64,000 nucleotides of DNA from Alphaproteobacteria bacterium (GTDB taxonomy: Bacteria; Pseudomonadota; Alphaproteobacteria; MPNO01; UBA830), in assembly GCA_964291215.2 (NCBI GenBank), contig OZ219790.1, forward strand, positions 1,792,001 to 1,856,000. Reading direction: 5' to 3'. This document shows, piece after piece, positions 1 to 64,000 of the stretch (its first letter is position 1; the number at the start of each line of letters is the position of its first letter). The notes under the pieces are model-generated. The model did not search any database and was not told the DNA's origin. It worked only from the letters and a program-made list of their open reading frames with translations. Both the position numbers and the translations under genes were made by a program.

Positions 1-545
1 CCGGCGCACTGGGCGCGCTCGTGATCGGCGCGGTGCGGCGCAAGCTCGACCCGAAAACCCTATGGAGCGTTTTGGTCGAGACCGGCCACATCACGGTCTC
101 GATTCTGTTTCTGATCCTCGCTGCGAACGTCTATGCGAGAATGCTGGCGCTGTCCGGGCTTCCGCAGCAGACCGGCGAATTCATAGGTTCCACAGGGCTT
201 GGCTTTGCCGGCTTCATCGTCCTCTATGTGATCATTCTCATCCTTCTCGGCATGATCCTCGATTCGATCTCGATCATGCTGATCATCCTGCCTCTTGCGT
301 TGCCGGTGCTCCTCGAGTTCGGCGGCGATCCTATCTGGTTCGGCATCGTGACGGTGATCGCTGTCGAAATCGGGTTGCTGACGCCGCCGCTCGGCATAAC
401 CTGCTATGTTGTAAAGTCCACGCTGGGAGACGAACGCATCACGCTGAACCAGATCTTCCTCGGAGCTGCCCCGTTTGCGCTGGTCATGCTGGTTGTAACC
501 GTGCTGCTGATTCTCATTCCCGAGCTCAGTCTGGTGTTCACCTGA
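1..545 (+). CDS. TRAP transporter large permease (DctM family), 5'-truncated by window edge
   Basis: Hydrophobic ORF with DctM motifs LGMILDSISI, DPIWFGI, EIGLLTPPLG. Confidence 0.9.
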   Translation, partial: GALGALVIGAVRRKLDPKTLWSVLVETGHITVSILFLILAANVYARMLALSGLPQQTGEFIGSTGLGFAGFIVLYVIILILLGMILDSISIMLIILPLALPVLLEFGGDPIWFGIVTVIAVEIGLLTPPLGITCYVVKSTLGDERITLNQIFLGAAPFALVMLVVTVLLILIPELSLVFT

Positions 546-658
546 GCCGGGCACGAAGGATTCGCATTTCCGCCGCGTGCCGAATATCCTGAACCCACCG
601 ACGACCTCTTAGGCAGCGGGACGCGGACCCGTCGCGGGTCTAGGAGAAGGGGACTTGG

Positions 659-1759
659 ATGCATGGCGATGGCGGCCGGCCGGCCGCGCCCGCAGGCGGC
701 ACGGTCGCCGGGGCAACAGGCGACGACATTGAGAGCCGCAAGCGCGAGCACATCGAGATCGTCCTCGACCGGGATGTTGCCGCGAAGGGGGTGACAACGG
801 GGTTCGAGCAGTACGCTTTCGAGCACAATGCCCTGCCGGAGCTCGACCTCGACGAGATCGACCTGTCCATTGAAGTCTTCGGACACAGGCTTGCGGCCCC
901 GTTCCTGATATCGAGCATGACCGGCGGCACCGAGGCCGCACGCGAGATCAATCTGCGGCTGGCCGAAGCGGCGCAAGAGCTCGGTCTGGCGATGGGGGTC
1001 GGCTCGCAGCGCGCCGCCCTCCAGTCGCCCGCATTCGAGGACAGTTTTCAGGTCCGGCCCGTTGCTCCGGACATCCTGCTGTTCGCGAATCTCGGCGCTG
1101 TCCAGCTGAACTACGGCTTCGGGGTCGACGAAGCCCGCCGCGCCGTGGACATGATCGGCGCCGACGCACTGTTCCTGCACCTCAACCCGCTTCAGGAGGC
1201 AGTACAAAAGGAGGGAAACCGCAACTGGTCGGGACTCCTCGAACAGATCGAGGCGCTCGTACGGGCGCTTGACGTACCGGTCGTCGCCAAGGAAATCGGC
1301 AACGGGATTTCGGCAGGGGTTGCGCGAAAACTGGAACGTGCCGGCGTGGCCGCGATCGACATTGCGGGCGCTGGCGGGACGAGCTGGAGCGAGGTTGAAG
1401 CCGAGCGCCACCCGGATGTTTGCGCGCGCACCGTGGCACGTGCCTTTGCCGGCTGGGGCATACCGACGTCGACAGCCCTTGTCGAGACCGTGGAGGCGGT
1501 TCCCGCTCTGCCGGTGTTTGCCTCCGGAGGCATCCGTTCGGGCATTGATGCGGCCAAGGCGCTGCGCCTGGGAGCCGGTCTGGTCGGAATGGCAGCGCCG
1601 ATGCTGAAAACGGTAACACGCACCGCGGAAGCTGCGGCCGGCCAACTCCAGACCACGATAAGGGAACTCCAGATCACCATGTTCTGCACCGGCAGCCGCG
1701 ATCTCGGGGCGCTTCGCGAGGCGCGCCTCTACCGACAGGGCAGGGAATGCGGCCGATGA
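659..1759 (+). CDS. fni: Type 2 isopentenyl-diphosphate delta-isomerase (FMN-dependent)
   Basis: Motifs RKREHI, SSMTGG, GVGSQR, HLNPLQE, KEIGNG, GAGGTSW. Confidence 0.95.
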   Translation: MHGDGGRPAAPAGGTVAGATGDDIESRKREHIEIVLDRDVAAKGVTTGFEQYAFEHNALPELDLDEIDLSIEVFGHRLAAPFLISSMTGGTEAAREINLRLAEAAQELGLAMGVGSQRAALQSPAFEDSFQVRPVAPDILLFANLGAVQLNYGFGVDEARRAVDMIGADALFLHLNPLQEAVQKEGNRNWSGLLEQIEALVRALDVPVVAKEIGNGISAGVARKLERAGVAAIDIAGAGGTSWSEVEAERHPDVCARTVARAFAGWGIPTSTALVETVEAVPALPVFASGGIRSGIDAAKALRLGAGLVGMAAPMLKTVTRTAEAAAGQLQTTIRELQITMFCTGSRDLGALREARLYRQGRECGR

Positions 1760-2466
1760 CTGCCGCTGCTCTGCCGCCGCTCCCGGTCCGCGATCCGGGC
1801 ACGCGGGCGCCGCGGCCGCGGGACGCTGCGAGCGTGGTCATATGGCGCCAATGGCGGAACACGGCCCAGGTATTGATGGGAAAGAGGCACAGCGGCCACA
1901 GCTTCATGCCGCAGCGTCACGTCTTTCCCGGCGGGCGGGTGGATGGCCATGACGCTCGGGTCCGTTCAGCGACGGAGATGACGCCGACGGTCGCCGGACA
2001 ACTCGCGCGCACCACGCCGCGGGGACGGGGGCGGTCAATCGCCGTCGCGGCCGTGCGCGAGACGTTCGAGGAGACGGGGCTGATGATCGGCGCGAAGGAC
2101 CCGCGGCCGCACCGGCCGCCGCCCCGGGGCTGGCAGCCGTTCTTTGCCACGGGTATGGCGCCGCGGCTCGACTGTCTTCTCTATATTGCCCGGGCGGTCA
2201 CGCCGTCCTTCAGGCCTGTGCGGTTCGACGCAAGATTCTTCATGGTCAAGGCCACCCATGTCGAAGGAAGGATCCGGGGGTCCGGTGAGCTGGAAGACCT
2301 CGACTGGATCCCCCTTGGCGATGCAGGTGATCTTGAACTCGCCCAGGTAACGCGTGCCATCCTGGACTACGCAGCGGAACTGGTGTCGGGCAGGGCGCGG
2401 ACCACAGAGAAGATTCCATTCTTCAGGCATGTCCCGGGCGGCACGCATGCCCGGATCTATCAGTAG
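1747..2466 (+). CDS. NUDIX hydrolase
   Basis: Nudix box FPGGRV...AAVRETFEETG; RFDARFF. Confidence 0.85.
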   Translation: MRPMTAAALPPLPVRDPGTRAPRPRDAASVVIWRQWRNTAQVLMGKRHSGHSFMPQRHVFPGGRVDGHDARVRSATEMTPTVAGQLARTTPRGRGRSIAVAAVRETFEETGLMIGAKDPRPHRPPPRGWQPFFATGMAPRLDCLLYIARAVTPSFRPVRFDARFFMVKATHVEGRIRGSGELEDLDWIPLGDAGDLELAQVTRAILDYAAELVSGRARTTEKIPFFRHVPGGTHARIYQ

Positions 2467-2513
2467 GCTGCGCGGATGCGCTCGCACGCCGTTCCGAGTC
2501 CGGCGCGCCAGTT

Positions 2514-3278
2514 TCACCTTGTCATGAGTTCCGGCCGTTCGCGCGCCAGTCGCCGCATCAGATAGGTCCAGGCGCGGTCGAACATCCTGTCGTTGGACAG
2601 GTACTCCTTGGAGCGCAGCGATCCCTGCCGCGACGGCGGACTGAGGGACCCGGCGGCCATCGCCATCAGCTGGATCTCGGCCTCGCGCTCCATGGTGTCG
2701 GCGAGAATCACGGCCGCCGGGATCGAGGACGCCGCGGTGAGGAGGCCGTGGTTCTTGAGGACCATGCACGAGCGGTTTCCGAGGTGCCTCGCCATGGCTT
2801 CGCCGGGGTCCTTGCCGAGCGCGACGCCGTCGTCCTCGTCGAAGAAAATGCATTCCTCGAACAGCCGGGCGCCGCCCTGCGTGAGCACCTCAATGGTCTT
2901 TCCGGTCGCGCTCAGGGCGGTGACGTGCTTCGCGTGGGTATGCAGAATGCAGGTCACGTCGGGGCGTGCCAAGTACAGGCGGGTGTGGATGTGGAGGGTG
3001 GGGTTGATGTCGACATTGTCGCCGGAAAGGACATTGAGTTCGAAATCCGCCTCGTGGATCAGGTCCTGGGTCACTTCCCCGAACCCGAAATTGTGGACAT
3101 GAAAGAAGAAGCGGTCGGCTCCTGGCAGTCGAGCGGTCAGATGGCTTCCCATCCCGCTCGGCTGGCCAAGCATGTCGACGATGTGAAACGCGAACAGCAG
3201 TTTCTGGCGAAGGCGCCCGACCTCATCACCAGGCTCGGTGGGACGGATGCCGGGCATGCGCACGATCTGTCCGGACAT
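2514..3278 (-). CDS. Class II aldolase/adducin family protein
   Basis: IHTRLYLARPDV, ILHTH, LKNHGLL metal-binding motifs. Confidence 0.9.
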   Translation of the reverse strand: MSGQIVRMPGIRPTEPGDEVGRLRQKLLFAFHIVDMLGQPSGMGSHLTARLPGADRFFFHVHNFGFGEVTQDLIHEADFELNVLSGDNVDINPTLHIHTRLYLARPDVTCILHTHAKHVTALSATGKTIEVLTQGGARLFEECIFFDEDDGVALGKDPGEAMARHLGNRSCMVLKNHGLLTAASSIPAAVILADTMEREAEIQLMAMAAGSLSPPSRQGSLRSKEYLSNDRMFDRAWTYLMRRLARERPELMTR

Positions 3279-3299
3279 GGGCGTCTCCCGTTTGTTGCC

Positions 3300-3758
3300 T
3301 CAATTGGGCACCAGGCGGAACCGTCTCCGCAACACGGCAAGGGCGTCGCGGAGCCCGACGCTCCTGCTCACCGGCCGTCCGGTGCCGTCATAGACCACGA
3401 ATTCCGTCTTGCCGCCGGCCAAGCGATGCTTCGCTACCGTCACAGCAGGCCGCTGGCTTGATCTACAGTAGATCTGGAATGCGGCCGTGCTGGCCTCGTG
3501 GCGAATCGCGTAATCTCTCCATTCTCCGTCGATGACCCGGTCGCTATACACGGACAGGATCAGGTCGAGTTCGTGGCGGTCGAACCGGAGGTCGGGCGTT
3601 CCGCGACGGCACCGGTTCGCCTGACCGGCGCGGTAATCAGAGATCTGGACGACTGTCGTCATGAGTGCCGATGAATCCTCACCGCCAGTGGCAACAGGCT
3701 TTTGATCTTCGCCCATTTTGCCGGTTCCGTCCAGCGGCCCTGCTTTGCCAGCAGGCAC
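3300..3758 (-). CDS. DUF2794 family protein (start probably downstream of 3758)
   Basis: FDRHELDLILSVY...GEWRDYAI typical of alphaproteobacterial DUF2794. Confidence 0.75.
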   Translation of the reverse strand: MPAGKAGPLDGTGKMGEDQKPVATGGEDSSALMTTVVQISDYRAGQANRCRRGTPDLRFDRHELDLILSVYSDRVIDGEWRDYAIRHEASTAAFQIYCRSSQRPAVTVAKHRLAGGKTEFVVYDGTGRPVSRSVGLRDALAVLRRRFRLVPN

Positions 3759-3831
3759 GACGATCCCACGCTGCTAATCCAGCGGCGACCGGCGAGATTT
3801 TTCGGTCTGCGTCGCGCTGCAATCGTGCCGC

Positions 3832-5689
3832 CAAGGCTCAATGAGACCTTCTCGGCGCGAAAAATTGCGATCAAGAGGCGATCTGTGATAACGCGAACCC
3901 CAGCGCACTCGGATTTCGCGTCTCGGAATCAGCATGGGATCATCGTGTTTGCCAGTAGGCGTTTCTCATGCTGCATTCAATTTTGCTGTCTTCTGCTGTC
4001 CGGAGGTTTCACGGCGTGCCGGGTTTTCTGGTTTCGGAGCCGTCCGCGGTCGTTGCCGGCGCGTGGGCGGGTTGTGGGCGGCGTCCGGGAATCGGCCGGA
4101 CACCATTGGCGCTCAGGGCTGCGACGGCTTCCCGGCGGTCGAGCTGCAGCCGTGTTTCGGCGAGGTTCTCTCGTCGGGAAGATCACCGCGAGCGCGATGT
4201 TATCGAGGCTGGCGCGGTTTGCGGGTCAGGCAGGCGTCCTCGCCGAAGACGCAGTCTCGGTGGTTCATGTTTTCCACGGCCCGCGGCCGCAGCAGTTACT
4301 CTGGCGTGTTGCGCATCGAGCGAGGTGATGTACGCGGTCTCGGTGTGGTCGTTGCCGCTCGCTGCGCCGCTGGCGCTCTTTCCCGGCGGCTCGCGGTAGC
4401 ATGCGGGCGATCTGCCGGGGTAGTTGATCAGGTCCTCGAGCGGCACGCGCTGCTCGAGGCGGGCCTTACTCTTCCTTGAAACGGCCGCTGACATCTGTCT
4501 CCCGGTCGATGCCGTCGAAGGTTTCGGGCGCCCTTGACCGGGAAGACGTGGTCTGCGCCGCAGCGCCGGGTGATCAGCGTCGCCGACGTCGTGCGGGTGA
4601 TCACCTTGCCGCGGACATCGGTGCGCTCGAGGAGGTGGCCGCCAGCTCGCCGTCGTCGAAGTTCAACAGCGCGAAGGGTGCGCCGGAGGCGTGAGGGCCA
4701 CGGTCTCGTGGTCGCCGTTGCCGCAGCGGATACGCTTGCCGTCGGCGGCAAGCGCCCGGGCGAGCCGGCGCCTGCCATGGCGGCCGAGCATGTTCTCGAG
4801 CGCCTCGGGATCGGACGACCCGGTGGAGGGTCGCCCCGGAGGGCGGCTCGCGCAGCCCGTCCTCGGTTTCCGCCGATGGCCTCGAGCTCGTCCCGGGACA
4901 GCGACCGCGCAAACTGCGCAGCTGCCTTTCATGTTCACAAGCTCGGCGAGAACGTGAGCACACCGTGTGCTTCCTGCGCGGCGGAAGTCCTCGATCGCCG
5001 CCAGCTCGTCGTGCAGCGAACACATTACCTCGGAACCCCGGGGAGCGAGGAGGCAGGCGGCACCACCGCAGCGCCTGCGACAGCAACCGTCGCGCCGCAC
5101 AACGAAAATCTCCTTGCCATGGGGGTCGGTGCAGCACCCGTTGGCACGGGACCCCCCCTGGCACGCCAGCCCGCCGCCTTGTGCCCGCAAAACACGCCGG
5201 ATCGCAGAACGTCTCCGCCACCTGGTGGCCGCAGGCCCAGTCGTCGGCCAGCCGCCGCGTCGCAAGAAAGAAGGAGGTAAAATTCGGGAACGTTCCCGGC
5301 GCCGCAAGCAGTCGCGTGTTGTCAGATCAAGCCACTGCTGCTCCGGCTTCCAGCCACCGGTCGCGGCACTTGAAGGCACCGTCACGCCGCCAGACTACTG
5401 CCCCCTGAAGGACGCAATATGGCGCAGCCCCGCCAGACGGCGAAACCCGAGATAGTCGTCCATCAACGCAGCGGATGCTCCTCGGGCTTCGCGAACCTCG
5501 ACCTTATATGACCAGGTTTTGTCCCCTTGATGATGAAATCATCCACAGCGGTTGGGGGCGGGAAAATGTGGACAACCCCGACTGTGGGAGAGCTATGGTT
5601 GCAGAGAGATTCCGCTCCCCTGAGCGAACACGCACAGGGGATCAAACGATCTCCGCGAAGGTTGCCGTTTCGACCTTGACAGAGCCGCG
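3832..5689 (-). mobile_element. Heavily degraded ISAs1-family element with N-terminal DUF4338 (DruA-like) domain; ends approximate
   Basis: Frameshifted minus-strand remnants: LMDDYLGFRRLAG, GAFKC, WKPEQQW (DUF4338-like); AADGKRIR, LERTDVRGKVIT, FPVKG, ETAYITSL, VFGEDA (ISAs1 transposase). Confidence 0.65.
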
Positions 5690-5873
5690 TCCGAGTTTGG
5701 CAACCTCCCTTGACGTCCCTCGCTGGATGCCTGGGTTTGAACCCGTATCGTAACTGCTCACCCCCTGGTTCCGGCTTGATGTCGGGGTAGAGTAACGAAC
5801 GGGTTTTCGTGGAGATTTGACACTGCAGGCCGATTCGCTTAGTGGTGGTAATCGAGAACGATGGGGACCGCCA

Positions 5874-6055
5874 GTGGGCTACATTGGATCGAAGGCGACG
5901 AGCGGGCTGTGCCAGCTGCTTCCGGGGCTCCAGCCTCCGCATGATCTGTATGTGGAAACGCATCCGGGAGGCGGCGCGCTGATGAAGCGCAAGGCGGAGT
6001 ACCGGAAAATGCCGCCGGGCGAGCGCCAGGCGATGCTCGCGGCGAGGCCGGGTGA
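5874..6055 (+). pseudogene. DNA adenine methylase remnant inside the IS66-like element
   Basis: VGYIGSKATSGLCQ...PPHDLYVETHPGGGALMKRK resembles the N-terminal SAM-binding region of Dam-like methylases; most of the gene is deleted. Confidence 0.6.
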
Positions 6056-6982
6056 TGGCGACGGGCGGCGCGCGAGGAGTTCGAAGCGGCCAGGACCGCG
6101 GCGCTGCCGGCAAGGTGGCGGAAGAGGCCGTGATCCGCGTCTTCGTCATCCTGCTCGGCATCCTCATCGTCGTCCTTCCGGAGAAGACCACGCACGAGCC
6201 GGAACTCCGGTCTGCCGCCGTCACAGACGGACAAGAGCGTGCCGGGAGCAACGGCCCGAAGCCGAACCGGCAGATGGGCGACAACCTGCGCAAGACCATC
6301 GTCGAGAAGACGGTCGCGGCCTGCGGCGCCGACGGCCCCGTCGAGCGCCGCACGACATCGTGTTCGAGGTCGCGCCGCGTCGACGCCGAGGAATGCCCGA
6401 AGTGCAAGGCCCGGTTCCCCGACAACATCCCGTGCAGTACGGCATCCAGGCCCTCGTCATCAACCTGCTGGTCGCCCAGATGCTGTCCCTGCGCCGTCGC
6501 GCTCGTGCAGGCGATATCAAGCTCTCCGAGGCCTCGGCCATGCTTTCACGATGCGTCATGGGAGGAGGCCGCCGTGGCGCACCTCCTGCAACGCCCGATG
6601 TCGACGATTTCGGATCAACGGCAAGTGGCTCCATGTCGTCGGGACGTGCAAGTTCCCGCACCGCAAGCAAGAGATCGGCCCGTGCTACAAGGGCGTCCTG
6701 GGCCTCGTACATGGCAGTGTAGCCACCAGCGGCAGCCACCTGCTGCGCGAACTGACCTTCGTCGTCGAGGCTACCGCGCGACTGATGAAGAGCCTGCTCC
6801 GCGAGGTCTGCCACAAGATCAACAAGAGCGCATCCAGGACCCTGAACGACGCCGTGCGCTACCGCACCATCAGGGCGCCAGGGAACTGCCCGACATCCCG
6901 ACGAAAGGAAAACGCATCGCAAACGCGCACAACCTGCACGAACGTCTCGTGAAACACGAAAACCTGCGCTTCACAGACGACC

Positions 6983-8440
6983 ATCGCGGTAGGGAACCGG
7001 GTTACCCCCCGCACAGAACCGGACGTGCGCTGTTCGCATCCGGCTCCTCCCTCAGGTCTTGACGACAAGGCGCTGGTTTGGCCACGGATGCTGGCTTTGG
7101 GCCAGTGGGCAAGGGTATCTATGTCCCCGGTGAAGTCCTTTTGGGAGCGTCGCCGAAGGGCACGCAGCTGTTTGCATTGGTGTATGAACTTCTGCAGGCT
7201 GCTTCCCGGGACGGCGTAGTAGCAGCCGTTGATGACTCACCACTTGGCCGTTTCGTGCCGGTTATCGTGCCACCGCTTGCGCAAGGCCTCCTTGATCCGC
7301 CGCAGGGTGCCCGTTTGCGACCGACCCTGAACCTGCCTTTCCTCGTCTGTTCGCAGAAGTGCGTCATGCCGAGGAAGTCGAACGTCTTGTCCACGCTTCC
7401 GGCGGTTCGCTCTGGCAAACCGACCGAACTCGATGATTTTCCGGGTGCAGTTCAAGTGGGCCAGTCTCTCCCCAAGGTCCCAGCGTCGCCCAGATGCTGA
7501 AAGCCGCACACGAAGTCGTCCGCATAATGATCGTGTCCCGCTTGCGCCAGTGGTTCTGGAACCAGTCGCACGTAGTGCAGGTTCGCAAGGCGCCGCCCCT
7601 TGCGGTGTTCCCTTGCCAGTCGGTCCCTTCCATGACGCCGGCGTCACTTGATGATCAGACCCCCCGATCCGTTTCCCGAGCATCGCAACCAGATGGTCGC
7701 GGTTGTCGAAGGGGCGTCAACGATCCAGTTGACCTTCCGCCGTTCCACCGTGACGGCGCATGATGCGCCCCGGCCGGAACCGAGGAACTCCGTTTCGCGG
7801 CACCAGAATCACACCGCCCGCTGAAGAATCTTGTCCGAGGCAAGTTGCCCCTCCTTGGGAATGTAGACCCTGGAGGCGCCCGCCCCTGTGCACACGGGCG
7901 TGCAGGCAGTTCCACCCCGTACGTTTGCCACACAACGCCCCGCCGCCGCATCCTTCCTCAAGGAATGGAACGCAGAACATCACGTGGTGGAGTAAAGACG
8001 CTCTTCCGGGTTCCTCTTCGCTACCTGCCGCCTGTGACCCCCGCTTCTGCGCGCGGCGCGGGCCAACCGCATTGCCCTTCCCTCCAGCAACTCCGCAGGC
8101 TCCGGAGAGCCCTTGTTCGCCGCCTTCAGCGGTACTATGGCCGAATCTGACTTCTCGTTCATCATCGGCTTACGGAATTTCCTCTGCGGCCCCTCCACGA
8201 CAGAGGGGCAAGACCTCCCAGGTCCCTGCTTCGGCCATGGTTCTCGGACCCCGCGGAGCCCCCCTCACCAACGCGGCTCGTTGCCTTCAGCCACGACCTC
8301 GGCGCTCCGGTTTCAAAGCATCTCGTGGCTCAATAGCCTGCCGCTCCCCAACGCTTCGCCTGGCGACGCATGGTTCACGGAGAAATTAGCCTCTCTCGGG
8401 ACTTGCACCCGGCCACATTCCACCAGTTTGCCTGGCGCAC
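6983..8440 (-). mobile_element. Degenerate group II intron with fragmented reverse transcriptase/maturase
   Basis: Minus strand begins GTGCG (8440) and ends with domain V/VI GAGCCGGATGCG...CGCACGTCCGGTTCTGTGCGGGGGGTAACCCGGTTCCCTACCGCGAT (6983); RT remnants KGTPQG, YADDFV (7515-7526 for YADD), IEFGRFA, TFDFLG; removal restores the IS66 sequence of copies 2 and 3. Confidence 0.92.
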
Positions 8441-8673
8441 CCGACGTCAGCTTCACCAACAATGCCGGAGAACAGAAGATCAGGATGGCAAAGCTCAAGG
8501 TGTCCGGATGCTTCCGCTCCACGCAAAAGCATGGTGCCAAGCTACCTCACCTCCATGGCCGCACTCGGCTACAACCCACTCGTCGCCACCCAGATCGCCC
8601 TCGACGGAAAAGCCGCAGACATCATCAACGAGCACTACGACCAATCAGAACCCAACTAGGGGTGAGTAGATAC

Positions 8674-9170
8674 GTTTTTTGTCTGATATCGCCATATCCG
8701 GCAGCGAGCAGGAGCGGATTGTTGGCGCGGCGTCCGAGGCTGATGGTGAATTCGTGGTCGGTGACTTCGACGGTTGCGCTTGCGTTGACGAGTTTTCGGT
8801 AGATGGTTTGCGCCTTTGCCGCCTTCATTTCCCTGCCGGCGCAGTTGGCGAGCATCCTACAGAGTGCGCTGGTCATGAGGGTGAGTTGAATGTCGACATT
8901 GACCCTGAGCCGCACGGCTGCGGGTTCGTTTATCTGGTTGGTGATGAGGAGGGTGGGTCTTTCGTGTCCGAGGTCGGTAATGGCGATCTGTCGGATTTTT
9001 GCGGGGTAGGTGTTGAGGTCGATTTTCTGTTCGAGGATGCGCGGATTGCGGTAGACGCGTCCAATGTTCTTGAGGGTTATCCTGCGCCACTTGCCGGGCG
9101 GCTCGGCGATCTGCCAATGGCGTCTGGTACCGCCTTGTTATCCATTGTTTCGCAGGGAGTGGGGAGACAG
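8674..9170 (-). pseudogene. Transposase C-terminal remnant (family uncertain), cut by the IS66 right end
   Basis: Frameshifted pieces IAITDLGHEEPTLLITNQ and RVNVDIQLTLMTSALCRMLA...LGRRANNPLLLAAGY resemble large DDE transposases. Confidence 0.5.
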
Positions 9171-9221
9171 TGCTGACTGCCGACAAGGTGCAGTCATGCA
9201 TGATCGCGCGGACGCCATCCC

Positions 9222-10415
9222 TTACTGCCGCACCGGGCCGGTCAGCAGCCTTCCGTAGAGCAACACAAACCCGCCGAATCCACAACACCACAGGATCGCT
9301 GAGAGCATCCACAACGCCATTGCGTGGCCGGGGAACATCCCGCCTGCAAGCCGCGTGAACACCGAGGCGACGACCAGCAGGTACAACGCCGCCGTGCCAG
9401 CGCCCGCCGTCAGCTCCCGGCCGGCATGGCCAAGCGTAGCGCGACTCATCACGGCAAGGGTCATCATCCCGATGGCGCCCGCCATCCAGAGATGCTGGGC
9501 GGAGGCCGGAGGCACGATATCCGGCCACTGGATCGCCGCAGCCATGCCCAGCATACCGAGCGGCACGAAGCCGTATCCCAAATGAAGCACCCAGAGCAAG
9601 GGTTCACCGGGCGTGTCCCGCCAGCGCCAGCACGACAGCCGTGCGGCCTGCACAAAGCCCGAGACAAGCAGCAGCCATGCCGTCTCCGCCGCAATGGGAA
9701 ACGCCACCCAGACGACGAGAGCGAGCAGGGTGAGCGCGAGGGCGAGCCTGTCGAGCTGTCCAAACTCCGCGGGCAGGATGCTGGCCCCGCGCGCCACCAG
9801 CCAGTTTCGCGTGAAGGCAGGCACGATGCGCCCGCCGATCAGCGAAATCATCATGATCGCGGCTGCGAGGCCGATGCGCAGTCCGTAGCCCGAAGCCGCG
9901 TGAGCACCGCTGGCTGCTTCCCAGTGGAACAGCGCGTTGCCAGTGACCAATGCACCAAGAATCACGACGACCACGAGGTTGCGCCAGTTCCTGCCGACAA
10001 CGATCTCGCGCAGCACATAGCCGCCAAGCACGACGAGACCCGAGATGTCGATCAGCGCCGCGACCACGGGCGTCACCCAGGCCGACACCGCGATCGAGAA
10101 CCTGCCGAGTGCCCAGATCGCGAGCAGTCCCAGCAACGGCCAACCAGTGAGTGGGGACCGTCCCGTCCAGTTCGCCACAGCGGTCAGCAGAAACCCCGCA
10201 AGCACTGCCCCCAGATATCCGAACAGCGCCTCGTGCGCATGCCACGACACCGGATCGAACCTGCTTGGCAGATCGAACTGCCCCAGCAGCATCAACACCC
10301 AGAGCGCCATGCCGATCACCGCCCACAACCCGGCGGACAGGAAGAAGGGCCGGTAGCCGAGAGACAGGAAGCCCTCCTCGGACCCCCGGGACAGAGGCGG
10401 TTGTGCGCCCGTCAT
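9222..10415 (-). CDS. nnrS: NnrS family membrane protein
   Basis: GYRPFFL, WHAHEALFGY, GFLLTAVANWTG, GGRIVPAFT, SRATLGHAGR. Confidence 0.93.
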   Translation of the reverse strand: MTGAQPPLSRGSEEGFLSLGYRPFFLSAGLWAVIGMALWVLMLLGQFDLPSRFDPVSWHAHEALFGYLGAVLAGFLLTAVANWTGRSPLTGWPLLGLLAIWALGRFSIAVSAWVTPVVAALIDISGLVVLGGYVLREIVVGRNWRNLVVVVILGALVTGNALFHWEAASGAHAASGYGLRIGLAAAIMMISLIGGRIVPAFTRNWLVARGASILPAEFGQLDRLALALTLLALVVWVAFPIAAETAWLLLVSGFVQAARLSCWRWRDTPGEPLLWVLHLGYGFVPLGMLGMAAAIQWPDIVPPASAQHLWMAGAIGMMTLAVMSRATLGHAGRELTAGAGTAALYLLVVASVFTRLAGGMFPGHAMALWMLSAILWCCGFGGFVLLYGRLLTGPVRQ

Positions 10416-10591
10416 GTCAGCCCGATTGTATCCGACCCATGCTCACCGACCTGTCCTCGAAGTCGAGGAGAGTCTCGCCGCCGGCCGGGCCGGAGCATAG
10501 ACACGGAGACAAACCCGAAATCGATTGGGTCAACGAACCGTCACCACGCCAATTCCGTGCCGCGGACCAATGCCAAAAGTCAACCTCGCCG

Positions 10592-11419
10592 CTACCAGCG
10601 CATCGAACGCGACCGGAGCGTCACCGATTGCCGCACCAGGGGAACCGACGCCATGGTGGCGGCCGAATCCGCATCATCGTCCCGGCGCGTCACATAACGC
10701 CCGCCAAAGCTCAACTCCAGCGGGTCCTCGGAGAAGGGGTACGGATCGACCCGATAGCGGCCACCACCGAGCGGTGTGACGGTTACGTCTGCATCCTCGG
10801 TTTCGGATCTCGGCACATGCGGAAAAGTAGCCGTCCCGCGAGCGCCTTCGTGGACACGATTGAAATAGAGCGCGAGCGTGTCGAAGAACTGGAGGTGTTT
10901 GTAGGTTGTCATCAGTCGCTGCTCGAGAACCCACGAAGCCGTTTCGGGATTGTTCCGCAGCAGCCTTTTCAGCCGTTCCTGACGACTCTCCTCATGCCCA
11001 AGCATTTCGCGCGCCGCATCCACGTACTCTGCCGCGACCTTGTCGAGAAGCACGATATCGGACAGTCCGTAGCGACCGTTATAGAGCCCCCAGGAATGCA
11101 TGCTCGACAGCAATCCGGAAAACGGGTAATGGGCCTCGTTGAAATCGGGCGACTTCCGGCTCGTGGTCATCAGCAGATCGAACGGAGTCTCGGCCAAGTT
11201 GTAGGGATATCCTGTGACCGAATCGATCAGGAAACGGGCGTCCAGATCAGCCCATCCCGCATCGTGGTTGGCGATAGCGAAATGGACCTCGTCGTCCGCG
11301 GAAACCGGCTCGAAACCGTCGTTTCCGAATGCGCGTGCCATCTGCGCAGACAGCGACGTGTGCTCCGCCATCGGAATGACAAAACGCGGCGCACCGTCCT
11401 CGGCAGTCTGAACGATCAT
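10592..11419 (-). CDS. DUF3891 family protein
   Basis: EHTSLSAQMARAFGN, AIANHDAGW, LQFFDTLALY, VDPYPF. Confidence 0.75.
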   Translation of the reverse strand: MIVQTAEDGAPRFVIPMAEHTSLSAQMARAFGNDGFEPVSADDEVHFAIANHDAGWADLDARFLIDSVTGYPYNLAETPFDLLMTTSRKSPDFNEAHYPFSGLLSSMHSWGLYNGRYGLSDIVLLDKVAAEYVDAAREMLGHEESRQERLKRLLRNNPETASWVLEQRLMTTYKHLQFFDTLALYFNRVHEGARGTATFPHVPRSETEDADVTVTPLGGGRYRVDPYPFSEDPLELSFGGRYVTRRDDDADSAATMASVPLVRQSVTLRSRSMRW

Positions 11420-12038
11420 GGCAGCCTCGCAATTCTTGATTGCACTCCGGCAGTGTATCACCAGCGCCGAGCGGCGTCACCGGACAGAGCAGCGACGGGC
11501 ATGCGGAAACATCCACGACGATCCGCCGCCCTCCGCCACATAGGGCACCGCAGGAGAAAACGCACGGTTGCCGAACTGGTGGCTCTGTTCTGCCTGCCGT
11601 CACGCCGGAAACCTGATCGATCACCGGGGTCTCGCGCCGGATCGGGAGAGCGTCGACGGAACGGCCGCTCCATGGCCTGCTTTTCGGACCCGGTCCTTCC
11701 GATCTGCAGTTCATCAACCGTGCAGCCGGATCGGCCGGTCTGCACGGTGTTCTCTCACTGCGGTTTCCGGATCGCCCCGAGCCGTCCCGCCACAGGCCCA
11801 GTTCGGAAGAACTTCCTGCGCACAGGTGCCCGTCGGGCACCGCAGACAACTCAGGAGAAGGTTTCGAACGCGGTGTTCATGGTCCGGCGAATGCGGCCTT
11901 CCACGCCCCCTCCGGCAGCTCCCGCATCAGTACCAGGACAGCCAGCGGAAGACTTCGGGGCATGGCGGGGACAGACGTCTCGCTCGCCCCGCTCGTCCGG
12001 GACGTGCGCAAGGCGAATCCGGAGGGCGCGAGCCGTAA

Positions 12039-12248
12039 TCAGGCGACCTTGCGCCGCGGTTCCGGTTCGCGATAAGCCATTTCCGCATGTTTCTGACAAT
12101 AGGAATAGCCCTGATCCGTCGGATCGCCGCAAAAATGGAAATCGTCCTCGCCTGGCTCGCCGAACGGCCACTGGCATGTCCGATACGGCGACGGTCCATG
12201 ATTGAACAGACGCGCGATACTAAGGGTGTTTCGTTGTTTCTGGCTCAT
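12039..12248 (-). CDS. Small GcrA-like protein (C-terminal Cys domain only)
   Basis: TCQWPFGEP..DFHFCG....YCQKHAEMAY matches the GcrA C-terminal signature; GAAGG RBS-like sequence before ATG. Confidence 0.75.
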   Translation of the reverse strand: MSQKQRNTLSIARLFNHGPSPYRTCQWPFGEPGEDDFHFCGDPTDQGYSYCQKHAEMAYREPEPRRKVA

Positions 12249-13088
12249 CCTTCGACACCTGATCATACAAAGCGCCGCTTCGCACACGCGATGGTGCGAC
12301 GCAGCGCCCTTCGAGATTTTCGTGATATCTTGTCTGACGACAACGGCAATATAGGGATTATTGCGAGAAAATCCAGCCTTGGACAAAATTATTTGCCACC
12401 GGCGCGATTCTCCGGCTTGCCCCGGACACGACGGGCGCGAATCTGCAGACCGCTTGCCAGCACACACCCCAACTCGGGACAGCTGGCTGCAGTTCCGCCG
12501 GACGATTGCGGGCGGCTGGCATGACGATGGCCGGGATCGGCGGTCCGCTTGCATTCTGCCGATGTCCGGTGGCGCGGTCGAGCGGACAACGGTGTCGAAG
12601 CCCCGAACCTCAGATCGGGACAGCAAGAGGCAGTTTCCGATACCGGGCCAGCCCGTTTTCCGAACCATGCGTGGAGTGAACAATTGGCAACAGAGACGAA
12701 AAAAGGCGCCTCGGTAGCGAATTCAACAAGTGCAGCTTCATCGCCGCCGGATGCCGGCATCGTATGTTCCGGGAGCGCACCGGCCCCGCTCTCGACACGG
12801 CGGAGCCGCATGCGTGGAGGCTGTCGAAGCAGCCGCCTTCTTCGACAACCTCCAGGATTTGGCGCCGGAACCCGGGCTCCAGACAACTCGGGAGTCCCCC
12901 CGGAGACATCCGGACCCCATCGATGAGCGCATCGGTCATCATGCTCTCCGTCTCGTTCCGGCCCGGTTCGACGCCGTTGAACATTGACTCTCCGTGTCCG
13001 TCAGCAAGAATGCCGTCGTATGATGCGGTCGGGCCGAAGCGGCCGGAACCTTCCGCGCGGAACGCAAGTAACGGACGAGGGGCCGAGA

Positions 13089-13688
13089 ATGCGGGGATAT
13101 CGAAGAGCGCTGATCATGGCGGCAGCCTGCCTTGCCGTCATCGCGCTGGCGGGGGCCGCGGGGTACGCGCTCTACGGCACCGGCAAGGGCGGGATCGTAC
13201 AGATCGGAGGCCCGTTCTCGCTCGTGGACCATCGCGGACGGGCGACGCACGACACCGATTTCCGGGGCCGCTACATGCTGGTCTATTTCGGCTACACGTT
13301 CTGCCCGGACATCTGTCCGTCCACGCTGCAGATCATGGCCGCCGCCCTGGATAAACTCGAAACGCCGCGCCGCGACCGGATCACACCGGTCTTCATCACC
13401 ATAGATCCCGGACGCGATACCGCAGCGCATCTTGCCGAGTATGTCGCCAGCTTCCACCCGCGCATGGTCGGCCTCACGGGTTCCAACGAACAGATAGCGG
13501 CAGCGGCCCGGGCGTATCGCGTCTATTTCGGGAAGTCCGCGGACAGCGGTTCGGACAGCGACTACCTGATGGACCACAGCTCCATCATTTTCCTGATGGG
13601 CCCGGATGGCGGCTACGTAACTCATTTCACCCACGCGACGGCACCCGACCGGATCGTCGCCGCGCTGCGCAAGCATGTCGGAACCTGA
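13089..13688 (+). CDS. SCO family copper chaperone
   Basis: [20 protein letters not shown] (CxxxC), YLMDHS. Confidence 0.93.
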
Positions 13689-13690
13689 GC

Positions 13691-14131
13691 ATGCCCGGCA
13701 GCGAACCGTTCTGGAAGACCAAATCGCTCGAGGAGATGATCCCCGAAGAATGGGAGTCGCTCTGCGACGGCTGCGCCCGCTGCTGCCTGCTCAAGCTCGA
13801 GGATGTCGATAGCGGCGAGGTTTCCTATACCGAGATCGCCTGCCGCCTGCTCGACCTCGGGACCTGCCGCTGCACGGATTACGCGAAGAGGGCGGCCCGG
13901 GTGCCGGACTGCGTGCGGGTGACGCCGGAATTCGCGCGCAGCGGGGAATGGCTGCCGTCAACCTGCGCCTACCGCCTGGTCGCAGAAGGCAAGGATCTCT
14001 TCTGGTGGCACCCCCTGGTATCCGGCGATCCCGGTACCGTGCACGAAGCCGGCATCTCTGTCCGCCACCGGGTAATTCACGAATCCCGGCGCATCGACCC
14101 CGAGGACCACATCGTCTCCTGGCCGAAATAG
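13691..14131 (+). CDS. YcgN family cysteine-cluster protein
   Basis: [29 protein letters not shown]. Confidence 0.92.
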
Positions 14132-14148
14132 GCCAGGTGCGGCAGCAC

Positions 14149-16080
14149 CTACCCTTGCGGCCGGAGGGCGGCGGCCATGAACTCGCGCCACAGCGCCGCC
14201 GGCAGAGTGCCGCCGGTAACCCGCTTCATCGGCTTCCCGTCGTCGTTGCCCATCCATATGCCGGCAACGAGATAGTCGGTATAGCCGACGAACCAGGCGT
14301 CCCGGAACTGCTGGCTGGTGCCGGTCTTCCCGGCGGCCGGCACACCGGGGTTGGCGCGCCTTCCCGTGCCCGACGAGATCACGGCGCGCAGCAACCTGTC
14401 CATCTGCCGCGCCTCGTCGCGCCCGACGACCTGCGACGAAACGCCGGGCCGCCTTCTGTACAGCACTTCCCCCGAACGCCGGCGGATCTCGACGATGCCG
14501 TGGGGCCAGACGAGAACACCGCGGTTCGCGATCACGCCGTATGCGGCCGTGAGTTCGAGCAGCGACAGTTCGTTTGCGCCGAGCGCCAGGCTCGGATGCG
14601 CCCGCAGCGGCGCGGTGACACCTAGCCGCCGAGCCACGTCGATGACGCGGCCGCGGCCCACCGTCTCGGATACCCGGACTGCCACCGTGTTGATCGATTG
14701 CACCAGCGCCTCGCGCATGGTGACGCGGCCGCGGTAGCGATCCGGATAGTTGCGCGGCCGCCACTTGCCGACGGCGAACGGCTCGTCGACGAAGGTGTCG
14801 CCCGGCCGGAGGCCGCTTTCGAGAGCAGCGAGATAGACGAACAGCTTGAAGACCGATCCCGGCTGGCGCAGCGCGCGGCTGGCCCGGTTGAACTGGCTCC
14901 TGGCATAGTCCGTGCCGCCGACGAGCGCACGCACCGCGCCGTCGGGAGTCATCGCGACCAGCGCCGCCTGACCGACGCCACGCTGCCGCCCGACGCCGGC
15001 AACCGTCTTGCGGAGCCGTTCCTCGGCGAGGCGCTGCAATCGCAGATCGAGAGTCGTCCGCACGACGAGGTCGCCGTTTCCCGACCCGACGAAACCGGCT
15101 ACCTGCTCCAGCGCCCAGTCGAAGAAATACCGTGCGGTGCGGCTCGCGCGGAAGGGCACGGCGACCGAGAGTTTCTGCCGAAGCGCCCGGTCGAGGCGCC
15201 CTTCGTCGATAAACCCGGCATCACGCATGGCGCGGAGCACGACCCGTGCGCGCTTTTCGGAAAGCTCGCGATTGCGCAGCGGTGAATAGCGCGACGGCGC
15301 CTTGAGAAGGCCCGCGATCGCGGCCGATTCGAGCAGGCCGAGCCGGCGCGCCGACTTGCCGAAAAACCGCCGCGCCGCGCCGTCGACGCCATAGGCGCCG
15401 GAGCCGAGATAGACGCGGTTCATGTAAAGCGTGAATATCTGCTTCTTGGTGAAGCTGGCCTCGAGCCAGAACGCGAGCAGCAGCTCCTGGACCTTGCGGC
15501 GCACTGTGCGTTCCGGCGTGAGAAACAGATTCTTAGCAAGTTGCTGGGTCAGCGTGCTGCCACCCTGCCTGACCCCCCCGGCGAAGAGGTTGACGAACAG
15601 CGCCCGCGCGATGGCAACTGGATCGAAACCGCCGTGATCGAAAAAGCGGCGGTCCTCGATGGCCAGGATCGCATCCCTCAGATGCGGCGGCACTTCGTCG
15701 AGCGACAGTGATTCGGCGTAGAAATCGCCATAGGTCAGGATCGGCCGGTCGCGGATGTCGGTGAGCGTAACGCTGGCGCGGCGCGTCGGCGCCTCAAGTC
15801 GTTCGACCTGCGGCAGATCGTAGGCGAACCAGGCGACGAGCCCAGCCAGACCGACCGCTCCCCAGACCGCCACAATCAATGTCCAGCGCATCACCGCAGC
15901 CAACCGCCGCCGCGCGGGCTTCGCCGGAGGACGACCGGAACCCTTGTCGGACCCTTCCGTCTTTGCGCGCCGGGCCGGGCGGGACGCGTTCGCCCTTTGC
16001 GATCCGGAGCCCTTGCCGGACCCGGCCGATCCTCCGGCCGCGTGGCCGGATCGGGTACCTCTGCGTCGTGTTCCCGCCAT
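14149..16080 (-). CDS. Class A penicillin-binding protein (transglycosylase-transpeptidase)
   Basis: EDRRFFDH, GGSTLTQQL, RKVQE; SxxK (SVFK), SIN, KTG. Confidence 0.93.
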   Translation of the reverse strand: MAGTRRRGTRSGHAAGGSAGSGKGSGSQRANASRPARRAKTEGSDKGSGRPPAKPARRRLAAVMRWTLIVAVWGAVGLAGLVAWFAYDLPQVERLEAPTRRASVTLTDIRDRPILTYGDFYAESLSLDEVPPHLRDAILAIEDRRFFDHGGFDPVAIARALFVNLFAGGVRQGGSTLTQQLAKNLFLTPERTVRRKVQELLLAFWLEASFTKKQIFTLYMNRVYLGSGAYGVDGAARRFFGKSARRLGLLESAAIAGLLKAPSRYSPLRNRELSEKRARVVLRAMRDAGFIDEGRLDRALRQKLSVAVPFRASRTARYFFDWALEQVAGFVGSGNGDLVVRTTLDLRLQRLAEERLRKTVAGVGRQRGVGQAALVAMTPDGAVRALVGGTDYARSQFNRASRALRQPGSVFKLFVYLAALESGLRPGDTFVDEPFAVGKWRPRNYPDRYRGRVTMREALVQSINTVAVRVSETVGRGRVIDVARRLGVTAPLRAHPSLALGANELSLLELTAAYGVIANRGVLVWPHGIVEIRRRSGEVLYRRRPGVSSQVVGRDEARQMDRLLRAVISSGTGRRANPGVPAAGKTGTSQQFRDAWFVGYTDYLVAGIWMGNDDGKPMKRVTGGTLPAALWREFMAAALRPQG

Positions 16081-16136
16081 CGCGTTACATGTAATATGCC
16101 GATTCGAAAGCCATTCGTCGCCGACGCTCCGAAGGA

Positions 16137-16655
16137 GTGAACATGAGCTCCACAGCCACCATCCTTGTTCGCCCAGCGGTTCGCGCAGACGCCGAGGCGG
16201 TTGCGACCTTGGCGCAGCAGTCCCGCCCGCCGGGCAGGAGCAGGCCGTCGGAACTGTCGGCAGAGATATTCCTGCGCGACGGATTTGGCAACAATGCCGC
16301 TTTCCGGACGCTCATCGCCGAGGCCAACGGAGCTGCGCGCGGATACGCGATCTATTTTTGGGGGTATGATCCCGGGAGCGCTACACGGGGTGTCTATCTC
16401 GCAGCACTGTTCGTCGATGAGCACTGGCGCCGCAGGGGCATCGGACGGGCGCTGGTGCGCGGCCTTGCCCGGCTGGCCAGCACCGAGGGCGGTCGATGGG
16501 TTTTCTGGTCGGTCCTCAAGAACGACCGTCGCGCACGGCGCTTCTACCGCACACTGGCGCCCGAGCTTGCAAATGTCGTGGTCTGCGCGGCATACGGCCA
16601 GGATTTCGACCGCATCGCAGTCCCCGGCGGTCAGGACCGCGCTACCAATGACTAA
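16137..16655 (+). CDS. GNAT family N-acetyltransferase
   Basis: [16 protein letters not shown] acetyl-CoA motif; N..ARRFY. Confidence 0.85.
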
Positions 16656-17741
16656 CGGCTCCGCCTTGATCCTGCGCCGGCCAGACGACTGGCACGTCCA
16701 TCTCCGTGACGGCGAGATGCTCGCCGCCGTGGCGCCCTTCACCGCAAACGTCTTCGGCCGCGCGATCGTCATGCCCAATCTCGTGCCGCCAGTGGTCACC
16801 ACCGCGGACGCCCGCGCCTATCGCGAGCGGATCCTCGCGGCAACTCCGCCCGGAGCCGGCTTCACGCCGCTGATGACGGCGTATCTCACCGACAACACCA
16901 GCCCGGATGATCTCGCCGCGGGCCACGCCGCGGGCGTGCTCACCGCCGCCAAGCTCTATCCGGCAGGCGCCACGACGAACTCGGACCGCGGCGTGACCGA
17001 CACCGCCGCGATCCGGGATGTCTTGGCCTGCATGGAACAGCTGGGCATGCCGCTCCTCTTGCACGGCGAGGTCACCGATCCCGAAATCGACATCTTCGAC
17101 CGCGAGGCCGCGTTCATCGAACGGATCCTCGGGCCCGCCCTCGACCGCCATCCCGACCTGCGGGTCGTGCTCGAACACGTGACGACGGCGGACGGCGTAG
17201 AGTTCGTGCGCAGCGCCGGAAGCCGCGTCGGCGCCACCATCACGCCGCACCATCTCGTCCTCAACCGCAACGCGCTGTTCGCCGGCGGTATCCGGCCCCA
17301 CATGTACTGTCTTCCGGTGGCCAAGCGCGAGCACCACCGGCTGGCGCTGCGCGACGCCGCGGTTTCCGGGGAACCGTCGTTCTTTCTCGGAACGGATTCG
17401 GCGCCCCATCCGGTATCCGCCAAACTCGCGGAGTGCGGATGCGCCGGCATCTTCAACGCCCCGACCGCGCTCGAGACCTATGCCCAGGTCTTCGACGACG
17501 AGCGGGCGCTCGACCGGCTTGAGGCATTCGCGTCGCTGAACGGGCCGGCATTCTACGGATTGCCGCCGAACCGGGACACGGTCGCTCTGGAACGCGGCAC
17601 GCGCCGCAGCGCGCCGGTCATTCGGACAGGCGGGGACGAGGTGGTCTGCTTCGCTCACGGAGAGGGGCCCGGTTGGCGGATCGCGCGCCGGGAGACCAGC
17701 CCACCGGCGCGGCTGCGCCAAGGCAGAGCTGGAGACGTGCA

Positions 17742-17745
<4 letters not shown>
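16648..17745 (+). CDS. pyrC: Dihydroorotase
   Basis: [37 protein letters not shown]. Confidence 0.95.
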
Positions 17746-19238
<1,493 letters not shown>

Positions 19239-19250
19239 CCGCGGGGCCGG

Positions 19251-20207
19251 GTGCGCTCCGTGGAACCCGGCGCCGCCCGTCTGGCGCACTACTGGCTCGC
19301 CCTGCCGGCGAATTTCCGGGGCATATTATGGCTTAGCCTCGGGACGCTGCTGTTCGCGACCGTCGACGTGTTCGTCAAGGGGCTGGGCCAGAAGTTCGAC
19401 GCGACCGAGATCACGTTTTTCCGCTACGTCGCCGGACTGGTCGTGCTCACGCCGCTCTTTCTGCGCATGACCGCGGAAGACATGCGCACACGGAAGCTCG
19501 GCCTGCATGCCACACGCATGAGTTTCGCGTTCGTCGCCCAGGTCCTGGTCATCATTTCGGTGATCCACATGCCGCTGGCCGACGCCACCGCGTTCATGTT
19601 TTCCAAACCGCTGTTCACGACCGTGGTCGCGGTCATCATGCTTCGCGAGATCGTTACCGGCCGCCGCTGGACGGCCACGTTTGTCGGGTTTGCCGGCGTC
19701 CTCGTGATTCTGCGCCCCGGGGCGTCGGGCATCGACGCGATCGCCGTCGTCGCGCTCGGCGCGGCGCTGACCTTCGCCATCGCGAACGTCCTGATCCGCG
19801 TGCTCGCGCGGACCGAACCCACGGTCCGGATCCTGTTCTACTATCACATCGGCGGCGTGCTGGTCTTTGCGGGACCGACCTACTGGTTCTGGAAGACCCC
19901 CGTCGGCCTCGAATGGGTGCTTCTCGGCGGAATCGGGGTCCTGACGACCGGCGGGATGGTGTCGTTCGTGCGCGCCTTCTCCGTTGGCGAGGCCAACGCC
20001 GTCGGACCGGCCGAGAACATGCGCCTGATCTACGCCGCCCTGTTCGGCTTCCTCATCTTTGCCGAAATCCCCACCAGCTGGACAGTTGCCGGCGCACTGA
20101 TCATCGCCGGAAGCACGCTGTTCATCGCCCGCGAGGAGGCGAGCCAGAGGACCGCCGCGAAAGCGTCCGACCAGACGGGAAACACCGCCGCGAAGCGGCA
20201 GCTCTGA
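19251..20207 (+). CDS. DMT/EamA family transporter
   Basis: About 10 TM segments; PLADATA, GFAGVLVILRPG. Confidence 0.88.
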   Translation: MRSVEPGAARLAHYWLALPANFRGILWLSLGTLLFATVDVFVKGLGQKFDATEITFFRYVAGLVVLTPLFLRMTAEDMRTRKLGLHATRMSFAFVAQVLVIISVIHMPLADATAFMFSKPLFTTVVAVIMLREIVTGRRWTATFVGFAGVLVILRPGASGIDAIAVVALGAALTFAIANVLIRVLARTEPTVRILFYYHIGGVLVFAGPTYWFWKTPVGLEWVLLGGIGVLTTGGMVSFVRAFSVGEANAVGPAENMRLIYAALFGFLIFAEIPTSWTVAGALIIAGSTLFIAREEASQRTAAKASDQTGNTAAKRQL

Positions 20208-20271
20208 AGACGCGCCGGACACGCCCCGGGCAGGCCCGGTTCCGGCGAATCCGGCCGGAAGCGGCGGCGCG

Positions 20272-21438
20272 TCAGGAGGCCGGCGCGAGACGGAGAATCT
20301 TCCCCCTGCGCTCATCGGTCACGGCATACACGAAACCGTCCGGTCCGACGCCGACATCCCGGATCCGGCGGCGTTCCGCCTCGAGAAGCCGTTCCTCGCC
20401 CAGGAGCCTCGCGCCGTCGAGCTCAAGGCGGATGATAGCGCGGGACCGTAACCCGGAGATAAGCAGGTTTCCCTGCCAACCCGGGAAGGCGGCGCCGGTG
20501 TAGAACGTCATGCCTCCCGGCGCGATCACCGGCGTCCAGATCACCAGCGGATCCTCCATTCCCGGCGCCGACCTGCGGCCGCTGCCGACCGGCAGGCCCG
20601 AATATTCCACCCCGTGCGACACCACCGGCCAGCCATAGTTGCGTGCCGGTTCTGCAATGTTGATCTCGTCGCCGCCCCGCGGGCCGTGCTCGATCGCCCA
20701 GAGCTTGCCGGAAACCGGATGTATCGCCGCGCCCTGGACGTTGCGATGCCCGTAGGACCAGATCTCGGGGCGGGCCCCGGGCCGCCCGACAAACGGATTG
20801 TCGCGTGGAACGCTACCATCCGGGCGGACGCGGACGATCTTGCCGAGATGGGAGCCGAGCTCCTGAGCCTGCACACGGTAGGACCGGCGCGAACGCTCGC
20901 CCAGCGTGACGAACATGTTGCCGTCGCGGGCGAACACGACTCGCGAGCCGTAGTGCAGTCTGCCGGACAGCCTGGGCAGCTGGCGGAACACGACCGTGAC
21001 GCCCTCGAGAGCTGTCCCGGCAGCATTGAGCCGTCCCCGCGCGACCGCGGTAGAGTTCCTGCCCCCTGATCCGGGTTCGGTGTAGGACAGATAGACGAGA
21101 CGGCTGTCCGCAAAGGCCGGGTCGAGAGTGACGTCGAGCAGGCCGCCCTGGCCGGCATCGGCGACCGCCGGCACGCCGTTGACCGGCGGCGACAGGCGTC
21201 CGGCGCGGCTGACGATCCGGAGCCGGCCCGGTTTTTCGGTGACGATCATCCGCCCGTCGGGAAGGAAGTCGATTGCCCACGGATAGGCCAGCCGGTCGGT
21301 GAGCACCGCGAGCCGTATCCGCGCCCGCTCGGTGTCGAACACGCGCTCGTCGGCGAGCGCCGGCGGCAACATCAAGAGCATCCCGGCGACGACGCATGGC
21401 AGGAAGCCCGACCATGCGCGTGGATTCGATACCGCCAT
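20272..21438 (-). CDS. PQQ-dependent soluble sugar dehydrogenase (YliI-like)
   Basis: Signal peptide; GQGGLLDV, HYGSR, WSYGHRNVQG, EHGPRGGDEIN, NYGWP. Confidence 0.92.
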   Translation of the reverse strand: MAVSNPRAWSGFLPCVVAGMLLMLPPALADERVFDTERARIRLAVLTDRLAYPWAIDFLPDGRMIVTEKPGRLRIVSRAGRLSPPVNGVPAVADAGQGGLLDVTLDPAFADSRLVYLSYTEPGSGGRNSTAVARGRLNAAGTALEGVTVVFRQLPRLSGRLHYGSRVVFARDGNMFVTLGERSRRSYRVQAQELGSHLGKIVRVRPDGSVPRDNPFVGRPGARPEIWSYGHRNVQGAAIHPVSGKLWAIEHGPRGGDEINIAEPARNYGWPVVSHGVEYSGLPVGSGRRSAPGMEDPLVIWTPVIAPGGMTFYTGAAFPGWQGNLLISGLRSRAIIRLELDGARLLGEERLLEAERRRIRDVGVGPDGFVYAVTDERRGKILRLAPAS

Positions 21439-21545
21439 GACCTTTCCCTCCCGGGGACGACTGTCGCTGGCAGGCCGCGCCCTTGCCGGGCGGCGCCTCC
21501 TCCTGTCTAGGTCCTGCGCGGCCGGACGGCGCGCGCACCGGGACG

Positions 21546-22586
21546 CTAGAGAACCTCCGCGGCCACGATCCGAAGCGCATCGACCGTGGCGCCGCCGAGC
21601 AGCAGGGCGGTGATCTCGCCGCGCGCCGCGGACTCCTTCCATGCCGCCAGGCGGTCGGCGATGCGCTCAGGCGGGCCGACCAGGGCAACCTCGTCGACGA
21701 GCGCGTCGGGCACTGCCGCCGCCGCGTCGCCGGGGCGGCCGTCGAGGAAGGCGTCCTGGATCGCCAGCGCCGCGTCCTCGTAGCCCATGCGCCTGACAAA
21801 TCTGTTGTAGAAGTTGCGGTCGCGCGATCCCATGCCGCCGACATACAGCGCAAGATGCCTCTTCAGGGGCTCGCGACAGGCATCGAGATCCGGTCCGACG
21901 CTGATCTGAACGAATGGCGCGACCTCGAAGTCCTCGGCGCTCTTGCCGCCCCCGGCAGCGTCGAGCCCCTCGCGGATCGCCGGTGCGAACAGGTCGAAGC
22001 GCCCGGGGCTCATCCAGACCGGAAAGAAGCCATCCGCGATCTCCGCCGCTGTGCGTATGCCTGCCGGGGAGATCGTGCCGGTATATATCTTCAGCCCCGG
22101 GTCGCCATGCAGGATGCTCTTCAACGGCTTTCCGAGGCCTGTCGCATCGTCACCGTCATAGGGGATCCGGTAGTGGCTCCCGTGATGGACCAGGGGCTGC
22201 TCGCGGGCCAGTATCTTTCGCACGATCCCGATATATTCGCGGGTCCGCTCCATCGGCCGCCCGTAGGCCTGCCCGTACCACCCTTCCGCCACCTGCGGTC
22301 CCGACGGCCCGACGCCGAGCATGAAGCGGCCGCCGGAAAGGTTGTGCAACGTCATCGCCGTCATCGCCGCCATCGCCGGCGCCCGCGCCGGCATCTGCAT
22401 GATCGCCGTTCCGACCTTCAGCCTGCTCGTCTGCGCGAGGATCCAGGCCGCAGGCGTGACGGAATCCGAGCCATAGGCTTCCGATGTCCACGCCGATTCG
22501 TAGCCCAGCGCTTCCGCCTCGCGGATCAAGTCCATATCGACGCTAAAACTCTTGCCCGAATACCCGACGGTCAGACCGAGCTTCAT
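21546..22586 (-). CDS. LLM-class oxidoreductase, probably F420-dependent
   Basis: WTSEAYGSD, TAIMQMPAR, SGGRFMLGVGPSGPQVAEGWYG, ALYVGGMG. Confidence 0.85.
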   Translation of the reverse strand: MKLGLTVGYSGKSFSVDMDLIREAEALGYESAWTSEAYGSDSVTPAAWILAQTSRLKVGTAIMQMPARAPAMAAMTAMTLHNLSGGRFMLGVGPSGPQVAEGWYGQAYGRPMERTREYIGIVRKILAREQPLVHHGSHYRIPYDGDDATGLGKPLKSILHGDPGLKIYTGTISPAGIRTAAEIADGFFPVWMSPGRFDLFAPAIREGLDAAGGGKSAEDFEVAPFVQISVGPDLDACREPLKRHLALYVGGMGSRDRNFYNRFVRRMGYEDAALAIQDAFLDGRPGDAAAAVPDALVDEVALVGPPERIADRLAAWKESAARGEITALLLGGATVDALRIVAAEVL

Positions 22587-22737
22587 GGCTGCGTTCCCCT
22601 TATCGTTCCGGAAGGCTCATCGCACCGGTCCTTACGCCGGAAACGGCGTCATGTCCATCTGTACCGGCGGCCCGCCCCGGCAACCTCCCGGCGCCGGCCG
22701 GAGTGGCAGAGGCCCGGCCGATATGGGACAAGAGGCG

Positions 22738-23490
22738 ATGGAACACGATGCGATCGAACTTGCAGTGATCGCCGCCATCTTCCTGCTCGCCGGTGGGATC
22801 AAGGGCGCGATCGGGCTCGGTCTGCCGACGGTGTCGATGGGGCTGATGGGCGCGTGGCTGCCGGCAGCCGAGGCGGCAGCGCTCCTCGTGCTGCCGGCCT
22901 TCCTTACCAATGTCTGGCAGATGCTCGACGGTCCCCACCTGGCGCGGTGCTGGCGCCGGCTGTGGCCGATGATCGTCACGCTGGCGGTATTCGCGGTCAT
23001 CGGCACGACGGTCATCACAGGAGCGAGAAACGCGCTGACGCTGAGCCTGCTCGGCCTCATGCTGATCGTCTTCGGAGTCCTCAGCCTCCGTGGCACCCGC
23101 TTCAGGGTCCGCAGCAGCCGCGAGCCGGCGCTCGGCCTCGCGGTCGGGACCAGCACCGGCCTGATCACCGGAGCCACGGCAGTGTTCGTGATCCCGTCCG
23201 TCCTCTACATCCAGGCGCTTGAGTTCGACAAGACGGAGTTCACCCAGGCCATCGCCCTGACGGCGTTGACAGCGACCGTCGGCCTCGCCGCCGGCCTCGG
23301 CCTCCACGGGCATTTCGCCGTCGTCGACATCGCGCTTCCCGGCGTCTGCGCAACGCTGACGGCCTTCGCCGGCATGGCCGGCGGTCAGGCAATGCGGCGG
23401 CGCGTGCCCGTCGAGACCTTCCGCCGCTGGGTTCTCTGCGGCCTGATCGCGCTCGGGGCGGCGATGATCCTGCGCGCCGCCGCATCGTGA
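22738..23490 (+). CDS. Sulfite exporter TauE/SafE family protein
   Basis: AGGIKGAIGLG, TNVWQ, repeated TM architecture. Confidence 0.82.
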   Translation: MEHDAIELAVIAAIFLLAGGIKGAIGLGLPTVSMGLMGAWLPAAEAAALLVLPAFLTNVWQMLDGPHLARCWRRLWPMIVTLAVFAVIGTTVITGARNALTLSLLGLMLIVFGVLSLRGTRFRVRSSREPALGLAVGTSTGLITGATAVFVIPSVLYIQALEFDKTEFTQAIALTALTATVGLAAGLGLHGHFAVVDIALPGVCATLTAFAGMAGGQAMRRRVPVETFRRWVLCGLIALGAAMILRAAAS

Positions 23491-25106
23491 AACGGCGCCG
23501 GAAGGCGGGGCGGGCGCATCTCGACTCCCGCATCCCTTCGGGGCACGATGGGCTGGAAGATCCGCAAATCCACAGCTTCGGAGGAACCGTCGTGGCAGGC
23601 AGCAACACAGGGCTTGGAGACTTCGTCCTCGCCGAAGCCACCTTCGCCGACATTCACGCGGCCTATGCCAGCGGCGCCTTGAGCGCGCGCAGGCTGGTCG
23701 AGGCCTACCTGGAACGAATCGAGGCCTACGACCGCAACGGCCCGAAGATCAATTCGCTTGTCTGCGTCAACCCGAAGGCGCTCGAGGAGGCCGACCGCCT
23801 GGACGCCGCGCTTGCTGCTTCGGGCCCCGTCGGCCCGCTTCACGGCATCCCGCTGGTGATGAAGGACCAAGGTGACGTCCTCGAAATGCCGACCACGATG
23901 GGCTCGGTGCTGTTCCGCGGCCACATGCCGGAGAGAGATTGCTTCATCGCTGCCAAGCTCCGGCGCGCCGGCGCCATCTTCATCGGCAAGGCAACGCTCG
24001 GTGAGATGGGCGCCGGCGACACGCACGGCTCGCTGTTCGGCTCGACGCGCAACGTCTACGACCTTGCGCGCACCGCCGGCGGCTCATCGGGCGGGTCAGG
24101 CGCCGCCGCTTCCGCCAACCTGACCGCGGCCGCCATCGGGCAGGAGGGCTTCGCCTCGATCAGGCGTCCCTCGACCTGGAACGGCGTCGCCGGCATGCGG
24201 CCGACCGCCGGCCTCGTCAGCCGCGGCGGCGTCTATGCCGGATGGCCATCGATCAACGGCTCTCTCGGCCCGATGACGCGCCGCGTGGCCGATCTCGCGC
24301 GCCTCCTCGACAGCATGGTTGGATTCGATCCCGACGACCCGTTGACAGGGCGCGGCGCCGGCCGGCTTCCGGCAAGCTGCCACGCGCTGCTGGAAGGCGA
24401 GGCTGCCCGGAACGCCCTCGATGGTGCCCGCATCGGCATCCTTCGCGAACCGATGGGCTATGCGAGCGAACCCGATTCCGACGATTTCGCAAAGGTCGAC
24501 GCCGTGTTCTGCCGGGCGGTCAGCGAGCTCGCCGATGCCGGAGCCGATCTCGTCGACCCGCTGGTCATCCCCGGCCTCAACGACCTCCTCGCCCAGCGCG
24601 CCGGCGATGTCGAGGCCGAGGACGAGGCGTTCCGAATCTACGCCACGGGAAGCGCCGGAAGCCCGTTCGCGTCCCGGCAGGAAGCGATGGCCTCGCCGCT
24701 CTATGCCGAGACCTTCCAGGGCGTCCGCCGCCGCTGGGAAGACCGGCCGTCCGCCGAAGCTCACGGCCGCTACCTGAAGGCGCGGGACAGCCTGATGACC
24801 ACGCTGCTGGCGAAGATGGCGGAGCACCGGCTCGACGCCGTCGTCCACAAGTCGGTCGAGCACCAGCCCACGCTCATCGAACACGGGGTCAATCCGCCGT
24901 GGGTCGACCAGAAGGGCGCACCGCACATCAACACCTTCCTCGTGTTCGTGCCCTCGATCGTGGTTCCGGCGGGTTTCACCGACGACGGGCTGCCGGCCGG
25001 CATCACCTTTCTCGGCCGGCCCTATTCGGATGCCGGCATGCTGTGCCTCGCTCACGCCTACGAACAGGCGACAGGGCACCGCAGGGCACCGCAATGCGCG
25101 CCATGA
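23487..25106 (+). CDS. Amidase signature family enzyme (true start possibly GTG at 23592)
   Basis: GPLHGIPLVMKD, GGSSGGS, SIRRP, GLPAGITF. Confidence 0.9.
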   Translation: MKRRRKAGRAHLDSRIPSGHDGLEDPQIHSFGGTVVAGSNTGLGDFVLAEATFADIHAAYASGALSARRLVEAYLERIEAYDRNGPKINSLVCVNPKALEEADRLDAALAASGPVGPLHGIPLVMKDQGDVLEMPTTMGSVLFRGHMPERDCFIAAKLRRAGAIFIGKATLGEMGAGDTHGSLFGSTRNVYDLARTAGGSSGGSGAAASANLTAAAIGQEGFASIRRPSTWNGVAGMRPTAGLVSRGGVYAGWPSINGSLGPMTRRVADLARLLDSMVGFDPDDPLTGRGAGRLPASCHALLEGEAARNALDGARIGILREPMGYASEPDSDDFAKVDAVFCRAVSELADAGADLVDPLVIPGLNDLLAQRAGDVEAEDEAFRIYATGSAGSPFASRQEAMASPLYAETFQGVRRRWEDRPSAEAHGRYLKARDSLMTTLLAKMAEHRLDAVVHKSVEHQPTLIEHGVNPPWVDQKGAPHINTFLVFVPSIVVPAGFTDDGLPAGITFLGRPYSDAGMLCLAHAYEQATGHRRAPQCAP

Positions 25107-25204
25107 CGGCGCGCCGGCCGCGATTCACGGCGCCCGGCGGTGCATCGCGGGGGATTTGCTGCTAGCCTCCGCCCGGGAACGGGCCGACAACGAGGGAGGA
25201 CCAG

Positions 25205-26512
25205 ATGCCACGGGATGCGACAGACAGCACGGTTTCCGGCGGGGCCATCGACGATCTCGATCCCTGCTACAGTTGGGACCGGGCGATTCCGGCTCCCGGC
25301 CACTCGGGGGTGGATTTCGAGCAGCGCGTGGATTTTGGCCGGCTGCACCGTTACCGACTGGCGCACGCGCACGAGGCGCTTCGCGATTCGCATCTCGGTT
25401 CGCTCCTCTGCTTCGACAACAACAACATCCGCTACCTGACCTCAACCGTCATCGGCGAATGGTCGCGCGACAAGATGTGCCGCTACGCGCTGCTCGCCGG
25501 CGACGACCAGCCGCATCTGTGGGACTTCGGATCGGCAGCGGCGCATCACCGCCTGCATGCGCCGTGGCTGCCGGTCGACCACTGCCACGCCGGCATGCTG
25601 GGGCTGCGGGGCACGGTACCGCCGGATGCCGGTCTGATGAAACGGGCGGCAGCGGAGATCGCCGCCATGCTGGCCGATGCCGGCGTCGCCGGCATGCCCG
25701 TGGGCGTCGATTTCTGCGAGCCGCCGATGATGCTTGCCCTTCAGGACGAGGGGCTGACGGTGGTCGACGGCCAGCAGGTCATGCTCGATGCGCGCGAGAT
25801 CAAGAACATCGACGAGATCACGCTTCTCAACCAGGCCGCCGCGATGGTCGACGCCGTCTACCAGATGATCGGCGAGGAGCTGAAACCCGGCGTCCGCGAG
25901 AACGACATCGTCGCCAGGGCCAACCAGATGCTCTACGAGATGGGATCGGATGATGTCGAGGCCATAAACGCGATCTCGGGCGAACGCTGCTGCCCGCATC
26001 CGCACAACTTCACCGACCGCCTCGTGCGTCCCGGCGACCAGGCGTTCTTCGACATTCTCCACTCCTACTCGGGCTACCGCACCTGCTACTACCGCACGTT
26101 CAATGTCGGCCGCGCCACGCCCGTGCAGGAGGATGCCTACAAGCAGTGTCGCGAATGGCTTGATGCTGCTATAGAGCTCGTGCGCCCCGGAGTCTCCACG
26201 GCAGAAATCGCGTCGGTCTGGCCGCGGGCCGAGGAGTTCGGCTTTGCCAACGAGATGGAAGCCTTCGCCCTCCAGTTCGGGCACGGCCTCGGCGTGGCGC
26301 TTCACGAACGCCCGATAATCTCCCGCCTGTGCTCGCTCGACGATCCAAAGGAGATCCGCGAAGGCATGGTCTTCGCCCTTGAGACCTACTGTCCGGCGAA
26401 GGACGGCTTCTCGGCGGCACGGATCGAGGAGGAGATGATCGTGACGCCCGACGGCGCCCGCGTCATCAGCCTCTATCCGGCCGAGGATCTGCCAATCTCC
26501 AACCGGTACTGA
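25205..26512 (+). CDS. M24 family (Xaa-Pro peptidase/creatinase-like) hydrolase
   Basis: NIRYLT, AREIK, GHGLG, GMVFALET, ARIEE. Confidence 0.85.
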   Translation: MPRDATDSTVSGGAIDDLDPCYSWDRAIPAPGHSGVDFEQRVDFGRLHRYRLAHAHEALRDSHLGSLLCFDNNNIRYLTSTVIGEWSRDKMCRYALLAGDDQPHLWDFGSAAAHHRLHAPWLPVDHCHAGMLGLRGTVPPDAGLMKRAAAEIAAMLADAGVAGMPVGVDFCEPPMMLALQDEGLTVVDGQQVMLDAREIKNIDEITLLNQAAAMVDAVYQMIGEELKPGVRENDIVARANQMLYEMGSDDVEAINAISGERCCPHPHNFTDRLVRPGDQAFFDILHSYSGYRTCYYRTFNVGRATPVQEDAYKQCREWLDAAIELVRPGVSTAEIASVWPRAEEFGFANEMEAFALQFGHGLGVALHERPIISRLCSLDDPKEIREGMVFALETYCPAKDGFSAARIEEEMIVTPDGARVISLYPAEDLPISNRY

Positions 26513-26539
26513 CGGGCTGCGGCACCGGGAGCCCGGCTC

Positions 26540-27625
26540 ATGGCAGGACGTTCCGGCACGCATGGCGGCGGCGCGGATGTGGAACGCGCCGGTTCAGCAA
26601 ACCCGGCGACCACCGCCGCGCCCGGGCAAGACGCCGCCAACGACGACATCGGCGAAGCGGTGCGCCTCGCCCTGTGGCGCTCGCAGCTCGAGATACGTCA
26701 CCTTGAGCAGCGCGCCCACGACCTCTACCTGCGCAACCTGATAAGCGGCACCAGCCACCTCGCGCTCGGGCACGAAGCCGTCGCCGCGGGCTTCGCGACC
26801 GCGATGCGGCCAGATGACTGGACCTTCTGCACCTACCGCGGCCATCACCATACGCTTGCGCGTGGGGCTGCGATGGAGGGCATCCTCGGCGAGCTCATGG
26901 GCCGCGAATGCGGGCTCCTCCAGGGCAAGGGCGGCTCGATGCATCTCACCTCGGTCGAGCACGGCGCCATGGGCTCCTACGCAATCATCGGCGCCCACCT
27001 CCCGATCGCGGTGGGTGCCGCGTGGACGGCCCAATACAGGAACACCGGCCAGGCCGCCGTCTGCTTCTTCGGCGACGGGACCACCAATATCGGCGCCTTC
27101 CACGAGGCTCTCAATCTGGCGGCGGTCTGGAAGCTGCCAGCGGTCTTCGTGTGCGAGAACAATCTCTACATGGAATATACGCCAATCGCCGACGTGACCG
27201 CTGTCGAGCACCCGGCGGCCGGCCGCGCCGCCGCCTACGGCCTGGAGAGAATCGTCATCGACGGCAACGACGCCGACATCGTCTACCGCGAGGCCGGCCG
27301 CGCGCTCGACCTGGCGCGCAACGGTGGCGGCCCGTCCCTGATCGAGTGCATGACCTACCGCCACGCCGGCCACAGCCGCAGCGACCCGGCGAAGTACCGG
27401 CCGCCCGGAGAACTCGAGAAATGGCTCAAGCGCGATCCGCTGAAGCGCTACCGGATCCGGCTCACCGAGTTCGGAATCGGCGATCAGGTGATCGACACCG
27501 TCGAGCGCGAAGTGGCGGCCGCGGTCGAGGAGGCCACCCGGACCGCAGAGGCCTCGCCACCGCCGGCCGAGGGGCTGATCGTGACGGACGTCTGGGCCGA
27601 CGGGAGCTCGGCATGGCGAAACTGA
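26540..27625 (+). CDS. TPP-dependent dehydrogenase E1 alpha subunit (AcoA/PdhA-like)
   Basis: YRGHHH, GKGGSMH, GDG..N TPP motif, CENNLY, TYRHAGHS. Confidence 0.92.
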   Translation: MAGRSGTHGGGADVERAGSANPATTAAPGQDAANDDIGEAVRLALWRSQLEIRHLEQRAHDLYLRNLISGTSHLALGHEAVAAGFATAMRPDDWTFCTYRGHHHTLARGAAMEGILGELMGRECGLLQGKGGSMHLTSVEHGAMGSYAIIGAHLPIAVGAAWTAQYRNTGQAAVCFFGDGTTNIGAFHEALNLAAVWKLPAVFVCENNLYMEYTPIADVTAVEHPAAGRAAAYGLERIVIDGNDADIVYREAGRALDLARNGGGPSLIECMTYRHAGHSRSDPAKYRPPGELEKWLKRDPLKRYRIRLTEFGIGDQVIDTVEREVAAAVEEATRTAEASPPPAEGLIVTDVWADGSSAWRN

Positions 27626-28590
27626 CCTATCGCAGCGCGGTCGCCGCCGCCATCGCGCAGGAGATGCGCCGCGACGATAGCGTCGTCTTCCTCGGCGAGG
27701 ACATCGGAGCCGCCGGCGGCGTGTTCAAGGCGACCGAGGGGCTGTTCGCGGAGTTCGGACCGTTGCGGGTGCGCGACACGCCGATTTCCGAGCAGGCGAT
27801 TCTCGGCGCCGCAATGGGCGCGGCAATGACCGGCCTGCGGCCGATCGCCGAGATCATGTTCTCCGACTTCCTCGCCGTGTGCTGGGACATCGTCGCCAAC
27901 GAGATAGCCAAGACCCGCTACATGACCGGTGGCCAGATCTCGATGCCGCTTGTCGTTCGCACCGCCAACGGCGGCGGCGGCCGCTTCGGCGCGCAGCATT
28001 CGCAGTCGGTGGAGAACTGGGCGATGATGGTTCCGGGCCTGAAGGTGGTCGCCCCGTCTTCGCCCGCGGACGTCAAGGGGCTGCTGGCCGCGGCCATCCG
28101 CGACCCCGACCCGGTGATCTTCTTCGAGCAGAAGTCGCTCTACGGCGCCACCGGGGAGGTCCCGGACGGCGAGCACGTGGATGCGCTGGGCACCGCGAGG
28201 GTCCTGCGCCAGGGCGGCGACGTCACGGTCTGCGCATTGGCCGCCATGGTGCCGCGTGCGCTCGACGCGGCCGAGGAGCTGGCCGCGGTCCACGGCATCG
28301 AGGCCACGGTCATCGACCTGCGCTCGCTGGTGCCGCTCGACACAAGAACGGTCCTTTCCGAGGTCGCGAAGACCGGGCGTCTGGTCACGGTCGAGGAAAA
28401 CCCCCGGCTCTGTGGCTGGGGCGCGGAAGTCGCGGCGATCGTGTTCGAGGAAGCTTTCTGGGATCTCGACGCGGCGGCGGTGCGCATCACGACGCCGCAC
28501 GTGCCGTTGCCGTCGGCGCCCGCACTGGAAGACGCGGCAATGCCGTCGGTCGGGCGTATCGCGAAAGAGATCGCCGAGAGCTTCGCCTGA
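27613..28590 (+). CDS. TPP-dependent dehydrogenase E1 beta subunit
   Basis: GEDIG, DTPISEQ, EIMFSDF, GAQHSQ, DLRSLVPLD. Confidence 0.92.
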   Translation: MAKLTYRSAVAAAIAQEMRRDDSVVFLGEDIGAAGGVFKATEGLFAEFGPLRVRDTPISEQAILGAAMGAAMTGLRPIAEIMFSDFLAVCWDIVANEIAKTRYMTGGQISMPLVVRTANGGGGRFGAQHSQSVENWAMMVPGLKVVAPSSPADVKGLLAAAIRDPDPVIFFEQKSLYGATGEVPDGEHVDALGTARVLRQGGDVTVCALAAMVPRALDAAEELAAVHGIEATVIDLRSLVPLDTRTVLSEVAKTGRLVTVEENPRLCGWGAEVAAIVFEEAFWDLDAAAVRITTPHVPLPSAPALEDAAMPSVGRIAKEIAESFA

Positions 28591-28606
28591 CGCTGCTTCC
28601 GCGCGG

Positions 28607-30016
28607 TCAGTTCAACCCGTCGACATAGTCCTCGAGGCGAATGCGCTCCCAGGCGTCACGAGGCGGACGGATGCGTTCCGCGAAGGGCAGGGTCACCGGC
28701 CGGGTCGCGTCGATGATCAGCTTGGTCTGCATCGGCCCCTTCTCGGTGCGCACCTCGCCGTACGCCGACGGATCAAGATGCGCGCCCATGGCATAAGGAA
28801 TGGTCGTCACTCCCCTGTCCGCCTGCAGATGGGTCGAAATCGCCCACCACATCTCCTGTTCGTTGTAGATGTCGATATCCTCGTCGACGACGACCGCGAT
28901 CTTGAGATTGGGCTCGGCGGCGACCGCCGCTATGCCGGCCGACTTGCCCTCGCCCTGGACGCGCTTCCGGATCGAGATGAACGCCGTGAAGATGCAGGTG
29001 CCGCAGGCCGGCATGTGCACCGCGGTCACCGAGGGCACCAGCTTGGCGACCGAGTTGTATACCGTGCTCTCGTGGCTGAGCACGCCCGCCAGGTTGTGCT
29101 CCCGGTGCGACGGGTCGAGATCGTGATAGATCGCGTCCTTGCGCATGGTGAGCGCGCGCACCTGCATCAGCCCGACCGGATCCTTCCGGGGTCCGTAGAA
29201 GCCGGTATATTCCGAGAACGGCCCGTCGCTGGTCTCGCAGGCCGGGTCGAGCACGCCCTCGATGGCGATCTCGGCCCATGCCGGCACCGGGATATCAACC
29301 GTTTCGGCAGCGACGACCTCGAGCGCCTCGCCCATCAGCGCACCCATGGCGCGGTACTCGTCGCTGTCCATCGACTGTTTCGACAGCGAGCCGAGGATCG
29401 CGGCCGGATGGTGCCCGATGAACAGCACCGCTTCCATGGGCCGCTTGAGTTCGCGGTATTTCCTGTAGATGTAGCCGGCGTGATGGGCGGGGTTGAACAT
29501 GCAGGCGATCTCCTGCGGCCCCTTGATCTCGTGTCGGTAGACGCCGGCGTTGAGGACGCCGGTTTCAGGATCGCGGACCACGAGAACACCGATCGAGATG
29601 TACTTGCCGGAGTTCTTCTCGGCGTGCCTGATCACCGGAATCCGGGAGAGATCAATGTCGCCGCCCTCGATCACCACCTGCTTGACCGGAGCGTCCCCGC
29701 GGCCGACCGTCACGGTATCGATCGGATTGGCGATGCGCTCGCGGAACGTCGACAGGATCGCGCTCTTGGGCTCGTCCGGCTCGACGCCGAGTGCGAGGCC
29801 GAGAAGCTCGTACTTTCCGAACATGTTGGTTACCAGCGGGATGTCGCTGCCGTTGACGTTCTCGAACCTGATGACCGGATACCGGTCGCGCGCAGCGAGC
29901 TTCTGCTGGATGACGCAGGGTTCGTAGACCGGATCCACGGGCCGCGACACCGACGCGAAATAGTCCGGCCCCCTCTGCCGGATCTCCGCAAGAAACTGGT
30001 GAAGGTCCTTATTCAT
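28607..30016 (-). CDS. UbiD family (prFMN) decarboxylase
   Basis: NAGVYR, VPAWAEIAIEG, DGPFSEYTG, VVVDEDID, LDPS, KLIIDAT. Confidence 0.92.
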   Translation of the reverse strand: MNKDLHQFLAEIRQRGPDYFASVSRPVDPVYEPCVIQQKLAARDRYPVIRFENVNGSDIPLVTNMFGKYELLGLALGVEPDEPKSAILSTFRERIANPIDTVTVGRGDAPVKQVVIEGGDIDLSRIPVIRHAEKNSGKYISIGVLVVRDPETGVLNAGVYRHEIKGPQEIACMFNPAHHAGYIYRKYRELKRPMEAVLFIGHHPAAILGSLSKQSMDSDEYRAMGALMGEALEVVAAETVDIPVPAWAEIAIEGVLDPACETSDGPFSEYTGFYGPRKDPVGLMQVRALTMRKDAIYHDLDPSHREHNLAGVLSHESTVYNSVAKLVPSVTAVHMPACGTCIFTAFISIRKRVQGEGKSAGIAAVAAEPNLKIAVVVDEDIDIYNEQEMWWAISTHLQADRGVTTIPYAMGAHLDPSAYGEVRTEKGPMQTKLIIDATRPVTLPFAERIRPPRDAWERIRLEDYVDGLN

Positions 30017-30189
30017 GCTCGCTGGCCCCCGCGCCTGGCTCTGTTTCGACGCCGCATTGTCATGGCCCGGTCGCTGTCAAGTCAAGCGCACGGCATCCGT
30101 CCGGGCTGCCGGGACGGGCTTGCCGGCGCACCCGGGATGACGCTATATGCCCTTCGGAGATCTCCGGCTCCCGCATCGGGACATCGCCA

Positions 30190-31263
30190 GTGAACGACAT
30201 CCAACCGCCATCGCAAGTGCCGTCCGCGCCAAGCTGCGGCAGGGTGCCGCGCCCCGTTGAATTCACCGGATTGGCCCGCGAGTATTTCGGTATCTGGATT
30301 GTCAACCTAGCGCTCGGCATCGCCACCGTCGGGGTCTATTCGGCCTGGGCGAAGGTACGGTCCCGGCAGTACTTTCTTGGCCACACCCTCATCCTTGGCG
30401 ACCGCATGGAATATCATGCGAACGGCATCATGATCCTCAAGGGCCGCCTGATCGCCGTGGCGGCGATCGCGGCCTATGCCGGGCTGGGTTTCGTCGAACC
30501 TTGGGCACAACCCGTCGTCCTCGCCGCCCTCGTCCCTCTCTACCCGGTAATCATCAATCACGCCTTGCGGTTCAATGCCCGCATGACGTCCTGGAGAAAC
30601 GTACGCTTCGCCTGGGATGGCAGGTACTGGGGCGTGCTCAAAATCGCCGTTTTCTGGCCCCTTGCCGCCATCCTCACGCTGGGGCTGCTGGTGCCTCGGG
30701 CGGCGCGGGCAAGCCGCGAATATGTCGCTTGCCACCATGCCCTCGGCCAGACCCGATTCGCCGCGGCCACGCGCACCAGGCGCTATTGGGGCGCCTATCT
30801 GCGCGCCATCATGCTCGGAGCCCTGATGAGCATGGTCGGGAGCGTGGTCGCATTTCTGGTCATCTTGGTCCTGCGATCTGCATCTTCGGGCTCCAACATG
30901 GCGGTACCCGCGGTCCAGCTGGTGACCGGGCTGGCCGTCTGGTCCCTTCCGTTCATCTATTTCCGGATCGCCGTGCGCAACATCGCCATCGACGCGCTGA
31001 AACTCGGCGACGCGGCCACCTTTCGCTCGTCGCTCAGCCCGCTCCGCTACACCTGGATCGTCGCCACCAACTTCATCGTCTCGATACTCTCGGCGCTGAT
31101 GATGGTGCCGTGGGCCGCCATCCGCCGCTACCGCTACCAGGCCGGGTGCATCACGGTCACGCCCATGGCGGCCGACGCGACGTTTTCCGACAGCCTCGCC
31201 GGACCGACAGGCGCTGTCGGCGAAGAATACGGCGAGTTCGCCGGCATCGAGATCGGATTGTGA
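30190..31263 (+). CDS. YjgN/DUF898 family membrane protein
   Basis: FTG...EYFGIWIVNL, YSAWAKVR, TSWRNVRF. Confidence 0.9.
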   Translation: MNDIQPPSQVPSAPSCGRVPRPVEFTGLAREYFGIWIVNLALGIATVGVYSAWAKVRSRQYFLGHTLILGDRMEYHANGIMILKGRLIAVAAIAAYAGLGFVEPWAQPVVLAALVPLYPVIINHALRFNARMTSWRNVRFAWDGRYWGVLKIAVFWPLAAILTLGLLVPRAARASREYVACHHALGQTRFAAATRTRRYWGAYLRAIMLGALMSMVGSVVAFLVILVLRSASSGSNMAVPAVQLVTGLAVWSLPFIYFRIAVRNIAIDALKLGDAATFRSSLSPLRYTWIVATNFIVSILSALMMVPWAAIRRYRYQAGCITVTPMAADATFSDSLAGPTGAVGEEYGEFAGIEIGL

Positions 31264-32273
31264 TCGTCGCCGGCCATCTCCATGAACCGGAATCATCGGC
31301 TCGCGTCGCCGCGTCGCTAGCGCGCACCGATTCGGGTTTCTTGCTGACCGGCATCGAGGGCAGACCCGAATCCCCGGTGACGATCCGCCGAACAGGCTGG
31401 CGGCTGGCCGGCGTTCCGCAGTCGGTCACCTTCGAGGACGGCAGGCGCTTCCTGCCGTCGCACGAGGTGCCGCCGGGCTTCTTCAGCGGCGAGGAGAGCG
31501 GGCGATGGCTATGGATCGACAGGCTGGAACGCCTTCGCTGGGCCGGATTGATTATCGTGCTAGCCGGTCTCGTCATCGGTGCCGCCGGCGTCAGGGCCGC
31601 GATGCCGGTCGTTGCCGACTTCGCCGTCGGTCTGGTTCCCGCAAGTCTGGAGGCCGAGATCGGCAGGCGAGCATTCAGAAGCCTGGACGGCCTGCTGCTC
31701 TCCGGGAGCCGACTCCGCCCCGACCGGAAATCGCGGATCAGGTCCGCGGCGCGCGCCCTCGCGGCACGGGGCGGTCTGGAGAGGGTTCCGGAAATCGTCT
31801 TTCGCGAAACCCCGATCCTCGGCGCCAACGCCTTCGCCCTGCCCGGCGGGCCCGTGCTGGTTACCGACGGGCTGGTCAAGCTCCTCGACGACAACATGAC
31901 AGTTGCCGTCCTCGCCCACGAGTTCGGACATATCGAGAAGCGGCACGGCCTGCGGCGGATTGTGCGCGCGGGCGGGCTGGTTCTCGTGGCATCCATGGTT
32001 TTCGGCAGCGACGGCTCGCTGGTTGAGGAGATCGTGGCGCTTGCGTCCTCGCTGTCAACGCTCGGCTATTCCCGCGATTTCGAGCGTGAGGCCGACATGT
32101 TTGCGGCCGATCTTCTCACTGCCGGCGGCCGGTCAGCCGGGGATCTCGCCGACGCTCTGGAGAAGCTTGGCGCGGCGTGTGGACCGGCGTGCGACAAGTC
32201 CGGTTGGTTCTCGACCCATCCGGCAACCGGAGGCCGCGTCGAGGCCCTGAGGGCCTACGGCCGCGACCGATAG
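31260..32273 (+). CDS. M48 family metallopeptidase
   Basis: NAFALPGG, HEFGH, YSRDFEREAD, STHP; usual partner of YjgN. Confidence 0.9.
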   Translation: MIVAGHLHEPESSARVAASLARTDSGFLLTGIEGRPESPVTIRRTGWRLAGVPQSVTFEDGRRFLPSHEVPPGFFSGEESGRWLWIDRLERLRWAGLIIVLAGLVIGAAGVRAAMPVVADFAVGLVPASLEAEIGRRAFRSLDGLLLSGSRLRPDRKSRIRSAARALAARGGLERVPEIVFRETPILGANAFALPGGPVLVTDGLVKLLDDNMTVAVLAHEFGHIEKRHGLRRIVRAGGLVLVASMVFGSDGSLVEEIVALASSLSTLGYSRDFEREADMFAADLLTAGGRSAGDLADALEKLGAACGPACDKSGWFSTHPATGGRVEALRAYGRDR

Positions 32274-32493
32274 AACTCGTCACCTCGTCCCGGGCAGTTC
32301 TTTTTTCGGTCCGCGGTTGCCAGCCGCGCCGGTCGAAATCTCCCGCACAGAAGTCTGCACGGTCGGAAATCTCCATGATTCCGGCCAGCGCCGGGCGGAG
32401 ATACTGCTCGATACTATCGAAACGCGTAGCGTCAGGCCGATCCTGTTGGCAGAATTGTCGATTCCATCATCCTGCTGCTCTCCCGGGCATCTT

Positions 32494-33564
32494 TAAGGTC
32501 CGTAACGAAATAATCGCGTCTGTATTGGGTGTTGGCAAGAGTCCCCCGTTCCGCTCGCTCTGGAATTTTTCGCGCCTGATGTCGAGGGCCTTTATCTCGG
32601 CATCCTTGATGCCCTTCGGACAGGTGTTTTCGTCGACATCGCAATAGACCTTGAGGCCGGCTTCGGTGGTGGTTGCTCTGATCAGGCTGGCGATGGCGGC
32701 GAGGCTGCGCAGCGGCTTGCCGCGCCAGTTCTGGCTGATGAACGAGAACAGGCGATGTTCGATTCCATTTGCTGGTGCCGGGCGGCAGGTGGCAGATCAT
32801 GATCTCGAGCTCCCTGGCGAGCTTCTGCAGTTCGACCTTCCACAGCCGGGCCCCGTTCAACCCGCCGCAGTCGGCGGTGATCAGCAGCCGCCCCGGGGCA
32901 GCGCTCGCGCCCGAGGCGCCGCCACCGGGTGCTTTCCACCGCAAACGCCGCGGTGTCATGGCTGATGCCGACCCGGCCGATGTTGTGGGCCATGTCCCCG
33001 TAGGGGGCCGCCTTGCCGAACTCCTTGTCCGCGAAGTCATGTACCTTCACCTCCTTGGGCCGGCCCTTCGGCCGCCACTCGCGGCCGGCGTTCTTGAAAT
33101 CGCCGATCAGCTCCTTCTTCCTGGTGTCGATGACCGGCTCTCCGGCCGCAAGAAACTCCGCAACCTGCCCGTTTATGTGGCCGAACTGCCCGTCCCGGGT
33201 GCACGCCGCCTTCGCGGGTCTTCGCGTTGGCGTATAGCCAAGCTCGCCCAGAAGCCGCCCGACAAGCGACGCCGAACAACCCTGCTCCTCAAGACACTTC
33301 GCAAGATGCCGGGTGCTCTTCGAAACCCACAGCAGAGACCGTTCCGGGTCGCCCCGCATTGCCGGTGCAACCAGCGCCTCAAGCAAACCCGGCTGACGCT
33401 CCGTCGCCGGCTTGCGCCCGCCGCCCGCGCGGCCGGACCCGGTCCGGCGCCGGCGATGTTGCTTCGTCAATCTCCTTCAGACCCCGTCCAATCGTCGACC
33501 GCGCAACAGTGATTGAGTTAGTCACTATCAGCGTCGTATCTGTCAGACCGACGCGGACCTCTTA
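32494..33564 (-). mobile_element. Degenerate ISAzo13-family element
   Basis: Frameshifted motifs GGGRK, RGDPE..LLWVSKS, DTRKKELIGDFKNAG, VHDF, HDTAAFAV, LLITADCGG, HLPPGTSKWN; ends TAAGGTCCG / TAAGAGGTCCG. Confidence 0.85.
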
Positions 33565-35734
33565 CATTTTCAGTTGCTTGTTGAACCCTTCCGGGCCATC
33601 TTTCTGCTTCACGACTTCTACTTCAGCCATCATATCGCCAGTCTTTTCCACCACTATAATTGTGTCGGCGTCGTTCTCGAAAACTCCGGAGCCGCGAGTA
33701 GCACCGCGCCCACCGGAGCTTTCCTTTTTCGTATGAGCCACGATCATTATAGCTGATTTCAGTTCGTCGCGCAAGTAGCCCGCCATTTCCGTCAACAGAC
33801 TGGCCGTCTCGCTCGCATTTTCGTTATGTCCTGATATAGCTCTCCCTAGAGTATCCACAACAACAAGGGTATAGCGTTCGTCAAGATCAAGTAGACTGTC
33901 AACGAGCTCATTTACTTTCTCCTCCGGTGTACTGATCCGCGGTACAGAATCAACGTATCTACTCACCCCTTGTTGGGTTCTGATTGGCCGTAGTGCTCGT
34001 TGATGATGTCTGCGGCTTTTCCGTCGAGGGCGATCTGGGTGGCGACGAGTGGGTTGTAGCCGAGTGCCGCCATGGAGGTGAGGTAGCTTGAGCCCCGGCA
34101 CCATGCTTTTGCGTGGAGCGGAAGCATCCGGACACCTTGACCTTTGCCATCCTGATTTTCTGTTCTCCGGCATTGTTGGTGAAGCTGACGTTGGGGTCGT
34201 CTGTGAAGCGCAGGTTTTCGTGTTTCACGAGACGTTCGTGCAGGTTGTGCGCGTCGGACTTGCGTCCACGTTTTCCTTTCGGCGGCGGCGGGATGTCGGG
34301 CAGTTCCCTGGCGCCCTGATGGTGCGGTAGCGCTTGCGCACGGCCCGGAGGTCGGCCTCGTTCAGGGTCTTGGATGCGCTCTTGTTGACCTTGTGGCAGA
34401 CCTCGCGGAGCAGGCTCTTCATAAGTCGCGCGGTAGCCTCGACGACAAAGGTCAGTTCGCGCAGCAGGTGGCTGCCGCACAGCTGGTGGCTACACTGGTC
34501 ATAGCCCATGTACGAGGCCCAGCAGTCGTGGACCAGGACGCCCTTGTAACACGGGCCGATCTCTTGCCCGCGCTTGCGGTGCGGGAACTTGCACGTCAGG
34601 GTCCCACGACATGGAGCCACTTGCTATTGATCCGAAATCATCGACATCGGGCGTTGCAGGAGGTGCGCCACGGCGGCCTCCTCCCATGACGCATCGTGAA
34701 AGCATAGCCGAGGCCTCGGAGAGCTTGATGCCGGAGATCGCCTGCACGAACGCGACGGCACGGCGCAGGGATAGCATCTGGGCGACCAGCAGGTTGATGA
34801 CGAGGGCCTGGATGCCGATGCCGTACTGCACAGGATGTTTTCGGGGAACCGGCCCTTGGTTCGGGCCTTGCACTTCGGGCATTCCTTGATCTCGGCGCGG
34901 CGCTCGACGACCTCGAACACGATGTCGTGCGGCGCTCCCGATCGACGGGGCCGTCGATGTCGGCGCCGCAGGCGTCGCAGGCCGCGACCGTTTCCTCGAC
35001 GATGGTCTTGCGCAGGTTGTCGCCCATCTGCCGGTTCGGTTTCGGGCCCTTGCCGTTGCTCCCGGCACGCTCTTGTCCGTCTGTGACGGCGGCAGACCGG
35101 AGTTCCGGCTCGTGCGTGGTCTTCTCCAGAAGGACGACGATGAGGATGTCGAGCAGGATGACGAAGACGCGGATCACGGCCTCTTTCGGCACCTTGCCGG
35201 CAGCGCCGCGATCTTGGCCGCTTCGAACTCCTCGCGCGCCGCCCGTCGCCATCACCCGGCCTTGCGCTTCATCAGCGCGCCGCTTCCGAGATGCGTTTTC
35301 ACATACAGATCATGCGGGGGCCGGAGCCCCGGAAGCAGCTGGCACAGCCCGCTCGTCGCCTTCGATCCAAAGTAGCCCACTGGCGGTCCCCGTCGTTCTC
35401 GATTACCACCACTAAACGAATCGGCCTGCAGTGTCAAATCTCCACGAAAACCCGTTCGTTGCTCTACCCCGACATCAAGCCGGAACCAGGGGGTGAGCAG
35501 TTACGAATCAACAAACAAAATATTTTTCGACTCTACCTTAGCCCCGTGGTGTCGCTCCCAGGCAAGCAAGCGTTTCCCCATACCTGATCTACCTTCACCG
35601 AGCATGTACACCACAGGTCCGGTCTCGGACGTAGCCCACACATGGCCGGACTTGCGGATTACGCAACCTGATGCCACGGGCAGAGCCATATCCAAAGCTA
35701 TGAAACTCTTGTACGAACTGTACGAGCCAGTCAA
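33565..35734 (-). pseudogene. Lower-GC RepA/AAA_25-type helicase-ATPase fragment interrupted by IS66 copy 2
   Basis: Removing 33955-35504 plus one target repeat gives an open frame ...GSYSSYKSF (Walker A-like)...NILFVDSVPR...LVVVDTL (Walker B)...IVAHTKK...RGSG...KQKDG. Confidence 0.75.
33955..35504 (-). mobile_element. Degenerate IS66-family element, copy 2 (no intron), with 8-bp target duplication
   Basis: Same termini as copy 1; GAATCAAC at 33947-33954 and 35505-35512; retains VLVHDCWASY and HQLCGSHLLREL. Confidence 0.93.
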
Positions 35735-35904
35735 CTTCCGCTCCACGCAAAAGCATGGTGCCGGGGCTCAAGCTACCTCACCTCCATGGCCGCACTCGGC
35801 TACAATCATCACGTCGCAACCCAGATCGCCCTCGACGGAAAAGCCGCAGACATCATCAACGAGCACTACGACCAATCAGAACCCAACTAGGGGTGAGTAG
35901 ATAC
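35735..35904 (+). mobile_element. Isolated right-end fragment of the IS66-like element
   Basis: Matches the last ~170 bp of the other copies, ending GGGGTGAGTAGATAC. Confidence 0.88.
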
Positions 35905-36011
35905 TACAACAGAACAAAAATGGAATCCAGATTCCGCCGATAAATCCCGCAACCCCTCTTGAACCGAGCCGGATTGGTCACTATATTCTTTTTATTGGGA
36001 AGGGGCGATAG

Positions 36012-36991
36012 ATGACGCAGAAGGCACCCCGAAAGAGCCACCGCAAGGGGATCACGCTGACCCAGCTCTTCAAGAGGTTCCCGGACGACGAGACCGCAAC
36101 GGCATGGGTCGCGGGCATCCGCTGGCCGGGCGGGGCGACCTGCCCACATTGCGGCAGCGACCGGATCACCCATCCGGTGAAGCACAAGACGATGACCCAT
36201 CGCTGCAAGGCCTGCCGCAAGTGGTTCTCGGTCCGCACCGGAACCTGCATGGAGTCCTCGAAGCTCGGGCTGCAGGTCTGGGTGATCGCGGTCTACCTGC
36301 TGAACACCGGGCTCAAGGGACAGGCGTCCATGAAACTGCATCGCGACCTAGGCGTGACGCAGAAGACGGCATGGCACTTGGCGCACCGTATCCGCGAGGC
36401 ATGGGAAGACAACGGCGGGAACCTGTTTGCCGGGCCGGTGGAAGCGGATGAGACCTAGACATTGGCGGGAAGCGTAAAAACAAGTCCAACGCCGAGCGCA
36501 AGGTCGCGACGGGGCGCGGCACGGTGGACATGGAAGCCGTGGTCGGCACGAAGGACCGGGAGACCAACGAGGTCCGCGCCCGCCATGTCGCCGAGACCGG
36601 TATTCCTCATGTCGCCGGGTTCGTGGCGGAACAGACCAAGCCGGGCGCGAAGGTCTACACCGATGACGCCAAGGTGTACGGTGCGCTCGATCCGTGGTTC
36701 GACAGGGAGAGTGTCAATCACTCCGTCTCCGAATTCGTCCGGGGCATGGCTCACACGAACGGGATGGAATCCTTCTGGGCGATGGTGAAGCGCGGCTATC
36801 AGGGCACCTACCACAAGATGAACCCCAAGCACCTGCAACGCTATGTCGGGGAGTTCTCCGGTCGACACAACATCCGGCCTGCCGACACGCTGGAGCAGAT
36901 GGCCGCGACCGTCGCCGGGCTAGTCGGGAAGCGGCTGCGGTATCGCGACCTGATCGCCGACAACGGGCTGGAGTCGGGAGCGCGGTCATGA
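36012..36991 (+). pseudogene. IS1595-family transposase with one frameshift/stop near 36456
   Basis: RWPGGATCPHCG, CKACRK, GPVEADET then IGGKRK, VYTDD, VNHS, HTNGMESFW, KHLQRY. Confidence 0.9.
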
Positions 36992-37010
36992 AACGGGATG
37001 GAGATGACGA

Positions 37011-37391
37011 ATGACCGTTGAAGATGTTCTTGCCCGAGTAAAGCCGTTGGCCGTCGAGTACTATCGCCTGACGGGGAAACCGCTCGGTGTCACCTCAGAA
37101 ATAGGTGAATTTGAAGTTGCTCGCCTATTGGAACTGGAACTCGAACCAGCGAGAAATCCCGGTTATGACGCAAAGGACCCTGCGGGCCGACGATACCAAA
37201 TCATAGCTCGCTCGCTGGATGACCCGTTGCGCAAGGGGTCGGAAAAAACCGGCGCGCTGAACGATAAAGAGTGGGACGCAGCTCTTTTGGCTCTCATGGA
37301 CCGGCAGTTTACGGTGTTAGAGATTTGGGAAGCGGATAGGGCTGCTGTAGACGGTGAGTTGAACCGACCAGGTAGCAAGGCGCGGATGTGA
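37011..37391 (+). CDS. IS1595 passenger, PD-(D/E)XK nuclease-like hypothetical protein; probably frameshifted near the C-terminus
   Basis: LTGKPLGVTSEIGE, NPGYDA, YQIIAR; a plausible continuation LSLSKFKQIG lies in another frame. Confidence 0.5.
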   Translation: MTVEDVLARVKPLAVEYYRLTGKPLGVTSEIGEFEVARLLELELEPARNPGYDAKDPAGRRYQIIARSLDDPLRKGSEKTGALNDKEWDAALLALMDRQFTVLEIWEADRAAVDGELNRPGSKARM

Positions 37392-37459
37392 CGGCAACTG
37401 TCCCTGTCGAAGTTCAAGCAAATCGGTCATTTGCGCTATTCTTCCGCAGATAGTGCATC

Positions 37460-37615
37460 ATGACCGACAATCCCAAGCGCGGCCCCGGCCGTCCGGTGGA
37501 GAAGCCTTTGCCGAAACCTATCGACGATTCCCCGGAAAATGTGATGCGGGCGATCCTCTCGACACCACCGAAGAAGGACAAGGACTGGCGGTATCTGCGG
37601 GAGGCGGACGACTAG
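37460..37615 (+). CDS. Small 51-aa IS1595-associated protein (absent from ORF track)
   Basis: MTDNPKRGPGRPVEKPLPKPIDDSPENVMRAILSTPPKKDKDWRYL, just inside the element end. Confidence 0.6.
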   Translation: MTDNPKRGPGRPVEKPLPKPIDDSPENVMRAILSTPPKKDKDWRYLREADD

Positions 37616-37657
37616 TCGCCCGCTTGGTCACTTAGATATATAATCCCCAAAATTTGC

Positions 37658-37720
37658 GCAACATCCGGCCCTCATCTCCGTTCGGGCTACGCACTCACTG
37701 CGATGAGGGCCGGGTGTTGC
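37658..37720. repeat. 19-bp inverted repeat hairpin
   Basis: GCAACATCCGGCCCTCATC ... GATGAGGGCCGGGTGTTGC (one mismatch), 25-nt loop. Confidence 0.75.
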
Positions 37721-37743
37721 ACTTCAGACTGGAAGTGAGGTCT

Positions 37744-37829
37744 TGTCAATCAAATGATTGACATACAGGTCTTGAATGTCAATTAATTAATTGACGTTGC
37801 GTTTTATGCCGCATATGAATATATTGACA
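37744..37829. promoter_or_regulatory. Operator-like palindromes upstream of mobile mystery protein A
   Basis: TGTCAATCAAATGATTGACA (37744), TGTCAATTAATTAATTGACG (37777), third half-site ATTGACA at 37823. Confidence 0.65.
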
Positions 37830-37861
37830 AATAGAATGTGATGTTAAGAAATTGATATACG

Positions 37862-38326
37862 ATGAGTGTTCGAAAGACCATAGAACGACAACACCGGTTG
37901 ATCGTGGATCGTGCAGCCTCTCAGCTTTCTGATGTCCAAACGCCATCGGAAGGCTGGGTCTTCACTGTACGCAAAGCGCTGGGCATGTCCGGAGCACAGC
38001 TTGCGCGCCGTCTCGGTGTGACACGTGCTGCCGTTTCGCAAACTGAAAAGAACGAGGTAAGCGGCAGTGTAACGCTCAAGCACATGCAAAATGTCGCCGA
38101 AGCGCTTGGCTGCCGGTTTGTCTGCGCCATCGTGCCCGAAGGTCGCATTGAAGATGTGATCCGAAATCAGGCCGAGCGCAAGGCAACCAAACTTGTCCGC
38201 CGTGCAAGTGGATACATGGCGTTGGAAAGCCAGTCCCTTCCACCTGAAAAACTCAAAGAGGAGATCGTACGCCTGCGTGATGATCTGATGCGCGAAATGC
38301 CTTCCGATTTCTGGGAGGGCAAATGA
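37862..38326 (+). CDS. Mobile mystery protein A (Xre-type HTH)
   Basis: GWVFTVRKALGMSGAQLARRLGV, MALESQ; overlaps the downstream Fic gene. Confidence 0.88.
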   Translation: MSVRKTIERQHRLIVDRAASQLSDVQTPSEGWVFTVRKALGMSGAQLARRLGVTRAAVSQTEKNEVSGSVTLKHMQNVAEALGCRFVCAIVPEGRIEDVIRNQAERKATKLVRRASGYMALESQSLPPEKLKEEIVRLRDDLMREMPSDFWEGK

Positions 38327-38943
38327 TCAATGACGACGCACCGGAAGATGCAACACCCCTTGATCCCGACGAGCGTGAAGGTCTCAAGCACCAACACATC
38401 ATCACACGTGGTGAACTAGATGAGTTGGAGCAGGCCAATATTCAGACCGGCCTGCAATGGGTATCGAGGACTCGCCAGCGCGACATCTTGAATGATGAGT
38501 TCTTGCGCACGCTCCACAAACGTTTGTTTGGAGAGGTATGGGATTGGGCCGGGACCTATCGCCAGACAGAAAAGAATATCGGCATCGATCCGCTTCATAT
38601 CGGCGCAGAACTCCGCACGCTGGTCGATAATGCGCGCTACTGGGCCGAACATGGTACCTATCCGCCGCTCGAATCTGCCGCGCGCTTTCACCACCGCATG
38701 GTGCAGATACATCCATTCCCCAATGGCAATGGCCGCCATGCGCGCATCGCGGCAGACCTCTATCTGGAGCGACATTTCGGGCATGACGAAATCGAGTGGA
38801 CGCATGGTTTTGATCTAAAGGCGGACAATGAGCGCCGCAGCGCCTATATCGCCGCACTGCGCGCGGCTGACGGCGGAGACTATGCGCCTCTCTTGGCATT
38901 CGTGGACGCGGGGCAGGCGGATCAGCCGAGCGATCCGGCCTGA
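38323..38943 (+). CDS. Mobile mystery protein B (Fic domain)
   Basis: ATPLDPDEREGL, VWDWAG, canonical HPFPNGNGRHAR. Confidence 0.9.
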   Translation: MINDDAPEDATPLDPDEREGLKHQHIITRGELDELEQANIQTGLQWVSRTRQRDILNDEFLRTLHKRLFGEVWDWAGTYRQTEKNIGIDPLHIGAELRTLVDNARYWAEHGTYPPLESAARFHHRMVQIHPFPNGNGRHARIAADLYLERHFGHDEIEWTHGFDLKADNERRSAYIAALRAADGGDYAPLLAFVDAGQADQPSDPA

Positions 38944-38949
38944 TCGTTC

Positions 38950-39263
38950 CGATTGGTTTTTGTCCAATTTCCGGGCATCCGGGCGTGCTCTATGGCTGCG
39001 TCACCAAGCCGCGATTTTCGCGTCTTGGCCCATATGGGTGATTGAACTGAGCCGCGTTCCGCGGCGGTGGTTTTTCTGCGTCGGGTGATGTTCCTGGCTG
39101 AGTTCTTCGCGGTTGACAGGTCCTGGTTTGCGCCTTCAGCCGTTGCCATCTTTCTGTCGTGTCCTGACAATCGGTTGCGGATGCACCGGCGAGCACTGTT
39201 TCGCACGGTGTCGTCGCTGACCGATCGCACCGCAATGGAGACGACAGATGACGCCTTAGCGCC
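38950..39263 (-). mobile_element. Possible degraded IS terminal remnant
   Basis: Short similarity to the 3900-3940 region (GATTT..CGCGTCT..ATGGG); no clear ORF. Confidence 0.25.
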
Positions 39264-40710
39264 GTATCTACTCACCCCTAGTTGGGTTCTGATTGGTCGT
39301 AGTGCTCGTTGATGATGTCTGCGGCTTTTCCGTCGAGGGCGATCTGGGTGGCGACGAGTGGGTTGTAGCCGAGTGCGGCCATGGAGGTGAGGTAGCTTGA
39401 GCCCCATGCTTTTGCGTGGAGCGGAAGCATCCGGACACCTTGACCTTTGCCATCCTGATCTTCTGTTCTCCGGCATTGTTGGTGAAGCTGACATCGGGGT
39501 CGTCTGTGAAGCGCAGGTTTTCGTGTTTCACGAGACGTTCGTGCAGGTTGTGCGCGTTTGCGATGCGTTTTCCTTTCGGCGGCGGCGGGATGTCGGGCAG
39601 TTCCCTGGCGCCCTGATGGTGCGGTAGCGCCCGGCGTCGTTCAGGGTTTTGGATGCGCTCTTGTTGATCTTGTGGCAGACCTCGCGGAGTAGGCTCTTCA
39701 TCAGTCGCGCGGTAGCCTCGACGACAAAGGTCAGTTCGCGCAGCTGGTGGCTGCCGCTGGTGGCTACACTGCCATGTACGAGGCCCAGGACGCCCTTGTA
39801 GCACGGGCCGATCTCTTGCTTGCGGTGCGGGAACTTGCACGTCCCGACGACATGGAGCCACTTGCTGTTGATCCGAAATCGTCGACATCGGGCGTTGCAG
39901 GAGGTGCGCCACGGCGACCTCCTCCCATGACGCATCGTGAAAGCATGGCCGAGGCCTCGGAGAGCTTGATGCCGGAGATCGCCTGCACGAGCGCGACGGC
40001 GCAGGGACAGCATCCGGGCGACCAGCAGGTTGATGACGAGGGCCTGAATGCCGTACTGCACGGGATGTTGTCGGGGAACCGGCCCCGGGCCTTGCACTTC
40101 GGGCATTCCTCGGCGCGGCGCGACCTCGAACACGATGTCGTGCGGCGCTCCCGATCGACGGGGCCGTCAGCACCGCAGGCATCGCAGGCCGCGACCGTCT
40201 CCTCGACGATGATCTTGCGCAGGGTGTCGCCCATCTGCCGGTTCGGCTTCGGGCCCTTGCCGTTGCTCCCGGCACGCTCTTGTCCGTCTGTGACGGCGGC
40301 AGACCGGAGTTCCGGCTCGTGCGTGGTCTTCTCCAGAAGGACGACGATGATGATGTCGAGCAGGATGACGAGGACGCGGATGACGGCCTCTTCCGCCACC
40401 TTGCCGGCAGCGCCGCGGTCTTGGCCGCTTCGAACTCCTCGCGCGCCGCCCGTCGCCATCACCCGGCCTTGCGCTTCATCAGCGCGCCGCTTCCGAGATG
40501 CGTTTCCACATACAGATCATGCGGGGGCTGGAGCCTCGGAAGCAGCTGGCACAGCCCGCTCGTCGCCTTCGATCCAAAGTAGCCCACTGGCGGTCCCCGT
40601 CGTTCTCGATTACCACCACTAAACGAATCGGCCTGCAGTGTCAAATCTCCACGAAAACCCGTTCGTTACTCTACCCCGACATCAAGCCGGAACCAGGGGT
40701 GAGCAGTTAC
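39264..40710 (-). mobile_element. Degenerate IS66-family element, copy 3 (no intron)
   Basis: Same termini and near-identical internal sequence; flanks do not match each other. Confidence 0.92.
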
Positions 40711-41030
40711 GCTGTTTGAAAGGTGCGGGACGCTATGCCGACCTTGTTCGATCTGCTGGAAAGTGAGTCCGAGCCGTCGGTGCGGGCCGTGCTCGGGCAC
40801 TGGCTGTTCGGCTATATCCATTCTTATCCGGACGGCAACGGACGCATGGCGCACTTTGTCATGAACGTGATGCTCACCTCCAGCGGCTATCCATGGATCG
40901 TCATCCGGGTCGAGGATCGTGATGTCTACTTGGCAGCGTTAGAAGCCGCCAGCATCGATCAGGACATAAACCGGTTCGCGCGGTTTGTGGCCGAAAGGGT
41001 TAATGGTCGCTGGAGCAGGCGGCGTGAAAT
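40711..41030 (+). pseudogene. C-terminal fragment of a Fic family protein truncated by IS66 copy 3
   Basis: GHWLFGYIHSYPDGNGRMAHF (degenerate Fic motif), GYPW, YLAALE. Confidence 0.75.
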
Positions 41031-41331
41031 CATGACAGATGACCAGCTCGATGACCTGAAATATCTGGTGCAGAAAAAGCCCGTCGTGCTGTCTCAGTTC
41101 GAAGGCGAGAAATGGTCGCGCCTCCGCGAGTCCCGACGCGGCGCTAATGAACTCACGATTGCGCGATCTCACGATCTGTTCGAAACGGTGCGGGTGCCGA
41201 CCGCTTGCCTTGTCATTGGCAAGGATGGTGGCGGGAGCGAGATTTATTCCGGGCTGGCCAGCTCGCGCAGCATCGTCACGACACTGGAATCGCGGTTCAA
41301 GGTCAAGCAGGCTCTGGATATCCAGCCTTGA
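41031..41331 (+). pseudogene. Fragment of an unidentified gene read in frame with the Fic remnant
   Basis: Protein-like MTDDQLDDLK...LRESRRG..., early stop. Confidence 0.35.
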
Positions 41332-41787
41332 TCAAAGGCCGCTATCCTGAAGTTTGTCACCGACCAGGCCCATTCACGCAATCTTCGTGACAGGCTTTCA
41401 TCCCGTAAATCTGTCATCGCCCTGTCGCCGAAGCTCAGCGTTCCTGCCGGGGATCTGCCGCAACCATCGGGCAGCTGATCAGGCGGCCAGAACAGCACCT
41501 CTCTGCCTCCGCGAGCCACTCTCACCGCGTAAAGCTGGAGCGGCGGACTTGCAACTGTCTGGAGGCTTCTGAAATTGTTCTTGTCTTTCGGCATGTTGCA
41601 TGCCAGATTCCAAAAACTCGAGATTCAGTTCGAGTAAGCGCTCGTTCGTGCAGTGAGGTGTTGTTGTTTCCGTCCGTTTGACGGGCCTTTGTCAGGGGTT
41701 CCAGCGTCACCCGGAGCGGTTTCGTGCACGACTTCCTTACGCCCATGCAATGTTTGCGGATTCCGGGATTTGCATTACCTTCGGGTC

Positions 41788-42465
41788 ATGACAACCACCG
41801 CCATCGAATCCGCCCTTGCCCGAGTTCGCGACCGGATCGCCGACGCAGCGCGCACCGCAGGACGCAATCCGCGGGACGTGTCCCTGATTGCGGTTTCCAA
41901 GGCTCATCCGCAGACCAGCGCATGTTCCGCCCTGACGGCGGGCCACCGGACCTTCGGAGAGAACCGCGTGCAGGAGGCCGCTGCCAAATGGCCGGAACTC
42001 AGGCAGCGGTTCGCGGGCATCGATCTGCACCTGATAGGGCCGCTCCAGACCAACAAGGCTGCCGACGCCGTTGCGCTGTTCGACGTCATCCAGACCCTCG
42101 ACCGCGAAAGGCTGGCCCGCGCGCTGGCTCGGGAATTCGAGAGGCAGGACCGGGCGCCGGCGCTCTTCGTCCAAGTCAATACGGGAAAAGAAGGGCAGAA
42201 GGCCGGGGTCATTCCCGGCAGCGCGGACGCGTTCATCGCGCGATGCCGGGGCGAATACGGGCTGCCGATCGCCGGACTGATGTGCATTCCGCCGGTCCGG
42301 GACAATCCCGAACCCCATTTCGCCATGCTTGCCACCATCGCGGCCCGGAACTGCGTCAGCCGCCTGAGCATGGGCATGTCCGCCGACTTCGAGACCGCGG
42401 TCAGCCTTGGCGCTACCGAGGTGCGCGTGGGCACGGCGATATTCGGAGCACGGCCCGCGCCCTGA
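41788..42465 (+). CDS. yggS: YggS family PLP homeostasis protein
   Basis: LIAVSK, FGENRVQE, HLIGPLQTNK, GLMCIPP, LSMGMSAD, VRVGTAIFG. Confidence 0.95.
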   Translation: MTTTAIESALARVRDRIADAARTAGRNPRDVSLIAVSKAHPQTSACSALTAGHRTFGENRVQEAAAKWPELRQRFAGIDLHLIGPLQTNKAADAVALFDVIQTLDRERLARALAREFERQDRAPALFVQVNTGKEGQKAGVIPGSADAFIARCRGEYGLPIAGLMCIPPVRDNPEPHFAMLATIAARNCVSRLSMGMSADFETAVSLGATEVRVGTAIFGARPAP

Positions 42466-42646
42466 TCCGCTGCCCTCGGCACTGCCCCTTCCTCTGTATC
42501 CGAAAAACCCGACAGGAAAGACTGACCTCCGCCAACCAGCCAACGCCGGCGGACCGTCGCATTTCCCGCCGTCGGCGGACCCGATGCGGCACAGCAGCCA
42601 AAAAGGAGATAGAAAAGAAACCGGCGTGGCCGCCGCCGGAATCCGC

Positions 42647-44281
42647 TTACCGCCAAGCGTCGACCGATATCATACTGTTGTCTGCGCGCCGCCCCTCGAT
42701 GATGCGCCAGGCGCCCTGGGTCTCGCCGCCGGTTACAACGACATCGATCTCCGATTCCTGAAACAGCCTGACCATGTCGTCAGGAGCGGCCTTGAGGTTG
42801 CCTGCATAGGGTTCGACGCCGGCCACCGCCAGCGGCTTTACCAGGGTCTGGACCCACTGGTCGTTCCAGTAGTCCCGCGCCGGCAAAACCGCGTTTTCGG
42901 CGCACCACCGAATCAGCTTGTCCTTGGTGGCGAACCCTTTCTCGACGAAGCCCCGCGCGACGATGGGATCCATGATCATCAATGGCGCCTCGCGCGCCTC
43001 GCAGGCTGCGAAGACTCGCTTTATCTTGGACTGCCACTCGTCACGGGGCCCGAACCCCGACTGCGTATACCGCCCTCCCCGAAACACAGTCACGGCGCTT
43101 TCCGCCGCATCAAACCCGGCGCTCACATGCAGCGGCTCCCACGGGCTGCGCTCCTCGTTCTCGGCAAATGTCGCGCTGAAGGAATTGAGGTTGCCCAGTG
43201 AGCCCATGAAGGTGTCGCCGGGCACCGAACCACCCTGGAGATTCGTGCAGACGAGGTTCCAGGCGCGGCCGATGGTCGCGTTCGCGTGGTTCCAAGGGCC
43301 CAGCGCGCCGATGCCGCAATTCATGCCGATCTCGTGGCGAACCGGTCCGTTGACGACCGCGATGCCTGAGAACGATGTGGTGCTGCTCGAACGCGCGGTA
43401 ACGCCGCTCGACGCCATCGCAAGAAGAACCGGCAGGTACTCCGGCCGGCAACCCGCCATGACCGCGTTGACCGCGACCTTCTCGACCGTGAACTCCCAGA
43501 ATTCCCGGAATGCCGTCGGACGCAGCCGTCCCACGACCTCGTCGGGAGGGTGGCTGGTGCCGGCCACCATCTTCTCGACACGTTCCTCGATCGGGAGAAT
43601 GACGGGGAGGAAATCCGTCCAGTTGCTGTCGATGAAGAGCTGCCGGAGGTTGTCTTCGGTATCGGGTTCAAGGAGCCGTGGCATCGATCGTTCGAAGGAA
43701 ACGCCGGTTTCATCCTCGGCCGTCAGCGGACTCGTGAGCCCCTCGATCACTTCCTGCATGAAAGGGCGTTGGCTGACGGGGTCGGCCCCCTCGATATAGC
43801 CGCGCAGGTCCGAAGCGGACCGGTCGACCACGGGCTGCGGCACAAAGGCCTGGCGCGTGGTCGGCATGCCGTTGGCGAGGGCAACCGATCCCACAAGACG
43901 CGCAAAGATGTCCGTGTGGATGGCGACCGAGGGGATACCAGCTTCCTCGAGCGACATGGCGAGCCCGACGACCGTCGGGCTGCAGGTACTTCACAGGCCG
44001 ACCCCCAGGATCGCGGCGTCCCCGCGGGCGGCGACCCGCGCACGCATCTCGGGATCGTCGACCCAGCTTTCGCGCGGCCTGATGACCGTCGTCTCGACCA
44101 GCGGCAGGTTCTCGGCGAACCATGCCCGCAGCTGCTCCATGAACAGATCGGAGTTGTCGAACAGGCAGTCGACGAGACAGACGGTCTTGCCGTCGAGGCC
44201 CTGCAGGCGCGGCGCGAGGCGCTTGCCGGTAACCTTCGGCGGATAGCCCCGCGGATCATGCACGGTCAGCGCTGCGGTCAT
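42647..44281 (-). CDS. UGSC-family-like selenoprotein, 544 aa with Sec at UGA 43991-43993
   Basis: The ORFs ending at 43991 and starting at 43957 are in frame: ...LGVGL-UGA-STCSPTVV...; hairpin directly downstream; C-terminal part has WTDFLPVILP, TVEKVAVNAVMAGC, ANATIGRA, FAENEE. Confidence 0.82.
43962..43981 (-). promoter_or_regulatory. Putative bacterial SECIS hairpin
   Basis: mRNA UGA-AGUACCUGC-AGCCCGAC-GGUC-GUCGGGCU: perfect 8-bp stem, G-containing loop, stem starting 10 nt after UGA. Confidence 0.7.
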
Positions 44282-44409
44282 TTCCGAATCTCCCGAACGG
44301 GCGTTGCACTTGTCGGGCCCGGCGGCCAGCGGCACGCGCAGCCAAGCTTGCCTTGCCGAACCGTACCAGCAGCGAACGCACCGGACAACGCGACGGGCGC
44401 GCCTGCAGC

Positions 44410-44904
44410 TCAGCCGACGATCAGCCGGTCGCCGGGACGCCATCCCGCCAGGATTTCGCGAAGGTCGTGCAGCGCAAACGCGATGCACCCTTCGGTGGGA
44501 GGAAAGCCCTCGCCGGCGACATGAACGAAGATCGCGCTTCCGACCCCGCCGGCAACCGGGTCCATGTTGTAGTCGGTCACCGCCATCAGGTCATAGAGCC
44601 GGTCGTCGCGCCACAGGCGCTCGCAGCTCGCGGGGTAAGGCAGCGTCACCCTCCTGTTGTAGGCCGTGTCCGCCGGATCGTCGCACCAGCCCAGTGACGG
44701 GTCGAGTTCCGACACCGGCAGCATGGTGGCGGGCAGCCCGATCCGGTCCGGGCGATAGAAGACATCGACAAGACGCATCCCGCCTTCCGGGGTCGTGCCG
44801 TCGCCTTCCCGCTTGTTTCGCCGCACGCCTCCTCGGCCGAGAGCGCAGGAATATGCGGCGTCGCCACGCCGCGCGAGCCCTTCGGCCGAGACCACGAGAT
44901 TCAT
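44410..44904 (-). CDS. L,D-transpeptidase (YkuD-like) family protein
   Basis: CALGRGG, KREGDGTTP, WCDDP, GSAIFVH, TEGCIA. Confidence 0.88.
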   Translation of the reverse strand: MNLVVSAEGLARRGDAAYSCALGRGGVRRNKREGDGTTPEGGMRLVDVFYRPDRIGLPATMLPVSELDPSLGWCDDPADTAYNRRVTLPYPASCERLWRDDRLYDLMAVTDYNMDPVAGGVGSAIFVHVAGEGFPPTEGCIAFALHDLREILAGWRPGDRLIVG

Positions 44905-45051
44905 GACGCACCTTTCCGTTCGGGAGCCATTCGGGCAGAATCGACCCGGATCGGATGCTGCAGGCCCTGTTGAAACGGAACGCGATCCTACCAGATTATG
45001 TTGGGCCGGCAGCGGGCCAGGTGGCCGACACCATCGAAAGGCGGCTGCACG

Positions 45052-45741
45052 ATGTCCATCGTGAAGAAATTGCTCCTGGCCGATCACGACGATCTGCTTC
45101 GCGATTCGCTGCGCGACCAGTTCACGACGGACGGCGAATTCACGATCGAGGAAGCCGGCACGGGCGCCGACGCCCTGGCAGCGTGCAGTGCCGGCAAACA
45201 CGACCTTATCGTTCTTGCCACCGATCTGCCCGACATGGACGGTGTCGAGGTGTGCCGGCTGATGCGGCTTGAGGGGATCAGATGTCCAGTCATTATGCTC
45301 GCCGGACCCGACGGTCGCGGGATGACCGTGGCCTTGGAGGTTGGCGCGAACGATTGTATCTCCAGGCCATTCCACTTCGGTACGCTGTTGGCCAGAATCC
45401 GGGTGCAGCTCGACGAGCCCGAACGCAACGAGGATCCGGTCCTTACCGTCGGGCCGTACAGTTTCCGCCCCACTGCCAGAACCCTCGTCGGTCTCGAGGG
45501 AGACGGCGCCACGATCCGCCTGACCGAGAAGGAGGCGGCGATACTCGAATACCTGCTGCGGACGGAGCACAGGGTCGTCGACCGAACCGAGTTGCTGAGG
45601 GAGATCTGGCGGTACCGTTCCGGCGTGACCACCCATACGCTGGAAACTCACATCTATCTTCTGCGGCAAAAGATCGAGCAGGATCCCTCGAGGGCGGAGA
45701 TACTCCGCACTGTCTCCGGCGGCTACAGGCTGTTTCCGTAA
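45052..45741 (+). CDS. OmpR-family response regulator with atypical receiver
   Basis: LTEKEAAIL, THTLETHIYLLRQKIE winged helix; receiver reads LIVLATDLP at the usual Asp site. Confidence 0.88.
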   Translation: MSIVKKLLLADHDDLLRDSLRDQFTTDGEFTIEEAGTGADALAACSAGKHDLIVLATDLPDMDGVEVCRLMRLEGIRCPVIMLAGPDGRGMTVALEVGANDCISRPFHFGTLLARIRVQLDEPERNEDPVLTVGPYSFRPTARTLVGLEGDGATIRLTEKEAAILEYLLRTEHRVVDRTELLREIWRYRSGVTTHTLETHIYLLRQKIEQDPSRAEILRTVSGGYRLFP

Positions 45742-45907
45742 CCGCGCCGCGGCACCGGCACACAGCCGGGGACATCGGACGGCATCGCCGCCGGGCACGC
45801 GCGACGCGCGTTTGCGTGGTATACAGGTCGCGGCAATGGTCTGCGCTTCCGAACCGCCAGGATGAGAAGCTCCATGCGCACCCCCCCCCCGACCGACCCG
45901 GCACGCG

Positions 45908-46738
45908 ATGACAGGCAGTGATTTCTTCGTCCGGTTCTGGGGTGTGCGCGGCTCCATCGCCTGCCCCGGCCCGGAAACCGTGGCCTATGGCGGAAACACG
46001 TCGTGCGTCGCCGTCCATTGCGGCCCGCATCTGCTGGTGTTCGACGCCGGGACCGGACTCCGCAAGCTGGGGCTGGAGCTGGCTGCAGCCGGGTCCACAG
46101 ATGCCGACCTGTTCCTCAGCCACACCCACATCGACCATATCGAGGGGCTGCCTTTCTTCCGTCCCGCCTACCTGCCCGACAACAGGCTGCGGATATGGTC
46201 GGGCCATCTTGAGGACAACATGAACACCAAGAGCGCGCTGCGCCACCTCATGAACGCGCCCGTGTTTCCTGTTTCCATCGATGTCTTCGGCAGCGGCGTG
46301 AGCTTCCATGATTTCGGCGCCGGCGACACCCTGGCTCCCCGCCCCGGCATCCGCCTGCGCACGGCCGCCCTCAACCACCCGCAGAACGCAACCGGTTACC
46401 GCGTCGACTACAACGGGAAATCGATCTGCTACGTGACCGACACCGAACATCGACCGGACCACCCCGACGAGAATATCCTCGCCCTGATCGAGGGCGCGGA
46501 GGTGATGATCTACGATTCCATGTTCACCGACGACGAATATCCCGATTTTGCCGGTTGGGGGCATTCCACCTGGCAGGAGGGGGCCCGCCTCTGCCGGTCC
46601 GCCGGCGTTCGGACGCTGGCGATATTCCACCATCTTCCCGAACGTGCGGATGCCGACCTCGACCGCATCGCGCTGGAGGCCCGGGAGACGTTCGCCGGCG
46701 CCGTCGTCGCCCGCGAGGGCATGACACTGGCGCCGTGA
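45908..46738 (+). CDS. MBL-fold metallo-hydrolase
   Basis: FWGVRGS, YGGNTSC, DAGTG, SHTHIDHIEG, WGHS, FHH. Confidence 0.9.
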   Translation: MTGSDFFVRFWGVRGSIACPGPETVAYGGNTSCVAVHCGPHLLVFDAGTGLRKLGLELAAAGSTDADLFLSHTHIDHIEGLPFFRPAYLPDNRLRIWSGHLEDNMNTKSALRHLMNAPVFPVSIDVFGSGVSFHDFGAGDTLAPRPGIRLRTAALNHPQNATGYRVDYNGKSICYVTDTEHRPDHPDENILALIEGAEVMIYDSMFTDDEYPDFAGWGHSTWQEGARLCRSAGVRTLAIFHHLPERADADLDRIALEARETFAGAVVAREGMTLAP

Positions 46739-46757
46739 ATCGGACGGAGCCCTGACC

Positions 46758-47606
46758 GTGGCGAGTACCGGGCCCGGCCTCCGGCTGCGCCGCCTCGGCA
46801 TGGGCCTCGCCACCATACTCGGGCTGGCGCCGCGCGGCTGGTTCATACCGCATCGCTATGCGGGATCCGCGAACGCTCCAGAGAGCTATCCCGAACTCGA
46901 AGGTCTGTTCGCCGCCGCCCGGCCGCGTTTCGCCGCGCTGCTCGACGAAATCGATTCCCGTGCCGCGGCCCTCGCGGCCATCGGCCGCGAGGGCCCGCCG
47001 CAACCGAGATGGGAACAGGGGTGGTTTCCGAGGCTCGATGCCGCGGCCTGCTACGCGATGGTCTGCACGCGCCGCCCGGCCCGCATCGTGGAAGTCGGCT
47101 CCGGCCATTCCACCCGTTTCCTCGCGCGCGCGGCGGCTGACTGCGGTCTCGAGGTGCGAATTACCTCCATCGACCCGGCGCCGAGAGCCGATCTGTCGGG
47201 CCTCGGCATCAAACACCTCGCGACAACAGTGCAACACGCGGACGCGGCGCCGTTCAAAGCCCTTTGCAGCGGCGACATGCTGTTCGTCGATTCGAGCCAC
47301 ATCCTCATGCCGGGCAGCGATGTCGACCACCTCCTTAACCGCGTCTGGCCGGCGCTCGCGGCCGGCGTCGTCGTGCATTTCCACGACATCCTCCTGCCCG
47401 ACGGCTATCCCGCTGCCTGGACATGGCGCGGATACAACGAACAGCTCGGCGTAGCGCCCCTGCTGTCCGGCGGCGCAGCCTCGCCCCTGTTCTCGAGCCG
47501 GTACGTCACGACCAGAATGGCGGCCGCCTTCGCAGGATGTGCGGCAAGCAGATTGCCGATCATGCCCGGAGCGATCGAGACCGGCATATGGATGCAGAAG
47601 AATTGA
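46758..47606 (+). CDS. Class I SAM-dependent methyltransferase
   Basis: IVEVGSGHST, SIDPAP, LFVDSSH, HFHDI. Confidence 0.85.
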   Translation: MASTGPGLRLRRLGMGLATILGLAPRGWFIPHRYAGSANAPESYPELEGLFAAARPRFAALLDEIDSRAAALAAIGREGPPQPRWEQGWFPRLDAAACYAMVCTRRPARIVEVGSGHSTRFLARAAADCGLEVRITSIDPAPRADLSGLGIKHLATTVQHADAAPFKALCSGDMLFVDSSHILMPGSDVDHLLNRVWPALAAGVVVHFHDILLPDGYPAAWTWRGYNEQLGVAPLLSGGAASPLFSSRYVTTRMAAAFAGCAASRLPIMPGAIETGIWMQKN

Positions 47607-47624
47607 CTTGCCGCAAGCGGCCAA

Positions 47625-49010
47625 ATGCCCGATTTTCCGGGTATGGCGTCACTTTCCCGCCTCAAGGCCGGTGCCGCGAACCTGTTCTCCGGCAAACTCC
47701 ACCGCACGGAGCTCCCGGCCCGTGTGCAGGCCGCCATCGCCGCGCAGCGGGACGCCAGCGAACGCCTCATCGGCTGGTTCCAGCTCACCGTGGTCTGCGC
47801 CTTCGGCACGCTTTACACCCTATCGCCGAAAACATTTGCCGACGACGCGGCGTTCACCCCGGTCCCGTGGGCGCTCGGCGCATATTTTGCCTTCACCGTG
47901 ATCCGGCTCTTCCTCGCCTATCGGGGACGCATCGGCCCGGCCATGCTCTACGCCTCGGCCATTCTCGACATGAGCCTGCTGCTCGGCCTGATCTGGAGCT
48001 TTCATCTCCAGTATGACCAGCCGCCTTCGTTCTATCTGAAGTCGCCGACACTGCTCTATGTTTTCATTTTCATCTCGCTGCGCGCGCTCAGATTCGAGGC
48101 TCGCTACGTCGTGGCCGCGGGTCTGGCCGCTGCGGCGGGCTGGTTCGGGTTCGCCTGGTATGCGGTCGAGGCGGGCGACGGCGCGTTGGTTACCCGCGAC
48201 TATGTTCTGTACATGACCAGCAATTCCATCCTGATCGGTGCGGAGTTCGACAAGATCATCTCAATTCTCGTGGTGACGGCGATCCTGGCCGTCGCCATCG
48301 GACGCGCCCGCAAACTCCTGATCCGCTCGGTTGCGGAGAGTCAGGCAGCGCAGGATCTTTCGAGATTCTTCTCTCCCGAGATAGCGGAGCAGATCACGGC
48401 ATCGGACGAAGCGGTGTCGGCAGGATCCGGCCAGACCCGCGAGGCCGCGATCCTGTTCTGCGATATCCGCGGTTTCACCGATTTCTCGCACACCCACGAG
48501 CCTGACGAGATCATTGCCATGCTGACGGAGTACCAGCGCCTGCTGGTTCCGATCCTGCAGGAGAATGGCGGCGCGATCGACAAGTTCATGGGTGACGGGA
48601 TAATGGCGACGTTCGGAGCCGCCCTGCCGAGCGCCACCCATGCCGCTGACGCCTGCCGGGCGGTCGACGCGGTGGCGGCAGCGGCCGATCGATGGAACAG
48701 GGAACGCATGGCGGCCGGCCAGCCCGAACTCCGCGTCGGGGCCGCAGTTGCGGCGGGACGAATCGTTTTCGGCGCGGTGGGAAACGAGAACCGGCTCGAA
48801 TACACGGTCATCGGCGATGCGGTCAATCTCGCCGCCAAGCTCGAGAAGGCGACAAAGGCCGAGCGGTGCCGGGCGCTGACGACGCGCGAGACCTACGAGA
48901 CGGCGTGCGCACAGGACTATCGTCCGGCAGGCGGCGAACCGCAGCTCCTGGCCGGCCGGAACATCGAAGGGCTTGAAGAACCGATCGATCTGGTCGTGCT
49001 CGCCGGGTAG
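47625..49010 (+). CDS. Membrane-bound class III adenylate/guanylate cyclase
   Basis: N-terminal TMs; FCDIRGFT, DKFMGDG, EYTVIGDAVNLAAKLE. Confidence 0.9.
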   Translation: MPDFPGMASLSRLKAGAANLFSGKLHRTELPARVQAAIAAQRDASERLIGWFQLTVVCAFGTLYTLSPKTFADDAAFTPVPWALGAYFAFTVIRLFLAYRGRIGPAMLYASAILDMSLLLGLIWSFHLQYDQPPSFYLKSPTLLYVFIFISLRALRFEARYVVAAGLAAAAGWFGFAWYAVEAGDGALVTRDYVLYMTSNSILIGAEFDKIISILVVTAILAVAIGRARKLLIRSVAESQAAQDLSRFFSPEIAEQITASDEAVSAGSGQTREAAILFCDIRGFTDFSHTHEPDEIIAMLTEYQRLLVPILQENGGAIDKFMGDGIMATFGAALPSATHAADACRAVDAVAAAADRWNRERMAAGQPELRVGAAVAAGRIVFGAVGNENRLEYTVIGDAVNLAAKLEKATKAERCRALTTRETYETACAQDYRPAGGEPQLLAGRNIEGLEEPIDLVVLAG

Positions 49011-49198
49011 ATCTCTCGCGAAAGCGCCCGCCACGGACCGGCGCCAGCCGTTTGCCGCGAATCTGACGGGTCATTGCTGCGTGTGCGGCGAACAACGACA
49101 AGCGTCTTCCCTTTCACTATCCTTGCCATCTCAGGATGCAATCCCGCAGCGGGTCTGTTATTAGGGCCCGACAGCCAATTCACGAATTGCAGGAAGCA

Positions 49199-49984
49199 AT
49201 GGCAGCTTACACGTCGACGCGCATGAGCACAGCCGGTTGCGAAATCGAGATGTTGTCGGGAGGCGAAGGGTCTCCGCTCCTCTTCCTCCACGGGGCTGGC
49301 GGTGCGGCAAGCTGGATGCCCTTCATGGACCGGCTGGCGGAACACTATCGCCTGCATGTGCCGAGCCATCCCGGATATGGCAGATCGGAAACTCCCGACT
49401 GGCTCGATGCCATGGGCGACCTCGCCTATTTCTATCTCGATTTCCTGGAAGACCTCGGCGAGGATCGGTTCCATGTCGTCGGCAACTCGCTCGGCGGATG
49501 GCTGGCCCTGGAAATTGCGGTGCGCTCGACAGCGCACATCGAGACGCTGACCCTGGTATCAGCGGCGGGCATTCATCTCGCTGGTGTCCCCAAGGGGGAC
49601 ATCTTTCTCTGGGACGAGACCGAACGCGTCTACAACACGTTCTTCGATCCGTCGCTGGCCGAGGCGCGGCTTGCGAAGGTGCTCGGCGAGGAAGAGACGG
49701 AAATCGCGCTTCGCAATCACTTCATGACGGCGAAACTTGCCTGGCATCCCCGGTTTTACAACCCCGAACTCCAGAAGTGGCTGCATCGCATCACGGTCCC
49801 GACCCTGCTCCTCTGGGGCGCGGACGACAAGATCTTCCCGCCCGCCTACGGCGAAGCCATGCAGACGCTCATTCCCGGCTCGACGCTCACCGTCATCCCC
49901 GAGTGCGGACATCTGCCGCAGCAGGAAAAAACCGACGAATTCGTCTCCCGGGTCCTCGCGCATACGAATGGAGCCGCGTCATGA
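49199..49984 (+). CDS. Alpha/beta hydrolase
   Basis: FLHGAGG, GNSLGG nucleophile elbow, GADD, CGH. Confidence 0.9.
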   Translation: MAAYTSTRMSTAGCEIEMLSGGEGSPLLFLHGAGGAASWMPFMDRLAEHYRLHVPSHPGYGRSETPDWLDAMGDLAYFYLDFLEDLGEDRFHVVGNSLGGWLALEIAVRSTAHIETLTLVSAAGIHLAGVPKGDIFLWDETERVYNTFFDPSLAEARLAKVLGEEETEIALRNHFMTAKLAWHPRFYNPELQKWLHRITVPTLLLWGADDKIFPPAYGEAMQTLIPGSTLTVIPECGHLPQQEKTDEFVSRVLAHTNGAAS

Positions 49985-51159
49985 AGTTCTACTTCTTCCA
50001 TCTCATGCCCTACAGCGCGATCGATCCCGACTTCCTGGAGACCAACAAGTCCGCCTGGATCGACCTTCCGAACAGCTACTACGATCCGCGCGAAGGCGCG
50101 AAGCTCTATCACCGCTATCTCGACGAGCTCGAGCTTGCCGATACGGTCGGGTTCGACGGCGTCTGCGTGAACGAGCACCACCAGACGGCCTACGGGATGA
50201 TGCCGACACCGAACATCCTGGCCGGCGCCCTGTCGCGACGCCTCAAAACGGCCGCCATCGGCGTCATCGGGAGGGCGCTTCCCATCGTCGCCAACCCGCT
50301 GACGATCGCCGAAGAGTTCGCGATGATCGACAACCTGATGAAGGGCAGGTTCATTGCCGGCTTCGTGCGCGGCATCGGCTGCGAATATCACGCGTCGATG
50401 ACCAATCCGGGCTTCAGCCACGAGCGGTTCAGGGAGGCCCACGACCTAATCGTACGCGCATGGACGGAGCCCGGCCCGTTCGAGTTCTACGGCAAGCACT
50501 ACCACTACCAGTACGTCAACCTCTGGCCCCGACCCTACAGCCAGCCGCGCCCGCCGATCTGGATACCGTCCCAGGGCTCCTCGGAAACCGTCGAATTCGC
50601 CGCCCACCCGGACCGCCGCTACACCTTCGTCATCACCTTCAGCCCCGTGGAATCAGTGCGCCGGAACCTTGCCGCCTACCGCGACCAGTGCGAGGCCTAC
50701 GGCTATGTGTGCCCGCCCGAGCAGCTCGGCTGGGCGATGCCGGCCTATGTCGCGGAAACCGACGAGATTGCCCGGCGGGAAGGCGGCCAGCATGTCGAAT
50801 CGCTGTTCAACACCTTCATCAAGTCGCCTTCGCAGTACAAGCTGCCGCCCGGATACTCGTCATTGCAAAGCTACCGCGCTGTCATGGAGTCCAAGTACAA
50901 GGTGCGCGAGAGCTACCTGAGCGCCGACACGCTGATCGAGAACGGCATGTTTCTCTGCGGAAGCCCGGCGACGATCGCCGAGAAGCTTGAGGCCTATCAG
51001 GCGGACATGGGATTCGGCAATCTCGTGCCGATGCTCCAGTTCGGAACTCTGCCCGCCGGGCTCACGGAGAAGAACCTGCGCATGTTCGCCGAGGAGGTCA
51101 TTCCGAGGGTTCGCCATCTCGGCGCATCGGCCGCACTCGAGGAAGCCGCCGCGGAATAG
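49981..51159 (+). CDS. LLM-class flavin-dependent oxidoreductase
   Basis: GFDGVCVNEHH, AEEFAMID, GFVRG, WPRP.SQPRPPIW. Confidence 0.9.
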   Translation: MKFYFFHLMPYSAIDPDFLETNKSAWIDLPNSYYDPREGAKLYHRYLDELELADTVGFDGVCVNEHHQTAYGMMPTPNILAGALSRRLKTAAIGVIGRALPIVANPLTIAEEFAMIDNLMKGRFIAGFVRGIGCEYHASMTNPGFSHERFREAHDLIVRAWTEPGPFEFYGKHYHYQYVNLWPRPYSQPRPPIWIPSQGSSETVEFAAHPDRRYTFVITFSPVESVRRNLAAYRDQCEAYGYVCPPEQLGWAMPAYVAETDEIARREGGQHVESLFNTFIKSPSQYKLPPGYSSLQSYRAVMESKYKVRESYLSADTLIENGMFLCGSPATIAEKLEAYQADMGFGNLVPMLQFGTLPAGLTEKNLRMFAEEVIPRVRHLGASAALEEAAAE

Positions 51160-51228
51160 GCCCGGGCCGGACACCGCCTCCCGAGGCCGCAGCAGCGGAT
51201 ACTGCCTCGCTACGCCCGGGCCGACCGT

Positions 51229-51654
51229 TCATTCGTCAGCGTTGAACCGCTCGCCGCGCTGCCTCTTGAGCCGGGATCTCCGCGTCTTGTCGTCGCGCCT
51301 CCGGGCGCGGCCGGCCGAGGTCGGACGGGTCGTAACCCGGGCCGCTGGCGCGCGCGCCGCCTGAGCGATCAGATTGACGAGCCGAACCATGGCATCCCTG
51401 CGGTTGGCCGCCTGGGTGCGATGGCGCGACGCGGTGATCACGATCTCGCCGTCGCGCGTCATCCGCGATCCGGCCAGCTCCTCGAGCCGCTGCTTCACCT
51501 CGGCGTCGAGCGACGGTGAATGACGAGCGTCGAAACGCAACTGCACAGCAGACGCGACCTTGTTCACGTTCTGGCCGCCCGGCCCGCTGGCGCGAATGAA
51601 GGTCTCTCGGACTTCGTCCGGAGCGATCGTGATTTCCTCGTTGATTTTGATCAT
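51229..51654 (-). CDS. arfB: Alternative ribosome rescue peptidyl-tRNA hydrolase
   Basis: ASGPGGQNVNKVASAV, basic C-terminal tail. Confidence 0.92.
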   Translation of the reverse strand: MIKINEEITIAPDEVRETFIRASGPGGQNVNKVASAVQLRFDARHSPSLDAEVKQRLEELAGSRMTRDGEIVITASRHRTQAANRRDAMVRLVNLIAQAARAPAARVTTRPTSAGRARRRDDKTRRSRLKRQRGERFNADE

Positions 51655-52074
51655 GACGGGGCCGCCAGGGGCAATCCTCGGACCAGCGCCGGTCGGCATG
51701 GCGGGCACGGAGCCCGAGCGCCGGCTTCGTCCGGATCTGCGTCGCAAGGCGATCTTTCCGCCCTCCGCGCCTTCGCCGGCAGGAATAGTCGTTTTCTGCC
51801 GCCACGTCATTAGCGGACAGGACACGGAGCCGCCTGGCGCCGGTCCCCGGGCTTTCGGCCGGAACGCCCGAATGCTATGGATGGAACGGGCCTGCGCGGC
51901 CGCAGAAGGAAACTCCGACGGTCTTGCGAAGCACAGGCATCATTCCACGGTCGAAGGCAGTGATCGCGTTCCACCGGAAACCGGCGTTCGGCCTGCATCG
52001 GGCGGGCGGGCCGGGAGTTACGCAATGTTCCAGGATGCCGGCGCCCGGCCCGATGCCTGCCGGAAGGCGTCTTC

Positions 52075-53040
52075 ATGGCTGCGCCTGACCGGCCGATAGC
52101 GGAAGCCGGGCGGCCGGACCGGCGCCGGCTCTACAGCGGCTACGCACTCCTCGTGCTGGCACTCCTGATGTGGGCCGGAAACTCGATCGTCGGACGGCTC
52201 TCCGCCGGCGAGGACATCCCGCCGCTGGCGCTGAATTTCTGGCGCTGGACCTGCGCATCGGTGTTCTTCATCGCCTTCGCGGGACCCGCGGCCTGGCGCC
52301 AGCGCCGCAGGATCCTCGCTGCATGGAAGTTCATCGTCCCGTTTTCGCTGCTGTCGATCGCGGGCTTCAATTCCCTGTTCTACCTCGCGCTCCAGAAGAG
52401 CACCGTGCTCCAGGTCGTCCTGATCCAGTCGGTGCTGCCGGTTCTCGTGCTGCTGCTCGGCTTCGCCTTCCTGCGCGAAGCGATCTCCGCCCGCCAGTGG
52501 CTGGGAGTCGCCTTTTCGGTGTCGGGGGCCGCTCTGATCATCCTGCGGGGCGACTCGTCGATACTGGAGACCGTGCGGCTGAACGAGGGGGATCTCTGGG
52601 CGCTCGGTTCCGTCCTGCTGTGGGCGATTCAGGCCTTCACGATCCGATGGAAGCCGAGGGACATCGAGATCATGCCCTTCATGACGAGCATCGCCGTCAT
52701 CGGTGTCGTCGCCATGGCGCCGCTCTACCTGTGGGAAACCCTGACAGTGGCGCCGATGCCGGCCACCGGCACCAGTTTCCTGTTCGTCCTCTATCTCGGC
52801 CTCATGGCGAGTTTCGTCGGCACCAGCTACTGGAACGAGGGAACCTATCGCGCCGGAGGCGCCCAAGCCGGCTATTTCGGGAACCTATTCCCGATATTCG
52901 CAAGCACCCTGGCAATCCTGCTGCTCGGCGAAACCCTGCGCTGGTATCACACCGTCGCCGCAGCCTTCGTCGTCATCGGCATCTGGCTGGCGACCAGCCA
53001 TCACGCCCGCCGGATGCGCGGGAATGGAGGGTCCGGGTGA
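52075..53040 (+). CDS. DMT/EamA family transporter
   Basis: WAGNSIVGR, PPLALNFWRW, about 10 TMs. Confidence 0.88.
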   Translation: MAAPDRPIAEAGRPDRRRLYSGYALLVLALLMWAGNSIVGRLSAGEDIPPLALNFWRWTCASVFFIAFAGPAAWRQRRRILAAWKFIVPFSLLSIAGFNSLFYLALQKSTVLQVVLIQSVLPVLVLLLGFAFLREAISARQWLGVAFSVSGAALIILRGDSSILETVRLNEGDLWALGSVLLWAIQAFTIRWKPRDIEIMPFMTSIAVIGVVAMAPLYLWETLTVAPMPATGTSFLFVLYLGLMASFVGTSYWNEGTYRAGGAQAGYFGNLFPIFASTLAILLLGETLRWYHTVAAAFVVIGIWLATSHHARRMRGNGGSG

Positions 53041-53957
53041 ACGGCGCCGCGCCAGAAACGCCGGCCGAAGGCCGGGCGGTCGCCTTCATCCTCCTGACGC
53101 TGGTCGCACTGTCATGGGCCGGCAACACCATCGTCGCCCGAGCGACCACCGACGAAGTGCCGCCGATCTCGCTGACCTTCTGGCGCCTGTTCCTGTCGGC
53201 GGCGGTCTTCGCCCCCTTCGCGCTCCGCGACGCATGGCGCCAACGCGACATCATCGGCCGCCATTTCGGGCTGCTGAACCTGTTGGCCCTGCTCCAGATG
53301 ACGGCGTTCAGCGCCCTCGTCTATACGGGCCTGCACTACACCGAGGCCATCAACGGCAACCTGCTGCAGGGCGCGCTGCCACTCTGCATCCTCGTCTCCG
53401 GCCTGCTGTTCGCCGGCCAGGTGGTGACCACGCGCCAGGCGATCGGCATGTTTCTCGGCCTCGCCGGCCTCGTCACGATCGTCGTGCGTGGCGACCTGCA
53501 GACGCTTCTCGGTCTCTCGGTGAATGCTGGCGATCCCCTGGTGTTCCTCGGCGTGTTCTCGTCAGCCACCTACGCCGTCTTCCTGTTCAGGCGCCCCGCC
53601 GAACTGCCAATGCTCACCTTCCTGTTCGTGCTGCTGGCGTTCGGCTCGATCCACATCGCCCCATTCTATGTGGCCGAGCACCTCTGGGTCCGTCAGTTGC
53701 CGCTGACCGGACCGGCGCTGGCGACCATCGCCTTCATCGCCCTGATCCCCTCGGCCCTTGCGCAGTTGCTGTTCGCGGAAGGGATCCGCCGCGTCGGCGC
53801 CACGACTGCGGGATACATGATCTATCTCACCCCGGTCTTCGGGGTGCTGATGGCCGTCGGCCTGCTCGGAGAGGAATTCAGAGGGTTTCACGCTGCCGGG
53901 ATCGTGCTGATCGCCGCCGGAATCTGGCTCGCCGTCGTGCACGCCCGAAGCAGCTGA
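53037..53957 (+). CDS. DMT/EamA family transporter (tandem paralogue)
   Basis: WAGNTIVAR, PPISLTFWR, YLTPVFG; overlapping GTGA start/stop. Confidence 0.88.
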   Translation: MNGAAPETPAEGRAVAFILLTLVALSWAGNTIVARATTDEVPPISLTFWRLFLSAAVFAPFALRDAWRQRDIIGRHFGLLNLLALLQMTAFSALVYTGLHYTEAINGNLLQGALPLCILVSGLLFAGQVVTTRQAIGMFLGLAGLVTIVVRGDLQTLLGLSVNAGDPLVFLGVFSSATYAVFLFRRPAELPMLTFLFVLLAFGSIHIAPFYVAEHLWVRQLPLTGPALATIAFIALIPSALAQLLFAEGIRRVGATTAGYMIYLTPVFGVLMAVGLLGEEFRGFHAAGIVLIAAGIWLAVVHARSS

Positions 53958-54125
53958 ACGCCGCAGCCCGATGGCGTCATGCTGCCACGACGCAGCGTCT
54001 GGAAACGCCGGCCATGCGGCAGGAATCCCGGGCGGGGCCGGCCATTGCGGCCGGGGACAGTCCGGCCGCTGCCGGGTTCGGGGCGGCAACCGCTTTGGCG
54101 AGCGCCCGAGGCGCCGGCCGGTACG

Positions 54126-54761
54126 CTACGCCTGCGGTACGGCAACCCCGACCATGCAGTCGCGCGTCACGAGTTCGGCAAGCTGTTCAGCGGACCAGCC
54201 ATCGGTGCCGTCCGGCCGGATCGGCAGCACGAGATAGCGCATGTCCGCATTGGAGTCGTGGACCCTCACGCCGACGCTGTCCGGTATCTCGGTACCGAAC
54301 TCCCTGAGCACCGCGCGCGGCTCGATCACCGCCCTGCTGCGATAGCTCTTGGACTTGTACCAGTCCGGCGGCAGGCCAAGGATGGTGCGCGGATAACAGG
54401 AACAGAGCGTGCAGACGATCACGTTGTGGACATCCGCCGTGTTCTCGACGACGATCAGTTCGGTATCGCCCATCGTGAACCCCATCTCCTCGACCGTCGC
54501 CGTGCCATCCTCGAGCAGGCGCCGCTTGAAGTCCGGATCCGTCCAGGCGCGCGCGATGATCCTCGCCCCGTCGGCGGGGTCACGGCTGTCGAGGAACTCG
54601 AGGTTGCGCCGCACGTCCTCGGCGCGAACCACGCCCTTCTCGACCAGAATTTCCCTGATCGCTTCAGCCATCAACTCGTAATGTCCGGTCTCGTTCACAT
54701 CCGGCGTCGTCCCCGGATGGTCATGAGCGTGGTCATGTGCGCCACGATCATCCATTGTCAT
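54126..54761 (-). CDS. Cobalt-type nitrile hydratase alpha / thiocyanate hydrolase gamma-like subunit
   Basis: ARAWTDPDFK, VCTLCSCYP, PPDWYKS, DSNADMRYLVLP. Confidence 0.93.
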   Translation of the reverse strand: MTMDDRGAHDHAHDHPGTTPDVNETGHYELMAEAIREILVEKGVVRAEDVRRNLEFLDSRDPADGARIIARAWTDPDFKRRLLEDGTATVEEMGFTMGDTELIVVENTADVHNVIVCTLCSCYPRTILGLPPDWYKSKSYRSRAVIEPRAVLREFGTEIPDSVGVRVHDSNADMRYLVLPIRPDGTDGWSAEQLAELVTRDCMVGVAVPQA

Positions 54762-55053
54762 TCTCCTGATCTCCGGTTGCTTCCAGCCAGTGATCGTAGA
54801 TCTCGAGGTCGAGCGTATCGCCGGGCTGGCCCTCGTAATGGTCCCACAGGTCCGTCTGACGGAGGCGCACCCTGTAAAGCTCGCGCTCGGGAACGCCGTC
54901 AAAGCCGTAGGCCAGTTCTTCGGGGTTGCGGAAGCGGCCGCAATAGCGCTCGATCACGCCGGTCTTTCCCCTCACATAGAACGGCGTCCGCCGATGGCCC
55001 GGCGGATGGCTGGCCTTTATCCGGACCGTGTCGCCAATATTGAAAATCGTCAT
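54748..55053 (-). CDS. Nitrile hydratase beta C-terminal SH3-like subunit (thiocyanate hydrolase alpha-like)
   Basis: GHRRTPFYVRGKTG, NPEELAYG, LYRVRL, EIYDHWLE. Confidence 0.85.
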   Translation of the reverse strand: MTIFNIGDTVRIKASHPPGHRRTPFYVRGKTGVIERYCGRFRNPEELAYGFDGVPERELYRVRLRQTDLWDHYEGQPGDTLDLEIYDHWLEATGDQENDNG

Positions 55054-55358
55054 TGCGGGGCCTCCAGCCGGTCTCGGATAGTCTCCATGCGCCGTTCGAC
55101 CTCGGCGCGCGTGAGCAAGCCCTTTTCCTCAAGCAAGTTGATGATGGCCTCGGACCAGCGCTCGAAATAATCCTGCGCATAGACCTCGGGCGGAAGATCC
55201 TCAAGCGCGCGCCGCAACTCGTCGATGCGCATGGTGTCATCCTCGCGCAGCGCAGCGGCAATGGCGGTTATGGTCTTGGCCCACGGTCCGGCATCGTGCT
55301 CGCGGATCTCCATCGATCCAGCCTCCATGCCGCCCATGTCATGCTGGCGCTGGTTCAT
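55050..55358 (-). CDS. Nitrile hydratase beta N-terminal-like subunit (thiocyanate hydrolase beta-like)
   Basis: HDMGG, IDELRRALEDL, YFERW, LEEKGLL. Confidence 0.82.
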   Translation of the reverse strand: MNQRQHDMGGMEAGSMEIREHDAGPWAKTITAIAAALREDDTMRIDELRRALEDLPPEVYAQDYFERWSEAIINLLEEKGLLTRAEVERRMETIRDRLEAPQ

Positions 55359-55405
55359 GTCTCCTCCCGTGCACGCGACCATTCTGCGGTTCCCGACGGC
55401 CAAAT

Positions 55406-55717
55406 TCAACCGGTTCCCCGCCGCCGCCGCAATTCGGCAATCCGCGCTTCGACCTCCTCGACCGTCACGACGCCTTTCTCGACCAGCACATCATGGATTG
55501 CCTGCATGCCAAGCTCGAAATACCCCAGCGCGTGGTAGCGCTCGCGTCCGAGATCCTCTCGCGCGCGGCGCGTCTCGTGGAGGCTGACAAGGCCGGCGCC
55601 GCGTTCGCCGAGCACGCTGCGGAGCGCCGTGGACAGCTTGGCCCAGTCCGGAGTCTCCCGCTGCGTGAGCGGCACGGGTCCCCAGTCTTCGCCGCCGATA
55701 TCGTTCACCCTTTTCAT
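55406..55717 (-). CDS. Second nitrile hydratase beta N-terminal-like protein (possible cobalt-insertion accessory protein)
   Basis: NDIGG, HETRRAREDL, LGYFE, LVEKGVV; paralogous to the adjacent gene. Confidence 0.72.
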   Translation of the reverse strand: MKRVNDIGGEDWGPVPLTQRETPDWAKLSTALRSVLGERGAGLVSLHETRRAREDLGRERYHALGYFELGMQAIHDVLVEKGVVTVEEVEARIAELRRRRGTG

Positions 55718-55860
55718 CAGCCTTTCCCGGCGCTACAAGACTAGGCAAGAATGTCGGGCGGGCGCCTGCAATCCCGGCCGTTCCCGATCCCGCGCAACCG
55801 GCGCGGGACGCCGATAACTTCCAGGCCCGATGGTCCCCGGAACGGAAAATAGCAGAGGAC

Positions 55861-57273
55861 ATGTCCATGCGCGACCAGTCATTGCGCGGCCATCTCGCCA
55901 ATCTCGAACAGCGCGGGGAAATGGTCCGGATAACCAGGGAGACCGATCCGCACGCCAACGTGTCGGCCATCGGCTGGAAGGCCTATGACCGCCTCGGCAA
56001 GGCGACGCGATTCGAGGACCTGAAGGGTTTTCCCGGCTGGCAAATTGTCAGCCAGATCGTCGCCGACCGGCACAAATGGGCGATCGCCCTCGGCATCGAG
56101 GAGGACGAGCTGATCCCGACGCTGGTCGAGCGCATCAGGACGCCGGTGAAGCCGGTCGAGGTCGATTCCGCGCCGGCTCCGGTGAGGGAGGTCGTGCTGC
56201 GCGGCGCCGACGCGGACCTGACCCGCCTGCCCGCCCTGTGGCACGCCGAACACGATCCGGGCCCGTATATCGCTTCGGGCATGGCCATTATCAAGGACCC
56301 CGACACCGGGATCCGCAACATGTCGATTCACCGCCAGCAGATCATGGGGCCGGACGCGACCGGTTTCCTGATCTGTCCGCGTCACGCGCTCAGGATCTAC
56401 AAGAAATACCAGGCCCGCAACGAAGCGATGCCGGTCGCCATGGTGATCGGCGCGCACCCGGCGCTCTACTATTCGGCGGCCTTCACCTCGTCTTACGGTC
56501 TCGACGAGCTCGAAATAGCGGGCTCGCTCCTCGAGGATCCCGTCCGTCTGGTCAAGTGCGAGACCGTCGATCTCGAGGTTCCGGCCGAGGCCGAAATCGT
56601 CATCGAGGGCGAGGTCCTCCCCGAGGGTATGGTCGATGAAGGACCGTTCGGCGAAGCTACCGGAACCTACGCCATGGAAGGCGCGACGGAGATCTTCCGC
56701 GTAAAGGCGATCACCCATCGGCATGACCCGGTATTCTACGCCATGCAATGCGGCGCGCCGATGACCGACACCCAGTCGATCACCGCCACCTGCATCGAAA
56801 CCGTGGTGACGGATCATCTCGGCAATATCGAGGGCGGCCTTGACCTTCTCGATGTGCGCTGTCTCGGCATTGCCGGCCTGATGGCCGTCGTCATCAAGCT
56901 CAGGCCGCGGGTCGAGGGCCAGGCCAAGACGGCGCTGATGGCAGCCCTGTCGAGCCCCTATCTGCACCCGAAGATGGCGATCGCCGTGGACGAGGATGTG
57001 GACGCCGGAGACCTGAGGCAGGTGTTCTGGTCGCTGACCACGCGTGTCGAGGCCAGCCGGGATGTCGTCAAGATACCCAACACCCGGATCTGGTCGCTGG
57101 ACAACGTCTCCGACATCGTGCCCGGCATGAGCCCGATGTACCGCATCGGCACCAAGGTCATCATCGACGCGACGAGGCCGGCCGGCGCGGAGGCCGAGGT
57201 GCGCGAGCGCTTTTCGCCGGCGATGCCGTTCGCCCACGAGTCGGTGGCGCTGGCCGACTTCCTGCCCGACTGA
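55861..57273 (+). CDS. UbiD family (prFMN) decarboxylase
   Basis: NMSIHR, VPAEAEIVIEG, EGPFGEATG, AVDEDVD, KVIIDAT. Confidence 0.92.
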   Translation: MSMRDQSLRGHLANLEQRGEMVRITRETDPHANVSAIGWKAYDRLGKATRFEDLKGFPGWQIVSQIVADRHKWAIALGIEEDELIPTLVERIRTPVKPVEVDSAPAPVREVVLRGADADLTRLPALWHAEHDPGPYIASGMAIIKDPDTGIRNMSIHRQQIMGPDATGFLICPRHALRIYKKYQARNEAMPVAMVIGAHPALYYSAAFTSSYGLDELEIAGSLLEDPVRLVKCETVDLEVPAEAEIVIEGEVLPEGMVDEGPFGEATGTYAMEGATEIFRVKAITHRHDPVFYAMQCGAPMTDTQSITATCIETVVTDHLGNIEGGLDLLDVRCLGIAGLMAVVIKLRPRVEGQAKTALMAALSSPYLHPKMAIAVDEDVDAGDLRQVFWSLTTRVEASRDVVKIPNTRIWSLDNVSDIVPGMSPMYRIGTKVIIDATRPAGAEAEVRERFSPAMPFAHESVALADFLPD

Positions 57274-57486
57274 CCGCGGGCAGCGGCCCACCGGGGCCGC
57301 GGGGACAGCCCGGCCGGTCTCGACACGCTCCGGCGACCGCCGCGAGTTGGTCGAACGCACGGCCCTGATACTTGACGCCGGGCCGTCCCCGGGACTACTC
57401 TCCGGGCAAGGCAACTGCAGAGTTGCGAGGCGGGCCGCGAATCTGGATGTCCGCCCGTCCCGTCTTCCGGCGATGGAGGAACACCG

Positions 57487-58635
57487 ATGAGCGACAACCC
57501 CAAATTCATTGACCGCACCGGATACAGGAACCCCGAGAAGCTGGAGCTCTGGGAACCGATCATCATCTCCAAGGAGGAGATCGACGAGGAAATTGAGCGC
57601 CTGGCGGAACTCCCGCGCCCGGAGAACGGCCGCAGGCAATCGCTGATCGTGCATCCGAGATGGCAGGAACTCGGCATCGGCCCGGGCCTCAACCCGGGCG
57701 TGCGGGTCACGCTCGAGGTGCTCAAGCCCGGCGAGCAGACGTCGGCGATGCGGCACAACTCTACCCAGGTCAATTTCTGCATCCGCGGCGAGGGCCACTC
57801 CATCATCAACGGAAAGAAGATCGGGTTTGCCGAGCACGATGTCTACAACTTCCCGTCGATGGGCACCTACTGGCACGTCAACGACTCGCGTGACCTCCAT
57901 GCCCGCCTGACCTACTCGAATGCGCCGCTCCTCGAGAAGATGAACATCCATATCGTCGACGAGAACCCGCCACCGATGATGGAACTCGTCGGCCAGGCGT
58001 CGCGCCAGGCGAGCGAGGAAAAGGCGCGCGCCGAGGAAACCGAAAACGACCCCACCAGCAAGAGCCCCTACGGCACGTTCCAGCTCAATGACGACGGGGC
58101 GTGGCTGATGCCTTACGAGACGCTGATCAACCCGGCATCGGTCGAATCGAAAGCGCTCCACTGGCCGTGGAAGGACGTCAAGCAGGAGCTCGACAAGCTC
58201 ACCGCGCTCGGCCCCAAATACCGCGGCCGCCGGCTCTACCTGCTGTTCAACCCGATGACCGCGCGGTTCAACGGCACGACGCCGAACTTCTTCGCGACAA
58301 TGACCGTGCGGCCGCCGAAGATCGTCGACCGGCCGCACCGGCACGTATCATCGGCAATCAACTATTACTTCCACGGCAGCGGGCGCTCGACGGTGGAAGG
58401 CAAGGTTTACGAGTGGAAGGCCGGCGATCTCATGCTGTCGGCGCCCGGCTGGGGCGTCCACAACCATGCATCATACGATGAATCCGTCTATGAGCTTACG
58501 GTCCAGGACCAGCCGCTCAACATCTTCATGGAGAGCCTGCTGTGGCAGGAGGATCTCAAGCATCCGTGGTCCGTGCTCGGCGCCGACTCGGGCTTCGAGA
58601 CCAATGCCGAGGAGCTTCGCCAGGCTGGCGAATGA
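57487..58635 (+). CDS. Bicupin, gentisate 1,2-dioxygenase-like
   Basis: LKPGE..RHN...WH and HRHVSSAINY...HNH cupin motifs. Confidence 0.78.
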   Translation: MSDNPKFIDRTGYRNPEKLELWEPIIISKEEIDEEIERLAELPRPENGRRQSLIVHPRWQELGIGPGLNPGVRVTLEVLKPGEQTSAMRHNSTQVNFCIRGEGHSIINGKKIGFAEHDVYNFPSMGTYWHVNDSRDLHARLTYSNAPLLEKMNIHIVDENPPPMMELVGQASRQASEEKARAEETENDPTSKSPYGTFQLNDDGAWLMPYETLINPASVESKALHWPWKDVKQELDKLTALGPKYRGRRLYLLFNPMTARFNGTTPNFFATMTVRPPKIVDRPHRHVSSAINYYFHGSGRSTVEGKVYEWKAGDLMLSAPGWGVHNHASYDESVYELTVQDQPLNIFMESLLWQEDLKHPWSVLGADSGFETNAEELRQAGE

Positions 58636-58774
58636 CGGCGCGGCCGGGCACGGCCGCAACCGGAGACGATCCGGGAGACAGAGAGTTCGCGCCGGCCCGG
58701 ACGCTCGCCGGCGATGTCTTCTTCCCCATCGCCCTCACGACATCCGAAGTCGGCGTGACATGCGCACTCAGCGG

Positions 58775-59254
58775 TCATCCGCCCAGACAGGTGGTCGTAC
58801 GCCCGGTCATCTCACGACGGGGCGGGGCGGCTTCGTCCCAGAAATTCCGGTCGTCGGCGATGTTCTCCGGGTGGAACCAGGCTGAAACGATGAATCCGTC
58901 CCGAATCTCATAGACAGCAAGTTCCTGTCCGTCGATCCGGCAACCGCCTTTGTCCGCGGACCACGCGATGGACGCAGCAACGTGGCTGTTCGTCTCGACG
59001 GTCGATGTGACTGTGAGATCGAAAGTGCCGCCGGTAGTGGCGAGCGCACGATGAATCATGTCGAGAACGGCGTCACGGCCCCGGAGATTTCCCATATGTG
59101 CGCCAATATCCGGTTCCTTCCAGCACACGTCGGTTGCAATGAACTGTCGGAGAGAGTCGAGGTCGTCGGCGAGGCTGGCTGCACGGCGGGCCTCGTAGAA
59201 GGCACGGATGAAGCGGCCGAGCGGTCCGGCGCTGTCGCTCTTCGTGTCGGCCAT
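58775..59254 (-). CDS. SnoaL/NTF2-like protein
   Basis: DVCWKEP, GRDAV, VYEIRDGFI, FW C-terminus. Confidence 0.75.
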   Translation of the reverse strand: MADTKSDSAGPLGRFIRAFYEARRAASLADDLDSLRQFIATDVCWKEPDIGAHMGNLRGRDAVLDMIHRALATTGGTFDLTVTSTVETNSHVAASIAWSADKGGCRIDGQELAVYEIRDGFIVSAWFHPENIADDRNFWDEAAPPRREMTGRTTTCLGG

Positions 59255-59645
59255 GTCAGGATTCCCTGCGGTCGCGAGGCGTCAACGTGAATTTTGCCCC
59301 ATCATGCTATTGCAATCGACCGCTCTCGTTCGGGACCACCTGGCACCCGTACCGGACGCTTGCCAAAACGCCTCCGGGAAGTATGGCGACTCCGCGGCCG
59401 AAGTTGCCACTTCGCACCCTCGGACGCCGTTTTCGTGGGCGATGAGGCGTTCGGGCGCTGGCATCGGGACAGACTCGACAGGTTTCGACAAACAAGCGCA
59501 AACGGAGCCATGGGGTCCGCCGCCGTCGAACGTAAATTCAACCCGTAGACACCGTTTCAGGAGTTGCAATGCCGAACGGAGCCGCATAGACTTTCTGCAT
59601 TCACATGCTCGAAACACGGGATGAACCGATCAGGAGGGCAACCCC

Positions 59646-60713
59646 ATGTTCGTAAGGAATTCTTGGTATGTCTGTGCTCAGCCGGAGGAAATCGACCGCA
59701 CTCCGATGACGCGCACCATCTGCGACGAGAAGATCGTCTTCTGGCGCATGGAGGACGGTACTCCGGTCGCCTTTGAGGATCGCTGCTGCCACCGCCGCAT
59801 GCCGCTGTCGAAGGGCAAGATCATCGGCGATGTGCTGGAATGCTACTATCACGGTCTCCAGTTCAACCAGAGCGGTGCCTGCGTCCATGTGCCCGGCCAG
59901 AACACCATCCCGCCGGGAGCGCAGGTCAGAACCTACCCGATCGTCGAGAAATACAACTGGATCTGGATCTGGATGGGCGATCTCGCCCTCGCTGACGAGG
60001 ACCGGATCGTGCCCTATCCGTGGAAGACCGCGGACGACTGGGGCGACAAGGGAACCTATTTCTACGTCAAGTCCGACTACCGCCTGATCATCGACAACCT
60101 GCTCGACCTCTCCCATCTCGGCTTCGTGCATCGCTCGACCATCGGCAATGTCGCGGTTGCCGAGGCGGCAAGGGTCCGCACCCTCAAGGACGATGATTCG
60201 GTCACCGTCGCGCGCTGGACCGTCGGCAAGAACCCGGCGCCGACCTACCAGAAGATGGGCGGCTGGACCGAGGACGACATCGTCGACCGTTGGCAGATCA
60301 TCGAATTCCGGATGCCGGGTGCCGTGCGGCTGTTCACCGGTGCCGCGCCCGACGCCGCCGAGGGCCAGGAGTTCGGGTTTACCGAGATCGACCGCGACGT
60401 GCCGAAGAGCGGGTTCGGCTTCCACAACCTCAACTTCGTCACCCCGGAGACCGCAACCACGACCCACTACTTCTGGTCGAACGCCTACCAGATCGACGGC
60501 AAGCCGATCACCCCGGAAATGACCGAGCTGCAGTACAAGCAGATCTTCACGGCGTTCCACCAGGACTGGGAGGTCTTCAACAAGCAGCAGGAAAACTGGG
60601 ACGACAGGCCGACCATTGATACCATCCAGGACGCGGGCTCGATCGCCGCGCGGGCGATGATCGACCGCGAGGTCGCCGCCGAACGGGAAACGCTGGCGAT
60701 CGCCGCCGAGTAG
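59646..60713 (+). CDS. Rieske non-heme iron oxygenase alpha subunit (VanA-like)
   Basis: Rieske CCH...CYYH; DNLLDLSHLGFVH mononuclear Fe motif. Confidence 0.92.
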   Translation: MFVRNSWYVCAQPEEIDRTPMTRTICDEKIVFWRMEDGTPVAFEDRCCHRRMPLSKGKIIGDVLECYYHGLQFNQSGACVHVPGQNTIPPGAQVRTYPIVEKYNWIWIWMGDLALADEDRIVPYPWKTADDWGDKGTYFYVKSDYRLIIDNLLDLSHLGFVHRSTIGNVAVAEAARVRTLKDDDSVTVARWTVGKNPAPTYQKMGGWTEDDIVDRWQIIEFRMPGAVRLFTGAAPDAAEGQEFGFTEIDRDVPKSGFGFHNLNFVTPETATTTHYFWSNAYQIDGKPITPEMTELQYKQIFTAFHQDWEVFNKQQENWDDRPTIDTIQDAGSIAARAMIDREVAAERETLAIAAE

Positions 60714-60735
60714 CGATCCGTTTGGGGTCAAGAAC

Positions 60736-60767
60736 AGACGGCGGGCTTCGTGCCCGCCGTCTTTTTT
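60736..60767 (+). terminator. Rho-independent terminator
   Basis: AGACGGCGGGC-TTCGT-GCCCGCCGTCT followed by a T run. Confidence 0.8.
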
Positions 60768-60826
60768 GTGGCCGCCAGTCCGAATCCGGGCGCGCGGGCA
60801 GGAACTGGGCCGGAAGGCCCTTCAGG

Positions 60827-61312
60827 TCAGGCGCCGAATTCCAGATCGGCCGGCGAAATCAACACTCCGAACTGGACGCACCAGATCACCACGCTGGAAT
60901 ATTTCGTCAGATCGACGCCTGCGGGGATGGGATATCTCTGGCTGCCCCTGAAGGCGCGCAGCTTGCCGAGATCGACGAACATCGTTCCCCTGACGGCGGC
61001 GGAATCACGGATTTTCTCGCGCGGCACAAGATAGACGTGAAACGCCGGCCCGGGCCCGACCTCGAAATCGTCTTCGAGAAAGACCACGGTCTCGCGCATC
61101 GTGACCCCGCCCTTTCCGTAATGGATGGGGTCGCCGGGATCGGCATGAATGAACGTTCCGCGGGCGACGACCGCAGTCTGCTCCCCCGGCGCCAGGGTTT
61201 CCATCGCCGCCGGCGGCGGGAACACATAGGGGAATACGAAGATGCCGACGGCCACGCCGAACGCTGTACCGAAGATGCCGCCGAACAGGAATATCCAGAC
61301 AAATCGCCGCAT
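60827..61312 (-). CDS. DM13 domain membrane-anchored protein
   Basis: HYGKG, GPGPAFHVYL, DLGKLRAFRGSQRY, VVIWCVQF. Confidence 0.88.
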   Translation of the reverse strand: MRRFVWIFLFGGIFGTAFGVAVGIFVFPYVFPPPAAMETLAPGEQTAVVARGTFIHADPGDPIHYGKGGVTMRETVVFLEDDFEVGPGPAFHVYLVPREKIRDSAAVRGTMFVDLGKLRAFRGSQRYPIPAGVDLTKYSSVVIWCVQFGVLISPADLEFGA

Positions 61313-61824
61313 GGTCACCTCTCGCATCACATGGTCGACCCTAGGGTGCTGCCGACCAGGGCAGGAGCGCGCCGCTTCGGGCGCTACGCCCGTTTCCTCG
61401 CAGGCCGCTCGTACCGCCGTTCTCTTCCTGAGGCCAGGAGGCACCTCACGGCCGACCCTTTCCCCTGCACTCGCCGCTTAATGTAACCCACCCCCTTTCC
61501 GGCGCATAGCTCCGCTCGGCGATCACCGCCGCGTTTGCGGTTCCGGGCACAGAAGCGCCGACCGCGAGAAAGGCCAGGAGCGCGATGCCCGAGGTCGCCC
61601 TGCCAACGGGCAGCGCCGCGGCGGCTTGAACCGTCCGTCGCCCGGGAATTTGCAGGCGACAACCCGGTACGCGCAACAGGCCCGCAGAATATGGGAGCTT
61701 CATGCGCCATGGCCGGAACGGTCCGGGTAGCGAAGAGCGCAAACTGGTCGGACAGGCGGTAATGGGCCTTGATCCCAGGTTCAGTCTGGACCGGCCACGC
61801 CTTCGATGGAATATATCATTGCCA

Positions 61825-64000
61825 GTAACTGCTCACCCCCTGGTTTCGGCTTGATGTCGGGGTAGAGTAACGAACGGGTTTTCGTGGAGATTTGACACTG
61901 CAGGCCGATTCGTTTAGTGGTGGTTATCGAGAACGATGGGGACCGTCAGTGGGCTACTTTGGATCGAAGGCGACGAGCGGGCTGTGCCAGCTGCTTCCGG
62001 GGCTCCAGCCTCCGCATGATCTGTATGTGGAAACGCATCTCGGAGGCGGTGCGCTGATGAAGCGCAAGGCGGAGTACCGGAAGATGCCGCCGGGCGAGCG
62101 CCAGGCGATGCTCGCGGCGAGGCCGGGTGATGGCGACGGGCGGCGCGCGAGGAGTTCGAAGCGGCCAGGATCGCGGCGCTGCCGGCAAGGTGTCGGAAGA
62201 GGCCGTGATCCGCGTCCTCGACATCCTCATCGTCGTCCTTCTGGAGAAGACCACGTACGAGCCGGAACTCCGGTCTGCCGCCGTCACAGACGGACGAGAG
62301 CGTGCCGGGAGCAACGGCCCGAAGCCAAACCAGCAGATGGGCGACAACCTGCGCAAGACCATCGTCGAGGAGACGGTCGCGGCCTGCGACGCCTGCGGCG
62401 CCGACGGCCCCGTCGAGCGCCGCACGACATCGTGTTCGAGGTCGCGCCGCGCCGAGATCAAGGAATGCCCGAAGTGCAAGGGCCGGTTCCCCGACAACAT
62501 CCCGTACAGTACGGCATCCAGGCCCTCGTCATCAACCTGCTGGTCGCCCAGATGCTGTCCCTGCGCCGTCGCGCTCGTGCAGGCGATATCAAGCTCTCCG
62601 AGGCCTCGGCTATGCTTTCACGATGCGTCATGGGAGGAGGCCGCCGTGGCGCACCTCCTGCAACGCCCGATGTCGACGATTTCGGATCAACAGCAAGTGG
62701 CTCCATGTCGTCGGGACGTGCAAGTTCCCGCACCGCAAGCAAGAGATCGGCCCGTGCTACAAGGGCGTCCTGGGCCTCGTACATGGCAGTGTAGCCACCA
62801 GCGGCAGCCACCTGCTGCGCGAACTGACCTTCGTCGTCGAGGCTACCGCGCGACTGATGAAGAGCCTGCTCCCTGCCACAAGATCAACAAGAGCGCATCC
62901 AAGACCCTGAACGAGGCCGGGCGCTACCGCACCATCAGGGCGCCAAGGAACTGCCCGACATCCCGACGAAAGGAAAACGTGGACGCATCGCAAACGCGCA
63001 CAACCTGCACGAACGTCTCGTGAAATACGAAAACCTGCGCTTCACAGACGACCATCGCGGTAGGGAACCGGGTTACCCCCCGCACAGAACCGGACGTGCG
63101 CTGTTCGCTCCTCCCCTGACGACAAGGCGCTGGTTTGGCCACGGGCTCAGTGGGCAGCGGTGAGGGTGTCTGTGTCCCCGGTGAAGTCCTTTTGCGAGCG
63201 TCGCCGAAGGGCACGCAGCTGTTTGCATTGGTGTATGAACTTCTGCAGGCTGCTTCCTGGAACGGCGTAGTAGCAGCCGTTGATAACTCACCACTTGGCC
63301 GTTTCGTGCCGGTTATCGTGCCACCGCTTGCGCAAGGCCTCCTTGATCCGCCGCAGGGTGCCCGTTTGCGACCGACCCTGAACCTGCCTTTCCTCGTCTG
63401 TTCGCAGAAGTGCGTCATGCCGAGGAAGTCGAACGTCTTGTCCACGCTTCCGGCGGTTCGCTCTGGCAAACCGACCGAACTCGATGATTTTCCGGGTGCA
63501 GTTCAAGTGGGCCAGTCTCTCCCCAAGGTCTCAGCGCCGCCCAGATGCTGAAAGCCGCACACGAAGTCGTCCGCATAATGATCGTGTCCCGCTTGCGCCA
63601 GTGGTTCTGGAACCAGTCGCACGTAGGTTCGCAAGGCGCCGCCCCTTGCGGTGTTCCCTTGCCAGTCGGTCCCTTCCATGACGCCGGCGTCACTTGATGA
63701 TCAGACCCCCCGATCCGTTTCCCGAGCATCGCGACCAGATGGTCGAGATTGTCGAAGGGGCGTCAACGATCCAGTTGACCTTCCGCCGTTCCACCGTGAC
63801 GGCGCATGATGCGCCCCGGCCGGAACCGAGGAACTCCGTCTCGCGGCACCAGAATCACACCGCCCGCTGAAGAATCTTGTCCGAGGCAAGTTGCCCCTCC
63901 TTGGGTATGTAAACCCTGGAGGCGCCCGCCCCTGTGCACACGGGCGTGCAGCAGTTCCACACCCTCCGCGTACGCTTGCCACACAACGCCCCGCCGCCGC
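61825..64000 (+). mobile_element. Degenerate IS66-family element, copy 4 (contains intron; runs off window)
   Basis: Left end GTAACTGCTCACCCC; near-identical to 5750-7950. Confidence 0.92.
63054..64000 (-). mobile_element. Second degenerate group II intron copy (partial)
   Basis: Same junction GACGACC|ATCGCGG as at 6983; domain V partly deleted. Confidence 0.88.

Follow-up and report, generated by a model that had tools for sequence, protein, structure and literature searches.

RIP in fungi acts during the sexual cycle through a methyltransferase homologue, and the C-to-T transitions it introduces leave repeats irreversibly inactivated. Bacteria are thought to shed mobile elements by large deletions together with a weak power-law deletion bias. 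The E. coli TopA R35P mutator generates short deletions, mostly of 1-4 nt and genome-wide, that are independent of repeats and fall at hot spots shared in position between independent lines (available part of PMC6954433), and TopA favours a C four bases before the cut (available part of PMC7587558). In deletion-biased nonallelic gene conversion, indels are exchanged among paralogues and deletions reach high frequency across copies; the available part of the eukaryotic account (PMC3280953) describes neither a fixed size nor a motif. Bacterial pseudogenes show a deletional bias attributed to alternative end-joining (A-EJ), with power-law sizes and an excess of multiples of three, in an analysis from which IS repeats were masked (available part of PMC6054270). 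In the literature searched, which consisted mostly of papers free of subscription, we found no account of bacterial mobile elements losing 5-7-nt pieces at hot spots.

The DNA analysed here, a 64,000-nt stretch (the window) of the genome of an uncultured marine-type alphaproteobacterium (G000), carries dead mobile elements whose size-locked excision at hot spots represents a different mode of decay and matches none of the systems tested. As in the TopA R35P mutator, short deletions fall at hot spots independently of repeats and recur at the same positions, and the opposite strand has a C at the corresponding place in 72% of sites, as against 57%; the pieces lost, however, measure 5-7 nt. The exchange of indels among paralogues and the high frequency of deletions across copies recall nonallelic conversion, but here sites recur in families without plausible conversion between them, and two-copy elements are shredded with no donor. 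An excess of deletions over insertions, microhomology at fewer than half of the sites and the absence of Ku-LigD are shared with pseudogene decay, whereas lengths of 5 and 7 nt lie far above 3 and 4 nt and a junction may recur in up to all copies. The irreversible inactivation, focused on repeated mobile DNA and for which two copies can suffice, is RIP-like, although the lesions are deletions in a bacterium, single-copy DNA shows a background of them, and a dependence on homology would be drawn by analogy. RIP-type C-to-T transitions themselves are ruled out, as the excess consists of 5-7-nt deletions and SNP density per copy is unremarkable. Our preferred reading, to which we assign a probability of about 0.45, is that dead elements shed 5-7-nt pieces at recurring spots set partly by sequence, through cutting and rejoining by a host enzyme that would act more readily on ectopically paired copies.

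The four IS66 copies named in the original prediction are present, together with other repeated elements and single-copy controls (Table 1). The IS66 assignment follows from the DDE_Tnp_IS66 transposase of an intact, 89%-identical relative in another host, G314 (Pfam, E 3e-40), from GTAA ends and from 8-bp target duplications, which are exact at 111 of 169 IS66 copies; the flanks of copy 3 form no such duplication. The IS66 and intron frames of the window retain no Pfam match, an example of how shredding conceals elements from annotation.

Table 1. Features of the window; missing pieces of the IS66 copies are counted against the consensus of the intact G314 relative.
Feature	Position	Strand	Remarks
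Repeated element abutting copy 1 on the left	3960..5749		~30 long copies
IS66 copy 1, dead, single-ORF type	5750..8674	+	interrupted by group II intron; 38 pieces (277 nt) missing before the intron
Group II intron remnant	6983..8439	-	Rfam RF00029 and RF02005; ~60 copies genome-wide
Single-copy host genes, intact (control)	14149..32273
ISAzo13 remnant	32490..33508	-	Pfam DDE_Tnp_ISAZ013; 5-8-nt gaps against 5 partners
AAA_25/DnaB-like fragment, single-copy, split by copy 2	33562..33954	-	other half at about 35513-35735
IS66 copy 2	33955..35504	-	exact 8-bp target duplication; least eroded, 23 pieces (159 nt) missing
IS66 right-end fragment, isolated, same IS66 as copies 1-4	35735..35904	+
IS66 copy 3	39264..40711	-	36 pieces (262 nt) missing
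IS66 copy 4	61826..64000, continues beyond the window	+	intron from 63054; 37 pieces (269 nt) missing before the intron

Alignment to the consensus of the intact G314 relative confirmed that the copies differ by deletion, with gains limited to 1, 0, 1 and 1 single bases in copies 1 to 4. The examples quoted from the sequence (GGC-AAGGGC-CCG, GCCTGCG, CGAC-ATCGAC and GAG-ATCAAG-G) were each found in long and short form. The accompanying statement that substitutions were few did not hold, as there are 28 per copy against 32 deletions. Shredding of the same kind, mainly by 5-7-nt gaps, was found in the intron (about 10.5 such gaps per pair, 52 partners), in the element to the left of copy 1 (about 6 per pair, 18 partners) and in ISAzo13 (5 partners). 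The name ISAs1 proposed for the element to the left of copy 1 was not confirmed. That element yielded no name or close intact relative in plasmid searches and no annotated match, and the IS66 end had no match in a metagenome scan. The host genes and the helicase-like fragment around copy 2 do keep open frames, as predicted; the fragment is open for 204 codons across the target duplication of copy 2 and serves as an internal control.

Genome-wide, 114 IS66 copies compared with the same consensus show 2,903 losses and 1 gain of 5-7 nt. Among 155 distinct IS66 deletions, 86 are of 5-7 nt and one is of 4 nt, and in 42 partly overlapping repeat tiles the corresponding figures are 593 and 10 of 935. 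The size profile thus spans 5-7 nt with a mode at 6 and a trough at 4. Each site has essentially one length (over 139 sites, the main length has 3,238 carriers and any other length 72), and identical junctions recur across copies, at most in all of them. Losses amount to as much as a quarter of the DNA of dead element copies, and to 10-25% of the transposase. We saw no coding-strand bias and no replichore bias (45% versus 51%) of the deletions, so that no pathway is pointed to. The self-BLAST of the genome used contig C1 as its query, and blastx covered C1 together with C2 up to 1.19 Mb.

It is extremely improbable that this pattern stems from an artefact of assembly or consensus, or from ordinary slippage during replication. 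Both alleles occur, at depths in the thousands, in contigs of three sequencing runs; single-copy DNA shows no differences, and genes are intact. One run-derived contig reproduces window positions 32001-32600 plus 41700-52000 letter for letter. This evidence comes from read-derived contigs, and the run that matches best could itself be that of the source sample, which leaves some room for an artefact. Slippage would be expected to favour strong repeats, with sizes declining from 1 nt, and ordinary decay in bacterial pseudogenes gives the power law and 3n excess noted above (PMC6054270, available part).

The original prediction placed the deletions between short direct repeats. However, 355 of 1,253 distinct 5-7-nt sites have no microhomology and 306 have just 1 nt (together 53%). 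At least 2 nt is found at 47% of sites, compared to 16-22% expected by chance, and the hot-site rate climbs from 0.5% without microhomology to 17% with 4 nt or more. Microhomology therefore boosts the odds of a deletion but is dispensable at most sites. One deletion end carries a soft motif, G/C|R-T/C: among 85 hot sites free of microhomology, 40% have S|RT, versus 11% of the background, and the EM motif reaches a log-likelihood of 180 against 63-80 in controls. A cross-validated sequence model attained an AUC of 0.83, compared to 0.75 for size plus microhomology. Local sequence is a moderate predictor, the top 5% of scores capturing 40% of hot sites at a precision of 9%. Hairpins were not in excess at deletion sites.

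The rise with microhomology, together with two Cas1 loci in the genome, would suit the mechanism first proposed, in which multicopy DNA is broken by a dedicated defence such as Argonaute or CRISPR and then repaired by microhomology end-joining. We consider this very unlikely. Its end-joining half is largely refuted, since microhomology amounts to 0-1 nt at 150 of the 260 hot sites and the size is fixed. Alternative end-joining, which would give broad sizes, was rejected on the size lock and on the 53% of the 1,253 sites with 0-1 nt. Searches for components of the proposed mechanism gave no Piwi match in 41 genomes with positive controls (a Pfam model that short Argonautes may slip through), no Ku in 25 family genomes and no match to an ATP-dependent ligase. 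CRISPR self-targeting is ruled out, as none of 111 spacers matches the genome's repeats and no PAM-like motif lies at a fixed distal distance. NucS was considered for its 5-nt overhang geometry and endonuclease V for cutting the second bond 3' of a purine. Both (nucS and nfi), along with TopIB (0 of 25 family genomes) and endonuclease VII, were excluded as effectors, the genes having no match in G000.

Recurrence at the same junction could reflect repeated origin or copying between copies. We compared the IS66 family with a sibling family that is 81.6% identical and has a longest identical run of 30 nt. Of 27 sites in the sibling, 10 are shared exactly and 16 nearly, where 4.2 are expected by chance (0 of 2,000 shuffles), and sibling-specific SNPs are retained 2-4 nt from four shared junctions. 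The sibling thus loses identical pieces yet retains its own adjacent SNPs, which indicates that sites recur independently. This test concerns one family pair, with sibling coverage of 1-12 fragments per site, and the sibling is hit at only 10 of the 37 main hot sites (3 of 8 in identical context, 7 of 29 in different context). Deletions are also less tightly linked to neighbouring SNPs than SNPs are to each other: over 4-12 nt, D' is 0.55-0.63 for deletion-SNP pairs (n=168) versus 0.79-0.82 for SNP-SNP pairs (n=221; P 1e-9). In dead two- and three-copy elements for which the genome offers no donor, 31, 13, 36 and 24 pieces are lost on one side versus 2-4 on the other.

Conversion from copy to copy also happens, as allele movement between paralogues is seen in a nested composite and in mosaic SNPs. 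In the composite pair, the inner three-copy IS has 3 SNPs and no gaps over 1,976 bp, while the outer high-copy intron has 54 SNPs and 16 gaps over 1,483 bp, and all 16 junctions are found elsewhere. A rival reading is a deletion drive, in which each 5-7-nt deletion has a single rare origin and then spreads one way by loop-removing gene conversion. The single length per site suits a drive, 38 of 38 junctions are shared in the nested composite (three non-independent pairs), a frequency of 50% is exceeded by 22 of 71 derived deletions (four near-fixed) compared to 13 of 205 SNPs, and there is the eukaryotic precedent (PMC3280953, available part). We nevertheless regard a drive as unlikely. The identical losses in the sibling family, with its own SNPs so close to the junctions, weaken it, and the two-copy elements are densely shredded on one side without a donor. 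SNPs in the nested pair increase as much as deletions, so that a conversion bias is unnecessary, and the drive leaves size and motif unexplained.

Whether repeats are targeted is less clear. In 19 single-copy loci that are disrupted, frameshifts of 5 or 7 nt number 0.18 per kb, about fivefold fewer than the 0.83 and 0.99 per kb in 34 and 32 repeated loci. A possible but doubtful alternative is that the same hot-spot excision runs genome-wide and is blind to repeats. Mobile DNA would then stand out because it is unselected, long dead, often copied after being shredded and equipped with fresh hot spots, while resident spacers have exhausted theirs and genes purge the events. A repeat-free 20-kb stretch of single-copy core DNA accords with this, lacking four 6-nt pieces relative to 95%-identical strains, one of them lost after a 0.7% strain split, so that the selectivity for mobile DNA first claimed is not confirmed. 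The two single-copy frameshifts lie in one remnant, which is densely hit by three signature losses (-7, -5 and -6 in 0.4 kb). Two-copy dead elements are as dense in deletions as 170-copy ones, whereas 0-4 gaps separate two-copy pairs whose frames are intact; in true 2-3-copy DNA, 81 of 154 clean indels are of 5-7 nt. The IS66 ends, mostly free of deletions, fit mobilisation of copies shredded beforehand.

Against a repeat-blind process stand the roughly fivefold scarcity of such frameshifts in disrupted single-copy loci and the helicase fragment, which has stayed open over its 204 codons. The latter argument fails if the deletions of copy 2 were inherited. In 752 intact orthologues there are 3 six-nt versus 27 three-nt losses, compared to 312 versus 24 in repeats. 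At matched divergence, gap density also climbs from 0.5 to 5.5 per kb as copy number increases, a gradient that is confounded by selection and that we at first took as a dose-response; we downgraded it given the shredding of two-copy elements. The single-copy comparison of the original prediction is accordingly split, with the same spectrum speaking against targeting and the lower density for it, and the dependence on copy number is seen as a confounded gradient. In the unique flanks of eight split loci, an insensitive HMM test called 1 frameshift per kb, compared to 0.13 for intact and 1.9 for simulated shredded sequence. Core-gene pseudogene calls against G004 and G002 (27 and 7 flagged) were too few to serve and mainly alignment noise.

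On the preferred reading of cutting and rejoining by a host enzyme, the losses of 5-7 nt, the single length per site and the one-ended motif with its microhomology boost are observed, as is, in one family pair, the independent loss of the same piece in families too diverged for conversion. A single-strand cut 5-7 nt from the rejoining point would leave a 5-7-nt loop, invisible to MutS and fixed by replication. MutS, MutL and RecA are intact, and MutS recognises loops of up to four nucleotides (PMC8235422, available part), a limit that would account for the 4-nt trough. Ectopic conversion then reshuffles SNPs and deletions among high-copy elements, as seen in the composite. In the most tentative step, pairing of copies may expose single strands and so make the rate several-fold higher in repeats than in single-copy DNA, in which a low background would persist and most events would be purged by selection. 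A stricter version, in which a host enzyme excises 5-7 nt from paired repeats in a form that mismatch repair cannot see, so that a second copy brings death by frameshift to any transposon, intron or duplication, would be a bacterial counterpart of RIP; we hold it to be a speculative possibility, less probable than the preferred reading. If homology dependence is true, this would be a bacterial repeat-silencing defence. If the process is independent of homology, it would be a natural mutational signature not described before, pointing to a cut-and-rejoin activity; read cautiously, the untargeted version adds a further form of enzyme-made short deletions.

Among candidates for the enzyme, a type IA topoisomerase is a weak one. 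In a 33-sequence core-domain alignment, the motifs equivalent to R35 and R168 are retained in TopA, which has no private change common to G000 and G002 at family-conserved columns. A TopA short-deletion mutator was rejected, as deletion sizes mismatch (1-4 versus 5-7 nt) and the core domain bears no damaging substitution.

The size lock, the motif, the independent recurrence and the intact IS copies in another host support an active, enzyme-like, host-specific process over ordinary decay, in line with the original prediction of an active process, but not with its breaks and microhomology end-joining. The 28 copies of the same IS in G314 have no indels at 9.7 substitutions per kb. In G002, which belongs to the same genus as G000, repeats contain 45, 80 and 7 distinct gaps of 5, 6 and 7 nt and 4 gaps of 4 nt, with the motif C|ATC as in G000. 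The signature is thus host-specific, present in G000 and G002, with intact copies in G314. Since the hosts differ while carrying the same IS66, the determinant should be mappable through comparative genomics.

We put at roughly 90% the probability that mobile-DNA decay in G000, the genome of an uncultured alphaproteobacterium, is dominated by a genuine deletion process that is size-locked, acts at hot spots and is specific to this host lineage. The four IS66 copies of the window and all four deletion examples quoted in the original prediction were recovered, and its proposal of an active process concentrated in mobile elements holds as a host-specific signature of recurring 5-7-nt losses. Searching 401 genomes yielded an intact IS66 relative, 89% identical (family by Pfam), in another host, G314. 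Relative to it, the IS66 copies are missing 371 pieces of 5 nt, 1,291 of 6 nt and 1,241 of 7 nt, along with three of 4 nt, and show one gain of 5-7 nt (114 of 118 intron-free copies, four being left out for mispaired ends). Distinct deletions in 42 tiles of repeat families number 935, of which 593 measure 5-7 nt, and echoes appear at 11-14 nt; three tiles have no distinct deletion of this size, two of them from a 15-copy family whose members are nearly identical. Both alleles are present, at depths of thousands, in contigs assembled from the reads of three runs, and these contigs match single-copy DNA exactly, although all three belong to one study and the best may be the source sample of G000. 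Thus, the deletions are not a consensus artefact.

The losses had been attributed to microhomology end-joining. Microhomology of at least 3 nt occurs at 30% of distinct sites (5-8% by chance), and the rate of hot sites, where losses recur, rises with it from 0.5% to 17%; yet microhomology is limited to 0-1 nt at 150 of 260 hot sites, and of 1,253 distinct sites 355 have none and 306 a single base. The signature is not defined by microhomology, and end-joining of this kind is not retained as the defining process. A soft motif (G/C followed by A/G, T/C, C/G) marks one deletion end, the other end lies 5-7 nt on, and each site has essentially a single length (3,238 carriers versus 72). No hairpin, coding-strand or replichore bias was found at the deletion sites. 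A sequence model predicts the sites moderately, which counts against full determinism.

The deletions disregard the substitution tree (787 steps versus 848 shuffled; SNPs, 600 versus 1,048), and deletion-SNP linkage at 4-12 nt is weaker than SNP-SNP linkage. Our initial reading was one-way copying of deletions between copies, in line with each site having one length and with a skew to high frequency. Copy-to-copy conversion is real: within one composite, SNPs and gaps are six times as dense in the high-copy part as in the three-copy insert, and 38 of 38 composite junctions were seen elsewhere (three copies, so that pairs are not independent). However, a sibling IS66 family, 81.6% identical and with no identical run above 30 nt, has 10 exact and 16 near shared sites (27 sibling sites in 20 fragments; chance expectation 4.2). 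At four shared sites (18 fragments) the sibling retains bases of its own within 2-4 nt of the junction, and at three of the four the deleted sequence itself differs. Moreover, two- and three-copy elements are shredded on one side (31 versus 4, 13 versus 2, 36 versus 2 and 24 versus 3 gaps), in pairs carrying 45, 21, 175 and 171 SNPs and lacking a donor in the genome. The sibling sites and this donor-less shredding argue for a recurrent origin of the deletions. In the sibling, where coverage is patchy, no more than 10 of the 37 main hot sites are hit, which again counts against full determinism.

The same-genus genome G002 has 45 distinct gaps of 5 nt, 80 of 6 nt and 7 of 7 nt, bearing the motif of G000 (0.8 of 6.1 Mb examined), while the comparison genome G004 has few dead repeats and no size peak (1.6 of 3.8 Mb). 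Among at least 40 IS66 copies in G314, the 28 with the best scores lack any indel over 1,389 bp and differ by 9.7 substitutions per kb; this choice favours intact copies, yet all 40 matches listed are near full length. Thus, high copy number alone does not shred. The transposase regions of the G314 copies (L257-L282) are intact, but 5' lengths vary and left-end candidates lie at different distances, which suggests large deletions in the passenger region. G002 deletions measure 5-6 rather than 5-7 nt, and matches to C5 DNA methyltransferases number 20 in this genome versus one in G000. A strain ~95% identical to G000 occurs in run X4, labelled sponge metagenome; its IS66 depth is near single-copy level (window 33955-40711) and no 6-nt piece is missing relative to G000 among the matches listed. 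The G000 lineage may therefore have acquired both its IS66 expansion and the signature recently.

The further claim that repeats are targeted is unproven, as 6-nt losses occur in single-copy DNA too; enrichment in repeats beyond selection appears slightly better than an even bet. In its favour, 752 intact orthologues show three six-nt versus 27 three-nt losses, and the single-copy helicase fragment split by the second IS66 copy is still open. Over C1 and C2 up to 1.19 Mb, 19 disrupted single-copy loci, some of which may not be dead, hold two frameshifts of 5/7 nt versus 14 stops and shifts of 1-2 nt; the corresponding figures for repeated loci are 34 versus 46. Against it, three signature losses lie in one single-copy remnant. 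A repeat-free 20-kb core stretch also lacks four 6-nt pieces when compared with 95% strains: two of them are intergenic and two lie at a gene start, and one of the four might instead be a duplication in those strains. Compared with a 99.3% strain, one such piece is absent. The 12 of 18 matches listed include no 3-nt difference. The copy-number gradient of gap density is largely due to intact, selected paralogues. Sequence-determined hot spots would be exhausted in long-resident spacer DNA.

Ku, ATP ligase, Piwi, NucS, EndoV, EndoVII and TopIB were not found in searches of G000, nor were self-targeting spacers matching its elements. One CRISPR spacer is duplicated. MutS, MutL, RecA, XseA and DinB are intact. 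In the available text of PMC8235422, the loops bound by MutS are no longer than four nucleotides; a one-strand loss of 5-7 nt would escape it and survive, and the trough at 4 nt would fit. The fixed motif at one end and short variable run at the other suggest cutting, trimming and rejoining, possibly on single-stranded DNA. TopA is an unlikely effector. An E. coli TopA mutant likewise yields repeat-independent short deletions at recurring spots, but mostly of 1-4 nt (available text of PMC6954433); TopA requires single-stranded DNA and favours C at -4 (available text of PMC7587558). Here the C signal is modest (72% versus 57%), and no lesion common to TopA of G000 and G002 was found. The process belongs to none of the known systems tested, and our search of the published literature found no such 5-7-nt hot-spot deletion process. 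New here are the control in a host whose copies are intact, the evidence from the sibling family that deletions recur independently, and the observation that two-copy elements are shredded on one side.

G000 (6.15 Mb, two contigs, 64% GC, 99% complete) has a 16S ~89% identical to named genera, and its best protein matches are uncultured Alphaproteobacteria; the window corresponds to C1:1,792,001-1,856,000. Repeated DNA makes up ~38% of contig C1. IS66 is present as 169 end-to-end copies, of which 111 are flanked by an exact 8-bp target duplication, and a 505-codon frame is recovered when copies are combined. In many copies a group II intron occupies a fixed site in the transposase, sometimes as tandem introns. 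The passenger-type 230-aa ORF, which by motif we take to resemble a Dam-like adenine methyltransferase, had no match in a Pfam search.

Features of G000 and related loci
Feature	Location	Remark
CRISPR array, Cas1 frame alongside	C1:574,247-581,122	96 repeats, Cas1 599 codons
CRISPR array, Cas1 frame alongside	C2:2,068,487-2,069,483	17 repeats, Cas1 315 codons
Second reverse-transcriptase element, two copies	C1:94,843-96,884 and C2:13,007-14,825	same site within main group II intron (twintron-like); one copy minus 31 pieces
Group II intron in IS66 transposase	window 6983 and 63054	
Passenger ORF, IS66 5' region	window 5750-6100; L155:4024-4716	heavily eroded
15-copy, nearly identical element	C1:141,600-143,700	intact 230-aa ORF related to passenger ORF; no 5-7-nt gaps in two tiles
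HTH gene, then Fic-domain ORF	window 37862-41331	second partial Fic ORF beyond third IS66 copy
Selenocysteine tRNA	C2:1,816,652	
Nitrile hydratase alpha subunit	window 54126-54902	
NnrS gene	window 9222-10415

Follow-up and report, generated by a model that had tools for sequence, protein, structure and literature searches.

We conclude that positions 42647..44281 encode, on the minus strand, a real and well-supported selenoprotein of 544 amino acids, a further member of the known UGSC/Unknown_1 fusion family and not the first of a new one. Comparison with related genes indicates that its conserved in-frame UGA is almost certainly decoded as selenocysteine by way of a hairpin located just downstream. 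All positions refer to the window, i.e. the whole 64,000-nucleotide stretch of DNA that was analyzed, unless another contig is named. Translation revealed a single frame running from 44281 to 42647, with a sole internal TGA at codon 97 (43991..43993, minus strand; context GVGL-U-STCS) and a TAA as the terminal stop. This agrees with a preliminary description of the DNA, which had read two apparent ORFs as one frame broken only by the TGA and had omitted the strand; a plus-strand reading of 42647-44281 was rejected, since the gene lies on the minus strand. A Shine-Dalgarno-like GGGAGA was located 7 nt upstream of the ATG (44289..44294, minus strand). Directly past the stop codon there was a GC-rich hairpin followed by a T-run that resembled an intrinsic terminator (42611..42639, minus strand), a consensus match only, with five such consensus sites found versus 1.8±1.7 in shuffled sequences.

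Related loci were sampled as the best 80 of 224 from the species collection, together with 20 from the source genome and its relatives. In three loci with two gene copies the more similar one was counted, and the other copies also had TGA. Among these loci, which are related by descent so that the counts overstate their independence, TGA occupied the aligned codon in 100/100, and in 91/91 distinct genes after removal of duplicates. The terminal stops of the same 100 loci varied (TGA 54, TAG 27, TAA 13, contig end 6). TAA or TAG at the internal site, which the preliminary description had counted against selenocysteine, was never found in the 91 genes. Its expectation that homologues would carry Cys at this position was borne out by TGC in the paralogues from loci L078, L079 and L086 and by Cys in homologues P0124, P0125, and P0245. 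Position 100 was Cys in 90/91 close homologues, and Cys100 (43982..43984, minus strand) is the likely resolving thiol of the UxxC motif, while Cys39 (44165..44167, minus strand) was invariant in the USTC-fusion subfamily (91/91) but varied in distant homologues. In distant full-length homologues, Cys was present at position 97 in 13/38 and at position 100 in 14/39; since many of them have no Cys at the motif, the wider family may not need a redox motif, and a non-redox chemistry under the control of this motif is possible.

An in-frame ATG found 12 codons past the UGA opens a 436-aa ORF that is listed in databases, and this ATG was present in only 56/91 genes. The best 120 database matches were all 406-444-aa pieces devoid of the region up to the UGA (first 100 residues), so the earlier suspicion that gene callers would split the gene proved correct. 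Since databases hold the subfamily mostly as such truncated 436-aa pieces, it falls into an annotation blind spot. The TGA and the hairpin were kept in contigs of three sequencing runs of one study, of which X1 was identical and is possibly the source assembly, whereas X2 and X3 differed from the gene at 15-16 places, with zero differences in the TGA or the hairpin. Since the contigs of three runs retain it, the TGA is no assembly error. In the structural model, the UGA mapped to the interior of a single predicted domain (between strand 3 and helix 3), and natural two-gene forms were either split at about residue 190 or carried the domains in separate genes. The source genome (99.3% complete) contained selA, selB, selD and tRNA-Sec (TCA), all above curated cut-offs, so that the search for selA, selB, selC and selD outlined in the preliminary description turned up the complete set. 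Nevertheless, selA was nearly universal in the order (59/61 genomes), and its co-occurrence with the gene therefore does not discriminate. Genes of the sel set were found within 12/80 loci.

The bacterial SECIS-type hairpin, AGCCCGAC-GGUC-GUCGGGCU, was located at 43981-43962 (43962..43981 on the minus strand), exactly as claimed for a stem-loop with a GGUC loop from 10 nt past the UGA. It is composed of an 8-bp stem and a GGUC loop at 43973-43970, and begins at +10 after the UGA, while the loop begins at +18 (spacing of 17 nt). The UGA plus 33 nt folded at -17.5 kcal/mol (z -2.7), a value reached by 4/200 shuffles. Longer fold windows were non-significant (z -0.45 for 67 nt, z -0.22 for 97 nt), and the stability of the hairpin alone is therefore modest evidence. 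The same geometry, i.e. a perfect 8-bp stem at +10 and a 4-nt loop opening with G, was found at 3 of the 152,115 genomic TGA triplets. Furthermore, of 114 conserved four-fold sites, the three with the lowest variability were situated in the hairpin (0, 0, and 0.09 bits versus a median of 1.23). The pair +15:+24, made up of two synonymous positions, was paired in 91/91 genes (GC 73, CG 16, AU 1, GU 1), and its double changes needed five steps on a FastTree tree that comprised 90 genes, a single short gene having been omitted. Covariation in the hairpin exceeded that in 500/500 shuffles and in all six slid controls; this did not hold for the number of pair types, and double changes were found in only 2/8 hairpin pairs. 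Taken together, the alignments indicate selection on the hairpin at the RNA level. The accessible text of a 2026 review (PMC13188914) gives bSECIS constraints of a 3-9 nt loop with G in its first two positions, a spacing of 16-37 nt, a stem of 4-16 bp and an MFE ≤ -7.5. The check for a bacterial SECIS proposed earlier came out positive, as the hairpin falls within this published model (4-nt GGUC loop, spacing 17, 8 bp, -17.5 kcal/mol). So did those of 83/91 genes, the other eight failing with a stem mismatch, and 0/3 TGC paralogues passed, these three being near-identical to one another. No Rfam family was found at 42000-45500 of the window.

As to the family, the Pfam UGSC model (PF24696) matched residues 7-160 with 90 bits against a gathering cut-off of 25, in line with the assignment made in the preliminary description. 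Together with the frame, this match also agrees with its reading of USTC in place of UGSC and of a Sec domain fused to a large domain. The UGSC equivalog model of NCBIfam (NF041046) scored 63 bits (E 2.9e-17), below its cut-off of 125. On these profile scores, the protein is a homologous subfamily of UGSC, whose motif is USTC versus UGSC in the named family, and not the NF041046 equivalog. The wider family comprised 4,792 representatives at E≤0.001. Several full-length homologues (P0187, P0200, P0222, P0231, P0233, P0254, and others) had a Ser/Thr-rich motif with no Cys or Sec and possibly form a non-redox branch.

The UGSC/Unknown_1 fusion had already been listed by Zhang & Gladyshev in 2008 (PMC2398784), and the portion of that work accessible to us describes the Pfam domain, the UxxC motif and the fused domain that are also found here. 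Two partial reads with GVGLUSTCSPTVVGL are present in its supplementary file 3. A by-eye comparison indicated that the AVN[AG]VMAGC stretch of its Fig. S1A corresponds to residues 270-278 and the aligned block to about residues 270-325. The fusion and the USTC variant are both contained in these 2008 supplements and are therefore not new; as to novelty, the preliminary description overreached. The Cys of Unknown_1 highlighted in 2008 (C278) is Ala in 79/90 close homologues of the protein studied here. According to the same source, UGSC proteins (255 sequences) ranked with the most abundant selenoproteins of ocean and freshwater metagenomes, and most marine selenoproteins are thiol oxidoreductases. 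In the available text of PMC1976440 and PMC13188914 the family is called functionally uncharacterized, and the accessible text of these three papers contained no functional study of UGSC and no link to TrxB.

The AlphaFold2 model, built with 139 sequences, had a pLDDT of 96.7 and a pTM of 0.94. Pfam, the model, VIA-align, and hhalign pointed to a UGSC domain at residues ~29-191 (43709..44197, minus strand) with a predicted flavodoxin/receiver-like alpha/beta sandwich. In the VIA comparison, the modeled Sec domain matched flavodoxin/receiver-like chains with Z of 8-10 (best Z 10.4, rmsd 3.9, 135 residues aligned), with U97 at the end of strand 3 and C100 opening the next helix. No thioredoxin- or peroxiredoxin-fold chain was present among the top 50 VIA matches of the whole model. 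The Sec domain is predicted to be flavodoxin-like, i.e. a parallel-type alpha/beta sandwich, and probably not thioredoxin-like, in contrast to the thioredoxin-like fold supposed for UGSC in the accessible part of the 2008 work (PMC2398784). The C-terminal part (residues 196-544, ~350 residues; 42650..43696, minus strand) contains Unknown_1 and was subjected to profile, structure and alignment searches. It matched no Pfam or NCBIfam model, and its pLDDT was 95.5 when folded alone. Its conserved polar residues are D223, E267, N272, S300, N311, N321, N334, R339, E374, E376 and W381. For the C-terminal part alone, Foldseek ranked class I fumarate hydratase first (E 5e-4, TM 0.22, rmsd 18). This match was rejected as a functional clue, since VIA left only a common 75-80-residue sandwich (Z 5.6-6.0) that was tied with OmpA-like and other folds. 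The conserved core (residues ~215-400) had no solved-fold match among the structural searches, and sequence searches of the PDB gave nothing useful.

The Sec domain showed a likeness to the PrdB/GrdB family (PF07355). When it was compared with 15 PF07355-family proteins using hhalign, the probabilities were 84% and 93% (E 7e-6 to 5e-7) with U/CxxC aligned, over a span of only 69-99 columns and with Pfam-defined PrdB-like proteins, not characterized enzymes, as the references. One receiver-domain sequence used as a control gave 0.5%. The segment aligned by profile consists of a strand, UxxC, a helix, GIP and a strand, and suggests that the Sec domain is distantly related to PrdB/GrdB-family proteins. 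According to the accessible text of PMC11229817, the substrate of proline reductase sits on a second subunit, where it is attacked by the Sec of PrdB. The fusion protein likely shares this logic of a Sec nucleophile and a substrate-holding partner. None of 38 family members matched PF07355 or PF09338 at E≤1, and, at the sensitivity used, no relationship was seen between the C-terminal part and the pyruvoyl proprotein family. Neither Pfam family was found in the source genome, the control genomes being blank too, and no PrdA/GrdE-like neighbor of the fusion gene was seen. As a separate observation, alphaproteobacterial PF07355-family (PrdB-like) genes (L122-L138) occurred in 13/151 genomes of the class; many have PV-U-PxC and several are fused to an additional C-terminal domain.

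The only strongly recurring neighbor of the fusion gene was a gene for a TrxB-like flavoprotein, adjacent and on the same strand in 52/79 loci and present anywhere at 55 of these loci, with L059 excluded from the count. No mention of this link was seen in the accessible part of PMC2398784. The CxxC motif was present in 48/48 partner proteins (CASC 43, CATC 5). Across 61 genomes, whose kinship limits their independence, the partner was found beside the fusion gene in 14/24 carrier genomes (10/24 without it) and in 0/37 non-carriers at E≤1e-50. A dedicated TrxB-like reductase was absent from searches of the source genome and of 25 other sampled genomes of its family; the source genome offered no more than a TrxB of 35% identity and two above-cut-off matches to thioredoxin domains. 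Against the TrxB model (TIGR01292) the partner scored 284 bits, below the cut-off of 343, but it shares the CA[S/T]C and GxGDSA motifs. The second Arg of the TrxB HRR motif is linked to NADPH binding. The housekeeping TrxB of the source genome has HRRDALR, whereas in the partners this residue was Gly in 32/40 and Arg in 0/40, which hints, at the sequence level, at an altered NADPH/NADH preference. A crude motif scan revealed no thioredoxin gene in the loci.

In the window, the fusion gene appears to stand alone at its locus, and a YkuD L,D-transpeptidase-like gene (44410-44910, minus strand) is situated upstream, at the place of the relatives' TrxB-like gene. The other neighbors, scanned in 16 cluster representatives and 49 more, were mixed catabolic and transport genes that revealed no substrate or consistent pathway. 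In two relatives, a CPTC module is fused ahead of Unknown_1, and UGSC is encoded by a separate gene with a TGA that comes next. Loci L078, L079 and L086 hold a TGC (CSNC) two-gene paralogue divergent from the Sec fusion gene, with a TrxB-like gene downstream, and represent a natural Sec/Cys pair within one locus. Two Sec fusion copies, each with TGA and hairpin, were present in loci L033, L070, L094, L098, L099, and L059.

By analogy with PrdB/GrdB, we favor, with a probability of roughly 0.55, the view that the fusion protein is a selenium-dependent reductase of a small molecule that is recycled by a reductant. The C-terminal domain would bind and orient the substrate, which the Sec97 selenolate would attack, and the resulting adduct would be resolved by Cys100 to yield a selenenyl-sulfide. 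Electrons from NAD(P)H would then pass via the CASC-type TrxB-like flavoprotein, directly or through thioredoxin, to re-reduce the selenenyl-sulfide. As no dedicated reductase was found in the source genome, the housekeeping pair of TrxB and thioredoxin would have to take over this step. More tentatively, one may think of a widespread two-protein selenium reductase in which the TrxB-like flavoprotein, perhaps using NADH, reduces the PrdB-related UxxC domain directly, without thioredoxin, and this domain brings the selenolate into the active site of a second domain whose fold is undescribed. The reaction would be one for which soil and aquatic bacteria have no assigned enzyme so far. The USTC-fusion subfamily offers the easiest test system for UGSC, with both domains in one chain, a co-encoded electron donor and natural Cys paralogues whose expression needs no recoding, and thus makes a long-open functional question testable.

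Other explanations were weighed against the small-molecule reductase. One of them, which we regard as unlikely, accepts the selenoprotein as real but assigns a non-redox role (lyase, hydrolase or binding) to the C-terminal domain, with the UxxC motif and the linked reductase acting as a redox switch for activation or repair only. The many distant full-length homologues devoid of both Cys, the concentration of conserved polar residues in the C-terminal part and the receiver and other regulatory domains among the nearest solved folds of the N-terminal domain fit such a role, yet Sec is kept in 91/91 close homologues, a dedicated reductase tracks the gene, and in the alignments the motif coincides with the catalytic Sec region of PrdB/GrdB proteins. 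Slightly less probable still is a Sec peroxidase or protein-repair reductase acting on peroxides, sulfoxides, or oxidized thiols in general oxidative-stress defense. The absence of a thioredoxin or peroxiredoxin fold from the top 50 structural matches, the large conserved extra domain and the mostly catabolic or transport neighbors argue against this function, in spite of the AhpF-like score of the TrxB-like partner and the prevalence of thiol oxidoreductases among marine selenoproteins noted in the accessible text of PMC2398784. AhpD-like genes do lie downstream in 4/79 loci, but all four loci are part of one clade.

The two remaining readings seem much less plausible. A true equivalent of glycine/proline reductase protein B, which would cleave a C-N bond in an amino acid or amine and in which the C-terminal domain would take the place of the pyruvoyl subunit, is very improbable. 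The profile similarity around Sec and the attack of the PrdB Sec on a substrate on a second subunit in Prd (PMC11229817, accessible part) speak for it, but 0/38 members matched PF07355 or PF09338 at E≤1, the C-terminal part has no conserved Cys able to yield a pyruvoyl group, and both families were missing from the source genome, as they were from the control genomes. Least probable of all is a UGA that acts as a real stop, whether the cause is a pair of genes, a pseudogene or an error in sequencing. Although the ATG 12 codons downstream and the 436-aa ORF in databases would agree with this, that ATG is kept in only 56/91 genes, the site is never TAA or TAG in 91 genes, and the stop would fall mid-domain. 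Moreover, there are homologues with TGC, covariation is seen in the hairpin, and the TGA is retained in independent contigs.

Two other likely selenoproteins were noticed in the source genome: (i) a DsbA-like protein with U-PWC (G000:C1:1608989, plus strand; L143), for which Pfam DSBA gave 112 bits read through, and (ii) an AhpC/TSA-like protein with U-RSC (G000:C1:2369650, plus strand; L144) and a 7-bp hairpin whose loop is likewise GGUC. The Sec genes are located at G000:C2:1816652-1820075 and C2:1213062 and include a selA-selB-selC cluster, with about 25 nt between the stop codon of selB and selC. SelD occurs as an Ndh-SelD fusion of the Cys type, and no internal stop interrupts the match to formate dehydrogenase alpha. 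Elsewhere in the window, positions 32400-40600 hold repeated, frameshifted pieces that we take to be transposase-like, with a presumed Fic/antitoxin-like pair at 37862-38943. A cluster at 54126-55717 (minus strand) with a CTLCSC motif presumably resembles nitrile hydratase/thiocyanate hydrolase subunits.
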